From Mobula hypostoma (taxonomy: Eukaryota): a stretch of DNA of 64,000 nt. Below are positions 1-64,000 of this stretch, piece by piece. The position numbers and the translations under genes are program-made. The stretch covers positions 175,028,001-175,092,000 of the forward strand of contig NC_086097.1 of assembly GCF_963921235.1 (NCBI RefSeq), in the 5' to 3' direction. The first letter of the stretch is position 1. Every line of letters begins with the position of its first letter. The notes beneath the pieces are model-generated. The model was not told where the DNA came from, did no database searches, and saw only the letters and a list, made by a program, of their open reading frames with translations.

Positions 1-400
1 TAGAATAATATCTGCCTTGAATGAAAGGTTCCTTGCATTGCAGGATTTAGCATTGAAGCTTACTGAATATTGAAAAGCTTGGACGTGGAGCTGATATTTC
101 CAATAGTGGGGAAATCTAGGTCTGGGGGCACAGCCTTAAGATAAAAGGACGTCTCTTTCGAACAGAGATGAGGAGGAATTTCTTTAATTTCTGTGGGATT
201 CATTGCCGTAGACAGTTGTGGGAATCAAGCCATTGGATATATTTAAAGTAGAAGTACAAAGGCCCTTGATTATTAAGGACATCAAAGGTTATATAGGGAG
301 AAGGCAGGAGAATGAAGTTGAGATGGGAAATAAATCTGCAATGATTGAATGCTGGAGACCCACTGGTCTGAATAACCTAATTCTGCTCCTATGTCTTATG
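1..400 (+). mobile_element. CR1-type LINE 3' fragment (degenerate)
   Basis: ORF2 3' remnants (agagatgaggaggaatttcttt...ctgtgggattcattgcc) and tail ctaattctgctcctatgtcttatgg, shared with the long CR1 copies at 18.1-20.7 kb and 34.9-39.3 kb; boundaries approximate. Confidence 0.75.
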
Positions 401-723
401 GACCTGAGTTTCTTAGCAGAATTGGAGCCCGTGGAATAAAGGAGGCAGTGTGGATAAAAGTATTTGAGAAGACATGGAAAGCAAAAGGTGAAACAGTTCA
501 AAATCTACCACTCTTGAGGTTTGTTAGAGTTGGTGGATTCAGCAAGTGAAATTCACTGTGGAGAAGTCTGAAGTGATGAATTTTGGAAATAGTAAGACCA
601 TAATTGGAAAAATGACATTAAGGAGAGTGCTGGGGGTATTTCAACTGAAAACCATGGAAGCTAGCAAGAGAAGACAATGTAACAATTAATAACGAATTTT
701 ATTGTTAAGTTGATTATAAAAGA

Positions 724-1118
724 ATGAGGGGGATCTCTTTGAAACCTGTTGAATATTGAAAGACTAAGAGTGGATGTGGAGAGAATGTTTCCAATTGGAG
801 GGGGGGGTGAATCTCGAACCAAAAGGCACAGCCTCAGAATAGAGGGACATCCATTTAGAACAGAGATGAGAAGGAATTTCTTTATCTGAGGGTGGTGAAT
901 CTGTGGAATTCATTGCCATGGATGGCTGTGGATGTCAAGTCATGGAGTGTATTTAAAGCACAGTTTGATGGGTTTTTGGATAGTCAGAAGGTCAAAGATT
1001 TCAGGGTAGAAGGCAGGAGAATAGAGTTGAGAGGAGTAATAAGTCAGGCAAGATGGAATGACGGAGAAGACTTGATGAACTGAGTGGCATAGTTCTGCTG
1101 TAATGTCTTAGCATCTTA
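724..1118 (+). mobile_element. CR1-type LINE 3' fragment
   Basis: ORF 892-1083 VVNLWNSLP...FKAQFDGFL is the typical CR1 ORF2 C-terminus, followed by a CR1-like tail. Confidence 0.8.
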
Positions 1119-1625
1119 TTTATTTATGTAATTTATAGAGTCTGTCACGTGCACTTGTATGGCCTTTAGACGTTACACCATGCCTAGAACAAACAGTTGC
1201 GTGTGCTTGTGTTATTTTTATCCATTTGGGCTGAAAGACTCATTCATGAAAATAATAATGTTTGATAATTTTATTTTTTTTATTTTTACTTTTAAATAAA
1301 ATTGAGACCCTTGCCAAGATGCCACAAAAAGATTTGACACTAGCCAAAAAAAAAACCTACTGGATCAAATTAAAAGCCATCTGCCTAACACCACTGATTG
1401 TCAGCTAGCGGAGCCCAAAACGTCAACGGTACTTTTTTCTCAGCATTTTGTGTGTGTTGCAGAGATAACTGGAGTGCTGAAATCTATAATTACACACTTG
1501 ATACATCTGTAAGAAGAATGGGCATTGCACAAGGGACCATGGGAAGTATCCTATATTTATGTTTAATTTTATTTTCTTGTAGTTGCTGCTTATTGGACAA
1601 TGGGCCTGTGATGTTGCTGCAAGTA

Positions 1626-3124
1626 CTGTGTCTCTGAAAAGTATTCACCCCCTTGGAAGTTTTCATGTTTTATTGTTTTACAACATTGAATCACAGTGGA
1701 TTTAATTTGGCTTTTTTTTTACACTGAACAACAGAAAACAACTCTTTCATGTGAAAGTGAAAACAGATCTCTACAAAGATATCTAAATTATTTACAAATG
1801 TAAAATGCAAAATAATCGATTGCATAAGTATTCACCCCTTTCAAGTCGATATTTAATAGATGCACCTTTGGCAGCAAATATAGCCCTGAGTCTGTGTGTA
1901 GGTCATTATCAGCTTTGCACATCTGGACACTGGAATTTTTCCCCTAAATTTTAATTGGGGAAAATTTTAATTTTGAGGTCTGGACACTGACTTGGCACCC
2001 CAGGACATTAACTTTGTTGTTCAGCCATTCCTGTGTTTGGGGCCATTGTCTTACTGGAAAACAAATCTCCCAAGTCGCAGTTCTCTTGCAGACTACGTCA
2101 GGTTTTCCCTGTATTTTGCTGCATTCATCTTACCCTCTACCTTCACAAGCCTTCCAGGGCCTGCTGGAGTGAAGCATCCCCACAACATAATGCAGCCAGC
2201 ACCATGCTTCACGTTAGGGATGGTGTGTTTTTGATGATGTGCAGTGTAGTGTTTAGTCTGATGGCCAAAAAGCTCAATTTTGATTTCATGAGATCATTGA
2301 ATCTTCCGGCTGACTTCAGAGTCTCCCACATGCCTTTTTGCAAACTCTAGCTGAGATTTCATGTGAGAATTTTTCAACAGTGGCTTTCTTTTTTCCACTG
2401 TCCCATAAAACTTCGACTGGTCAAACACACGGACAACAGTTGTTGTATGTGTAGTCACTCCCATCTCTGCCACTGAATCTTGTAAGTCCTCCAGAGTTGT
2501 CATGGGTCTCTTGGTGGCCTCCATCACTAGTTCCCTTGCGTGGTCACTCAGAGTTTAAGGACAGCTTGCTCCGAGCAGATTTGCAGCTGTGCCGTATTCT
2601 TTCCATTTCTTGATAATTGACTTAACTGTACTCCAAGGGATAGTCAGTGACTTGGAAATGTTCATGTATCCATCTCCTGACTTGTGCTTTTCAATAACCC
2701 TTTCATGGAGTTGCTTGGAATGTTCTTTTGTCTTCATGGTGTAGTTTTTGGCAAGATACTGACTCAACAGTAGTTGGACTTTCCAGATGCAGGTGTATTT
2801 TACTACAATCAATTGAAACACCTTGACTACGCACAGGTCACTAAAAACAGATCTCAATTTAACTAACTATGTGACTTCTAATGAGTGGTGATTTGGTGTA
2901 TCATATTAAAGGTGGAGATGGGTACTTACGCAATCCATTATTTTGTGTTTTATATTTAAATTATTTTAGATCACTTTCTGGAGATCTGTTTTCACTTTGA
3001 CACGAAAGAGTCTTTTTCTGTTGATCAGTGTCAAAAAAGCCAAATTAAATCCACTGTGATTCAATGTTGTGAAACAATAAAACATGAAAACTTCCAAGGG
3101 AGGTGCATACTTTTTATAGGCACC
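1626..3124 (-). mobile_element. Tc1-family DNA transposon, degenerate, long terminal inverted repeats
   Basis: Imperfect TIRs of more than 150 bp (gtattcacccccttggaagttttcatgttttattg...gtgaaaacagatctc vs its reverse complement ending ~3120). Minus-strand transposase remnants MKTKEHSKQLHERVIEKHKSGDGY..ISKSL.IPWSTVKSIIKKWKEYGT, KRKPLLK..HMKSQLEFAKRH and VKHGAGCIMLWGCF, with frameshifts. Confidence 0.92.
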
Positions 3125-3519
3125 TTTTCATTGCACCTGTATGTTACTGTGCATAATGACAGTAAACTCAACTTTGACCTACATTCCAGTTTTTTGATGT
3201 AACTTTTTCATGTTTTTTTCCCCCTGGCTCTAGGTTATGAGATCTTCCATTTATTCTGAGATAAGTTTGAGGGTCACATTAGGAAAATGTCACCTCTCAT
3301 CTTTTGGCTCAAATCTTGCAGATGGCAGTGAAGGAAATGAATTTGTCATTCATTTTGTTGATGGCTGTCCACAATTTGTTTTCGGATTCAGAGCAGAAAT
3401 TCATCTGACACAGTATTTGATGTAACACAGTCCCTGATGCAGGGTAATCATCTGTGCAGCTTCAGACTGGGACAATCAATAATGAGACTCTTCAACCAAC
3501 CAGATTGAAGAGTAATGCT

Positions 3520-4040
3520 CTAGAGAAGGTGTAGAGGAGATTCACCAGAATGTTCTGTCATCAATTTTCAGATCAAAATCTTGCAATTCCTGAATTTTTC
3601 GAGCAGATTAATTGCCAAACATGGAGCATTACAGTATAAAGGAAAGATTGGATAGGCTGAGTTTGTTTTCCATGGAACAGAGGAGGCTGAGGTGACTTGA
3701 TAGTTATATAAAATTATGAGATTATAATACAATTATAGGTATATAGTTGAAGTATTTTTCACATGGTAGGGTGTCAGTGAAAAGGGACACATAGGTTTAA
3801 GTGAGAAGAAAAGATTTAGAGTAAGTAACAGAGGTTGGTTTCAGACTGGAATGTGCTGCTTTAAGAGGCAATGGATACAGGTATTCACAACATTTAAGAA
3901 ACATCCAGACAAGTACTTGAATGACCAAGGCATAGAAACCAACAGACCTAACGTGTAAATGGAGGTCGTATAGGTAGGTACAAGAGGTGGCATGGATGTG
4001 ATGGACCAAATGGCCTCCTTCTGTACTGTACGACTCTGAC
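3520..4040 (+). mobile_element. CR1-type LINE 3' fragment
   Basis: ctagagaaggtgtagaggagattcaccagaatg (LE.V.RRFTRM), CR1 3' region and tail ggcctccttctgtactgtacgactct. Confidence 0.7.
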
Positions 4041-4495
4041 TCCAAATCAGAAGTAAAGAGTATCCACATTCATGATTTTTTTTGAGGGCCAGACAAATCC
4101 TGTTATTTAATATTGCAGCATCCCTAACTTTTTCTGCATGCTTGTTAAGAACCTGATAGACAAGTTTTCTCTAACCTACTTCTACTCTTTCTTTCTGGGA
4201 CTTCATTTGAGTAAAACATCTTGTGGCCCTTCATGGGATCGCAAGTGAGCAAAATTTTGCCTACTTGGGTCCCAGAGTCTCATAGCATGAAAACAGGCCC
4301 TTCGACCCAATTTATCCACGGCAACTGTGTTGCCCAATGAGATAGTCCCAGTCAAAAACTTGGCAAATATTCAAGTTTTAAGGAGCATTTTAAGAGATGA
4401 GAGATGTGGAAGGAATTCCAGAATTGGGGTTGCTGCTGTTTTGTCATGTCTTATTGGCCTGTGACACATGTATGCCTTGTAACTATATTTTGTAG

Positions 4496-4601
4496 CCAAG
4501 CTGTAGTGGTGGACCGAACCATGTACATTTCTGGACAGTTGGGACTAGACCCTGCAACTGGGCAACTTGTACCTGGAGGAACATCACAGGAAGCCAAGCA
4601 G
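4496..4601 (+). CDS. RIDA: RIDA (2-iminobutanoate/2-iminopropanoate deaminase, RidA/YjgF/UK114 family) exon 2
   Basis: tttgtag|C...AAGCAG|gtaata; 106 bp encoding (S)QAVVVDRTMYISGQLGLDPATGQLVPGGTSQEAKQ, closely matching vertebrate RIDA. Confidence 0.97.
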
Positions 4602-5373
4602 GTAATACGTTCATAAAACAAGTGCATTGATTCTCAGAATGTTAACACTTCCCTCTTCCCACATTCTTTCAATAAATAATATGACTTTAATTGTTCTTCA
4701 CTTCTTGATGTTAACCTTGTCTTTCCTCTTGCTTTAACACATCTACATGGTGCCTTTCTCCATACTCAGAATCTGTGAAGTCTGAGTATTTACCATTTGA
4801 AGTGTAGTCAATGCACAGTAATGTATGCAAACCTTAAATCCTTGCACTCTTTAGCCTTGCCTTTCCTTTCATTCTGTAATCCAAAATTGGCCACGCTAAT
4901 TTTGAATCCAATCTGCCAAGTCTCTGTTGTTCCCATGTGCCATAACCTTCTAGATCAGCTTACCATGAGGGATCTTGGTGAAAGCTCCAACTATACACCT
5001 TCTCATCAATCATCTTTGTCACCACCTCAAAAATGTGACTTCTGCACAAAACCATGTTGACTATCCCTAATAACACCATGCTCTTCCAGATCCAAGTAGT
5101 TCTTATCCTTAAGAAAAGTCTCCAATAATTTCTCTACTGCCAATGTAAAGTTTAATAGGTTGTAATATTGTAGTTTGTCCCTTTTGCTCTTCTGAAGCAG
5201 AGGGGGACAACACTGGCTTTTGCCTAGACCTCTATATCTTGGTTACTTATTGTTTTTCCCCCATTGGGGAAGGAGGATCAGTGGAGGCAGTGGGATGGGT
5301 GTGTGAAGGGATTAAGTGTCACATTTGTTTTAATTTATAATGCATGAACTAATTTTTGCAATTATTTTGACAG

Positions 5374-5428
5374 GCTCTAATCAACATGGGAGAGATCCTC
5401 AAAGCTGCAAACTGTGACTATGATAATG
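5374..5428 (+). CDS. RIDA: RIDA exon 3
   Basis: ttttgacag|GCT...AATG|gtatga; 55 bp encoding ALINMGEILKAANCDYDN(V); phase fits flanking exons. Confidence 0.97.
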
Positions 5429-5611
5429 GTATGAGGATTACTTATAGCTTTTTCTTTTTGGTGCAGCTACAGCCAATAACAGGAGAGCTTTTACTCATGA
5501 ATTAAGGCAAATGAGATGAAATAACCAAAGAAAAATAAAGAATTTCAAGCAACACACATCAAAGTTGCTGGTGAACACAGCAGGCCAGGCAGCATCTCTA
5601 GGAAGAGGTGC

Positions 5612-5647
5612 AGTCGACGTTTCGGGCCGAGACCCTTTGTCAGGACT
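5612..5647 (-). ncRNA. Minimal hammerhead ribozyme motif, core variant
   Basis: Reverse complement AGTC-CTGACAA-AGGGTCTCGGCCC-GAAA-CGTC-GACT; CUGANGA core changed to CUGACAA, probably impaired. Confidence 0.55.
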
Positions 5648-6365
5648 AACTGAAAGAAGAGATAGCAAAAGATTTGAAAGTGGGAAGGGGAGGGGGAAAT
5701 CCGAAATGATAGGAGAAAACAGGAGGGGAAGGGATAGAGCTAAGAGCTAGACAAGTGATTGGCAAAGGGGATATGAAAGGATCATGGTATGAGAGGATCA
5801 TGGGACAGGAGGCCCAGGGAGAAGGAAAAGGTCGGGGGGGAGCCCAGAGGATGGGCAAGGGGTCTTGTGAGGGGGACAGAGGGAGAAAAAGGAGAGAGAG
5901 AAAAAGAATGTGTGTGTATAAATAAATAACGGATGGGTTACGAGGGGGAGGTGGGGCATTAGCAGAAATTTGAGAAGTCAATGTTCATGCCATCAGGTTG
6001 GAGGCTACCCAGATGGAATATAAGGTGTTGTTCCATCATGAACATTGACTTCTCTATCTTCCGCTAATGCCTCACCTCCCCCTCATATCCCATCCATTAT
6101 TTATTTATATACACACATTCTTTCTCTCTGTCTCCTTTTTCTCCCTCTGTCCCTCTCACTATACCCTTTGCCCATCCTCCGGGTTTTTTCTCCTCCTCCC
6201 CCTTTTCTTTCTCCCTAAGCCTCCTGTCCCATGATCCTCTCATATCCCTTTTGCCAATCAACTGTCCAGCTCTTGGCTCCATCCCTCCCCCTCCTGTCTT
6301 CTATCATTTTGGATCTCCCCCTCCCCCTACCATTTTCAAATCTCTTACTAGCTCTTCCTTCAGTT

Positions 6366-6401
6366 AGTCCTGACGAAGGGTCTCAGCCCGAAACGTCGAC
6401 T
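6366..6401 (+). ncRNA. Minimal type I hammerhead ribozyme motif (Penelope pLTR)
   Basis: AGTC-CTGACGA-A-GGG tctcag CCC-GAAA-CGTC-GACT: stem I AGTC/GACT, core CUGANGA and GAAA, loopless palindromic stem III (ACGT), predicted cleavage after GUC at 6397. Confidence 0.8.
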
Positions 6402-7126
6402 GTACCTCTTCCTGGAGATGCTGCCTGGCCTGCTGCGTTCACCAGCAACTTTGATGTGTGTTGTTTAAAGAAGTTTAATGATCCTTTTAAGGAGAATACT
6501 GTCAGAATTTACTTTGGTTAGAATTTGTGAGTTTAAAACAACAGCGAAATACTTTGGATGATGACAATCAGAGACAAGAAATGAAAAATCCAAGGGATAG
6601 TTGGATTTTTTTTTAAGAGAAAACGTGACTTGGTGGTTTACCTTGCCAATCTTTTGTTTCTGAATGAGAATGTCTCTGACCTGAAACATAGCAAAAGCCA
6701 TATATAGGTTAGGTGACCACTTCGTGGACACCTATGATCAGTTTGCAGTGTGACTCTAAATTTTCTATTGTGAACACTTTCATTCACTGTCCTGGTCACA
6801 CACTGACCTCTCCATCTGTCACCTCCTGCACTGTTACAACTTGCCCAATATAAGTTTGAGGAGCAACGTCTTGTCTTCCGCCTGGACACGTTTCAGCCTT
6901 TCAAGTTTGACATTGAATTCTCCAACTTTAGGTAATTGTTTTTTTTTCTTCTGTTTGAATTGGAACTGGCCACTTCTGCCAATAATCATTTGGGCTCAGT
7001 TTTTCTTATTCTATTTATAGAGTCTAGCCTACTGGAAATGTTCCATAGCCTGTTATACAGACAAAATGCGTAATGTGCTTTTAACTGTATCTATTAACTT
7101 TTTTGGTCTTATCCTATCAGAGATAT

Positions 7127-8170
7127 TTCTTTTGTTCTTCTTTCTCAATCTTTTTATTAATTTTTTGAGAAGTACATGTATACAGACAAGAGGATTATCT
7201 CTGATACCTATATCGATAACAATACATATAAAAGGTAAAATAAACATTATCAAGATCATACATATCATACATAGTATTAATCTAATAGTATATAATAAAA
7301 ATCAAATACTCCTGTTATCATTTCATAGAGAGAAAAAAGATAAAGAAACTTTTATAATTTTTATATATAGGAAAAAACCCACTATTCTCTATATATTTTT
7401 TTTTAAAAAATGAAAAATAATTTAAAAAAAAAGAGGGACCGGCCAGCCCACGTTGAGAGTAAAGCAAGAAAAAAGAAAAACTTTCTGATCAAATCCAAAG
7501 TTTCGAGAGAGTAACTGGGAGAGCAATAAATCAAACCATATGAAAATATTGAATAAAAGGTCACCAGGTCTCTTCAAATTTAAAGGCTGTATCAAATGTC
7601 TGACTTCTTATTTTCTTTAAACTTAAACAGAACATAATGGAGGAAAGCCAAAAGAAAACAGTAGGTGGATTAGAGTCCTTCCATTTAAGCAAAATGGCTC
7701 TCCTAGCCAATAAAGTTGTAAATGCTATCATCCGTTGAGCAGAAACAGGAACATATCTTGCTTCCGGTGGAATGATCCCAAAAATTGCTGTAAATAAATT
7801 CGGTTGTAGGTCCAAATTCAAAACTTTTGATAACTTTTGGAAAGATGTCTTTAAAACTTTATCTATCTTGATACAAGACCAAAACGTATGAGTTAAAATA
7901 GCCACCTCAATGTTACATCTGTCTGAAATAGGATTAATATTAGGAAAAATATGGGCTAATTTATCCTTTGACATAGGTGCCCGGTGTACTAACTTGAACT
8001 GTATCAAGGAATGATGGGCACAAATGGATGAGGTATTTACCAAATGAAAAATTTTATCCCATTGATTATCTGAAAGTGACTCTCGAAATTCCAATTCCCA
8101 CGCACCTTTAATTTTATCATTAGATACCTTTTGCAAATTCAATAACCATTTATAAATTATAGCTATCAGT
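7127..8170 (-). mobile_element. L1-clade LINE, ORF2 3' part and A-rich 3' UTR
   Basis: ORF 7561-8142 (WDKIFHLVNTSSICAHHSLIQFKLVHR...DRC...LTHTFWSC...LLARRAILLKWKDSNPP) resembles fish L1 ORF2 C-termini; frame continues at 10863 across the hAT insertion. Confidence 0.88.
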
Positions 8171-8353
8171 CAATGTTCCCTCTAATTTTTAGTAGTCAGT
8201 GTGCGCAAAAATCTTCTATTGTGCAAGTTTTTTTCCTGTGACAAAAGTACGTGCGCACTGAATGCACACATGGGACAGTTTATGTAGGTTTACAAAATAT
8301 TTGACATAAAACTGTACAGAATAACAACAAAATAACATACATATTTAAGTCAC

Positions 8354-8805
8354 ACACACAAAAAATGCTGGTGAACACAGCAGGCCAGGCAGCATCTATA
8401 GGAAGAGGTACAGTCGACGTTTCGAGCCGAGACCCTTCGTCAGGACTAGCTGAAAGAAGAAATAGTAAGAGATTTGAAAGTGGGAGGGGGAGGGGGAAAT
8501 CCGAAATGATAGAAGACAGGAGGGGGAGGGATGGAGCTAAGAGCTGGAAAGTTGATTGGCAAAAGGGATACGAGGCTGGAGAAGGGAGAGGATCATGGGA
8601 CAGAAGGCCTAGAGAGAAAGAAGGGGGGGGAGCCCAGAGGATGGGCAAGGGGTATAGTGAGAGGGACAGAGAGAGGGAAAAAAAGGGGGAAAATCATAAT
8701 AATGATAATAAGAAATAAGGGATGAGGTATGAAGGGGAGGGGGGCATTAGCAGAAGTTAGAGAAGTCAAGTTCATGCCATCAGGTTGGAGATATTTAATT
8801 TTTAT
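8354..8805 (-). mobile_element. Penelope-like terminal repeat inserted in the hAT element
   Basis: Matches the pLTR at 13893-14360; flanked by 14-bp direct repeat CATATTTAAGTCAC (8340-8353 / 8806-8819). Confidence 0.9.
8412..8447 (-). ncRNA. Minimal hammerhead ribozyme motif
   Basis: Reverse complement AGTC-CTGACGA-AGGGTCTCGGCTC-GAAA-CGTC-GACT. Confidence 0.75.
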
Positions 8806-9363
8806 CATATTTAAGTCACTCAGTTATTTTTTCTCTCTCCTGTCTTCGGCATTTACCCATTCTTTGTAAACGCTATCTCGACTAATAGAACTTCCATCCC
8901 ATTGATATCTTTTGATTCTCATTAACATATCCAAATGACATTCACCTAAACAGTTTCTCAGCTTGGTTTTGAGTTGATTCATTAGGCTAAAACCTCGCTC
9001 ACAGTACGCACTAGACACAAGAAAGGTTCCCCCAATGTCCATCAACTGTGCAAGGTCGCAAAACTGTTCATTTTGAAGTACAGATGCCACCATTTGAGCA
9101 AAGTTTGAAATTGGTTTGGATTTAATTTTTTCTTGAAATCATTAAACTGTCTAACTATTACAATATTTTCAGCTAGAAAATCATGATATTTTAGACATAA
9201 GGCATTAACTTGTTCATCGCCAAATGTGAAGTCACAATCTGCAATGACGGAAAAATCAAAAGTTGACCATTCTTGTACCTCAACTTTGATCTCCTCTGGG
9301 TTTGATCGTCTTCACTCTCGCTCATCTGCACTCAACCGTAACATACGTGGCACTCCTGTAACG

Positions 9364-10161
9364 CAGGGGTCCCCAACCTTTTTTGCACCACGGACCGTTT
9401 TAATATTGACAATATTCTTGCGGACCGGCCAACCGGCGGGGGGGGGGTTCAAGTGGGGTTAAACTTACCTCAACGTGTCTTTTACAGTTAGGGTTGCCAA
9501 CTTTCTCACTCCCAAATAAGGGACAAAAGTAGCAGTCAAATCCCAGGACACTTTACCCCAGGAAAGACTACCATGACAGTGAAGCCTTGCGCGGTCACCT
9601 GTGTGCGCATGCGTGACGTGCGTATGTGATGTGCGCATGCATGTACGTGCCAATTTTTTTCCCCACAAATTGATTTCCCCTTCATCTTCCCGACTATACT
9701 GTAAATACATTATTTCTACTTTATATAGGCTGTGTATTTATCATATCATTCCTGCTTTTACTATATGTTAGTGTTATTTATTTTCAGTTTTGTGTGTTAT
9801 TTGGTATGATTTGTTAAGTTATCTTTTGGGTCTGGGAACGCTCAAAAATTTTTCCCATATAAATTAATGGTAATTGCTTCTTCACTTCATGCCATTTCGG
9901 CACAAAAGTTTTCATAGGAACGCTCTACCATAGCTGGAGAAATACGGGACAAGGGCGATCCTGTATGGTACAAACCAATTTAGCCCAATATACGGGATGT
10001 CCCGGCAAATACGGAACAGTTGGCAACCCTATGTTCAAGTTCAACAGTGCGTAACAGGGAATGAGGAGAGGCGCAGCTGACTGATATTGTTTCCTCGCGG
10101 CCCGGTAGCACATGCTTTGCGGCCCGGTACCGGTCCGTGGCCTGGTGGTTGGGGACCGCTG
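9364..10161 (-). mobile_element. Non-autonomous hAT (Charlie-like TIRs) nested in the outer hAT
   Basis: TIRs CAGGGGTCCCCAACC / GGTTGGGGACCGCTG; perfect 8-bp TSD CTGTAACG (9356-9363 / 10162-10169); termini shared with 20972-22160 in opposite orientation. Confidence 0.93.
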
Positions 10162-10862
10162 CTGTAACGGGTAATGATGGGTTCTGTTGCCTGAGCTTTT
10201 GTACACCATCCAAATGCGATTTACTTGCCAAATGACACTTCAAAAAGTCAAGTTTCCAAATATCATCCCACTTCTTTCCACTAGCAAATTCTCCAGCAAC
10301 TTTCACATCACAATACAAACAGATAACTCCATTTTCTGAATCGTACATAAATATTTCTCGTAGCTGAACGTTCATGACCTCATGAGCTTTCAGTGTAACA
10401 GTTTCTACTATTTTGTTAAGCCATTCAACTTAATAAATTTGCAGTTCTTTTGCGCTTCACGCCCTTCGCTTCTTTTGAATTCGACATAGTGAATCAATAT
10501 CTTTTCCAATAAAAACTTAGTAAGCTATCTACAGGATTTGAAACAGATCTTTGTAAACTTTACGGTATGAACACTGTCTGCCAAACATGGCTGCCGCCAT
10601 GATGCAGCTGTACAAACCGGAACAGGATAGGTGAGGTAACGTAAATTAGTGACGTGCATTGTGGTATTTGAAAAACCAACTAACTAGTTAACAGAAACAG
10701 TTAGCTAAAAGATTATTTTCAATAAGTATAATAATTATTAACTACTACATTATTTTAGTTAACTACCTTTTGTACGTACATTATTTTCCTTTGTGCGTTG
10801 GTTGAAAAACGTGTATGTGCGCGCGCACATGCGCACAGCTTAGAGGGAACTATGCAATCAGT

Positions 10863-11430
10863 CCTTTTTGAAATGGTTTAACCTGAAAAAGAGTATCTAT
10901 TGTATTGGGTAGATAAGCAGAGGGAATATTTGGAAGTAAACTATGTAAAAAATTCCTCATTTGGAAATATCTAAAAGTGTGCATTAGATAAATCATATTT
11001 GCCCACTAACTGAGTGAAAGACATTAAACCATCCTCCATAAACAAATCCTTAAAAGTTATTATTCCCTTAGTTTTCCAAATTAAAAAGGTCTGATCGGAA
11101 ATTGATGGTTTAAAAAAATAATTAAGATGGATTTTACTAGAAAGAACAAAGTTATTAAACTCAAAAAATCTACGAAACTGAAACCAAATTCTTAATCTAT
11201 GTTTAATAATTGGATTGAGGTCTCGACTACCAATCTTAGAAAGGAAAAAAGGAAGAGAAGCTCCCAGTAAAGAGGCCAAAGAATACCCCTTCACCGAGTT
11301 TTTCTCCAAATCTACCCATAGAGGACAATCATGTATGTCTGAATAATGAATCCAAAACAAGGTGTATCGAATATTAATTACATTCTAAAAATTTGGCAAA
11401 GCCATACCACCATGTTTTTTTAATTTCTAT
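10863..11430 (-). mobile_element. L1-clade LINE ORF2 fragment (upstream continuation of 7127-8170)
   Basis: ORF 10971-11360 (LRIWFQFRRFF...WKTKGIITFKDLF...SFTQLVGKYDL); after removing the hAT the frame reads PFQKGLIAIIYKWLLNLQKVSNDKIK across the junction. Confidence 0.88.
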
Positions 11431-12088
11431 TTCTTTTGTTCTACCCAGACCTGCCTTGGCACATCTTCTACTAAAAACTATGGTCCGCTCTCCGCTATCC
11501 AATTCCTTCCTCTCCAGCCCTTGTCTTTTCTACCCACCTGGCTTCACTATCACCTTTTAGCTATCCTTCTCCTCCCCCTACCTTTTTATTTCGGTGTTTT
11601 CCCCCTCCCTTTCCAGTTCTGAAGAAGGGTCCTGGCCCAAAACGTTAACTGTTTGTTCATTTTCATGTCTTGTCTGATCTGATTAAACTGCCAGCATTTT
11701 GTGTGTGTTGCCGAAAACTAACTTCTTTTTCTCTTTACCAGTGTGACGAAGGTTCCTGGACCTGAAATGATCACTGATCTTTCTGCAGATGCTAATGATC
11801 TGCAAAATGTTTTCAACATTTTCTGTTCTTATCACTGAATCATGAACTGTTTGCAGATGTTCCTTCACCTTCTAGTATTTAATGTCAGTTTAGATTTAAG
11901 TATGTAGAAGGGCTAGATTTACTTCACAACACCATGGAGACTTACTTCATGGAACTTAGGATAGATATTTAAAATAAACAACAAAAGATGCATTTTTATT
12001 TTTAAATTATTGATTCACTAACCCTTAATAATGCCAGTAGTTTGCAGTTTTGTGTAGTTAATGAGAAATTTATAAATTTATCTTCTAG

Positions 12089-12157
12089 TTGTAAAAACAA
12101 CAGTTCTGCTGGCAGACATCAATGACTTCAACTGTGTTAATGAAGTTTACAAGCAAT
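12089..12157 (+). CDS. RIDA: RIDA exon 4
   Basis: tcttctag|TT...CAAT|gtaagt; 69 bp encoding (V)VKTTVLLADINDFNCVNEVYKQ(Y). Confidence 0.97.
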
Positions 12158-13576
12158 GTAAGTAGAACTATTATGCTCCTTTTCCTGGCGGGGAAGCCAG
12201 TGAATAACTCAGAATTAAATAGTTTTGTTACTTATATGTTGAAACATTCAGTGGAATGCATCGTTTTTGTGTCACTGACCAACACGTTCCAAGGATTGTG
12301 ATGGAGGGGGTGGGCGCAGTCTGCCAGTGTTGTATGCTTCTAGCGCCAACATAGCAAGCCTGCAATTTTATTTGGATTATTTCCATTTGTGGATCTTGCC
12401 CACAAACGTCAAATGGGATTGGTGGAATTTAGCCTATTAAATAAAAGAAAGGCTGGGTCTGGAGTACATGCATTGACAAATGCAGAAGTGCTTAACTGAC
12501 TGAATGATATGGTTGGCCTTGCAAAGGATCTTTAACCCCAATGGTTTCAACAGGGATTGCAGAGCTTTGGGAGTAAGGTAACAGGGAGGTCAAATTTGCT
12601 GGATAGTTTCTGGATGGTTCAATCTTTTACATTTTTGCTTATTACTTTTAAATGAAATCTTTTATAATTTTTAATAGTTTCTCACTTTAAATCGCCAGAG
12701 AAATTTGCATTATTGAAAGTCCTCCACATCTTTAACAGGTGGTTAAGCTGGGAGCAGTGTTTTCAAACATGATGAATCTTTATATACTGATTCTGTCCCA
12801 AGGCTGAAGTTGTGTCCTATTTGGGTGCCAAGAGAGATGTGAAGGTTTCAGAAAGGCAGCAGAGGAGGTTTATTTAAACGGCAAATGATAGTTCTATGTG
12901 TAGACTGGAGAAGCTATCCTCTCTTTAGAGCAGTCGGGGTTTTAAGATCTGATTTGAAATATTTAAAATCATGAAGTAAAATTAGGAGGAAAAGATGAAA
13001 AAGACTCCACAGGCTGAATGGCCTTGCTCCATGCTGTGTTTCTAAAAGGTTATTCCTTTTTATTACATTGTACTGCTTCTGCAAAGTTAACAAATTTCAT
13101 GACATATGCCGGTGATGTTGAACTTGATTCTGATTCCCATCAGGAAAGGTTGTGTATGCAAGCCCCTTCCCTCCAAAATTCAAATCTAATTGAGGCCTTC
13201 AATATTATGAAAGAATTTGTTACAGATGTAGACAAGACATTTATAGGAGAGTTGGGAAATAGAGCCTTTAAATACAGTACTTTGCAAAAGTCGTAGGCAC
13301 CCTAGATATATGTCCACTGTATGTGCCTAGGACTTTTGCACAGTTCTGTAGAAGATGGTCATTAATGACTATCATTGGCAATCTGAGTTGAATCCTGTAG
13401 ATGATTCCAAGGTAGGCGAAGTGAGATACAAGAGGAAGAAAGGAAAAGCAGGATGGTCTTACAGATAAATAGGATGGTTGAAGACCTGGGATTAGCATCA
13501 GATTAGGCAGAGACATAAATGCCTCTTCCTGTTTTCTCTAATTTCCATTTGATTTAAACTTGTGTTTTCTTCTCAG

Positions 13577-13632
13577 ATTTTAGAAGCAACTTTCCGGCCA
13601 GAGCAGCTTATCAGGTTGCAGCATTGCCGCGG
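13577..13632 (+). CDS. RIDA: RIDA exon 5
   Basis: ttttcttctcag|AT...CGG|gtgagt; 56 bp encoding (Y)FRSNFPARAAYQVAALPR, including the catalytic Arg of the FPAR motif. Confidence 0.97.
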
Positions 13633-13988
13633 GTGAGTTGTGTGTGTGTGTGCCTCCCAAATTTTGGACTTCCGTATCCCAAGGATGCATGTTTCACTGT
13701 ATGGTTATCCCTTGTCGCCCTTAAATGGGTCCTGAACTTGTGAAGGTATTCCAAGGGTGTAGCTGAGGAGCAGTTTCAAGATTTGGAATAGTGATAGATG
13801 GTGTGTAATTTATAGAGAAATCTGATGATGGTGGTGGTGTCCTGTGTTCTTGGTGGAAGAGATCACTGGTAAGGAAGTTGCTGTTAGAGTAAACAACAGG
13901 AATTCTGCAGATGCTGGAAATTCAAGCAACACACATCAAAGTTGCTGGTGAACGCAGCAGGCCAGGCAGCATCTGTAGGAAGAGGTGC

Positions 13989-14024
13989 AGTCGACGTTTC
14001 AGGCCGAGACCCTTCGTCAGGACT
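13989..14024 (-). ncRNA. Minimal hammerhead ribozyme motif in the 3' pLTR (sense to the element)
   Basis: Reverse complement AGTC-CTGACGA-AGGGTCTCGGCCT-GAAA-CGTC-GACT. Confidence 0.8.
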
Positions 14025-14314
14025 AACTGAAGGAAGAGTGAGTAAGGGATTTGAAAGTGGGAGGGGGAGATCCAAAATGATAGGAGAAGACAGGAGGGGG
14101 AGGGATGGAGCCGAGAGCTGGACAGGTGATTGGCAAAAGGGGATACAAGAGGATCATGGGACAGGAGGTCCGGGAAGAAAGACAAGCGGGGGGGGGGGTC
14201 CAGAGGATGGGCAAAAGGTATATTCAGAGGGACAGAGGGAGAAAAAGGAGAGTGAGAGAAAGAATGTGTGCATAAAAATAAGTAACAGATGGGGTACGAG
14301 GGGGAGGTGGGGCC

Positions 14315-17300
14315 TTAGCGGAAGTTAGAGAAGTCGATGCTCATACCATCAGGTTGGAGGCTACCCAGACGGAATATAAGGTGTTGTTCCTCCAACCTGA
14401 GTGTGGCTTCATCTTTACAGTAGAGGAGGCCGTGGATAGACATGTCAGAATGGGAATGGGATGTGGAATTAAAATGTGTGGCCACTGGGAGATCCTGCTT
14501 TCTCTGGTGGACAGAGCGTAGATGTTCAGCAAAGTGGTCTCCCAGTCTGCGTCGGGTCTTGCCAATATATAAAAGGCCACATCGGGAGCACCAGATGCAG
14601 TATATCACCCCAGTGGACTCACAGGTGAAGTGTTGCCTCACCTGGAAGGACTGTTTGGGGCCCTGAATGGTGATAAGGGAGGAAGTGTAAGGGCATGTGT
14701 AGCACTTGTTTCGCTTACACGGATAAGTGCCAGGAGGGAGATCAGTGGAGAGGGATGGGGGGGACGAATGGACAAGGGAGTTGCGTAGGGAGCGATCCCT
14801 GCGGAATGCAGAGAGGCGGGGGAGGGAAAGATGTGCTTAGTGGTGGGATCCCGTTGGAGGTGGCGGAAGTTACGGAGAATAATATGTTGGACCCGGAGGC
14901 TGGTGGGGTGGTAGGTGAGGACCAGGGGAACCCTATTCCTACTGGGGTGGCGGGAGGATGGAGTGAGAGCAGATGTACGTGAAATGGGGGAGATGCGTTT
15001 AAGAGCAGAGTTGATAGTGGAGGAAAGGAAGCCCCTTTCTTTAAAAAAGGAAGACATCTCCCTCGTCCTAGAATGAAAAGCCTCATCCTGAGAGCAGATG
15101 CGGCAGAGACGGAGGAATTGCGAGAAGGGGATGGCATTTTTGCAAGAGACAGGGTGAGAAGGGGAATAGTCCAGATAGCTGTGAGAGTCAGTAGGCTTAT
15201 AGTAGACATCAGTGGATAAGCTGTCTCCAGAGACAGAGACAGAAAGATCTAGAAAGGGGAGGGAGGTGTCGGAAATGGACCAGGTAAACTTGAGGGCAGG
15301 GTGAAAGTTGGAGGCAAAGTTAATAAAGTCAACGAGTTCTGCATGTGTGCAGGAAGCAGCGCCAATGCAGTCGTCGATGTAGCGAAGGAAAAGTGGGGGA
15401 CAGATACCAGAATAGGCACGGAACATAGATTATTCCACAAACCCAACAAAAAGGCAGGCATAGCTAGGACCCATACGGGTGCCCATAGCTACACCTTTAG
15501 TTTGGAGGAAGTGGGAGGAACCGAAGGAGAAATTATTAAGAGTAAGGACTAATTCCGCTAGACGGAGCAGAGTGGTGGTAGAGGGGAACTGGTTAGGTCT
15601 GGAATTCAAAAAGAAGTGTAGAGCTTTGAGACCTTCCTGATGGGGGATGGAAGTATATAAGGACTGGACATCCATGGTGAAAATAAAGCGGTGGGGGCCA
15701 GGGAACTTAAAATCATCGAAAAGTTTAAGAGCGTGAGAAGTGTCACGAACATAGGTTGGAAGGGATTGAACAAGGGGTGATACAACTGTGTCGAGGTATG
15801 CAGAAACGAGTTCGGTGGGGCAGGAGCAAGCTGAGACAATAGGTCGGCCAGGACAGGCAGGTTTGTGGATCTTGGGTAGGAGGTAGAAACGGGAAGTGCG
15901 GGGTGTGGGAACTATAAGGTTGGTAGCAGTGGATGGGAGATCCCCTGAGCAGATAAAGTCGGTGATGGTGTGGGAGACAATGGCCTGGTGCTCCTTAGTG
16001 GGGTCACGATCGAGGGGTAAATAAGAGGAGGTATCGGTGAGTTGTCGCTGTGCCTCGGCAAGGTAGAGGTCAGTATGCCAGACTACAACAGCACCCCCTT
16101 TATCAGCGGGTTTAATAATAAGGTTAGGATTAATGCGGAGGGAGTGGAGAGCAGAGCGTCCCAAAGGAGTGAGGTTGGAATGGGGACAAGGTGCGGTGAA
16201 GTCTAGATGGTTGATGTCCCGTCGGCAATTAGCGATAAAGAGATCCAGAGCAGGCAGAAGACCAGAGCGGGGTGTCCATGAAGAAGAGGAGGGTTGAAGA
16301 CGGGAGAAGGGGTCATTGGTGGGGGTGGAAGAGTCCTTGCCGAAGAAGTAGGCTCGGTGACGGAGACGGCGGAAGAAGAGTTCCGCATCATGGCGAACAT
16401 GGAACTCGCTGAGGTGTGGGCGAGGGGGGACAAACGTGAGGCCCTTACTGAGAACAGAGCGTTCTGCCTCCGACAGTTGAAGGTCGGAGGGGATGGTAAA
16501 GACCCAGCACGGATGAGAGCTGGGATCAGAGGGGGGAGGGGGGAGGCTGGGGGTGTCAGTGGAGGGGGGAGGGTTAGGGTAAGAGGAAGATGGAGCCTCT
16601 GAGGGCCCAGGAGTTGACGGTGGGATCTGAGGAAGACGGGGCTGCGGAGTGGTGGTGGGGGAAGGGGAGACGGGAGTCACAACAGCAGCACATAAAGACC
16701 CGGCCTGGAGTTCAAGGCTGGAGTCGCAGTTGGTGGTTGTGCAATCACTTTGAATGTCTCCATGGTCGTTGCTGGAGTCCGGGTTTTGAATATGCCCCGA
16801 GGTTTTGGAGCCGGCGAGATCAATGACAAGGGCCGCAATTTGAAGTTCATGCCTGCTAGCGTCGGGGCCAGCAGGCTCTGGAGTCCGTAGATGTAGGATC
16901 TTGAGATCTTTGCCTAACATGACAAAGTCAAAAAAACGACGATTGCAGGCGTGAATCCGACGGAGGATGAAATAATGGGTAGGACCATTACAGACGGCGA
17001 AGAAGGTGTCCCGAAGGTGTGGAAGGGTCTGGGATAGGGACACCAAGTACCTCCTCATGGCGGAGAGAGTCGCCTTCAGAGCTTGACGGGAGAAGCGGCG
17101 AGAGGCAGAGTCAATAAAATGTGAGTACTTGGGATCCTCAGAAGGTCCAAATTGAGAGGCTTGGAAAAGAATCCTAAAGCCAACTGGAGTAAGTTGGCGA
17201 CGGAGGCACGTTCCAAGAAAGGATATATGGCTGTGATAGCGAGTCTGAGTCAAAGTGTGCTCGAAAAGTAGAAGAGCCGAAGAAATTACAGATGGGGAGC

Positions 17301-17364
17301 AGTGAGAGATGGTTTCACTGAACTCCCATCGAAGAGAGGATCTAAACTTCTTCGGTGTAGGCAT
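14315..17364 (-). pseudogene. Penelope-like RT / GIY-YIG endonuclease polyprotein with one nonsense codon and one frameshift
   Basis: IKPADKGGAVVV, LPKIHK...GRPIVS, TMDVQSLYTSIP, GVAMGTRMGPSYA, RYIDD; linker CKRNKCYTC; GVIYCIWC..C..LYIGKT.R.L....EH. In-frame TAA at 15430-15432 and a frameshift near 14815-14822. Start placed at the ATG of MPTPKKF (inferred). Confidence 0.92.
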
Positions 17365-17740
17365 CACCGGAAGAGGCTTCGCAGTAGTGAATTTAAACGC
17401 AAACAACAGGAATTCTGCAGATGCTGGAAATTCAAGCAACATACATCAAAGTCCCCCTGGTACCCCATCTGTTACTTATTTTTATGCACACATTCTTTCT
17501 CTCACTCTCCTTTTTCTCCCTCTGTCCCTCTGAATATACCTCTTGCCCATCCTCTGGGTCCCCCCCCCAACTCCTTGTCTTTCTTCCCGGACCTCCTGTC
17601 CCATGATCCTCTCGTATCCCTTTTGCCTATCACCTGTCCAGCTCTTGGCTCCATCCCTCCCCCTCCTGTCTTCTCCTATCATTTTGGATCTCCCCCTCCC
17701 CCTCCAACTTTCAAATCCCTTACTCACTCTTCCTTCAGTT

Positions 17741-17776
17741 AGTCCTGACGAAGGGTCTCGGCCTGAAACGTCGACT
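17741..17776 (+). ncRNA. Minimal hammerhead ribozyme motif in the inverted pLTR
   Basis: AGTC-CTGACGA-AGGGTCTCGGCCT-GAAA-CGTC-GACT; predicted cleavage after 17772; sense with respect to RIDA pre-mRNA. Confidence 0.8.
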
Positions 17777-18114
17777 GCGCCTCTTCCTACAGATGCTGCC
17801 TGGCCTGCTGTTAGAGTAACTTGGGCAAGTAATTGCAAAACATGTGTAATGCATCTGGTGTTTAGTTTGATGCTAGCTAGCCTGGCAGGTTTCAGTGTAC
17901 TTGTTTTGGCATAATTAGGTAATGTTGGAGTTACTTGTTTGAATTAGGAGTCCAGTGTAGGCCAGTCAGAATAAGAACCATGGATATTATCCAAGTCCAA
18001 GCAGAATGGTCATTGTCATTCTTTTGGAGTGTGCCATTCTTTAGTGGCTTTGGTGAGGTAGATTGTCTTATAGGTTACTCTGTCTCTGTTCTTATTTGTT
18101 CATTCCTTATCTAT

Positions 18115-20755
18115 TAGTGCATAGTACAGTGAGAATACAGTGAGAATGTGTGTGGGATGTGGGAAGTCTGGGAGACCTCCAGTCTCCCAGATAGATACAC
18201 CTGCACCAGGTGCACCGAGCTACAGCTCCTTAGAGAACATATTTAGGAAGTGGAACTGCAGCTTGATGATCTTTGACTCCTACGGGAGGATGAGGAGGTA
18301 ATAGACAGAAGCTACAGGGAGGTAGTTACCCCTAGCTTGCAGGAGACAGGTAACTGGGTGACTGTCTGGAGAAGCAGGGGAAATGCACAGCCAGTGCAGA
18401 GTACACCTGTGGCCATTCCCCTCATGTAACTTTAGAGACTATTGAGGGGAACAACCTACTGGAGGGGGGCACAGTGACCTGGTCTCTGGCACTGAGTCTG
18501 CTGCTGTGGCTCAGAAGAGCAGAGAGTTGAAGAAGACTGTAATGCTGATAGGAGATTCTTTAGTCAGGAAAACAAAGATGAGGTTCCGTGGGTGCGATAG
18601 AGACAACTGGATGGTATATTGCCTCCCTGGTGCCAGGATCAGGAATGTCTCGAATCGTGGCCATGGCATTGTTGAGGGCAAGCGTGAGTAGCCAGAAGTC
18701 TTGGTAGATATTGGCACCAATGACATAGGTTGACAAGGTGAGGAGGTCCTGAAGAGAGATTTCTGGGAGTTAGGTAGAAAGCTGAGAAGCAGGGCCTCCA
18801 GGGTAGTAATCTCTGGATTACTGCCTGTGCCACATGCCATTGAAGGTAAGAATAGGATGATTTGGCAGGTGAATGTGTGGCTGAGGAAATGGTACAGGGG
18901 GCAGGGGTTCAGATTTACAGATCTCTTCTGGGGAAGGGATGGGTGACAGCTGAACCCAAGGGGGTTCAGTATCCTTGCAGGCAGATTGGCTAGAGTTGTT
19001 CGGGTGGGTTTAATCTAATTTGGTGGGGATGGGAACTGGAGTGACATTGTGGAAGATGAGGTAGTTGGTTTACAAACAGAGGCAATGTGTAGTGAGACTC
19101 CTATCAAGAAGAGGCTGATGATAGGGTGAAATTGCAGTCAACAATATTGCAATGTAAAAGTGGACAAAATCGAAAAAGGTGAATACAGGACTAGAGGTCT
19201 TATAATTGAATGCACGCAGTTTAAGTCACGTGGACTAGATGGTTTACACCCTAGGGTTCTGAAAGAGGTGGCCGAAGAGATTGAAAATGATTTTTCAGGA
19301 ACCACTAGGTTCTGGAATGGTTCCGGAAGACTGGAAAATTGCAAATATCACTTCACTCCAAGAAGGGAGAGAGACAGAAGAAAGGAAATTGTAGGCCAGT
19401 TAGTCTGACCTCAGTGGTTGGGAAGATGTTGGAGTCGATTGTTAAGGATGTGATTATGGGGTACTTGGAGGCACATGATAAAATAGGCTGTAGTCAGCAT
19501 GGTTTTCTCAAGGGAAAATCTTGCCTGACAGATCTGTTGGAATAGTTTGAAGAAATAACAAACAGAATAGACAAAAGAGAATCAGTTGATGGTGTGTACT
19601 TAGATGTTCAGAAGGCCTTTGACAAGGTGCCTTTCAGGCTGCTTAACAAGCTATGAGCCCATGATATTGCAGGAAAGATTCTAGCATGGATAAAGCAGTT
19701 CTTGATTGGCAGGAGGGAAAAAGTGGGAATAAAAGGAGCCTTTTCTGGTGGCTGCCGGTGACTAGTGGTGTTCCACAGGGGTCCGTATTGGGACTGATTC
19801 TTCTTATGTTTTGTGTCAATGATTTGGATAATGGAATTAATGGCTTTGTTGCAAAGTTTGCTGACAATACGAAGATAAGTAGAGGGGCAAGTAGTTTTGA
19901 GAAAATAGGGAGGCTACAGGAAGATTTGGACAGTTCAGGAGATTGGCAAAGAAGTGGCAGATAGAATACAGGGTCAGGAAGTGAATGTTTATGTACTTTG
20001 GTAGAAGAAATGAAAGGATTGACTATGATCTAAATGGAGTAAAAATATAAAAAATCTGAGGTGCAAGGGGATTTGGGAGTCCTTGTGCACGGTTTCCCTA
20101 AAGGTTAATTTGCAGGTTGAATCTGTGAAGGCAAATGCGATGTTAGCATTCGTTTCAAGAGGATAAGAATATAAAAGCAAGGATGTAATGTTGGGACTTT
20201 ATAAAGCACTGATGAGGCCTCACTTGGAGTCTTGTGTGGAGATTTGGGCCCTTTACCTTAGAGGGGATGTGTTGAAACTGGAGAGGGTTCAAAGGAGGTT
20301 CATGAAAATGACTCCAGGATTGAACGGCTTGTCATGTGAAGAGCGTTTAGTGGCTCTGGACTTATAGTCACTGGAATTGAGGAGAATGAGAGGGGGTCTA
20401 ATTGAAACCTATCAAATATTGAAAGGCTTTGATGGAGTGGATGTGGAGAGGATGTTTCCTGTGGTGGGAGATTCTAAGACTAGAGAACACAGTCTCGGAA
20501 TAGAGAGGCTTTTAGAACAGAGATGAGAAGGATTTTCTTTAGCTAGAGAGTGGTGAATCTGTGGAATTCTTTGCCTCAGACAGCTGTGGAGGCTAAGTCT
20601 GTATGTATATTTAAGGCAGAGGATGATAGATTCTTGATTGGTCAGGGCATGATGGGATAAAGACCAGAGTGGAAAAATGGATCAGCCATGATGAAATCGC
20701 AGAACAGACTCAATGAGTGAAATGGCTTGATTCTGTTCCTCTATCTTATGGTCTT
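18115..20755 (+). mobile_element. CR1 LINE, degenerate, internally deleted (ORF1 esterase + ORF2 RT)
   Basis: SGNH-type ORF1 remnants IGDSLVR...CLPGARI...IGTND; ORF2 RPVSLTSVVGKMLESI, SQHGFLKGKSCLT, SGVPQGSVLG, KFADNTK; CR1 tail. Confidence 0.9.
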
Positions 20756-20971
20756 GTATCCCTCCCTGAAAGACATCAGTGAATGGGGTGGATTTTTATG
20801 ACAATCCAGATATCAATGAGTAGGAAAATGTCTTTGTCCTGAAATGTCTCAATATAGCTGACTTGCTAAGTATCCCTGCCTTAAATTTTTGGTTTTGATT
20901 TTCCCCTCTGGGTTTGATAAGGTGGGCAGTTTTGTGGAATCCACATAACTAATCACACCTATTGACTAGAC

Positions 20972-22160
20972 CAGCGGTCCCCAACCACCGGGCCCGCAAA
21001 GCATGTGCTACCGGGCCGCGAGGAAACGATATGATTTGGCGATATGAGTCAGCTGCACCTTTCCTCATTCCCTGTCACGGCCACTGTTGAGCCATTACGC
21101 ACGCGTTATCCATGTCAGCGCAGGAAGGAGAAAAACTCCTTAAGCTTTGCAAATGACGGCAGGCTAAAAAGTATGTTTGACATAACATCTCTGCTGGCAT
21201 TCTGGATCAAAGTCAAGGCTAAATATCCTGAGATCGCCACAAAAGCACTGAAAACGTTGCTTCCATTTCCAACATTTTTCTGCGAAGCGGAGTTTTCTGC
21301 AATGAATGCAACGAAAACTAAATTGTGGAATAGACTGGACATAAGGAACCCCGTTCGAGTATCGCTGTCTCCCTTCACCCTTCGATAGGACCGTCTTGTT
21401 GCAGGGAAACAAGCCCAGGGCTCCCACTGATTCAGCGATATTGGTGTGTTGCAATGATTTTATATGTTCATACAGGGAAAATATGTGCTGTGTGTTTAAT
21501 ATCCAAACGTTACTTAAAATGTTATGATGCTATTGATTTATATAATAATTACAGCACGGAAACAGGCGATCTCGGCCCTTCCAGTCCATGCCGAACGCTA
21601 CTCTCACCTAGTCCCACCGACCTGCATTCAGCCCATAACCCTCCATTCCTTTCCTGTCCATACACCTATCCAATTTTTCTTTAAATGATAATATCGAACC
21701 TGCTTCTGCCACTTCTACTGGAAGTTCGTTCAACATTTACTTCAAGCTCTCCTGTCCTCCCCTGGTAATTGACTTATCACTATATTCATGCGAGGAAAAT
21801 ATGTGCTGTGTGTTTAATATTAAATTCGTTAGATGAACCCTTTTAAAAACAAAATTGAGTGTATTAGCCACTTATCACCTATATTCCAATAGTGATTAAC
21901 ACCCCGCCCCACCCCCCGAACAAAATCACCAACAACAATTTGCAGAATTGAAAAATCGACAGGTACACGCATGCGCACTGGTGCCCGCGCAAGGCTTCAT
22001 AGTCATTATAGTCTTTTCTGGGTAAACACAACGTATTTGACTGCTACTCTTGGTCCGTTGGCAACCCTACCGCCACCCCCGCCCCCCCGGGTTGGCCGGT
22101 CCGCAAGAATATTGTTAATATTAAACCGGTCCGCAGTGCAAAAAAGGTTGGGGACCCCTG
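20972..22160 (+). mobile_element. Non-autonomous Charlie/Buster-type hAT element
   Basis: TIRs CAGCGGTCCCCAACC / GGTTGGGGACCCCTG; perfect 8-bp TSD GACTAGAC (20964-20971 / 22161-22168); transposase C-terminal remnant FWIKVKAKYPEIATKALKTLLPFPT..CEAEFSAM..TKTK.WNRLD. Confidence 0.94.
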
Positions 22161-22209
22161 GACTAGACATGTACTTCAGTTGTGTCACTAGGTTTTATCT
22201 TCTTTGCAG

Positions 22210-22284
22210 GGAGGTCGAGTTGAGATTGAAGCTGTGGCTGTTTTGGGACCTGTTGTGAATTGGCCCTTAGACCAGAAATTATAA
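22210..22284 (+). CDS. RIDA: RIDA exon 6 (terminal coding part)
   Basis: ttttatcttctttgcag|GGA...; encodes GGRVEIEAVAVLGPVVNWPLDQKL then TAA (22282-22284). Confidence 0.96.
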   Translation, partial: GGRVEIEAVAVLGPVVNWPLDQKL

Positions 22285-22376
22285 ACCGGGATCAATTCTT
22301 TCGAGAATGTAATACACACAACAAGGGAGGACACAGCTCCTTGATTTTATTGTTGCCTTGTATGGATCAATGGTAT

Positions 22377-22382
22377 AATAAA
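22377..22382 (+). terminator. Candidate RIDA polyadenylation signal
   Basis: AATAAA 92 nt downstream of the stop codon; usage not demonstrable from DNA alone. Confidence 0.5.
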
Positions 22383-22761
22383 AAGCAAGAATTCAAATCA
22401 CTACAATCATTTTGAGCATCGATGCCATTTTACACATTGTCTTATTTTTCAGAGGCTAATGATTCTTCTAACCTGTGGTTGAAGTGAGGTGAGGCAGCTT
22501 GGTTGTAGTGTCCTCATCCACAATTCTGTGTTCGCTCATCTCTGAGGGAGCTGTGGGACTTTTGAATGGAACCAAATCCATGTCCCACCTGGGGAGAGCT
22601 AAGGGTTTCTCTGGACCGTGTCTGAAAACTTGCTCTAGGTGTTCCAACATTCCTTGCCTGCCTACTCAGAGCTAACATATTTCATGTCTGGGTTCAAGTG
22701 ACTTTATGAGTGTGTTCTTGACCATGTAATTCAGCATGGCTCCTTTGACCCTCACCAATTT

Positions 22762-23250
22762 TTATCGATGCACCATAGAAAGTGTCCTATAGCACCTGCT
22801 CTGCCTGAGACCACGAGAAAACTGAAGAGAGTTGTGAACACAGCACATCATGGAAAAAAGCCTCCTCTCCATGTCTATACTTCTCACTGCCTCAGTAAAG
22901 ACCCCATCCACCCTGGATGTTCTCTCTCCTCCTTCCCATTGGGTAGAAGATGCTACAACCTGAAAAATACGCAAGACCAACCTCAAGGACAGTTCCTATC
23001 CTACTGTTACAAGACTGCTTACCAGTCTCCTTGTACAATAAGGATGGACTCCTGACTTCACAATCCATTTTCTGACCTTGCGCTTTATTGCCTGCCTGCA
23101 ATGCACTTTCTCTGTAACAGTATTCTGCATTCTTATTGTTTTCCTTTGTACTGCCTTAATGCACTGATGTAATGAAACAATTTGTGTGGAAGGCATGCAA
23201 AACCAAGTTTTCCACTGTACTTTGGTACATGAGACAATATCAATTTACCA
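22762..23250 (+). mobile_element. Rex1/Babar-type LINE 3' fragment
   Basis: accaatttttatcgatgcaccatagaaag, aagaccccatccaccctgg, ctcaaggacagttcctatcc and tail ttttccactgtactttggtacatgagacaata; the same tail recurs at ~32.7, 43.3 and 52.7 kb. Confidence 0.65.
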
Positions 23251-23800
23251 ATTTATTGCAACTAAAATAAATATAAAAGCACTGAAAAGGTCATGCAGAA
23301 TTTGTAGAAAGAGTAGCAGTTAATATTTGAGGTCCCAGGTACCTTATCAGAACCAAAGCATTTGCTCAGGTCCAGGACCTAAAGCATAAAGTGTTTTTCT
23401 TCCTATAGATGCTGCCTGACCTACTTAGTGTTCATAGAATTTTCTGATTTAATTTCCGATTTCCTGCATTAGTAGTTTTTAATTTTTTTGACTTGGTTGT
23501 GGTTGAGTGAACTACTTGGTATCAGATTATATTTGATTTTGCCACAAACAGGTGAAGAATGTTTAAACCCAGAAAACTGAACTGAATACAATTTCCAGCC
23601 ATCTCTATCCACCAGAAAGCAGGGTTAAAGCATAGAGAAATTAAGTTTGCAGATGCTGGAATCTAGAGCAACTGGTTTTAAAGATTCACACAACAAAATC
23701 AGAAAGGCAATGGGAAGCAAAGGTAACCTGGAGGGGAAAAAATATAAATAAAGTGTATTCCCCCTTGGAAGTTTTCTTGTTTTATTGTTTTACAACACCC

Positions 23801-23977
23801 ATGAGTACGAACCGTCTTTGACCCAAAATATCTCATTACCTGCCTTCTGTTTTTGTTTCTGGGCCAGTTAGACTTTTCAATTTCCTCCTCTGGGTTTGAT
23901 AGGGTGGGCAGTTTTGTGGAATCCACGTAACTAAACACGTCTGTTGGCCAGACATGTACTTCAGTTGTGTGACCAGG
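23801..23977 (+). repeat. Diverged duplicate of RIDA intron 5 sequence flanking the Charlie insertion (empty site)
   Basis: ctctgggtttgatagggtgggcagttttgtggaatccacgtaactaa...ttggccagacatgtacttcagttgtgtgaccagg aligns with ~20816-20971 joined to 22169-22192. Confidence 0.85.
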
Positions 23978-24249
23978 ATTGATGGTAACACAGAGCTCCT
24001 TTATCTGAGTCTGTTAATATTTCCACCAACTCTGCAATGACTTGCTCAGTCCTAGTGGTTTGGATGCATTTGGCAGCCAAGCTCTCAGCATGTCTGTATA
24101 TTGGGACTCTTCAAGTTGTCGCACTTCAAGGTACTTGCAGTAGTAGATGAAAGGAAGACAGGTGACTTATGTGAGCATAGAAGGTACTGCATAGTTAAAT
24201 GCCGTAGACCCCAAATGCTCCATGTCAATACTTTAATTTTCATTTTCAT

Positions 24250-24505
24250 TTATTTTATTTTTATTTTGGCAATACAGTGTGTGGTCGGCCCTTCCAGCCT
24301 CAGTAATCACCGACAAACCCAATTAACCCTAACCTAATCACAGCACAATTTACAAAGACCGATGAAGCTACTGGTTATGACTGGACTGTCAGAGGAAACT
24401 GGAGCACCCACACATTCCACAGGGATGATGTACAGAGGCTCCTCACAGATGGTGCCAGAATTGAATTCCAAAATGCCCTGAGCTGTGGAGTGTTGCACTT
24501 ACTGT
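24250..24505 (-). mobile_element. SINE fragment (V-SINE/HE1-like)
   Basis: acaatttacaaagacc...ggactgtcagaggaaactggagcacc; related to 59207-59455. Confidence 0.55.
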
Positions 24506-24521
24506 TACACACATAATGATA

Positions 24522-25255
24522 GTGGTTTAAGATGGTGCTGGTGGAGCTCAACGACTACTTGCTGGTGGCAAATAAAACAAAGAAAACAACTGAATACTTT
24601 ATTGATCACACTTTTCCTGGTAAGTGATCACTGCAGGGACTGTAACTTCCCTGTTGGAGTTGAGCTTTTAAACTGCCCGTACGACCTGCCATTTTTGCAG
24701 TGTGAGCTGAAGTCTCAAACATGCAGGATGGTTGCAGTGAAGTGCCTACAGGCAAAATGGAGACAGCAAGGTCCGTGCTGGAGCGGACTTGAAGGCAATT
24801 TGATACAGCATATCCGAGGCGAGGCAGAGTCGAGGTGGAGCCTGGTACCAAGAACGAGGAAAGACCCGAGGTTTGATCGATTTAAGCACTGAGCTGAATT
24901 GGAAAGGTTGGGTACAGGCTGAATCAGGGTGGTGGGGCTTGGGCCCAAGAATGTATGGAAGTGGCAGGGCCCAGGTTCGGGCAATTTAAGCACCAGACCA
25001 GATTGAAAAGATCAGGGTGTCAGGGCCGGAAGTGAAGATGGGCCGTTTCAACTCACTGCTCCGTGAGATTTACTCATCTCTGCACTGAACTAATGCTGTG
25101 GCCTGCAAATAATGGGCTTTTGAATCAGCTACAGTGATGGCTCATTTTCATGAACTTTAGTTCTGAATGCTATTTGCTTCCTTTTTATTTGCACGATTTG
25201 ATTTTTTTTCTCTCTGCACAGCAGATGTTCGGTCTTTTGTTTTAATGGGTTCTAA
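24522..25255 (+). repeat. Unclassified interspersed repeat, copy 1
   Basis: Shares ctgtaacttccc, ccagattgaaaag.tcagg.tgtcagggccgga, gctgtggcctgcaa and tttcatgaactttagttct with 62245-62895. Confidence 0.7.
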
Positions 25256-25264
25256 TGCCTTTCT

Positions 25265-27170
25265 CCTCATAGTTATGTAGCACAGAAACAAGCCCTTCAG
25301 CTTAAATTGGCCATGCCAACCACAATGCCTCCCTGAGCTAGTATAATTTGCTCGAGTTTTGCCCATGTTCCTCTAAACTTCTCTATGTAACTGTCCAAAT
25401 GCCTTTTAAACATTGTAATTGTCCTATACAATTTTCTCTGGCAGCTTGTTCTACATACCCACCACTATCTGTCTGGGAAAAGTTGCCCTTACAGGTCCTA
25501 TGAAATATTTCCCCTCTCACCTTAAACCTATGCCCTCTAGGTTTTGACTGCCCAACCCTGGGGAATAAACTGACCATATACCAGATCCATAAGACATAGG
25601 AGCAGAATTAGGCCATTAGGTCTGCTCCACCATTCCATCATGGCTGATCCCAGATCCCACTCAACCCCATACACCTGCCTTCTCGCCATATCCCTCGATG
25701 CCCTGACTGATCAGGAAACAATCAACTTTTGTCTTAAATATACCCACAGACTTGGCCTCCACCACATTCTGTGGCAGAGAATGCCACAAACCTACTACTC
25801 TCTGGCTAAAAATTTCCTCTTCACCTCTTCTAAAGAGTTGCTGCTCAATTTTGAGCTGTGCCCTCTAGTTCTGGATACCCTGACTGTGGGAAACATCCTC
25901 TCCACATCCACCCTGTCTAGTCCTTTCAACATTCAGTAGGTTTCAATGTGATCCCCTGCATTCTTTTAATTCCAGTGAGTACAGGCCCAAAGCTGCCAAA
26001 CACTTGTCAAATGTTAACCCCTTCATTCCCAGAATCATCCTCGTGTACCTCCTCTGAACTCTCTCCAAAGACAACACATCCTTTCTGAGATATGGGGCCC
26101 CAAACTGATGACAATACTCCAAGCGCAGCCTAACTAGTGTCTTGTAAAGGCTCAGCATTATCTCCTTGTTTTTATATTCTATTCTCCTTGAAATAAATGC
26201 CTACATTGCTTTTGCCGCCTTTACCACAGACTCAACCTGTAAATTAACCTGGGAGTCTTGCCTGAGAACTCCTAAGTCCCTCTGCACTGTTGATGTTTGA
26301 ACTTTCTCTCCATTTAGATAATAGTCTATTGTTCCTTTTACCAAAATGCATTATCATACATTTCCCAACACTGCATTTCATCTGCCACTTTTTTGCCCAT
26401 TCTTCCAATTTGTCTAAGTGCTGCTGCAATCACATTGCTTCCTCAGCACCACCTACCCCTCCACCTATCTTCCCATCATTTGCAAGCTTTGCCACAAAAC
26501 CATCAATTCCATTATCTAAATCATGGACAAACAATGTGAAAAGCAGCGGTCCTAATACTGGCCCCTGAGGAACACCACCAGTCACTGGCAGCCAATGAGA
26601 AAAGGCCCTCTTTAGTCCCACTCACTGCCTCCTGCCTGTCAACCATCCTGCTACCCACACCAGTATCTTTCCTGTAATGCCATAGGAGTTTATCTTGTTG
26701 AGCACCTTATCAAACACCTGAAAATCCAAGTAAATGATATCCACTGCCTCTCCTTTGTTCACCCTGCTTGTTACTTCCTCAAAGATTTATCAGGCAAGAG
26801 TTCCCTTTACAGAAACTATACTGACTTTGACTTATTCGATCAATTGTCTCCAAGTACCTCTAAGCCCCATCCTTAATAATAGACTCCAACACTTTTCCAA
26901 CCACTGAGATTAGGCTAACTGGCCTATAATTTCCTTTCTTTTGCCTTCCTCCCTTCTTAAAGAGTGGAGTGACATTTGCAATCTTTCATTCCTCTGGGAT
27001 CATGCCAGAATCAAGTGATTCTTGAAAGATCCTGAACAATGTATCCGTTATCTCTTCAGCAACCTCTGTCAGGACTGTAGAATGAAGTCCATCTGGCCCA
27101 GGTGACTTAACCACCTTAAGACCTATGAGTTTGCCAGCACTTTTTCCTTTGTAATGGCAATGGCACTCAC
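25265..27170 (-). mobile_element. CR1 LINE fragments (two adjacent copies)
   Basis: KSPGPDGLH, GVPQGPVLGPLLF, LYKTLVRLRLEYC.QF..PYLRKD...LERVQRR; CR1 tails at ~25590 and ~25270. Confidence 0.88.
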
Positions 27171-28249
27171 TCCTGTTCCCCGACACTCACGGTCCTCTGG
27201 CACACTGCATGATTTTGTAAATCCCTCAACCTCCTATACTGCAGGGGGGAAAAAGCCCCAGCTTATCCAGTCTCTCCTCAAACATGTCATCCTGTCTCAG
27301 CAACATGGTGAGATCAAATCAGGTGACGTGGTTTCAGACTATGAGATTACTTATGGAGCGGAGGAACAATTTCCAAGAGTTGTGTTTTTTGTTTTTTTTT
27401 TGGAAATTTCTACTTGAAGACTGAGGAAGCCCTCCCTAATTGTTTGAACATATTCAATGACGTGACAGTGTTTTAATCCAACAGGCATGTTAAGGGTCAC
27501 AGGGTGCAGGTAGGTCCAGAGCAGGCTTGAGAGGCCATAAAGCTTACAGTTCCCATTGATCACATTCTTGGCTTTGTGCAGAGAGATATTTCCATTGCAA
27601 GCTTTAGTTTCGTTAGAACACCTTGCATTCTTCATTAAACAACATTAGTCATTTCTGGTAAGTTGGCGGCACACCTGATCACAGCGACTTCTATGGGACC
27701 AACTAAATGTGTTATTGCCTTTATTAAACATTTTTTTATAATCGCTAGACCCTGCTGGACATAAGTACTGCAGGTCTACCCCATCAGTGAGTTGTTCATT
27801 GGTGGAGAACCTGAAGGAGCTCGACTTGGTGCAAATCATGTTGCTGCCTTTGTCAGAGAGGCATCGGAGGAGTTGGTGCGCAATGATGGTGTGCAGTCTA
27901 ACAGCAAGCGATTGGCTTAGTCACTTGTGATTGCAAGACCCTATTGGACATTGTTAATGTGGAATACTGCAAGTCTGATTCACTGATCTATTGGCGAATG
28001 GTGGGGGAGCTGCATGGCCTTGGTCATAGCAAGGACAGGCCTCAGGCCACCCAGGAGAGACGCAATGCACTGGAGTGCCAGGGACAGTATGGTACAGTGT
28101 CCAAGCCGGAGATGGTGCTGCCCCCAGTGTTTGCCCAGCAAAAGACAAGCCATATTGTATTTGACTGCAGACTGCTGCAACATTCATGGTCTCAGGGTCT
28201 TGGACTAAATTTTTTTGTGTGCTTAACTTGACTAAAACTTGAATCAATG

Positions 28250-29700
28250 AAGGATGCTCGATAGTTGTGGCGGGCCTTGAATATCATCACTTCTTGTAAA
28301 GTAAAGTCAAGTGACACAGGCAACAACAGGGCTTTACTTCCAGATGAGTTCAATGCCTTCTATGCATGATTTGACTGTCGAAACATAGAGGAACTCCTGC
28401 AGCCCCTGATGATCCTGTGATTTCAGTCCCAGGCTGACATACAAGCCATGAAAAGCATCCGGCCCTTATGGGGTGCCTGGCCACGTATTAAAGACCTGTG
28501 ATGATCCACTGGCTAAAAATGTTCACTGAGATCTTTAATCCCTCACTTCAGCAGTCTGGGGTATCCACCAGCTTCAAGCTGACTTCACTTTTACTGGTGC
28601 CTGAGAAGAATGTAGTGAACTGCCTCAATAACTATTGTCCAGGAGCACTTACATCCACAGTGATGAAGTGCTTTAAGAGGTTGGTGATGAAACATATCAA
28701 TTCCTGCCCGTGAAATGACTTGGATCCATTCTAGTTTGCCTAGTTTGACAGCAGATGCCATCTCATTGGCTGTACACTCAACCCTGAAACTCCTGGACAG
28801 CAACGATGCATTTAGTGACCACAGCTTGGCATTCAATGCCATCATTACCTCAAAACTAATTAATAAGCTTCAAGATCTTTGCCTCAATACCTCCCTGTGC
28901 AATTGGATCCTCAATTTCCTCACATACAGTCAATTTGGATTGGCAACAACATTTCCACAATCTCCATCAGCACAGATGCACCACAAGGCTATGTGTTTAG
29001 TATCCTGCTCTACTTCCTTTACACTTCTGCCTGTGTTGCCAAGCACAGCTCCAATGCCAACTTCAAGTTTGCTGATGACACCACTCTCATAGGCTGAATG
29101 TGGTGATGAATCTGGCTGACTGGTGTCAACAGCCGCTCACTGAATGTCAGCAAGACCAAGGAGTTGATTACTGACTTCAGGAGGAGGAAACCAGAGGTCC
29201 ACGAGCCAGTCCTCATAGGAGAGTCAGAGGTGGAGAGGGTCAGCAACTTTAAATTCCTCGGTGTTGTCATTTCAGAGGACCTGTCTGAGCCCAGGACATA
29301 AATGTGATTATGAAGAATGCATGGCAGTGCCTCTACTACTTTAGGAGTTTGTGTAGATTTGGCATGACATCTAAAACTTTGACAAGCTTCTATAGATGTG
29401 CAGTGGAGAGTATATTGACTGGCGGCATCACAGCCTGGTATGGAAACACCAATGCTCTTAAACGAAAAATCCTACAAACAGTAGGATAAGGTACAAGAGC
29501 CTCAGGACCTACGCCACCAGGTTCAGGAGCAGTTATTACCTGTCAAGCATAAAGCTCTTGAACCAAAGGGGATAACTTCACTCCAGTTGTCCCATTGAAA
29601 TGTTCCCACAATCTATGGACTTGCTTTCAGTGACTTTTCAGCTCATGTTATTGATATTTATTGCTTATTTATTATTGTTGATTCTTTTTGTATTTGCACA
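28250..29700 (+). mobile_element. Rex1/Babar-type LINE, degenerate RT
   Basis: [85 protein letters not shown]. Confidence 0.85.
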
Positions 29701-31184
29701 GTTGGTACAATCTTTCATTGATTCTATTATGGTTATTATTCTATTATGGATTTATTGAGTAACTTTGCCATCTTATATGAGCTACATGTTCATTATGCTG
29801 TTCCTCCAGCAGACCATGTGTTGCTTGGTTTATTGAATCCTGGGTCAAGCGAGAAATTGTAAAATAAAACTAGGTCAAAGTCTTAAACCAAAGATTGGGC
29901 CAGAATTAGAACTAGAGATCTCGACCTGATGCGCTCAATAAGTTTTCCCTTGCTCTGCACAGTAACTGCAATTGCTATTTCTTTGGGAAACCATGTAAAG
30001 TGTGATCATAATGCCTTGTCATATTTAGTAAGCCTGGTTGAAATGCAAGTAAAGAATAAGCCACATGAAGACTTGTGGTATTTTTGAAAGCTGTTATATA
30101 TTTCACATCCTTCAACATAGACACCTAAGTAAATCAAAACACAGGTCATTTTAAGGAAGTATATAGCTCTTGTGATGCATCATCTCCCTTCTCAACATAA
30201 CAATATGTAGAGATCAGGAAGCGTTTCCAGGCTGCTACTTGTTTCAGTTGGATCTGGGCTCTTCTGTTTCTTAAATCCATCTACCCAGCCGAGTCCATAA
30301 ACCATAATTCATAGTATCTTTGCAAAACAAAAATATCTTATTAAAAATCATATTTGATCTGTTAGATCAAATTTCATATAAACGTTTTACATATGTGACC
30401 AATCATAAAATTATTTATATTTTTATCTACATAATGCAATGAACATTAAAATGACCACTTTGGTGGAAAACCTAATCAAGGCATCTCAGCCGACCAACAG
30501 TACCCAGTATTACAAGCAACTTGGTGGAGCTCTCAAAGTCCATACACCAACAGAACTATTCATACTATGAAGCCTTCTATAAAATCATTAGTGTTACAAA
30601 ACAAGGAATGCCTTTTTAAAATGATGCTTTACTTTCGTACAGTTGAGGTTACATAATACCACCAGATTGTCACAATCCCCTCTTTTTAATGACAAGTTGA
30701 CTATTCAACGCCGTTTTGTCTCAATTTTTTCTTTTGTTTAGTTTGCTGGTTTTCTTCTGAATAAATTTTAAAGCAATTTTGTTTTTAAGTTGTGATATTC
30801 CAGTCCCACATTAGAAAGATCGGCACATGCTGAGATTTTGTTGACTTCATGGTGAATGTAGAGTGAAAAGTACCAGCTGCAGAGAAAAAAACCTGTCCCT
30901 GCCTCTCACCTGTACAGTGATGTAACTGTATTGTCTAAGCAGATCAACAGCACACCGAGTTATCCAGCTGAATGTATTGGTTGGCTATAGCTTGGCAAAT
31001 ATTTGTAGAAACACCAGACCAAAGTTGAGTAAAAGCAGCTTCCTCTTTCTTCGGCAGGATGGCTGATACTGACTCTTAAAACCTCTCAAGGAGAGTGATT
31101 GCAAGATTTGAAGCAGCTGTACAAGTTCCAGGTGAGAGGAGAATATTAATGGGAGAGCTTCTCAAAATTGTAGCAAGCAAAGGT

Positions 31185-31207
31185 TTAATCTTCTTTATTT
31201 TTTGTTA
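31185..31207 (-). CDS. ERICH5: Probable terminal coding exon of the ERICH5-like gene
   Basis: Strong acceptor tattttcttccttttag| then TA ACA AAA AAT AAA GAA GAT TAA; joins in phase to the donor at 33174 to give ...EPITKNKED*. Inferred from splice signals only. Confidence 0.5.
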
Positions 31208-33173
31208 CTAAAAGGAAGAAAATATTGAAAGTAGGTTTTACTTTGGATTGGATATCTACACAATGTAGACAGCAGCAAAATATCAACAAAATGATTAATT
31301 TAAGACTATAGATATAGGAGCTGAACTAGGCTATTTGCTCTGCCATTCAATCACAGTGGATTTATTTTTCTCAATCCCGTACCCACCATTTCCCTGTGAC
31401 CCTTGACCCAATTATTAGTCTACAACCTGTCAATCTCTGCCTTAAATATACATAATAACTTGGCCTCCATATCCAGCCTTGGCAACAAATTCCACAGATT
31501 CTGGCTGAATCATAACTGGAATTTCTTCAGCCAACATTCTCTGGCAGAAAAAATTCCTTCCTCATCTCAGTTGTAAATGGATGTCCATTTATCTGAAGCT
31601 GTGCTCTCTTTCTAGATTCTCCTACTAAAAGTAACATCCTCTCCACATCCATAAACTCTAGTATTAGAAATATTCTGGCACATTTTATTTATTAGTAGTT
31701 AGATCACATATTGCTGTTTATTTCAGTATTTCACATTTGGATATTTGTTTACTATTAGAGTGAAGCTTGGTATCAGCCATTTCTGGTTTACTTCACATTG
31801 TACAAGAACTCAACTAGAAACCTTCTGATATGAGGCATGCCTGCACATCACCTGTGAACTGTATCAAATGGCATTGGATAATGCTGAGGTTTCCTTGGAA
31901 GTCAGCATGGAAGCGGATAGCTAAGGAGTAAAGCTGTTGGAAAATACTAATGCTTTAATAGCCTTGTATGGATTTTTACCAAAACTGATTCCGGAAATTT
32001 AATTTACTTATTAGTGAACACAGGACAGAAAACAGCTCAGGAACAGACCTTTTGGCCCATCATAGCTGTGCCAAACATGGTGCCAAATTAAACTGAATTT
32101 CTTCTGCCTGCACACAGTCCATATCCTTCCATATTCATGTAACATCTAAAAACCTCTTTAATGCCACTAGCATATTTGCTTCCTCTGCTATTCCTTGAGG
32201 CAAATTCCAAGCACCCAACACTCTCTGTGTAAAATAAATAAACAAAATCTTTTTTAAGTTGTCCCACATATCTCCTTTAAACTTTCCCCCTTGTGAATTA
32301 AGTGCATGTCCTCCAGAAACACAGAGATTCAGTAGATGCTGGAAATCTGGAGCAATGCACACAAAATGCTGGAGGACTTCAGCAGGTCAGGCACCGTCTA
32401 TGTAGAGGAATAAACAGTCAACGTTTTCCTTTAGCATTTCCCATTTTGATCCTGAGAGAAAGATTCTGATTGCCTATGCTCTCTATCTCTCATTATTTTA
32501 TAAGCTTCTACCAGGATTCTCCTCAGCCTCCAATGCTCCAGAGAAAACAGCCCAAGTTTGTCCAGATGGACTCCTAGCCTCACAATCTACCCTGTTATGA
32601 TCTTGTACTTTTCAATTGCTTTTCTACATTGATTTTGTTTTACTAGTTTAATGCACTGTGTAACTATTTGATCTGTATAAACAGTATGCAAGACAAGCTT
32701 TTCACTGTATCGTTGTACAGTACGTGCCAAAAATAAACCAATACCATTAGCGATACCAGCCTCTCCTTATTAGCACATGCTCTCCAGCTGAATTCAGGTT
32801 CTGAAAATTTACTTTACTTGTTAAAGTGTAACAAAGACTTGTTATTTAATCTAGTCTCTCAGTGGAAAGCACAACGTTTACAGTGCTGGAAACTACCAAG
32901 GAAGGGGGTTTAGTGGATATATCTTGGGCCATGGTTATCTAGTTACCAGCTTGCATCTCTGATTCTGTAATGTTGTAGAAGTGTTAGGTTGGAGATGCTA
33001 CAAATAGCACGTATGGGCACAGTTGGATGAAACTTTAGGATCAGGGGCCTCAAGACCATAAGAAATTCAAGATGGGCAATAAGATGGTTTCTCCTTGTTA
33101 ACCTATTGTTCAGCCCATGTTTAGTCTGGTGAGGGATTTGCACATTTAATAAACAACCTTATTTCTAACATAC

Positions 33174-33284
33174 TTGGCTCTATCGGCTCAGGAGGCAAAA
33201 GGTCTTCAGATGTCTCCACTTCATTTTCCTTTTCATCATTGGCTTTGATGGCTGTCTTGCACTCCATTTTCTCTCCTGTCTCAC
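33174..33284 (-). CDS. ERICH5: ERICH5-like exon
   Basis: tttccatgtccag|GTGAGACAGGAGAG... encodes (G)ETGEKMECKTAIKANDEKENEVETSEDLLPPEPIEP; GETGEK matches my recollection of mammalian ERICH5 (IEGETGEKVE). Candidate donor AA|gtatgt; without splicing the frame stops at 33121. Confidence 0.75.
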
Positions 33285-33601
33285 CTGGACATGGAAACCA
33301 TGAAATCTGAGTCAAGTTACCTATCCGGATGAGAACAACAGAAGTGAGCAAATCAGAAAATGAGTTACCGGAAGTTATATGATTTGATACCGAGTCTTCC
33401 TCCCGCATTATTTCAGTGCAATCCAATGTAAGCTTGAGGAATAATGCCTCTTCTGTCTGGGCACGTTGCAGACTCAATATCAACTTCAACAACTTTAGGT
33501 AATTCACATTCTTTGGCTGCAGCAGAACTGTCTGGGTCTTCAGTCAACCATCTGTGATATTGGCTCAGTTTAGCTCCTTGCACTGGTACATCCTGATATT
33601 A

Positions 33602-33754
33602 TAGGTCGACCTTCACTAATCCGGCACCATTGGGACTTGAGGAGTGCCGGATTAGTGAAAATGCCGAATTACAGAAGGATCACATTAAGCATAATCAGTG
33701 CCGGATTATCGAAGGAACTGGATTACAGGTAGTTGGATTAGTGAAGGTCGACTT
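33602..33754. mobile_element. Tc1/mariner-pogo type MITE
   Basis: TIRs GTCGACCTTCACTAATCC / GGATTAGTGAAGGTCGAC, TA on both sides, internal ccggatta repeats. Confidence 0.8.
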
Positions 33755-33944
33755 TACTATTATCACTTGCAATACAATATCACGTAAGGGTTGCATTTTG
33801 CATTATTTCAGATTGCACTACAATCTTTGTACCATTTCTGTTGTTCAGCACTCGTATTTATTATTACATGTATACCGTTTACTCCATGGACTTCATTTCA
33901 ATTTCATTGCACCATGAAGTATATGACAAATAATCTAAACTAAT

Positions 33945-34447
33945 TCTACTGCTACAACGAGGCCACTCTCAGGTTGGAAGAGCAAAACCTGTTATCCGTC
34001 TGGGTAGTCTTCAACCTCATAGTATGAACTTTGATTTCTCTAACTTATCCCCCTGCCCCCTTCTCTCTTTTTCCATCCCCATTCTGGCTCCCCTCTCACT
34101 CTGTCTTTTCTCACCTGCACATCACCTTCCTCTGGTGCCCCTCCTCCTTTCCTTTCTCCCATGAACTACTGTCCTGTCAGATTCCTCCCTCTTCAGCCCT
34201 TTACCTCTTCCACCAATCACCTCCCAGCTTCTCATTTCATTGTCCCTCCTCTACCCACCCACCTTGCCCTTCACCTGGTCTCACCTATCACCTGACAGCT
34301 TGTACTCCCATATTCTTATTCTGACTTCCTTGCCTCTTCCAGTCCAGTCCTGATGAAGGGTCTCAGCCCGAAACGTTGACTGTTTATTGCTCTTCATAGA
34401 TGCTGCCTGACCTGCTTCGTTACTCCAGCATCTTGTGTGTGCTGCTC
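33945..34447 (+). mobile_element. Older Penelope-like 3' fragment
   Basis: gaggccactctcaggttggaagagcaaaacc...ctgggtagtcttcaacct (endonuclease C-terminus), pyrimidine-rich UTR, tail gatgctgcctgacctgct. Confidence 0.8.
34346..34381 (+). ncRNA. Minimal hammerhead ribozyme motif
   Basis: AGTC-CTGATGA-AGGGTCTCAGCCC-GAAA-CGTT-GACT (GUU triplet). Confidence 0.75.
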
Positions 34448-36100
34448 CAATCTAGTCCAATCCTTTGATCTATAACTATCTGTCAACTTTTACCCATCGA
34501 TCTCTACATATTCCCACAGTTAATCCTAACCTCATCCTAATACACATATACTCTTTTTGTCCTGCCCATCCAACCCCAACCCAACTCTGCTACTAAATAA
34601 ACTATTTTTTCCTCTTTCCATGTATGCTGACTGACCTGCTTGAGCCTTTCCAACATTTTCTGCTTTTATGGCAATTTTGGGGATGGTGGTTGAATAGCGT
34701 AGGTGAATAACCAGTGCATTTTGCACATGGTATTCACTGCAGTCACTGTATGCTGGTGGTGGAGGGACTGAATGTCTTGAGTGATAGATGAGGTGTCCAT
34801 CAAACAGGCTGCTTCATTCTGCATAGTGTCAAGTGTTTTGAATATTGTTGGATCTAGATTCATCCAGGTGGGGTGGAGTACGAGGGTTTCCAGTCTTAGA
34901 ATTAATGCTAGACAGCAATCAGTGTTGGAATTCGGGGAAGTCTATGTCATAGAGACAGACCTTTAGCTTGTTTGGGAAAATGACGAGGCGATAGATAGGA
35001 GCTACAGGAAGGTAGTCACTCCTAAATTGCAAGAGGCAGGTAACTGGGTGACTGTCAGAAGAGGGAAAGGAAATGGGCAGCCAGTGCAAGAGTACCCTGT
35101 GGTCATTCCTGTCCCCCTCAATAATAAGTATATCACCCTTGATACTGTTGGGGGGGAATGACTACCGGGTGGAACTGCAGCAACTGTGTCGTTGCCATTG
35201 AGCCTGGCATTGTGGCTCAAAAGGGAAGGTGCGGGAGCGAAGAAGGCTGCAGTAGTGATAGGGGGTTCCATAATTAGAGGAGGGGACATGAGATTCTGTT
35301 TACTTGCAAGCGACACCCAGATGTTGCGTTGCCTCCCAACTGCCAGGGTCAGAGGTGTCTCTGATTGGGTCCATGGCATTCTAAAGGGGGGAGTCGAGCA
35401 GCCAGAAGTCTTGGTATATATTGGTACCAATGACATGGGTAGGAAAAGGGAGGAAGTCCTGAAGAGAGAATTTAGGGATTTGGGTAGAAAGCTGAAAAAC
35501 AGGACCTCCAGGGTAGTGATCTCCGGATTGCTGCCTGTGCCACGTGTTAGAGAGAGTAAGATAGGATCATTTGGCAGATGAATGCATGCCTGGTGCAAGG
35601 GGCAGGGGTTCAGAATTCTAGATCATTGGGATCTCTTCTGGGGAAGGTACGACTTGTACAGGAAGGACGGATTACACCTGAACCCAGGCGGGACCAATAT
35701 CCTTGTCAGCAGGTATTCTAGAGCTGTTGGGAATGGTTTAAACTAATTTGGCAGGGGGATGGGAACCAGAGTGATGAGTTATTTGCTATACAAGTAGATG
35801 CAGTGTGTAGTGAGACTGTTGGGAAGGACAGCAGATGACAGAGCAAAATTGCAGTCAGCGGGGTGAGTTGAAGTGTAACATGTGGACAAGATCGAAAAGG
35901 GTAATGAATGAAGGTGTTATACTCGAGTGCACGCAATATGTGGAATAAGGTGGATGAACTTGTAGCACAGTTAGAGATTGGCGGGTATGATGTTGTGGGC
36001 ATCACTGAGTCGTGGCTGAAAGAGGATCATAGTTGGGAGCTAAACATCCAAGGAAAGGACAGGCAGGTAGGTAAGGGGGGGTGGCATGGCTCTGTTGGTA

Positions 36101-36392
36101 GTTAGTTAAAGTCTGTCCCGAGCCTTATAGGCTCATCAGGCTGGTGCTTATGCCGGTTTCCGTGGCGTGAAGCGACTGAGAGTACGAGACTCCCCCTGCC
36201 CGCTAGGACGCCAGTCTATTGCGAGGTTAACCCCCCAGTATTTTGCCGGTACCCATTTTCAGCTGGGTGGACTGGAGCAGTGTGTGGTTAAGTGCCTTGC
36301 TCAAGGACATAACACGTTGCCTCGGCTGGGACTCGAACTCACAACCTTCAGATCACTAGTCCAACGCCCTAACCGCTTGGCCACGCACCACA
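36101..36392 (-). mobile_element. tRNA-derived SINE
   Basis: On - strand: A box TGGCCAAGCGG, B box GTTCGAGTCC, core gtccttgagcaaggcacttaaccacacactgctc, tail ending aactaac; 9-bp TSD CTGTTGGTA (36092-36100 / 36393-36401). Confidence 0.9.
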
Positions 36393-36889
36393 CTGTTGGT
36401 AAAAATAAAAGAAATCAAATCGTGAGAAAGAGGTGACATAGGTTCAGAAGATTTAAAATCTTTGAGGATAGAAATAAGAAATTGCAAGGTAAAAAGACCC
36501 TAATGGGAGTTACATACAGGCCTCTGAACAGTAGCCAGAATTACAACGGGAGTTAGAAAAGGCACATAATAAGGGCAAAGTCATGGAGGATTTCAATATG
36601 CAGGAAGATTGGGAAAATCAGTTTGTTGCTGGATCCCAAGACAGAAAATTTGTAGAATGCCCATGAGGTGGTTTTTTAGAGCAGCTTGTGGTTGAGCCAC
36701 TAGTGGAAATGCTATTCTAGATTGGGTGTTGTGTGACGAACCGGATTTGCTTAGGGAGTTTAAAATATAGGAACCCTTGGGAGGCAGTGATCATAATTTG
36801 ATAGAATTCACCCTGCAATTTGAGAGGGAGAAGCTAGAGTTAAATGTATACTATTTCATTGAAGCAAAGGGAATTACAGAGGCAAGGGG

Positions 36890-37392
36890 GTATGATGGAG
36901 GTTCACCAGATTGATTCCTGGGATGGCAGGACTTTCATATGATGAAAGACTGGATCGACTAGGCTTATACCCTCTGGAATTTAGCAGATGGAGGGGGGAT
37001 CTGATTGAAATGTATAACATCCTAAAGGGATTGGACAGGCTAGATGCAGGAAGATTGTTCCTGATGTTGGGGAAGTCCAGAACGAGGGGTCACAGTTTGA
37101 GGATAAAGGGGAAGCCTTTGAGGACCAAGATGAGGGAGAACTTCTTCACACAGAGAGTGGTGAATCTGTGGAATTCTCTGCCACAGGAAACAGTTGAGGC
37201 CAGTTCATTGGCTATATTTAAGAGGGAGTTAGATAAGGCCCTTGTGGCTAAAGGGATCAGGGGGTATGGAGAGAAGGCAGGTATAGGGTTCTGAGTTGGA
37301 TGATCAGCCATGATCGTACTGAATGGTGGTGCAGGCTCGAAGGGCCGAATGGCCTACTCCTGCACCTATTTTCTATGTTTCTATGTTTCTAT
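36890..37392 (+). mobile_element. Young 5'-truncated CR1 inserted in the older CR1
   Basis: Uninterrupted ORF 36911-37294 (GLSYDERLDRLGLY...FFTQRVVNLWNSLP) and (TTTCTATG)n tail; host CR1 resumes at gagcagagctggcc. Confidence 0.88.
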
Positions 37393-39400
37393 GAGAGCAG
37401 AGCTGGCCAAAGTACAGCAAAAATTAGCGGGAAGTTAGAGAATTGGGAAGTTTTTAAAAACCAACAGAACGCAACTAAAAAAGTTATAAAGAAGGAAAAG
37501 ATGGAATACAAAGTTAAGCTAGCCAATAATATTAAATGGGATACCAAAAGTTTCTTCAGGTATATAAAGTGTAAAAGAGAGACGAGAGTAGATATTGGAC
37601 TGCCGGAAAATGATGCTGTAGTAATGGTGGACAAGGAAATGGCAGACAAACTGAATAAGTGTTTTGCGTCAGTCTTCATTGTGGAAGACATTAGTGGTAT
37701 GACAGAAGTTCAAGAGTGTCAGGGGGTAGAAGTGAGTACAGTTACTATTACTAGGGAGAAGCTGCCTGGTAAACTGAAAGTAGGTAAGTCACCTGGACCC
37801 AGATGAACTACACACTAGGGTTCTGAAAGAGATAGCTGAAGAGATTGTGGAGGCACTAGTAATGATCTTTCAAGAATCACTAGATTCTGACATGGTTCCG
37901 GAGGACTGGAAAATTGCCAAAGTCACTCCACTCTTCAAGAAGGGAGGGCAGTAAAAGAAAGGAAATTATAGGCTAGTTAGTCTATAGTCAGTGGTTGGGA
38001 AGATGTTTGAGTCAATTGTTAAGATTCCACATGATAAAATGAGCCAAGTTCAGCATGGTTTTCTTAAGGGATTAGTAATCTGTTGAAATTCTTTGAGGAA
38101 ATAACAACCAGGATGGACAAAAGAGAATCAGTAGATATTGTGTACTTGAATTTTCATAAGGCCTTTGACAAGGTGCCGCACCTGAGGCTGCTTAACAGGA
38201 TTAAGAGCCAATGGTATCACAAGAAGGATATCAGCATAGATAGAGGATTGGCTGATTCATAGGAGGCTAACGCTGGGAATAAAGGGAGCCTTTTTTGGTT
38301 GGCTGCTGGTGACTAGAGGTATTCTGCAGGGGTCGATTTTGGGACCGCTTCTTTTTATGTAACATGTCAAAGCTTTATTTGACAGAATTGATGGCATTGT
38401 AGGCAAGTTTGCAGATAATATGAAGACAGGTGGAGAGGCAGATAGTGTTGAAGAAGCAGGGAGGCTGCAGAAGTTCTAGGAGAATGGGCAAAGAAGTGGC
38501 AGATGAAATATAGTGTCAGGAAGTGTATGGTCATGCACTTTGGTAGAAGGCAGACACATTGGCAGACACTATTTTCTAAACAAAGAGAAAATTCAAAAAT
38601 CCAAGGTGCAGAAAAGCTTGGGAATCCTCATGTAGATTTCTCTAAAGGTTAACTTGCAGGTTGAGTTGGTGGTGAGGAAGGCAAATACAATGTTAGCATC
38701 TATTTTGAAAGGACAAGAATATAAAAGCAAGAATGTAATGCTGAGGCTTTATAAGGCACTGGTTAGGCCTCACTTGGAGTATTGCGAGCAGTTTTTGGCC
38801 CCTTACATAAGAAAGTATTTGCTGATATTGGAGAGGGTTCAGAGGAGGTTCACAAAAATGATTACAAGAATGAAGGGGTTATCGTACTCACTGGAATTTA
38901 GAATAATGGGGGGGGGGGATCTCATTGAAACCGATAGAATGTTGAAAAGTCTAGATAGAGTGGATGCGGAGAAGATGTTTCCAATAGTGGGAGAGTCAAG
39001 GACCAGAGGGCATGGCCTCTGAACAGAGTGATGTCTATTTAGGATGGAGATGAGGAAGAATTTTCTAAGCCAAAGAGTGGTGAATCTGTGGAATTCATTG
39101 CTACAGGTAGCTATGGAGGCCAGATCATTGGGTGTATTTAAAGCCGAGGTTGATGGGTTCTTGAGTAGTCTGGGTGTGAAAAGTTACAGGGAGAAGGCAG
39201 GGGAATGGGGTTAAGAGGAAACATGGTTCAGCCATGATGAAATGGTGGAGCAGTCTCAATGGGCTGAATGGCCTAATTCTGTTCCTATGTCTTATGTGAA
39301 ACATTTGTGGGCATCTTTACAAGGACAATTACAAAATTACAAGTGTTGTCACTGACTGCAGAATATGGGTCAGTGTTTCAGATCACAACTGATATGTTAC

Positions 39401-39685
39401 CTTCAATCTGGTCCTCAGAAGGATGAACTTTTTCAATATCATCAGCATCAGAGAGTGCAGTCTCTTCCACTGGAGCTGCTGACACCGCTTGTTCTTCAGA
39501 AGTCACCCCTGCATGAGCTGAACTGTCTTCAGTATCTGTGGTCAAACGCGCCCCATCTTCTAAAGGGCTTGGCTCATTGGTGATGACCTCGTCAGGACCA
39601 GGGTCGGCTGCCCTGGGTTCCAATAGTTGGGCTTGATCTGGAATTGTTTCCCCTTCATTGGTTATTGGGCCATTTACATCTGGAG
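39401..39685 (-). CDS. ERICH5: ERICH5-like internal exon
   Basis: acacag|CT CCA GAT...ATT GAA G|gtaaca; 285 bp, phase 1-1, acidic, ending DIEKVHPSEDQIE(G) and joining GETGEK. Convergent position next to RIDA matches the mammalian arrangement as I recall it. Acceptor position less certain than donor. Confidence 0.75.
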
Positions 39686-39809
39686 CTGTGTTTATTCCAC
39701 CAGTGAGAATCCCATCAAAAGAGAGGCAAAATGTTATTTTGATCAGTAAATGTTATATGCTCTCAACTTTAACACAACAATACAGCACACTTAACATGAC
39801 AGACGCCTC

Positions 39810-41300
39810 CTTAAATCTGTATTTGGTGCTCCAAACATGGCTTCCTTTACATAATTGAGACCAAGCACAGACTGGATGACTGTTTCACAGTGAACCCACA
39901 CTCAGTCCATAGTGGCCATCCCAAGCTCCCAGTTGCAAACCATTTCAACACCTCTTCCCACCCCAGCGTGTCTGTTCTTAGCCTTCGCCGCTGCTAGTAT
40001 AAGGTCCAACACAAAATACAGGAACAACACCTTGTATTCTGCCTTGGTAGTTTACAATGCCATGGTATTAACATTAAGTTTTTCAATTTTAGTTTCTTCC
40101 TCCTTTGCCTCCACTCCCATTCTCTCCCCCACCTCTCTTCTTCCATTTCTGTCCCCCTTTTTCTCAACCGCCCCCACCCCCAATCACTCGTCATCCATCT
40201 TTGATCCCTCCCTCTGCTGGTACCATTCACTCACTATACACACAGTTCACCCAAGGTTCCCCCCTCCACAATCTGGTTCTGGCTCCATCTACCATTCACC
40301 TCTTCCTTAATAGTTCCCATTCTCACCTCCTTTATGTATCAGAGTTCAATACTGGTGGCTCTTTGTATTCCTGTTTATCTCCCACCAGTCTCTGTCTCCA
40401 ACATTCACACTCCCCTCCCCCCCGCCAACTCACTCCATCACCCTCTCATCTTTGTTTTCCTTCCCTCTATCTAACTCCATCAATTATTCAGCTGCTACTG
40501 TCTTCCAACTCCATTCCCTCCCTCCTCTTCCTGGCACAAACTGTCATCATCTTACAACCCTCCTGTCCACCAGTCTCCTCAGATTCCTGAATTTCCTCCT
40601 CCTGTTTATACCAGCCATCTCCCCACTATAGTCCTGAAGCAGGGTTTCCAACCCAAACAAGTCTTTTCTTCCCCCAGATGCTGCTCAACCCAATGAACTC
40701 CTCCAGCATTACACTATTAATGTGTCAGCCATAATCTGAGCTATCAGAACAGGTTCTGGAGTTGGTGTTAAGAGTTTGCAAATGTTCTCATACATAGCTG
40801 CCCACAAACATCTCCAACTTGTCAAATGACTGCTCTGCAACATCTGTCCCAGAAGATGCTCCTTCCCTCCTCTGCCTGGATGAGTGCAGCTTCAGCTGAA
40901 TTCAGGAATGCTGAAGCCGACAGAGAAAACGAAGCAGTCAGGGCCAGAGTACTGAAAGTTGTTGATGAAGTGGTGGAGGTAGAAAAGGGCTAGACCAGAG
41001 GTGACAAGATGGAGTTGATATGAAAAGGTGAGTTGGGTTGGGCAGGAGCAGGCAGAAACCATCCCCCACCAGGGCAGTTTTGTTTGTGAATCTTTGGTAG
41101 GAGGTGGAATCGGACAATGTGGTGTTGGGGAACTGTCAGTGAAGAAAGTGGGAGGGGCCAAAGCAGAAGTTGCTGTATACAAGGACAGGTTCTGTCAGAC
41201 AGAGGAGCTTGGTGGTGGAAAGGGAAAGATTGGGTCTGTTTCCAGAAATCTCTGAACCCTTCCTGATGGGTGGATAAAGTGGGAGGAACCAAAAGGGAAG
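39810..41300. mobile_element. Two old Penelope-like fragments (+ 39810-40710; - 40790-41300)
   Basis: Endonuclease-end remnant aggaacaacaccttgtattctgccttggtagtttacaa with decayed tail; minus-strand RT remnant FHLLPKIHKQNCP...VSACSCPT. Confidence 0.7.
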
Positions 41301-42565
41301 TGGCGAAGGTGCAAAAATCAGAGTTGGGCCTGCTTCTTATTTAAAGTGATCATGGGAGATCATCTGCTTGGGTACCCTGTTCCTACTTTCTACCCATGAT
41401 TCCTTTAATGTTAAGAAACATATTTACCTCCTGGAATATATTTAATGGCCTCCTCCACTGCTTCATGTGGTAGAGAACTCCATGGGTTCACCAGCATTTG
41501 GGTGAACACAGTTTTTCTAAATGGACTACCCTCCTGTCCTGTGAGCTGGGACTGGACTCACCAACCAACAGGAGCATCCTTCGTGTGCAGCTTCCAGGTA
41601 GAATTTGAGAGGGTTTTTGTAAGATCCTCTTTCATTCTGCTGTTCTCCAATCTGTCTTCATTTGGTAAACCTACCGTCCCGGGAAGGACTCTAGTCAACC
41701 TCCAGCATTCCTTCCATGGCAAGAACATAAGGAGACCAAAGCTGCACACAAAACTCCTAACTCTTGTCTGACTGAGACTCTGTAGAAGTGCAGAAAACCA
41801 CCCTTGTTCCCTTTCTCAAATCATCTTCCTTCCCCAACTCCTTGCTGCGCCTGAACACTTCGCTCAGTGACTGGTTGGTCTACAAGGGCCTGATGTACCT
41901 GCACTTTCCCCACGCTGACACCATCTAGATAATTACCTGCTACTGGAATCAGATTTTTAATTATTTTGCTAAGGTATTAGTTGAATTAATGCAAGACTAA
42001 AATTTTAGTTTCCCAACACACAATTTGTACTTTTAAAGCATATATTTTCACACTATGTGCTGTTTGTCTCCACATGCTGGCAAAAAAGCAGTGTAGCAGT
42101 TACATAACAGTGTCACATTTTCATTTTTCATTGGCTATGTATTAGCACATGACATGTGCTGTGACTGAATCTTTTGATTGGTCCTTCCTTGTCTCAGGAA
42201 TTTGTCTTATCCGAGTATAAAAGTGTCAGGCTCTGCAAAAATCACCATCTTTGCTCTTTATTCTGGTCTTTTGTCTTTGGCCCCAGTTCATACGCTCTGT
42301 ATCTGTTCCTTTGCTTAAACTTTAAAATAAAAGACTGTGAAGCTGCAAGTTTTCACTCATTTTTGGGCTCATAGAAGAACATGAGAAATGAAAAATCACT
42401 AAATTCCCAACTGCCTTGCTGTTTTTAGAAAAAGAAATCGGATAGCTTCATATTTATCCAAATTAAATTGGGCAGAAAAGTGACATATGGACTCCAATAT
42501 TGGGAAACAGGACTAGTGCTATCAGATATCAGACTCTTGAATGGAGCTCTTGTGTGATAAAATGG

Positions 42566-43133
42566 AGCACCTCCGCTCTGTCCGCCACAACAAACAGGGT
42601 CTCCCGGTAGCCACCCACTTAAACTCTGCTTCCCATTCCCATTCGGATATGTCCATACATGGCCTCCTCCACTGCCATGATGAGGCTAAACTCAGGTTGA
42701 AGGAGCAACACCTCATATACCGTCTAGGTAGTCTCCAGCCCCTTGGTATGAACATAGAATTCTCCAACTTCCGGTAATTCCCTCCCCCTCCCTTCCCCAT
42801 CCCTATGTCACTCTGTCCCTCCCCCAGCTGCCTATCACCTCCTTCATGGTTCTGCCTCCTTCTACTATCCATTGTGTTTTCCCCTATTCCTTCTTCACCT
42901 TTCCTGCCTATCTCCTCCCTGCCTCCCTTCCCCCACCCCTTTATCTTTCGCCTTACCGGTTTTTCACCTGGAACCTACCAGCCTTCTCCTTCCCACCCTC
43001 CCCCCACCTTCTTTATAGGGCCTCTGGCCCTTCCCGCTACAGTCTTGATGAAGGGTTCTGGCCCGAAACGTCGACTAATCGTTTCCACAGATGCTGCCCG
43101 ACCTGCTGAGTTCCTCCAGTGTGTTGAGTGTAA
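42566..43133 (+). mobile_element. Penelope-like 3' fragment, second subfamily
   Basis: EHLRSVRHNKQGLPVATHLNS...RLKEQHLIYRLGSLQPLGMNIEFSNFR; flanking direct repeat TGATAAAATGG (42555-42565 / 43134-43144); hammerhead variant with TTGATGA core at 43041-43076. Confidence 0.88.
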
Positions 43134-44422
43134 TGATAAAATGGTCTCCTGGCCTCACAGTCTACCTTGTTACGATATTCCACTCTATCTTTTACCTCCA
43201 CTGTACACTTTCGGTAGCTTTTACACTTTATTCTGCATTGCTCTTATTTTATCTTTTTCTAGCTCAGTGCATTGTGTAATGATTTGATATTTATAAACAG
43301 TGTGCAAGACAAACTTTTCACTGTATTTCGGTACATGTGACAATAATAAAATAAAAAAACTAATACCAATATATTTGAGCCACACACACAAAATGCTGGA
43401 AGAACTCAATACGCCAGGCAGCATCTATGGAAAAGAGTAAAACAGTCGACACTTTGGGCCAAGTCCCTTCATCGGGACTGGAAAAAAATGAGAAGTCTGA
43501 GCAAGAAGGTGATGGGAGGGGTGGAAGAAGAACAAGGGAAATCAGAATGGGAAATGGTGAAGGAGAGGGGAAGGGCCATTGCTGGAAGTTTGAGAAATCG
43601 ATGTTCTTTTCATCAGGTCGGAATATGAGGTGTTGCTCCTCCAACTTGAGTGTGGCCTCACCATAGCAGTAGAGGAGGCCATGGACTGAGATTCTAGAAT
43701 GGGAAGGGGAAGTAGAATTAAAATGGGTGACCACTGGGAGATCCCACTTTTTCTCATGGTCTGAATGTTGGTGCTCGGCGAAAAGGTCTCCCAATCTACT
43801 TCAGGTCCCACCGATACACAAGAGGCCACACTGGGAGCACCGGATACAGTAGATGACCCCAACAGACTTACAGGTGAAATGTTGCCTCCCCTGGAAGGAC
43901 TGTTTGGGGCCCTGAATGGTAGTGAAGGAGGAGTTGTAGGGGCAGGTGTATCACTTGTTCCGCTTGCAAGGATAAGTACCAGGAGGGAGATCAATGGGGA
44001 GGGACAAATAGACAAGGAAGTTGCATAGGGAGCGATAGCAGAAAATGGGGGGGGGGTGTGGTGAAGATGTGCTTGGTGGTGGGATCCTGTTGGAGATGGC
44101 AGAATGAAAGCGTGGCATGTAGATGGGAGAAGCAGTCAATTGAAGCTGAGTATCTGTGTTCCTCAGAGGGTCTGAATTGAGAAGCTTGAAAACGGATCTG
44201 GAAGCCATGTGGCACAAGATGGCAGCAAAAACATGTTCCCAGGAAGGATACATGGCCGTAGTAGCGGGTTTGGGTGAGCACATGGTCGAAGAGTTGGAGG
44301 CAGCAGAGATCACAGAGGGGGAACATTGAGAGAGGGTTTCACTGAACTCCCATCAAAGGGAAGATTTACTCACAACACGCTGGAGGAACTCAGCAGGTCG
44401 GGCAGCATCCGTGGAAAAGATC

Positions 44423-44458
44423 GGTCGACGTTTCGGGCCAGAACCCTTCGTCAGGACT
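44423..44458 (-). ncRNA. Minimal hammerhead ribozyme motif
   Basis: Reverse complement AGTC-CTGACGA-AGGGTTCTGGCCC-GAAA-CGTC-GACC. Confidence 0.75.
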
Positions 44459-44966
44459 GAAGAGGGAAGGGGCAGAGGCCCTATAAAGAAGGTGGGGGGA
44501 GGGTGGGAAGGAGAAGTCTGGTAGGTTCCAGGTGAAAAACCAGTAAGGGGAAAGATAAAGGGGTGGGGGAGGGGAAGCAGGGAGGTGATAGGCAGGAAAG
44601 GTGAAGAAAGAATAGGGGAAAACACAATGGGTTGTAGGAGGCGGAACCAAGAGGGAGGAGGTAGGCAGCTGGGGGAAGGGACAGAGTGACATAGGGATAG
44701 GGGCAGGGAGGGGGAGGGAATTATTGGAAGTTGGAGAATTCTATGTTCATACCAAGGGGCTGGAAGCCTCCCTCTTGGTTCCGCCTCCTACTACCCATTG
44801 TGTTTTCCCCTATTCTTTCTTCACCTTTCCTGCCTATCACCTCGCTTCTTCCCCTCCCCCACCCCTTTATCTTTCCCCTCACTGGTTTTTCACCTGGAAC
44901 CTACCAGCCTTCTCCTTCCCACCCTCTCCCCGCCTTCTTTATAGGGCCTCTGCCCCTTCCCCCTAC

Positions 44967-45002
44967 AGTCCTGACGAAGGGTTCCGGCCCGAAACGTCAA
45001 CC
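44967..45002 (+). ncRNA. Minimal hammerhead ribozyme motif, weakened stem I
   Basis: AGTC-CTGACGA-AGGGTTCCGGCCC-GAAA-CGTC-AACC. Confidence 0.6.
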
Positions 45003-46169
45003 GATCTTTTCCACTGATTCTGCCCGACCTGCTGAGTTCCTCCAGCGTGTTGTGAGTGTTGCTTTGACCCCAGCATCTGCAGATTATTTTGTGTTTACGA
45101 AAGGGAAGATTTAAACTTCTTCAAGGTAGTCATTCCCTGAAAAGACTTAACAGTGTAGTAGTATAGTAGCACAAACATGAGATGTTTCTTACGTTTGTAC
45201 CAATATACTTGATTCAGTGTGCAGGTCCTTAAAGGCAGTAAGGTGGATAAATATGGTGTTGAGGTCAAAGCTTAGAATTCAAGAGCTTTATGTATTAGGC
45301 TGCAACTAAATGATTACATACAATTCCATACATTTCCATTTATGGTACTAGAGAGAGGGCAGAGGCCACAAATACTGAATTACATTTACAAAAGAAGACT
45401 GGCTAGATTGGATTGGCTTTGTAATTGCCAGCAGTTTCACTCCCAGTGTGTAAATGCATAAGAGCTCCTGGTGAGCACAAGGATGTATTTCCCTTCACAG
45501 AAGATCAATAACCAGGGACAAAAATGTAAGTTTACTGGTCTAAGAACTAATGGAATGTTGAAGACGGAAACACGAGGAAATCTGCAGATGCTGGAAATTC
45601 AAGCAACACACGAAGGGTCTCGGCCCAAAACGTCGAGTGTACCTCTTCCTATAGATGTTGCCTGGCCTGCTGCGTTCCACCAGCATTGCGTGGGAATGTT
45701 GAAGAATGATTTTCTCACCCAGGGAATGATGGAGGTATAGAGATCACTGCCTGAAAGAATGGTGGGGAAACAAACCCTTGCGCCCTTTAAAAAGTACCTG
45801 GAGAGAACTTGATCTGCTGTAACTTTATCTAGTCTGAGAGCTCGGAGACAGAACACGGGGTTTCAGTCAGCAAGGACAGGATGGGCCAAATGGGCTCATA
45901 TGCTGTAGATTTCTATGATATTCAATTCCTTTGAGAGTGGCATCATAGATAGATAGAGTGGTGTAGGGTCCTGATGAAGGCCCAAAATATCAACTGTTTA
46001 TTCCCAATCATAGATGCTGCCTGGCCTGCTGAGTTCCTCCAGCATTTTGTGTGTGATGAAGAAGGGGATTGGCATGCTGGCCTTATCAATTAGGAGATTG
46101 AGTATAGGGATTGGGGTGTTATATTGTTGTTGTACGAGACAGTGAGGCTGCATTTGGAGTATTGTGAAC

Positions 46170-46580
46170 TGTGGTAGGAATGGTTAAAACTAGTATATGA
46201 TGGGATACTTAACCATTCTGGAACAGCTGGGCTTAAGACTGCTGATGTGAGTCGAGAATAACCTTGGATGATAAGGACGGTATCAGGAACTCCGAGTAAT
46301 AAGATACTAGGCCCCAGGAGGTAAATTATGAGTCCTGATAACAGGAAGCAGGAAGAACTGTTAGACTCGCGCTTAGAGATAATTGACATGTCTTTTAAAT
46401 GATTGAGCATGTACTGGCTGTGGGATGTCAAACAAAGTTACGTGAAGTTGTTTGTCTCGCTGTATAAATATGAGCTTGGTATAATCAAAAAATCAGAGTT
46501 CTGGCGGCGGTGGAGACTGCTGCAGACTCTCCATGATATCATGTTAATAAACCCTTAAAACAAAACTCGAAGTCACAACA
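46170..46580 (+). mobile_element. Solo LTR (411 bp)
   Basis: TGTGGT...ACAACA termini; TATAAAT at ~46463 and AATAAA at ~46546; 5-bp TSD TGAAC/TGTAC (one mismatch). Confidence 0.8.
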
Positions 46581-46649
46581 TGTACAGTTTTGGTCATCCT
46601 GTTATAGAAAAGATGTCATTAAGTAGGAAAAAGTGCAAAAAAAAGATAT

Positions 46650-49600
46650 TGTGGGGACTCCTTAATTTCATCAGACAGATTTCCGGATGATTTCAGAGTG
46701 ATTTCATTCATTTTGCTCTCAAGCCCCCTGAATTCTGGCAGGAACTTACCACCGTTTGGTTTGCTCAGGCAGAGGCCCAGTTCGCAGTGTGGGCAATCTT
46801 GTAAGATGACATGAAAAATTACTACATCGTCGCAGCATTAGACAGCTCTACGGCGACCATGGTGATGAGTGTCTTCCAGCACCCCCTTGAAGTCAGCAGG
46901 CACGAGACTCTTAGGTAACTCCTAGAGACTTACAAACTTTCCGAGTATGAGTGTGCCTGTCGGCTCCTCTCACTGCCCGGTTTAGGCATCTCCAAGCCAT
47001 CGGAGTTGATGGACCACATATTATCCCTCCATACGGACATCAGCCGTGTTTCACCTTCAGAGAACTTTTCCTGCAACAAGTACCAGGTGAGATGCGGTCG
47101 GCTCTGGCTGGCTCTCCCCTCAAAGACCTCCGAGCTCTTGTCAGAGGCTGACAAGGTGCTTTCCATCACCAAGAAGGCTTGTGTGACCATGCGGCTGGAT
47201 GACTGAACATAAGACAATCACCGTGGCTCAAAGACAGTTTCCTTCCCAGTGTTTCTGCCACGTGAGGTTTGGGCCGAGAGCTCAGAAATACCACCCACCC
47301 TGCAGGTTCAAGGAATCGGGAAATGGAAATGGCTGGTGCCTTTTAGCTGCTATGGGCATTGGCAGGTCAGACAGTTTGTTGTTCATTCCTCTGTGACATG
47401 GGCACTCAGTTAAGCGTCCTGCCCGTGTCTAAATTGGACATACAGACTGGGGAATATGGACCATCTCCCGAGGCTGTGAATGGCAGAGCCATCCGGACTT
47501 TCGCTAAGTGTAAGATGGCGTTGTGCTTTGGCGGGCAGAAGTTCCACTGGAATTTTGTGTTGGTGGCCATGTCTATGACCCTGCTGGGAGCCGACTTCCT
47601 CTGCACCAGCAGTCTTCTCTTTGATGTCCAGAACCAGCGCCTTGTCAGCGCAGAGACTTTCTACTCCCTCTCTGGCACACTCAGCACCACCAGCACTTCA
47701 AAGTTGTCCAGCGTCCTTTCCACCTCCGTCAACATCCTCTGCCTCCTCGCTGAGTTCCCAGACCTGACCGAACTCACCTTCTCCTCCTCCACTGCTAAAC
47801 ACGGGGTGGAGCACCATATCCTCACTACCACCCCACCCATTTACGCCAGGTGCCTCGACCTGGAGAAGCTAGCTGTCGCTAAGGCTGAGTTTGAAGCCAT
47901 GGAGCACCTGGGTATCATCAGGCAATCCAGCAGTCCATGAGCTTCCCCTCTCCACATCGTGTGAAAACCAGGAGGCGGGTGATGTCCATGTGGTGATTAC
48001 CAACGCCCCAACGACACTTCAACCCCTGACCGATACCCAATCCCACACATCCAGGATTTCTCTGCCCACCTGGCAGGGAAAATTAATTTCTCGAAGGTGG
48101 ACCTCGTTCGTGGTTATCACCAGGTCCCTGTCCACCCGAGTGACATTCTTAAAACTGCTGTTATTACACCGTTTGGTTTGTTTGAGTTCCTCTGAATGCC
48201 ATTTGGGCTGAAAAAGCAGCCCAGACCTTTTAGTGCCTCATGGACAGTGTTCTCAGGGATTTTCCATTCCTGTTTGTTTGCCTAGATGACATTTTGGTAG
48301 CCAGCTCTTCTAGAGCTGAACACCTCTTACACTTGAGAACTCTTTTCAAACGCCTTAGGCAGCACAGTCTTATCATCAACCCAGTGAAGTGCCAGTTTGG
48401 GCAGCCCATGGTTGATTTCCTCAGACACCGTGTCAATCCAGCAACGGCAGTTCCCCTGCCGGCTAAGGTTGAAGCTGTTAAGCACTTCCTTTGGCCAGTC
48501 ACTGTTAAGGCCCTGCAGGAGTTTTTGGGCACGGTGAACTTTTATCACTGTTTTGTCCCAAAGCAGCTCAGCTCATGCACACCCTGTATAAGGCCCTTAA
48601 GGGCAATATGACCAAGCATGTTGTGGGCTGGACAGTGGAAAGGTTCAAGGCGTTCTCGGACACTAAGCAGGCATTGTCTAATGTAATGCTGCTGGTGCAT
48701 CTCCTTCCAGACGCACTGTTCGCTGTCACCACAGATCTATCAGATTGTGCAGTCGACACGGTGTATAAGCAGTTGGCCAACGGCATTTGGCAGCCTCTCG
48801 TCTTTTATAGGCATCAGCTTCATCCGCGCAAGTGCAAGTACAGCATGTTCAACCGTGAGCTTCTTGGCCTGTACTTGGCTGTGCAGCATTTTCGTTTTCT
48901 CCTAGAGGGCCGTTCATTTATGGCTTTTATGGATCATAAGACCCTAAAAATTGCCATGGCTAAGGTCTCTGAACCTTGGTCTGCTCAACAGCAGCACCAT
49001 CTTGCTTTTATTTCAGGTTTCACCACGGACATCCAGCATGTCGCAGGGAAGTACAACCTTGTAGCTGACTGCCTTTCCCAGTCCTTCACAGGTGCTGTCC
49101 ATTTGGGCATGGATTACGCTCAGATGGCGGCAGACCAGGTTTTGGACCTGAGCACGCAGGCGCTGTGTTCAGCAGACAGAGGGTTGAAATTGGTAGATGA
49201 TGCTTTCAGTGCCAGCGGCATTTCACTACTGTGTGATGTATCAATGGGGCGTCCCAGGCCAGCCGTGCCAGCAAGCTGGCACAGCATGTTTTCGATGCGG
49301 TCCCTGGGCTTTCTCACCCAGGCCAGATGGCATCACAGAAACTGGTGACAGAAAAGTTTGTGTGGCACGGGCTTAAGAAGAACATCAGGAACGGGGCTAG
49401 TGCTTGTCTAGCGTGTCAACATACGAAAGGGCATTGACATGCAAGGCTCCTTTGGCTCCTTTGGCTCCTTTCACAGAGTGGCATTTCGACCATGTGCATG
49501 TGGATTTGGTCGTCCTGTTGCCCCTATCCTGCGGGTTCCTCACCTCCTCACGATCATTGATAGGACAACATGTTGGCCAGTGGCAATACCGCTGCCATCC

Positions 49601-50436
49601 ATTTCAGCTGCAGATGTGTTGCGAGCGCTCGCTGGCTCGTGGATCGCTCGGTTCAGCATCCAATGGATATCTCTTCAGAACAAAGGACGCAGTTTACATC
49701 CGAGCTTTGCGATGCAGTTGCCTGTGATCTGGGGGACAGACTGCCATGGGCCGTGTTGGGCCTGAGGACGGTGCCTAAGGTGGACCTTCAGTCCTCTTCA
49801 GCAGTGCTCGTTTTCAGGCAACCCTGTGGGTGCCAGGAGAGTTTCTCCCAACATCCATGGTCCTATGGTCTGCTTCGCAGCAGCAGTTGGCTTTTATGGA
49901 TAGCACTAAAACTTATGCTCCACTGCCCACGACGCAGCATGGCCTGTCACGGTTGCACCTGTTGCTGAATCTGCAGCAGGCGAAATATGCATTTGTGCAT
50001 CATGGTGGACATCGGGGTTCCTTGTGACCACCTTATGAAGGCCTGTTCCGTGTGTTGGAAGCGGGGGATAAGTCTTTTAAGCTAGATTTTGGAGATATCC
50101 TGGAGAGTGTTTCTGTGGATCGTCTCAAGCCTGCCCATTTGGAACCTGGACTGTTCAGTGGAAGTGGCGTAGCCCCCATGAAGGGGCCAGCCTTCCACCT
50201 CCACCTTCTGACATTGACAATTCCTCCCCCCCCACCCCCCCACCCCTCACCAGCACCTGCCCACGAAGGCACGAGTAGGTTTAGCTGAGTTTTGGGGACT
50301 ACTGGACTTTGTTTGCTAGGGTGAATTCTGAGGGGGGTACATTTGTGAAGAGAGAATATATACACACACACACACACGACTTTGCCATTTTGTTTGCGTG
50401 GGAATAAAGTGTATAAATTTTGTTGACACTCCTACA
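46650..50436 (+). mobile_element. Decayed Ty3/Gypsy LTR retrotransposon (CsRN1-like, tentative)
   Basis: TGTGGGGA...CTCCTACA termini, 4-bp TSD ATAT (46646-46649 / 50437-50440); gag LKPPEFW...WFAQAEAQF; protease remnant [45 protein letters not shown]; RNase H YSMFNRELL..YLAVQHFR; integrase FDHVHVDLV, PYEGLFRVL, VSVDRLKPA; PPT-like gagggggg at ~50330; many stops and frameshifts. Confidence 0.92.
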
Positions 50437-50934
50437 ATATGCAAGAATTTTGCCAGGACTCAAATGCCTGAGTTATATATAGAGATTGGGCTAACTAGGT
50501 CTTTATTCCTTGGAGCATAGAAGATTTACGAGTGACCTTATAGAGGTGTATAAAATCATAAGGGGCATAGATAAAGTGAACACAGTCTTTTTTACAGGAA
50601 AAAGGAATGGAAATCTAGAGGGCTTAAGTTTAAGGTGAGAGAGGAAAGATTAAAAAGGAAACTGAAAGGCACCTTTTTCACACAGATGGTGGTGAGATTA
50701 TAGAACAAGCTTTTTTGAAGTTCTTTAGAAGTTTTTGAGGCAGGTACAATTACAGCATTTAAAAGACATTTGTACAGGTATATGGATAGGAACGGTTAAG
50801 AGGGATATCAGTCAAACACAGCAAATGGGTCTAGGTTAGATGGGTACCTTGGTCACCATGGACACATGGGGCTGAAGGGTCTTTTCCCATACTAATACTA
50901 TCATTCTATAATTCATATTGCTTTAGCTACAAGA

Positions 50935-51426
50935 GGTACTCAATAAAGTGGCCACTGAGTGTATTTCTGTATGTTCATGGTCTTCTGCTGCTGTAGCCTA
51001 TCTACTTCAACGTTCGACATGTTGTCTGTTCAAAGGTAGTCTTCTGGACATCACTGTTGTAACATAGTTATTTGATTTACTGTCACCTTCCCGTCAGCTT
51101 GAACCAGTCTGGCCATTCTCCCCTGACCTCTGTTATTGACAAGGCGTTTTTAGCCACAGAACTATCAGTTACTGAATGTTTCTGTTTTTCACATCATCCT
51201 CTGTCCCAGAAGATCAGCAGACTCTGAGACACTCAAACCACCCAATCTGGCACCAACAATCATGGTCAAAGTCATATTTTCCCCCATTCTAATGTTTGGT
51301 CTTTACAACAACTGAACCTACTGACCATGTCTGTATGCTTTTATGCATTGAGTTGCTGCCTCATGATTGGCTGAATATGTGTTTGCTTTAATGAGCAGGT
51401 GTTCCTAATAAAATGGCCACAGTGTA
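50935..51426. mobile_element. Non-autonomous Tc1/mariner-type element fragment
   Basis: TIR-like aataaagtggccactgagtgta occurs twice in direct orientation (~50942-50963 and ~51407-51426), ending in TA; family recognised from memory only. Confidence 0.6.
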
Positions 51427-52906
51427 CAAAATAATTGTTACTGAGAACATTAGGGGGAAGCACAATGGTTTGGGCAAGGATAGTGGTTTTAAAGAATAAA
51501 TAAGTTTAGGAAGGTATTTTCAGACTTTTCCCCTAAATTGCTAAAGGCATGATCAACAATGGTGTAATGATTGGGAATATGCCAGAAAGCAGAATTGGGG
51601 ACACAAGGACCTCAAAGTTGTAACCATTCTCCAGTCTTTAGTCCAGATTATGCAGGTGAATGTCGCAGGATCTGAAACAGAAAGTGGGTATTATGTTACA
51701 TTAAGATTAAGGCTGAGGCCGGTGAAGAATAGGACAGTAGCATTTGTGCAAAGACTCCACTGCAAACAGACTTTGCAAAAGCATCATTAAGAAGATTGTA
51801 TGATCTCTGACCCCTTTGGTTAGGGCAATAGAAGACAAAACTGTCTGATTTTTGTTTATAGGGAATCAGAATTTTCAAATTAAATTACAGCAGTTCTTTG
51901 AGAGGGAGAGCGAGAGACTGAATAATTCATTGCGTAATGTGATCTAATGGAAGACCTCCTTTCTGGATTCAGATCCTCTTTATTATAGTTGTAACAAACC
52001 AGTAAAGGTCACACATTCATCAACAAGCAATGCTCAAAGGTCCATTTTCAAGTGCTTGATTTCACAAAATGAATTAAGAACCCTCACTGAAATTAGAAAA
52101 CTACCAGGTCATCAAATTAATTCTGCTGCCAGATGCAATAGATCGAATTAAAATGTACTGGAGATTTTTTTAAGATCTTGAAATATACACCAGGTTATTA
52201 GAAAGAGACAGGCTAATATTACATGTGTGACTTTCCATCAGGACTCAAACCATAAAGTCTTGGCTGTTAAGTTTTGTCCCTCTGTCCAAACAGGAAACGT
52301 GGGTGTTTCTGCTGTCTTTTTGTACGAACCCAGGTCCTCCTTCTCTCTTATAAAATCAAAATTAAGACATAAATTTTGAAATACAAACAGGAAATTCACA
52401 ACAGATCAGGTTGCAGCCTTGCTAAAAGTAGTAATATATCTCAAGGGCGTTATTTTGAAGCCGAATAGGGGTAATTCTCTGGAGCCTAGCCAATATTAAA
52501 CCCTCTATCTATGAAAGCAAAAAGCTTTGACAGTATTATGAAATTTGAGATATATCATTTTTTGTAGAAAAGCACTTATTTTCAATTAAATGTATTTCAT
52601 ATTTCTTTGAACAAAAGATGTTATATGAAGGGTAAAAAGTGGTATTGGTTTATTATTGGTAATGTCACATGTATTGGTATTGTCACATGTACCAAGATAC
52701 AGTGAAAAGTTTGTCTTGCATACTGTTTATACAGATCAAATTTTTACACAATGCATTGAACTAGATTAAGGTAAAACAATAACAAGGCAGCCTAAAGTGT
52801 AACATCTACTGAAAGAGTGCAGCTTTGGTAAACAACAAAGAGCAAGATCATAACTAGATGGATTATGAGGCCTTGAGTCCATCTTATCATATAGGAGGTC
52901 TGTCCA

Positions 52907-53198
52907 GAGGTTGGCACATGGTCAAGTGGTTAAGGTGTCAGTCTAGTGATCTGAAGGTCACTAGTTTGAGCCTCAGCTGAGGCAGCATGTTGTGTCCTTG
53001 AGCAAGGCACTTAACCACACACTGCTCTGTGACGACACCATTGCCAAACTGTATCGGCCCTAGTGCCCTTCCCTTGGACAACATCGGTGACGTGGAGAGG
53101 GGAGACTTGCAGCATGGGCAACTGCCGGTCTTCCATACAACCTTGCCTAGGCCTGCACCCTGGAAACCTTCTAAGACTAATGGATGCCTATATATAAT
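52907..53198 (+). mobile_element. tRNA-derived SINE with a different 3' half
   Basis: Head tggtcaagtggttaagg...agtttgagcc and core gtccttgagcaaggcacttaaccacacactgctc as in 36101-36392; 11-bp TSD AGGTCTGTCCA (52896-52906 / 53199-53209). Confidence 0.88.
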
Positions 53199-53602
53199 AG
53201 GTCTGTCCAAGAGTCTGATAACAGTGGGATAGAAACTATCCTTAAGCCTGGTGCTATGTGCTTTCAGGCTTTTGTATCTTCTTTGACGGAAGAGAGAATG
53301 TCCTGTGTGAGTGGGGTCTTCAATTATGCTGGCTGTTTTACTGAAGCAGCAAGAAGTATAGACAGAGTCCATGGAGGAGAGGCTGGTTTCCATTAGGTAC
53401 TGAGCTCTGTAAACAACTTTCTGTTGTATCTTATGTACAAAGCAGTTGCCATTATGCATCCAGACAATGATTTTATGGCGCATCAATAAAAATTGTGAAG
53501 AGTCAATCGGGGCATGTTGAAGCTCTTAAGCCTCCTGAGGAAGTAGAGGGGTTGGTAAGCTTTCTTGGCTGTGACATCAACGTAGTTCAACTCAGACAGG
53601 CT

Positions 53603-54523
53603 TTTTTTTCCTCCAAAAATACTTTATTCAGAATTATTACAAAATAGTTATATACATATAAGAAAAAACATTCGTTGACTCTGAGTCCTTATTCAATAAA
53701 GTTATTTACAATAAAATTATGCGTTGACTCTCTGTTCATATACAAATGAAAGATGTTTACAATAAACCATTCATTTACTCTCAACCCTTGGTCAAGAGTT
53801 AAGACTTATTAACAATAAAATTATCAACAATAAAGGGAGGCGTTGGCTCTAATTCCTTTTCCAAATTAACAATTCCACCCACTCCTGGGGCACCATGTTG
53901 ATTCATCTGTCCACACGGCTGATGAGGGTTAGTCTCCTCCCCACCCAACCCCTCCCACTCTCACGGGTGATGAACCTTGAACTGTGGTCCTTCCCCACCG
54001 GGGCTTCGCGGTGGCCGCACCAAGCTTGAGTGCATCCCTCAGCACGTTCTCCTGCAGGCGAGAGTGAGCCGGTCGGCAGCATTCAGTCACCAACATCTCC
54101 ATGTGCTGGCAGACCACCAAGTTTCGGGCAGACCAAAGCACGTCTTTCACCGAATTGATGATCTGCCAGCAGCACCGGATGTTTGTCTCCGTGTGCGTCC
54201 CCGGGAACAGCCCGTAGATCACGGAGTCCTCGGAAACGCAGCTGCTGGGCATGAATCTTAGCACCGTCCCTTCCATTCTCCTCCACACATTCTTTGCGAA
54301 CCCACAGTGTGCAAAGAGGTGAGCCACTCCATTACAGTCCTCCCGTGGGCAGTGGGGTGCGGAGACGACATTCCGGGTGTACAGGAGGGATCTGACTGGG
54401 AGGGCTCCTCTCACCGCCAGCCAGGCGAGATCTTTGTGCCTCTTGGTGAGGTCTGGCGATGAGGCATTTTGCCAGATGAACTGGACAGTCTGCTCAGGCA
54501 ACCACCCCACTGAGTCCATCTCA
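53603..54523 (-). mobile_element. Tx1-type (L1 group) LINE, 5'-truncated
   Basis: IWQNASSPDLTKRHKDLAWLAVRGALPVR...CPREDC..VAHLFAHC.FAKNVW (C-terminal Zn-binding region); short poly(A); 11-bp TSD TCAGACAGGCT (53592-53602 / 54524-54534). Confidence 0.9.
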
Positions 54524-55064
54524 TCAGACAGGCTGTTAGTAATGTTCACACCTACGTAAGAACTTGAAGCTCTCAACTTCTGCACTGCTGATGCAGACAG
54601 GAGCATGTGCAACACCCCTTTGTGAAGTCAATGGTTTGTTCTTTTGTTGACATTGAGGAAAAGGATGTAGTCATGACAATGTCACTAAGCTCCCAGTATT
54701 CCATCTTCATCAGTGGTGTAGGCAATGCAGTGGTGCCAGACATTTGTGAGGCTCCACTTGGACTATTGTGTTTAGTTTTTGTCACTCTGCTGTAGGAAAG
54801 CTGCCATTAAGTTAGAAAGACTGAAGAAAAAAATTACAAGGCTGGGACTTGATTTATAGAGGAGGAAAATAAGGAGCGATCTTATAAAGGTGTGCAATTT
54901 TGTGAGGGGCAGAAGGGTGCATACTCAGTCTTTTTCCCAGGGACAGGAAATCAAGAACTATAGGGAATAGGTTTAAGGTCAGAGTGGAGAGACTTAATGG
55001 AAACCTGAAGGGCAACTTCATCATGCAGATGGTACTCAGAACACGGAATGAGCTGCCAGAGGAA

Positions 55065-56700
55065 GTGGTTGACCAGGTACATGGACATCATTTAAGAACT
55101 CCATCTGCCACTTTTCTGCCCAACTCTGCATCCTATCTATATCCTCATGTAACCTTCGACAACCTACAGCTCCATCCACAACTCCTCCAATCTTCCTGTC
55201 GTCCGCAAACTTACTCACCCATCCTTCCACCTCTTCATCTAGGTCATTTATAAAAATCACAAAGAGCAGGGGTCCCGGGACAGATCCTTGCAGCACCCCA
55301 CTAGTCACCAACCTCCAGGCAGAATACCTTCCTTCCACTACTACCCTCTGCTTTCATCCCTTAAGTCAATTTTTTTATCCAAACGGCCAAGGTTCCACTG
55401 ATCCCATGCCTCATGACTTTCTGGATGAGTCTCTCATTGGAGACCACATCTACCACCCTACCCTTATCAATTTCTTTTGTTATCTCTTCAAAAAACTCAA
55501 TTAGGCTTGTGAGGCTTGACCTTCCCTTCACAAAGCTATGTTGACTATTCTTGAGTAGACTGTACTTCTCCAAGTGCTCATAGATCCTATTCTTAAGAAT
55601 CCTTTCCAATAGTTTGCAGACCACCGACGTAAGACTCACCGGTCTATAGTTGCCAGGATTCTCCCTATTACCTTTTTTAAACAAGGGAACTACATTTGCC
55701 ATTCTCCAATCCTCCGGCACCTCCCCTGCAGCCAAAGAGGACTCAAAGATCATAGCTACTGCTCCAACGATCTCTTCTCTCACTTCCCACAGCAACCTGG
55801 GGTATATCATGTCTGGCTCCGGGGACTTATCAATCTTGATGTTTTTAAGAAGATCCAACACTTCTTCTTCCTTAATCTCCACATTGTCCAGCACACAGGC
55901 CTGTTCTATTTCAACCTCACCCTGATCAAGGTCCTTTTCACTTGTGAATACTGAAGCAAAGTATTCATTTAAGACTCCCCAACCTCCTCCGCCTCCAGGC
56001 ACATGTTGCCTTCTTTATCCTTTAGCGGCCCCACCTTCATTCTTGTCATCCTCCTGTTCTTCACATACACATAGAACGCCTTGGGGTTCTCCTTAATCCG
56101 ACATGCCAAGGCCTTCTCATGCCCCCTTCTAGCTCTCCTAAATCCTTTCTTAAGCTCCTTCCTGGCTACCCTATATTTCTCATGAGCCCCTCCTGCTTCC
56201 TGCTTCTTATATCTAACATATACTTCCTTCATTCTCTTGATGAGTTGCCTCATGTGTTCGTCAGCCATGGTTCCCTTTTCCTACTATTTTTTCCTTGTCT
56301 CAGTGGGACAAACCTATGCCGAACCCAGCACAAGTGGTCCCTAAACTTCCTCCACATTACTTCTGTGCTTTCACCCTTGAACATCTGTTTCCAATTTACT
56401 CTCACTAGTTCCTGCCTCATTCCTTCATAGTTAGCCCTTCCCCAGTTAAGCACTCTCCCATTTTGTTCGTTTTTATCCTTTTCTATAGCTATGCTAAAGC
56501 TAAGGAAGTTGTGGTCACTCTCACCAAAATACTCCCCCACCAAGAGGTCTGTCACCTGACCAGATTCATTACCCAGCACTAGATCCAGTATGGCCTCTCC
56601 TCTCGTCGGCCAGTCCACATACTGTGTCAGGAATCCTTCTTGAACACACCTGACAAGTTCAGCCCCATCTATCCCTCTTGCAGTCAGGAGGTGCCAGTCA
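55065..56700 (-). mobile_element. CR1 LINE ORF2 fragment (endonuclease to RT)
   Basis: PTRGEAILDLVL...GESDHN; IKENPKAFY.YVK; WRMANVVPLFKKGNRENPGNYRPVSLTSVVCKLLE; SGVLQGSVPGPLLF..FINDLD, SKFADD. Confidence 0.92.
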
Positions 56701-56809
56701 ATATGACTGCTACTTAATGTTAAGTGTTAGAGTTTAGGATCTCCATTATGGGAGTAAGCCATTGCCTGGTAATCTTATGACTCCAATATTAGTCATAAAC
56801 TCAAAGTCA

Positions 56810-58010
56810 CACAGCACTACAGCACGGAAACAGGTCCTTTGGCCCATCTAGTTCATGCCAAAATGTTATTTTGCTTAGTCCCACTGATCCATACTTGGAC
56901 CATACCCTTCCCATCCATGTACTTATCCAGATTTCTCCTAAATCTTGCAACTGATCCAGCATCCAGCTCTTCTACTGGCACCTCATTCCACACTTGTACC
57001 TCCCTTTGAGTAAAGAAGTTCTTCCTTAGGGTTTGTCTTAAACATTTCACATTTCACCTTCAACCTTTGACCTCTAATTGTAGTCTCACCAAACCCCAGT
57101 GCAAAAAGTCTGTTTGCATTTATCCTATTTATACCCCTCACAATTTTGCATACCTCTATCAAATCTCTCCTCATCTTCCTATGCTCTGTGGGGGAAAAAA
57201 AGTCCTAACCTATTCAACCTTTCCCTATAACTCAAGACCTGGCAACATCCTTGTAAATTTTCTTTGTATTCTATCAATCTTACTAAATCTTTCCTGTAGG
57301 TAGGTGACTAGAGCTACAAACAGGCTCCAAATTTGGTGTCACCAACATCTTATACAACTTTAACATAACTTCCCAACTCTTGTACTCAATACTCTGATTT
57401 ATGAATGCCAATATGCCAAAGGCTCTCTTTATGACCCCTTCTACAAGTGATGCCTCTTTCAAGGAATCATGGATTTGTATATGTTCTATTGCACTCCTCA
57501 GTGCCCAAGGTTAACCATGTATCCTGGTTTGTCCTCCCAAAGTACAACATCTCACACTTGTCTGCATTAAATTCCATCTGACATTTTTCTAGCTGGTCCA
57601 GATTAAGTTGAAAGCTTTGATAGTCTTCCTCGCTGTCTACTGTGGACCCAATCTTGTTGCATCAGCAAATTTGCTGATCCAGTTTACCACATTATCATCT
57701 AAATCATTGATGTAGATGACAAGCAATAACCGACACAACACCGACCCCTGCGGCACACTAGTAGTCACATGCCTTCAGTCAGCGAGGCAACGATCTGCTA
57801 CCAGTTTTAGCCTTTTCCCACTAAGTCAACATTGAATCCAACTCACTACTTCATCCTGAAAGCCATGAGATTAAACCTTTCATGCAGGACTTTGTGAAAA
57901 TCCACATACACAACATCCTCTTTCATCAACTTTCCTGGTAGCCTCCATGAGAAGTTAGACACTACCTAGCATACAGAAAGGCATGTTGACTATCTCTAAT
58001 CCTGTCTATG
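56810..58010 (-). mobile_element. CR1 LINE 3' fragment
   Basis: MRRDLIEVCKIVRG, LRKNFFTQREV.VWNEVP, RT remnants, CR1 tail. Confidence 0.82.
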
Positions 58011-59206
58011 TACTGTAACAGAATCAGAATCAGGTTTATTATCACTGGCATGTGACATGAAATTTGTTAACTTAGCAGCAGCAGTTCAATGCAATACATA
58101 ATCGAGTAGAGAAAAAAAACATAATAAATAAGAATGATAGATGTTAGTCTATATTACAACTGATTAAAAAAATTAAACCTGCATTCTTCGCAGTTTAGAA
58201 GAATAAGGGTGATCTTATTGAAACATAAAATATCCTGAGTAAGCATGACGATCGATGTTGAGACATCTCTACTCACGGAAGAATCTGAACAAAGGGACAT
58301 AACTATAGACGAAGGGGCTGGTTATTTAAAACATAGTGTGTAGAAATTTCGTTTCACTGACTATGGTGTATCTCTAGGATTCTCTCCCCCTAATGTTTGT
58401 GGAGGCTGGATTACTGGGGGTATTTACTGCCAGAAGAAGATAAGATCAGAGAATCAAAGGTTTGGGGGAACTGAAATTGATCAGCTGTGATCACATTGAA
58501 TGGTTGCATGTTTGGAGGAACAGGGAGCCTCCTCCATGAAACAGTCCCTTCAGCTCAACTCAACCATGCTGGTGCTCCTGCCCCTATTTCTTTTTGCTCT
58601 GCTTTTTGAAGAGGTCTGGAAGCCAGGCAGGAGGAAAATGGGCAGAATTTTCTCTGGAAGTACTGTCAGTGTGATTTACCTTCATTATTCTTCAGGGCTT
58701 AGGACACAGGCAGCTGAAAGCATGGCTGCTGATAATGGAGCAATAAAAAACTATTACTAAAATATATGCTTCAAGTTTCAGTATATATTAGAGCTGATAA
58801 AACTGACTCCCTCTTAATACACAGTTTAAGTGAAGTCATGCTTGAAATTAATTTATGATAGAAATGGATTGTACATTGCATGGGGAAAATGTATTTATGG
58901 GGATGACTGCTATCCATGATTTGTTCTAGAGATGCAAAAATTAGAGCAAAAAAAAACAATCTTCTGGACGAACTCAGTGGGTCAAGCAGTATCTGTGGGA
59001 TGGGGTGGGGTGGGGAGGAACTGTTGACGTTTTGGGTCAAAACCGTGTAGCAGGACTGAAAGGGGAGAGAGGAAATGGCGAGACAGGGCCAGAAATGATT
59101 GGTGAACTGGGCAGGGGTCGAAGATGATAGGCAGGTTGTGCCAGTTAAGGGAGGGGGATAGGTGGAGATGGGAGACAGAAGCAGGTGGGTGATAGATGGA
59201 GGCAGC

Positions 59207-59455
59207 CAATTTATTTTTATTTATTTATTGAAATACAATGCGGAACAGGCCCTTCCTTCTTTGAGCTGTGCTATCCAGCAACCCTCCACCCCCCGTCCCC
59301 AAATTTACTCCAAGCGTCATCATGGGACAATTTACAATGAACAATTAACCTGTTAACTGGTTTGTCTTTGGATTGTGGAAGGAAACCGGAGCACCTGGAG
59401 GAAACCCATGCAGTCACAGGGAGAACGTATAAACTCCTTACCGGCGGCAGCTGGA
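59207..59455 (-). mobile_element. SINE fragment (V-SINE/HE1-like)
   Basis: tgtctttggattgtggaaggaaaccggagcacctggaggaaacccatgcagtcacagggagaacgtataaactcc resembles the reverse complement of the V-SINE central domain. Confidence 0.75.
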
Positions 59456-60399
59456 ATCCTTTCCTTCCTCAGATGCTGCTCGACCCACTTAGTCTCTCCA
59501 GCAGATGTTTGCTGCTCCTGATTCATTTTAGTTTAGTATTCATCAATTTCTCTCACCCCATCTCCAAATCTTATTTCATGTTGAGTGAACTGTTGCTGTT
59601 CCTTCATTCCTTCCTCTCTCATCTACCCCTTTTTCCTTACATAGAGAACTTATTCTGTGATCTGCTTCCACAATGAATAATGTAGATATTTTCCAAAAGC
59701 TGTTTACACCTTGTTTAATGTCATCTTCTCTGTAGTCAGTGATCATTTTCTCACCATTCAGATTCTCTTCAGGATTATCATGTCCTAGTCAGTATCTAAT
59801 GTGACTCAGTGAGTTCCAGTCCATTGGCCCCAATCAGAAAGATGTGGATTCAAATTTCCATTCCAGAGACTCCAGCAAAAACCATGAAATATCTTGTTTA
59901 ATTAGAAAAGGATTCTGCAGTGTGGGAAGAATTTTCTTTTAAGTGTGACATTAAATCAGCTGACTTCTCAAATGGAAATGTAAAATTAAATGACATTGTT
60001 TTGAAGAGCAAGAGAGCCATTATTTATGTCTAAACCAGCATCACTAAAAATATAAAGAAAAGTAATTTTAATTATGTACTAAATATTGGGATCGGGGTCT
60101 TAGCTCGTGATTATCTTGTGCTATTTGTGACATTTTTCTGTGGAGAGGTATGTACATGGATAGAAGACGTTTAGAAGGCTATGGGCCAAACGTGAGCAGA
60201 TGAGACAGCTTGCAGGCAACACAGTTGGCATAGACAGGTTGTGCTGAAGAGCCCATCTCCAGAGACTATGAAATTTAGCTGTAGCATTTCCTGTTACAAC
60301 ACTGACTATTGTTCAAAAAGTTCTCTTAAATATTTGTTCACCTGGTGCGAAAAACATTTGGAAAGCTGGAAGTTATTGTCCTCGCTGATTGTTCCAGAA

Positions 60400-61615
60400 C
60401 TGATGACTTGCTTGATTAATTCCAAGAGTCATTAAGATATTGGTGGGTCAGACTCTACGGTCAACAAGAGCCGTGGTTTCCTATGCCACCAGGAAGGCAA
60501 AGCATGAGTACTCACAGAAAATTCACAGTCACTTTTGTGACACCAGGGACACAGCGCACGTGGCAAGGTATACAAACAAGGTATACAAACCATAACAGAT
60601 TACAAGTCCACCCAGCGCGTCAACAACAGCGACACCTCCCTGACAGGCTGAATGCCTTCTATGCATGATTTGTGACATCAAGAAAACCCCTCTCTCCCTG
60701 AGGAACGGGCACTCTGTCTGGTTGCAGCCGAGGTGAGGAGGATCCTAGCCAGGGTAAATCTGCACAAAGCTGAGCCAGGCAACATACCCATTTCTAGTCA
60801 GGTGCTGAATGATTGTGTGGCTCAGCTAAAAGAGGTCTTAATAGACCTCTTTAACATTCTTTGGCAACAGCCCACTGTTTCTGCAGGTTGCAAGGCAGCA
60901 ACCATTAGTCTGGTACCAAAGAGAGCGATGGTAACTTACCTTAACAATTACCGCCCAGTGGCCCTGACCTTAATAATCATGAAGTGCTTTGAGCGGCTGG
61001 TACGGATTGTATAGAATCCTACCTTATAGCTACATTGGATCCTTTCCAGTTAGGCCAACACTCAAACCAGTCCACTCATGAAGCCACAGCCTCAGCCGTC
61101 CACTTCATCCTGTCCCTGCTGGAAAATGATGCCTCATACGCCAGAACATTATTTGTCAACTTCAGCTTGGTGTTTAACACAATCATCCCTCAGAGGCTGC
61201 TGGGTAAACTGTTGTCACTGGGACTCAACACCCCGCTCTGTAACTGGATCTTAGACTTCTTGATCAAAAGACTCCAGACAGTCTGAATTGGCAGCAATAT
61301 TTCAAGCTCATCACACTGATCATTGGTGCCCCGCAGGGCTGTGGGCTCAGCCCACTGCTGTTCACGCTGCTGAATCATGACTGCACTGCCAGATCCAGCT
61401 CAAACCGCATCATCATTTGCTGATGATTCAACAGTGGTTGGCCTCATCGGCAACAATAATAAGTTGGTATACAGAGTAGAGAGGCTTGTCAAACAGTGTG
61501 AGAACAACAACGTGGATATGTCACAAGAGATGATTGTGGACTTCAGGAAGGTGCAGGTCAACCGCTCTCCATTGCATATCAATAGCTCTGCCGTGGAGAG
61601 AATGAAGAGCACAAA
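60400..61615 (+). mobile_element. Rex1/Babar-type LINE, degenerate RT
   Basis: WQGIQT, LPDRLNAFYA, LNNYRPVALT..IMKCFERLV, YARTLFVNFS..FNTIIP, LCNWILDFL, GAPQGC.LSPLLF, FADDSTVVGLI. Confidence 0.88.
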
Positions 61616-61616
61616 A

Positions 61617-62040
61617 CTTATCAATTCCATCATCCAAATCATTAAGATATAATGTGAAACCTAAGTGGACCCAACACCAACCCCTGCAGAATATCAGTAG
61701 TCACTGGTTGCTAATCAGTAAAGACCCCTTTTTCTCCCCTACTCTTTGCCTGCTGCCAGTCAGCCAATCTTTTACCCATGTTAGTATCTCTGCTATAATA
61801 CCATGGGTTCTTGTTTAGCAGCCTCACGTGTGGCACCTTGTCAAAGGCCTTCCGAAAATCAAAGTAAACTATGTTTGCTAATTCTCCTTTGTCTATACTG
61901 CCTGTTGCTTCCTCTATGAATTTCAACACTTATCCTTCATGAAACCAGGCTGACTTTTGTGTATTTTATTGTGTGCCTCCTAGTAACTCAAAACTTCATC
62001 CTTAATAACGTACTCTAACATCTTGCCAACCACTGACGTC
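61617..62040 (-). mobile_element. CR1 RT fragment
   Basis: IVYFDFRKAFDKVPHVRLL. Confidence 0.8.
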
Positions 62041-62244
62041 AAGTGCTCCTTTTTTATTGCGCGAATGCCTTGTTTTTGCACACCTTCTTTCTCTCTCATC
62101 ACTGTGTTGTGCAACATTGACTGTACCTACATGCCTGCTAAGCTGTTTTTGCCCCATTTTAAGAAGGCCCTGGTGAGACACAGCAGTGCTTTACTGGCAG
62201 TAAACAAATCTACTAACTACTCCAGTAATCACACCTTTTCTAGA

Positions 62245-62895
62245 CAATGATCACTGCAGTTAATAGCCTGTAACTTCCCTTTCAGAGTTGTAGTTTTGAG
62301 CTGCCTGTACAAGCTGGCATTTTTTCAGTGTTCTGTGAGATTTGATGAACTGGAGTCTTGTGGGTGCAGTACAGTTGCAGCAGCGTGGCAGATACAGGCT
62401 GAATGGAAGTGATGTGCCTGGACCCGAGAGCAAGAAATGAGCTGATGTTTGGCTATTACTGGAGCAGACTTGAAGCTGAATTGAAGTGCCAGGCCTGAGA
62501 CCAAGGAATGAGCTTATGTTTGACCTAATTAAGCACAGGGCCAGATTGAAAAGGTCAGGTGTCAGGGCCGGAGGTGTGGGACGGACCAGTGTTCAGCTCA
62601 CTACAAAACGAGGTTTACTATCTCTGCAGTAAACTTGAGCTGTGGCCTGCAACTAACGGACTCCCGGACTAGCTGCCCTGATGAACTGGTGGCTGTGAAG
62701 TTCACAGTTTCATGAACTTTAGTTCTAAGTGTTATCCGTTTACTTTTTATTGTTTGCACAATTTGTTCTTTTTTTTGCTCACATGGCTGTTTGACGGTCT
62801 TTTTTAATAGGTTCTATTGGGCTTCTTTGTTTTTGTCGCTGCTTGTAAGAAGATGAATTTCAAGCTTATATATAGTATACCTACTTTGATAATTA
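62245..62895 (+). repeat. Unclassified interspersed repeat, copy 2
   Basis: Collinear similarity to 24522-25255; ends in tatacctactttgataat. Confidence 0.7.
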
Positions 62896-63179
62896 ATATA
62901 CAGTAAACTTTTCATTGTACCATGCCTCACTATACTTGTGCATATGACAATAAAATTGATTTGACTCAAAAAATAACTGACCTCATCTCTTTTCTAATCC
63001 TAACAAATCTGTGCTCCTTTGTTTTTGACCTTTCCAGGCCCTTCCATAATTTTATACACCTAAGTCTCCTCTCAGCCTCCTCTATTCCAAAGTAAAGAAC
63101 CCGAGTTTATTCAATCTCTACCCATAAATAAGACATTCCAGTCTTGTTAACATCCTTGTAGCTCTCCTCTGCAACCTCT

Positions 63180-63785
63180 TCCCAACTCATCCTACTTGAG
63201 GCCAGGCCCTCTGTTAATCATGGTCAGCCATGGATGTTGTGCCCAGCTATCTATGTGATCTGCAAACCAGTATGCAAGTCAAGGCAATATGATATGGAGA
63301 GCAAGCTGTTGCCCATGTAGCAGGCTCCTCCCCTTCGTGGCAGCTAATGGATCCAAGGAACAGAAGAGACCAATATAGTTTGGCACCAGCAGCATTGTAG
63401 GAGTTGCCAGTCAGCATTGAACTCAACGTAGTACTGCCTTAGGGACTCCAGCTCTGAATTTTTCCTTGGGGTTTGCTCCTGAAGTCTTCCCAATGAGTGG
63501 GTATAGCCACAAGGCACCCGAGGTTTCAGGTCAGAGTTTTCCTTCTGCTAGATGAGCTGCCAATCACGGCTGTCGAGCCCCATCTGCTCAAAGCGACTAA
63601 TTTGAAGGTGCCAGTAAACTGCCTTTGCCATTTCTGTAAGTAGAAATAGCTCTGTTGGGCTTAGTAGCCACATATGAAGGCCGAGAGCTGGACTTGGTTA
63701 TCAGAGACGCACGCCATCGGGAGCATTTAATAGGTAGAGGGAGCTTACCCCCACTACCACCCACAGCTATAACAACCTAAAGGAA
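63180..63785 (-). mobile_element. Non-coding retroelement derivative (RTE-like UTR, tentative)
   Basis: Segment 63281-63397 (-) aligns with the SINE 3' half at 53030-53150; RTE assignment from memory of motifs such as ggcagctcatctag..aaggaaaactctga. Confidence 0.45.
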
Positions 63786-64000
63786 CCTAATAATCTATTA
63801 ATTGCTGTTGGTTAATAACAAAACTTGCCAGGAAAAAACATTTTTAAGAGAATATTTTTGACAGATTACAAAAAAGGTGACTTTTAACAACAGTCCAAAA
63901 CTGTATAAACTACACATATCAGAAAATGTATGGCAAGCACAAAATACTGGTGTGTTTTATCACTGGCCTCTGTGCGCTCCGGTAAATCTGTCTACGGAGA

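Follow-up and report, generated by a model that had tools for sequence, protein, structure and literature searches.

The 36-nt motif recurring across the window (the whole 64-kb stretch of DNA analysed here) is a minimal type I hammerhead ribozyme in the pLTR (pseudo-LTR) of a Neptune-type Penelope-like retrotransposon. Its copies are passengers in introns of two genes of a ray-like fish, RIDA and an ERICH5-like gene, and net cleavage of either pre-mRNA is most likely negligible. Most or all copies in the window are probably harmless, being mutated, wrong-facing or folded against a mirror-image copy. The class is a known one, unusually dense in this window and probably inert here. Features are listed in Table 1.

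Detection and anatomy of the motif

We located the motif with a 35-nt degenerate pattern allowing up to three mismatches. It recovered all nine copies of the sequence-only reading, in the right place and on the right strand, with no further match in the 64-kb window and none in 100 dinucleotide-shuffled windows. A profile built from the nine copies with their flanks gave 22 window matches at E≤1 and none on the reversed window. These are the nine copies, all six places previously named as decayed (11615, 11744, 40630, 43479, 45968 and 59044) and seven additional partial copies (1412, 23351, 23369, 32426, 34610, 45610 and 59465). An Rfam search of the window gave nine matches at E≤1, none of them a hammerhead, and over the inverted repeats only below-threshold miRNA-like hairpins. 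Metagenome and viral contigs scanned for motif and tail gave no matches, and the alignment is therefore without outside copies.

The motif consists of stem I (AGUC/GACU), a CUGANGA core, one extra A, a 4-bp stem II, GAAA, a loopless ACGU palindrome and a GUC site. The loopless palindromic stem III and the extra A after A9 are present in 9/9 copies. Stems I and II can form in the type I topology (94.4% of 90 cells pair, against 12–43% when slid). Covariation is limited to one double change, which 259 of 500 shuffles reach, the 10 distinct rows being nearly invariant; since the stems show no covariation beyond shuffles, the structure rests on the known motif. That the class is already known is borne out by the available part of Cervera and De la Pena 2014 (PMC4209133), which describes the minimal hammerhead of metazoan Penelope-like pLTRs with the same type I topology, loopless palindromic 15.2–16.2, short stem I, extra base between positions 9 and 10.1 and G10.1–C11.1 pair. 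Shared too are the pLTR location, the preponderance of solo copies and the opposite-strand pairs 100–700 bp apart, whereas stem II is 7–8 bp in Schistosoma. Cartilaginous fish are not named for this motif in that part of the paper; seven intact cores per 64 kb, if typical, would exceed the ~4,000 coelacanth and ~9,000 Xenopus motifs it gives.

Table 1. Hammerhead copies, the elements carrying them and the host genes in the window
Feature	Position	Strand	Remarks
RIDA	4496..22285	+	exons 4496-4601, 5374-5428, 12089-12157, 13577-13632, 22210 to stop
ERICH5-like (si:dkey-284p5.3)	29750..39685	-	exons 39685-39401, 33284-33174, 31207 to ~29.8 kb
5'-truncated element + inverted copy	5543..6465	.	RIDA intron 3; weak 7-bp duplication; arms 5543-6034 and 6038-6465, ~86% alike
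Hammerhead, subfamily A	5612..5647	-	G8>A through CpG decay, core 10/11; antisense to RIDA
Hammerhead, subfamily A	6366..6401	+	core 11/11, GUC, predicted cut 6397/6398; sense in RIDA
Solo 5'-truncated pLTR copy	8351..8805	-	11-bp duplication; antisense to RIDA
Hammerhead in 8351..8805 copy	8412-8447	-	core 11/11
Two decayed copies	11615..11780	+	sense, RIDA intron 3; 11615 G12>A, 11744 more degenerate
Near-full-length Neptune-type Penelope-like element	13893..17805	-	RIDA intron 5; 14-bp target-site duplication
Hammerhead, subfamily A	13989..14024	-	core 11/11, GUC, predicted cut 13993/13992; G10.1-U11.1 wobble; antisense to RIDA
Hammerhead in inverted 5' pLTR	17741..17776	+	core 11/11, GUC; sense in RIDA; antisense partner arm 13955-14305, 94% over 360 nt
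Older solo copy, subfamily C	33945..34451	+	ERICH5-like intron 2, antisense; both junctions also in DNA contigs of a second organism
Hammerhead in 33945..34451 copy	34346-34381	+	core 11/11, GUU site
Decayed copy	40623..40707	+	profile match
Solo copy, subfamily B	42565..43133	+	11-bp duplication; antisense to ERICH5-like gene
Hammerhead in 42565..43133 copy	43041-43076	+	C3>U
Decayed hammerhead of older element	43444..43479	-	core 8/11; sense to host
Subfamily B inverted pair	44369..45099	.	291-nt arms, 96%; 14-bp duplication; inserted into older deleted element (43372-44368)
Hammerhead of 44369..45099 pair	44423-44458	-	core 11/11; sense to host
Hammerhead of 44369..45099 pair	44967-45002	+	first stem I pair lost
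128-bp micro-insertion	45565..45692	+	13-bp duplication; inverted tail joined to copy starting inside hammerhead core
Decayed copy	45968..46058	+	stem II deleted
Decayed copy	58956..59071	-	core 7/11

Host introns, orientation and predicted folding

The host exons rest on matches in Pfam, PDB and protein searches and on a single spliced contig. RIDA exons are numbered after the mammalian gene. Among 477 candidates of a word-based protein search, the ERICH5-like exon had no match; an index-free search gave six. All nine copies are intronic, five in RIDA (+) and four in the ERICH5-like gene (-), the status of three of these four assuming a first coding exon, not found within the window, further upstream and beyond it. 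The expectation that such ribozymes sit inside host transcripts thus holds for position, with those three placements inferred, but not for strand: only 6366, 17741 and 44423 are host-sense, and the other 6/9 face away.

The three host-sense hammerheads are predicted to be buried in duplex. In each case the hammerhead belongs to a long inverted repeat, and transcription reaches the antisense arm before the arm that holds the sense copy. Predicted pairing to the far arm is 0.97 for the 6366 copy (0.03 without that arm) and 1.00 for the 44458 copy (44423-44458; 0.01 without it), and the 17741 arm duplex is predicted at -728 kcal/mol against -116 kcal/mol for the arms folded apart, all in equilibrium folding, which ignores splicing kinetics, chaperones and A-to-I editing, the 17741 arms lying 3.1 kb apart. 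In isolation, the lowest-energy fold of every copy (9/9) is predicted to pair the core with the stem III strand, and in 7/9 a competing GUCGAC self-duplex beats stem III (about -9 to -10 versus -3 kcal/mol). The intact sense copies 6366 and 17741 lie in the same RIDA pre-mRNA, where pairing between the two is conceivable in principle.

An unlikely alternative is a real load of latent ribozymes: sense intronic copies would cleave host pre-mRNA measurably, through cis or trans dimers or the Penelope protein, and intact sense copies that lack a shield would be lost to selection. The intact cores would fit, as would the orientation of solo copies, antisense in 3/3 near-intact and sense in 5/8 decayed cases, but neither a Fisher test (p=0.12) nor a binomial test (p=0.125) makes this significant (other inclusions p=0.09 or 0.23). 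The second orientation count omits 1412, since the first RIDA exon was not located, and both counts exclude the tail-only or intergenic matches 23351, 23369, 34610 and 59465. Family-derived contigs are also abundant in RNA-like runs (~149,700 pieces and ~2,600 joints, of which 32 and 15 were listed); the RNA status of these runs is guessed, none of those listed being on record as RNA, they served only for contig joins, since contigs show neither the ends nor the level of an RNA, and unspliced intronic pieces may be DNA. In Xenopus, introns hold fewer retrozymes than expected (bioRxiv 10.64898/2026.07.22.740005). Against such a load stand very low published rates, Xenopus dimers that stayed uncut in 8/9 cases, and the self-duplex predicted to be stronger than stem III in 7/9 copies.

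It is similarly improbable that a very large population of dimer-type hammerheads threatens long pre-mRNAs in the ray lineage and is tolerated through built-in safeties. These would be head-to-head inverted insertion, through which the antisense arm leads whichever strand is transcribed; loss of G8, of G12 and of stem III palindromes to CpG decay; and purging of intact sense solo copies by selection. Were this true, ribozyme activity in vivo would leave a signature open to direct counting. This kind of hammerhead has been known since 2014, and what it does for Penelope elements is still described as unclear (PMC8557442). A genome this rich would allow a statistical test of activity in vivo, namely the orientation bias of intact, unshielded intronic copies; without it, hammerhead copies amount to repeat annotation. 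For end-mapping, the window offers three sense copies, each uniquely placed, within RIDA and the ERICH5-like gene.

Core conservation and decay

All 11 invariant core bases (CUGANGA / GAAA / UH) are intact in 7/9 copies. The claim that the core is kept therefore stands for these seven and fails for 5612 (G8>A) and 43041 (C3>U), which have one core change each. The motif has five CpGs; they occupy 10 of 36 columns, and their deamination accounts for 9 of the 13 differences among copies. This revises the reported variation of the stem II loop: TCTCAG versus TCTCGG is CpG decay inside one subfamily, and only CTCG versus TCYG distinguishes subfamilies.

Identity between subfamilies is 0.95–0.98 in the core, 0.78–0.80 in endonuclease-coding DNA, 0.64–0.72 in the block downstream of the motif and 0.49–0.60 in the upstream pLTR (shuffled baseline 0.50 ± 0.04). 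The core thus exceeds its upstream flank in a comparison set beforehand, one that is partly circular since the nine copies were picked by motif. Anchoring independently of the motif, on the downstream block, gave 18 matches, seven with intact cores. Part of the constraint on that block may serve protein binding.

These patterns also bear on a mainly non-catalytic reason for the conservation, namely that the motif binds protein, forms an initiation structure or provides a splice acceptor across stem I, the hammerhead being vestigial even in active elements. We consider this very unlikely. In its favour are the lack of stem covariation, the conservation of the downstream block, the insertion of Anolis Poseidon in vitro, which does not require cleavage (PMC11167929), and the spread of Naiad elements, which have no canonical hammerheads (PMC8557442). 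Against it, the catalytic bases are the best conserved part of the motif and the loop the least (0.08–0.28 against subfamily B), and the Anolis motif cuts, with C3/G8 rescue (PMC11167929). A pyrimidine tract and AG precede stem I, like the intron end in D. virilis, but the whole pLTR is pyrimidine-rich. The stem I AG was dropped as a splice acceptor because no conserved donor is visible and because a DNA run also contains listed skips that have their end at the motif.

In the passenger reading that we prefer, selection would maintain the hammerhead in an active element, where, by analogy with published systems, a tandem transcript would be cut after GUC once the ACGU palindromes of two same-sense copies in it pair with each other. 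The hammerhead monomer of Cervera and De la Pena 2014 was inactive and the dimer weak (PMC4209133), and the Anolis Poseidon hammerhead requires protein, RNA-seq ends at its cut site being absent (PMC11167929); the element's own protein would probably assist here. After insertion, copies would be carried in host introns, decaying at their five CpGs, with sense copies, as arms of head-to-head inverted pairs, folding into long duplexes.

Element identity and insertion

Penelope termini had been named as the vehicle of dispersal, and the copies are indeed tied to RT/GIY-YIG coding fragments, tails and 11–14 bp duplications, in line with PMC4209133. The 13893..17805 element runs from an inverted 5' pLTR through a 52-nt tail copy and an RT + GIY-YIG ORF, interrupted by a single stop and a single frameshift, to the 3' pLTR and tail. 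ORF pieces carry DKG, RT and CX4CxxC/CCHH motifs, corresponding to linker finger and endonuclease; the CX2-5CxxC linker finger, CCHH endonuclease and DKG motif of Neptune/Nematis elements (PMC8557442) are thus present. Neptune rather than Nematis is suggested by vertebrate distribution, the protein matches carrying no clade labels. A Penelope/Poseidon label was dropped because of the linker finger, which should be absent there. The C-terminal position of the GIY-YIG domain, 5' truncation, inverted 5' copy and tail likewise agree with Neptune (Craig et al. 2021, PMC8557442), unlike the tail extension (at least 52 nt versus 30–40 bp) and the target sites, which here are not microsatellites.

The motif sits 33–101 nt inside the end where copying starts, so that nearly every insertion, even a short one, carries it, which explains the density. 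The large genome-wide load read from this density would agree with indirect hints. None of nine insertion ends examined falls at the hammerhead cut site. Anolis Poseidon PAc similarly has a pLTR hammerhead upstream of internal reverse-transcription starts and copies made from uncut RNA (Frangieh et al. 2024, PMC11167929); it belongs to a different clade, without the linker finger seen here, and its start codon lies within the ribozyme, whereas the element in this window has a stop, in frame with the ORF, after the motif and before the first ATG. Chance matches, or a non-autonomous tandem retrozyme or SINE in place of Penelope ends, are scarcely credible: several copies, it is true, are short and without coding DNA and two decayed ones lie 128 nt apart, but shuffles never matched, none of six tandem-repeat rows holds the motif, and endonuclease-coding DNA and Penelope tails adjoin copies without a break. 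Non-LTR retrozymes do share high copy number and type I hammerheads, probably Penelope-derived, and differ in forming head-to-tail arrays (PMC7229834; bioRxiv 10.64898/2026.07.22.740005), whereas the copies here are dispersed or inverted.

Hammerhead copies and core conservation

A degenerate pattern of the motif, with up to three mismatches allowed, matched the window at nine places (5612(-), 6366(+), 8412(-), 13989(-), 17741(+), 34346(+), 43041(+), 44423(-), also handled as 44458, and 44967(+)), precisely those listed by the sequence-only reading; none of 100 shuffled windows held any match. A profile built with flanks gave 22 matches against none in the reversed window, recovering all six decayed copies claimed earlier and adding seven partial ones. 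An Rfam search of the window returned nine matches at E≤1, hammerhead absent among them.

Each copy can be read as a hammerhead of type I. Stem I pairs AGUC with GACU, the core CUGANGA is followed by a single additional A, and stem II has 4 bp closed by a loop of 4 nt; next come GAAA and a stem III formed by the loopless palindrome ACGU, and the cleavage site is GUC. This anatomy agrees with the minimal hammerhead described for Penelope-like elements in PMC4209133, as the class assignment had proposed. That class is already described. All 11 invariant core bases, numbered by the established convention, are retained in seven of nine copies; the two core mutations (table) presumably impair the C3-G8 pair. 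Mutants in the accessible text of PMC11167929 are G8C and C3G, changes other than those in 5612-5647 and 43041. Anchoring on the downstream block, with the motif not used, gave 18 matches (0 in control), seven with intact cores. CpG deamination accounts for 9/13 differences from the majority base across the nine copies (subfamily B loop left out); 10 of the 36 motif columns are CpG.

Between subfamilies A (copies in RIDA introns), B (43041, 44423, 44967) and C (34346), compared over 15, 5 and 3 pairs with C a single copy, core identity is 0.95–0.98 vs 0.49–0.60 in the upstream pLTR (the pseudo-LTR carrying the hammerhead; shuffled baseline 0.50±0.04), which upholds the expectation that the core exceeds its flanks. 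Identity is 0.88–1.00 in stems, 0.08–0.80 in the loop, 0.64–0.72 in the downstream block and 0.78–0.80 in endonuclease-coding DNA. This pattern, though somewhat circular as evidence, supports the view that the core was under selection in ancestral elements while they were active. The stems show no covariation beyond that of shuffled data, 259/500 shuffles reaching the observed score.

Features in the window
Feature	Position	Strand	Remarks
Core mutation G8>A	5612-5647		core comparison
Core mutation C3>U	43041 copy		core comparison
RIDA	4496 to ~22285	+	five exons
ERICH5-like gene	exons 39685-39401 and 33284-33174	-	joined at GT-AG in one contig, from a run guessed to be RNA
Near-full-length Penelope-like element	17805-13893	-	14-bp target duplication, inverted 5' pLTR, tail
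Young subfamily B pair	44355-45113		within ORF start of older, internally deleted Penelope element, directly after its pLTR-ORF junction region
128-bp insertion	45565-45692		13-bp duplication; inverted tail and copy starting inside hammerhead core, not at cut site
Decayed Penelope ends forming a small, old inverted pair	23288-23443		between RIDA and ERICH5-like gene
Decayed LTR-retrotransposon	47300-50000		RT and RNase H matches
Tc1/Sleeping Beauty-like transposase remnant	2297-2866
Weak hAT-like remnant	8827-10429
LINE fragments	53929-56726		zf-RVT and RT matches

Orientation and predicted activity in host transcripts

All nine copies are intronic, three of them (43–45 kb) by inference, since the first coding exon of the ERICH5-like gene was not found within the window. 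The proposal that hammerheads lie inside host transcripts therefore holds for position; in orientation, just three copies (6366, 17741 and 44458) lie sense to their host gene. These three sit in inverted pairs arranged head to head, as is known for Penelope elements (PMC4209133 and PMC8557442), and form one arm each, so that the antisense arm is transcribed before the sense arm, whichever the strand. Predicted far-arm pairing is 0.97 for 6366 and 1.00 for 44458, against 0.03 and 0.01 without the far arm, and the 17741 arm duplex is predicted at -728 vs -116 kcal/mol. In all nine isolated 38-nt copies the best predicted fold has the core base-paired to the strand of stem III; a dimeric stem III is predicted to contribute only ~-3 kcal/mol.

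For these copies, whose motif identity, carrier, position, orientation and decay pattern are established, we propose that the hammerheads would be inert in host pre-mRNA, as folding suggests, and that tandem element transcripts would undergo dimer-dependent, weak, possibly protein-assisted cleavage (accessible text of PMC4209133, PMC11167929 and the review PMC6765202). That host RNA is actually cleaved and exposed copies have been purged is improbable. Solo near-intact copies, those with no inverted partner, are all antisense (3/3), but this pattern is not significant (p=0.12).

Inverted copies in RIDA introns 3 and 5 (6038-6465/13893-14344 and 8351-8790/17452-17805) bracket exons 4-5. The duplexes predicted between them (-732 and -530 kcal/mol) rival the local pairs and could favour circular RNA or exon skipping. 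RIDA and the ERICH5-like gene (4496-39685) lie tail to tail, as they do at the human locus. ERICH5-like homologs start with Met-Gly-Cys.

Carrier element, abundance and insertion history

The near-full-length element has an inverted 5' pLTR 94% alike over 360 nt and an ORF split into three pieces, with DKG, RT, CX4CxxC and CCHH motifs and a GIY-YIG match. By the accessible text of PMC8557442, its linker finger excludes a Penelope/Poseidon assignment and points to a Neptune or Nematis type; for vertebrates, bioRxiv 10.64898/2026.07.22.740005 reports Neptune and Poseidon only. Among named RT relatives are Mobula (89%), Hemitrygon (81%) and Chiloscyllium (74%), which places the host with the ray-like cartilaginous fishes.

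At least 8,803 of the 64,000 window bases derive from the Penelope-like group. In one DNA run, unique pieces had depth 4–5 and bins over family copies summed to 16,000–123,000, a hint at abundance and not a copy number. Published hammerhead counts are ~4,000 in coelacanth and ~9,000 in Xenopus (PMC4209133), with up to 120,000 axolotl retrozymes (PMC7229834), in the accessible texts. A search of literature listings, mainly of open-access papers, showed none that dealt with the Penelope hammerhead of sharks and rays or with how its intronic copies are oriented; supplements of PMC4209133 and the 2026 preprint (10.64898/2026.07.22.740005; one chondrichthyan sampled) may list such copies. The accessible text of a shark and ray genome preprint (10.1101/2025.06.08.657570) does not mention Penelope.

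Target duplications of 11–14 bp flank five of nine insertions tested; one has a weak 7-bp match and three have none. The insertion extends 33–101 nt beyond the predicted cut in 9/9 ends examined, which indicates that uncut RNA served as the template for copying, as it did in Anolis Poseidon (PMC11167929). Three junctions of two insertions are crossed by DNA contigs of a second organism, and hence these two are older than the split. A pyrimidine tract and AG lie upstream of stem I in all subfamilies. Short decayed copies (45968, 11744, 59044, 40630) apparently start on the 5' edge of the motif or slightly upstream of it.
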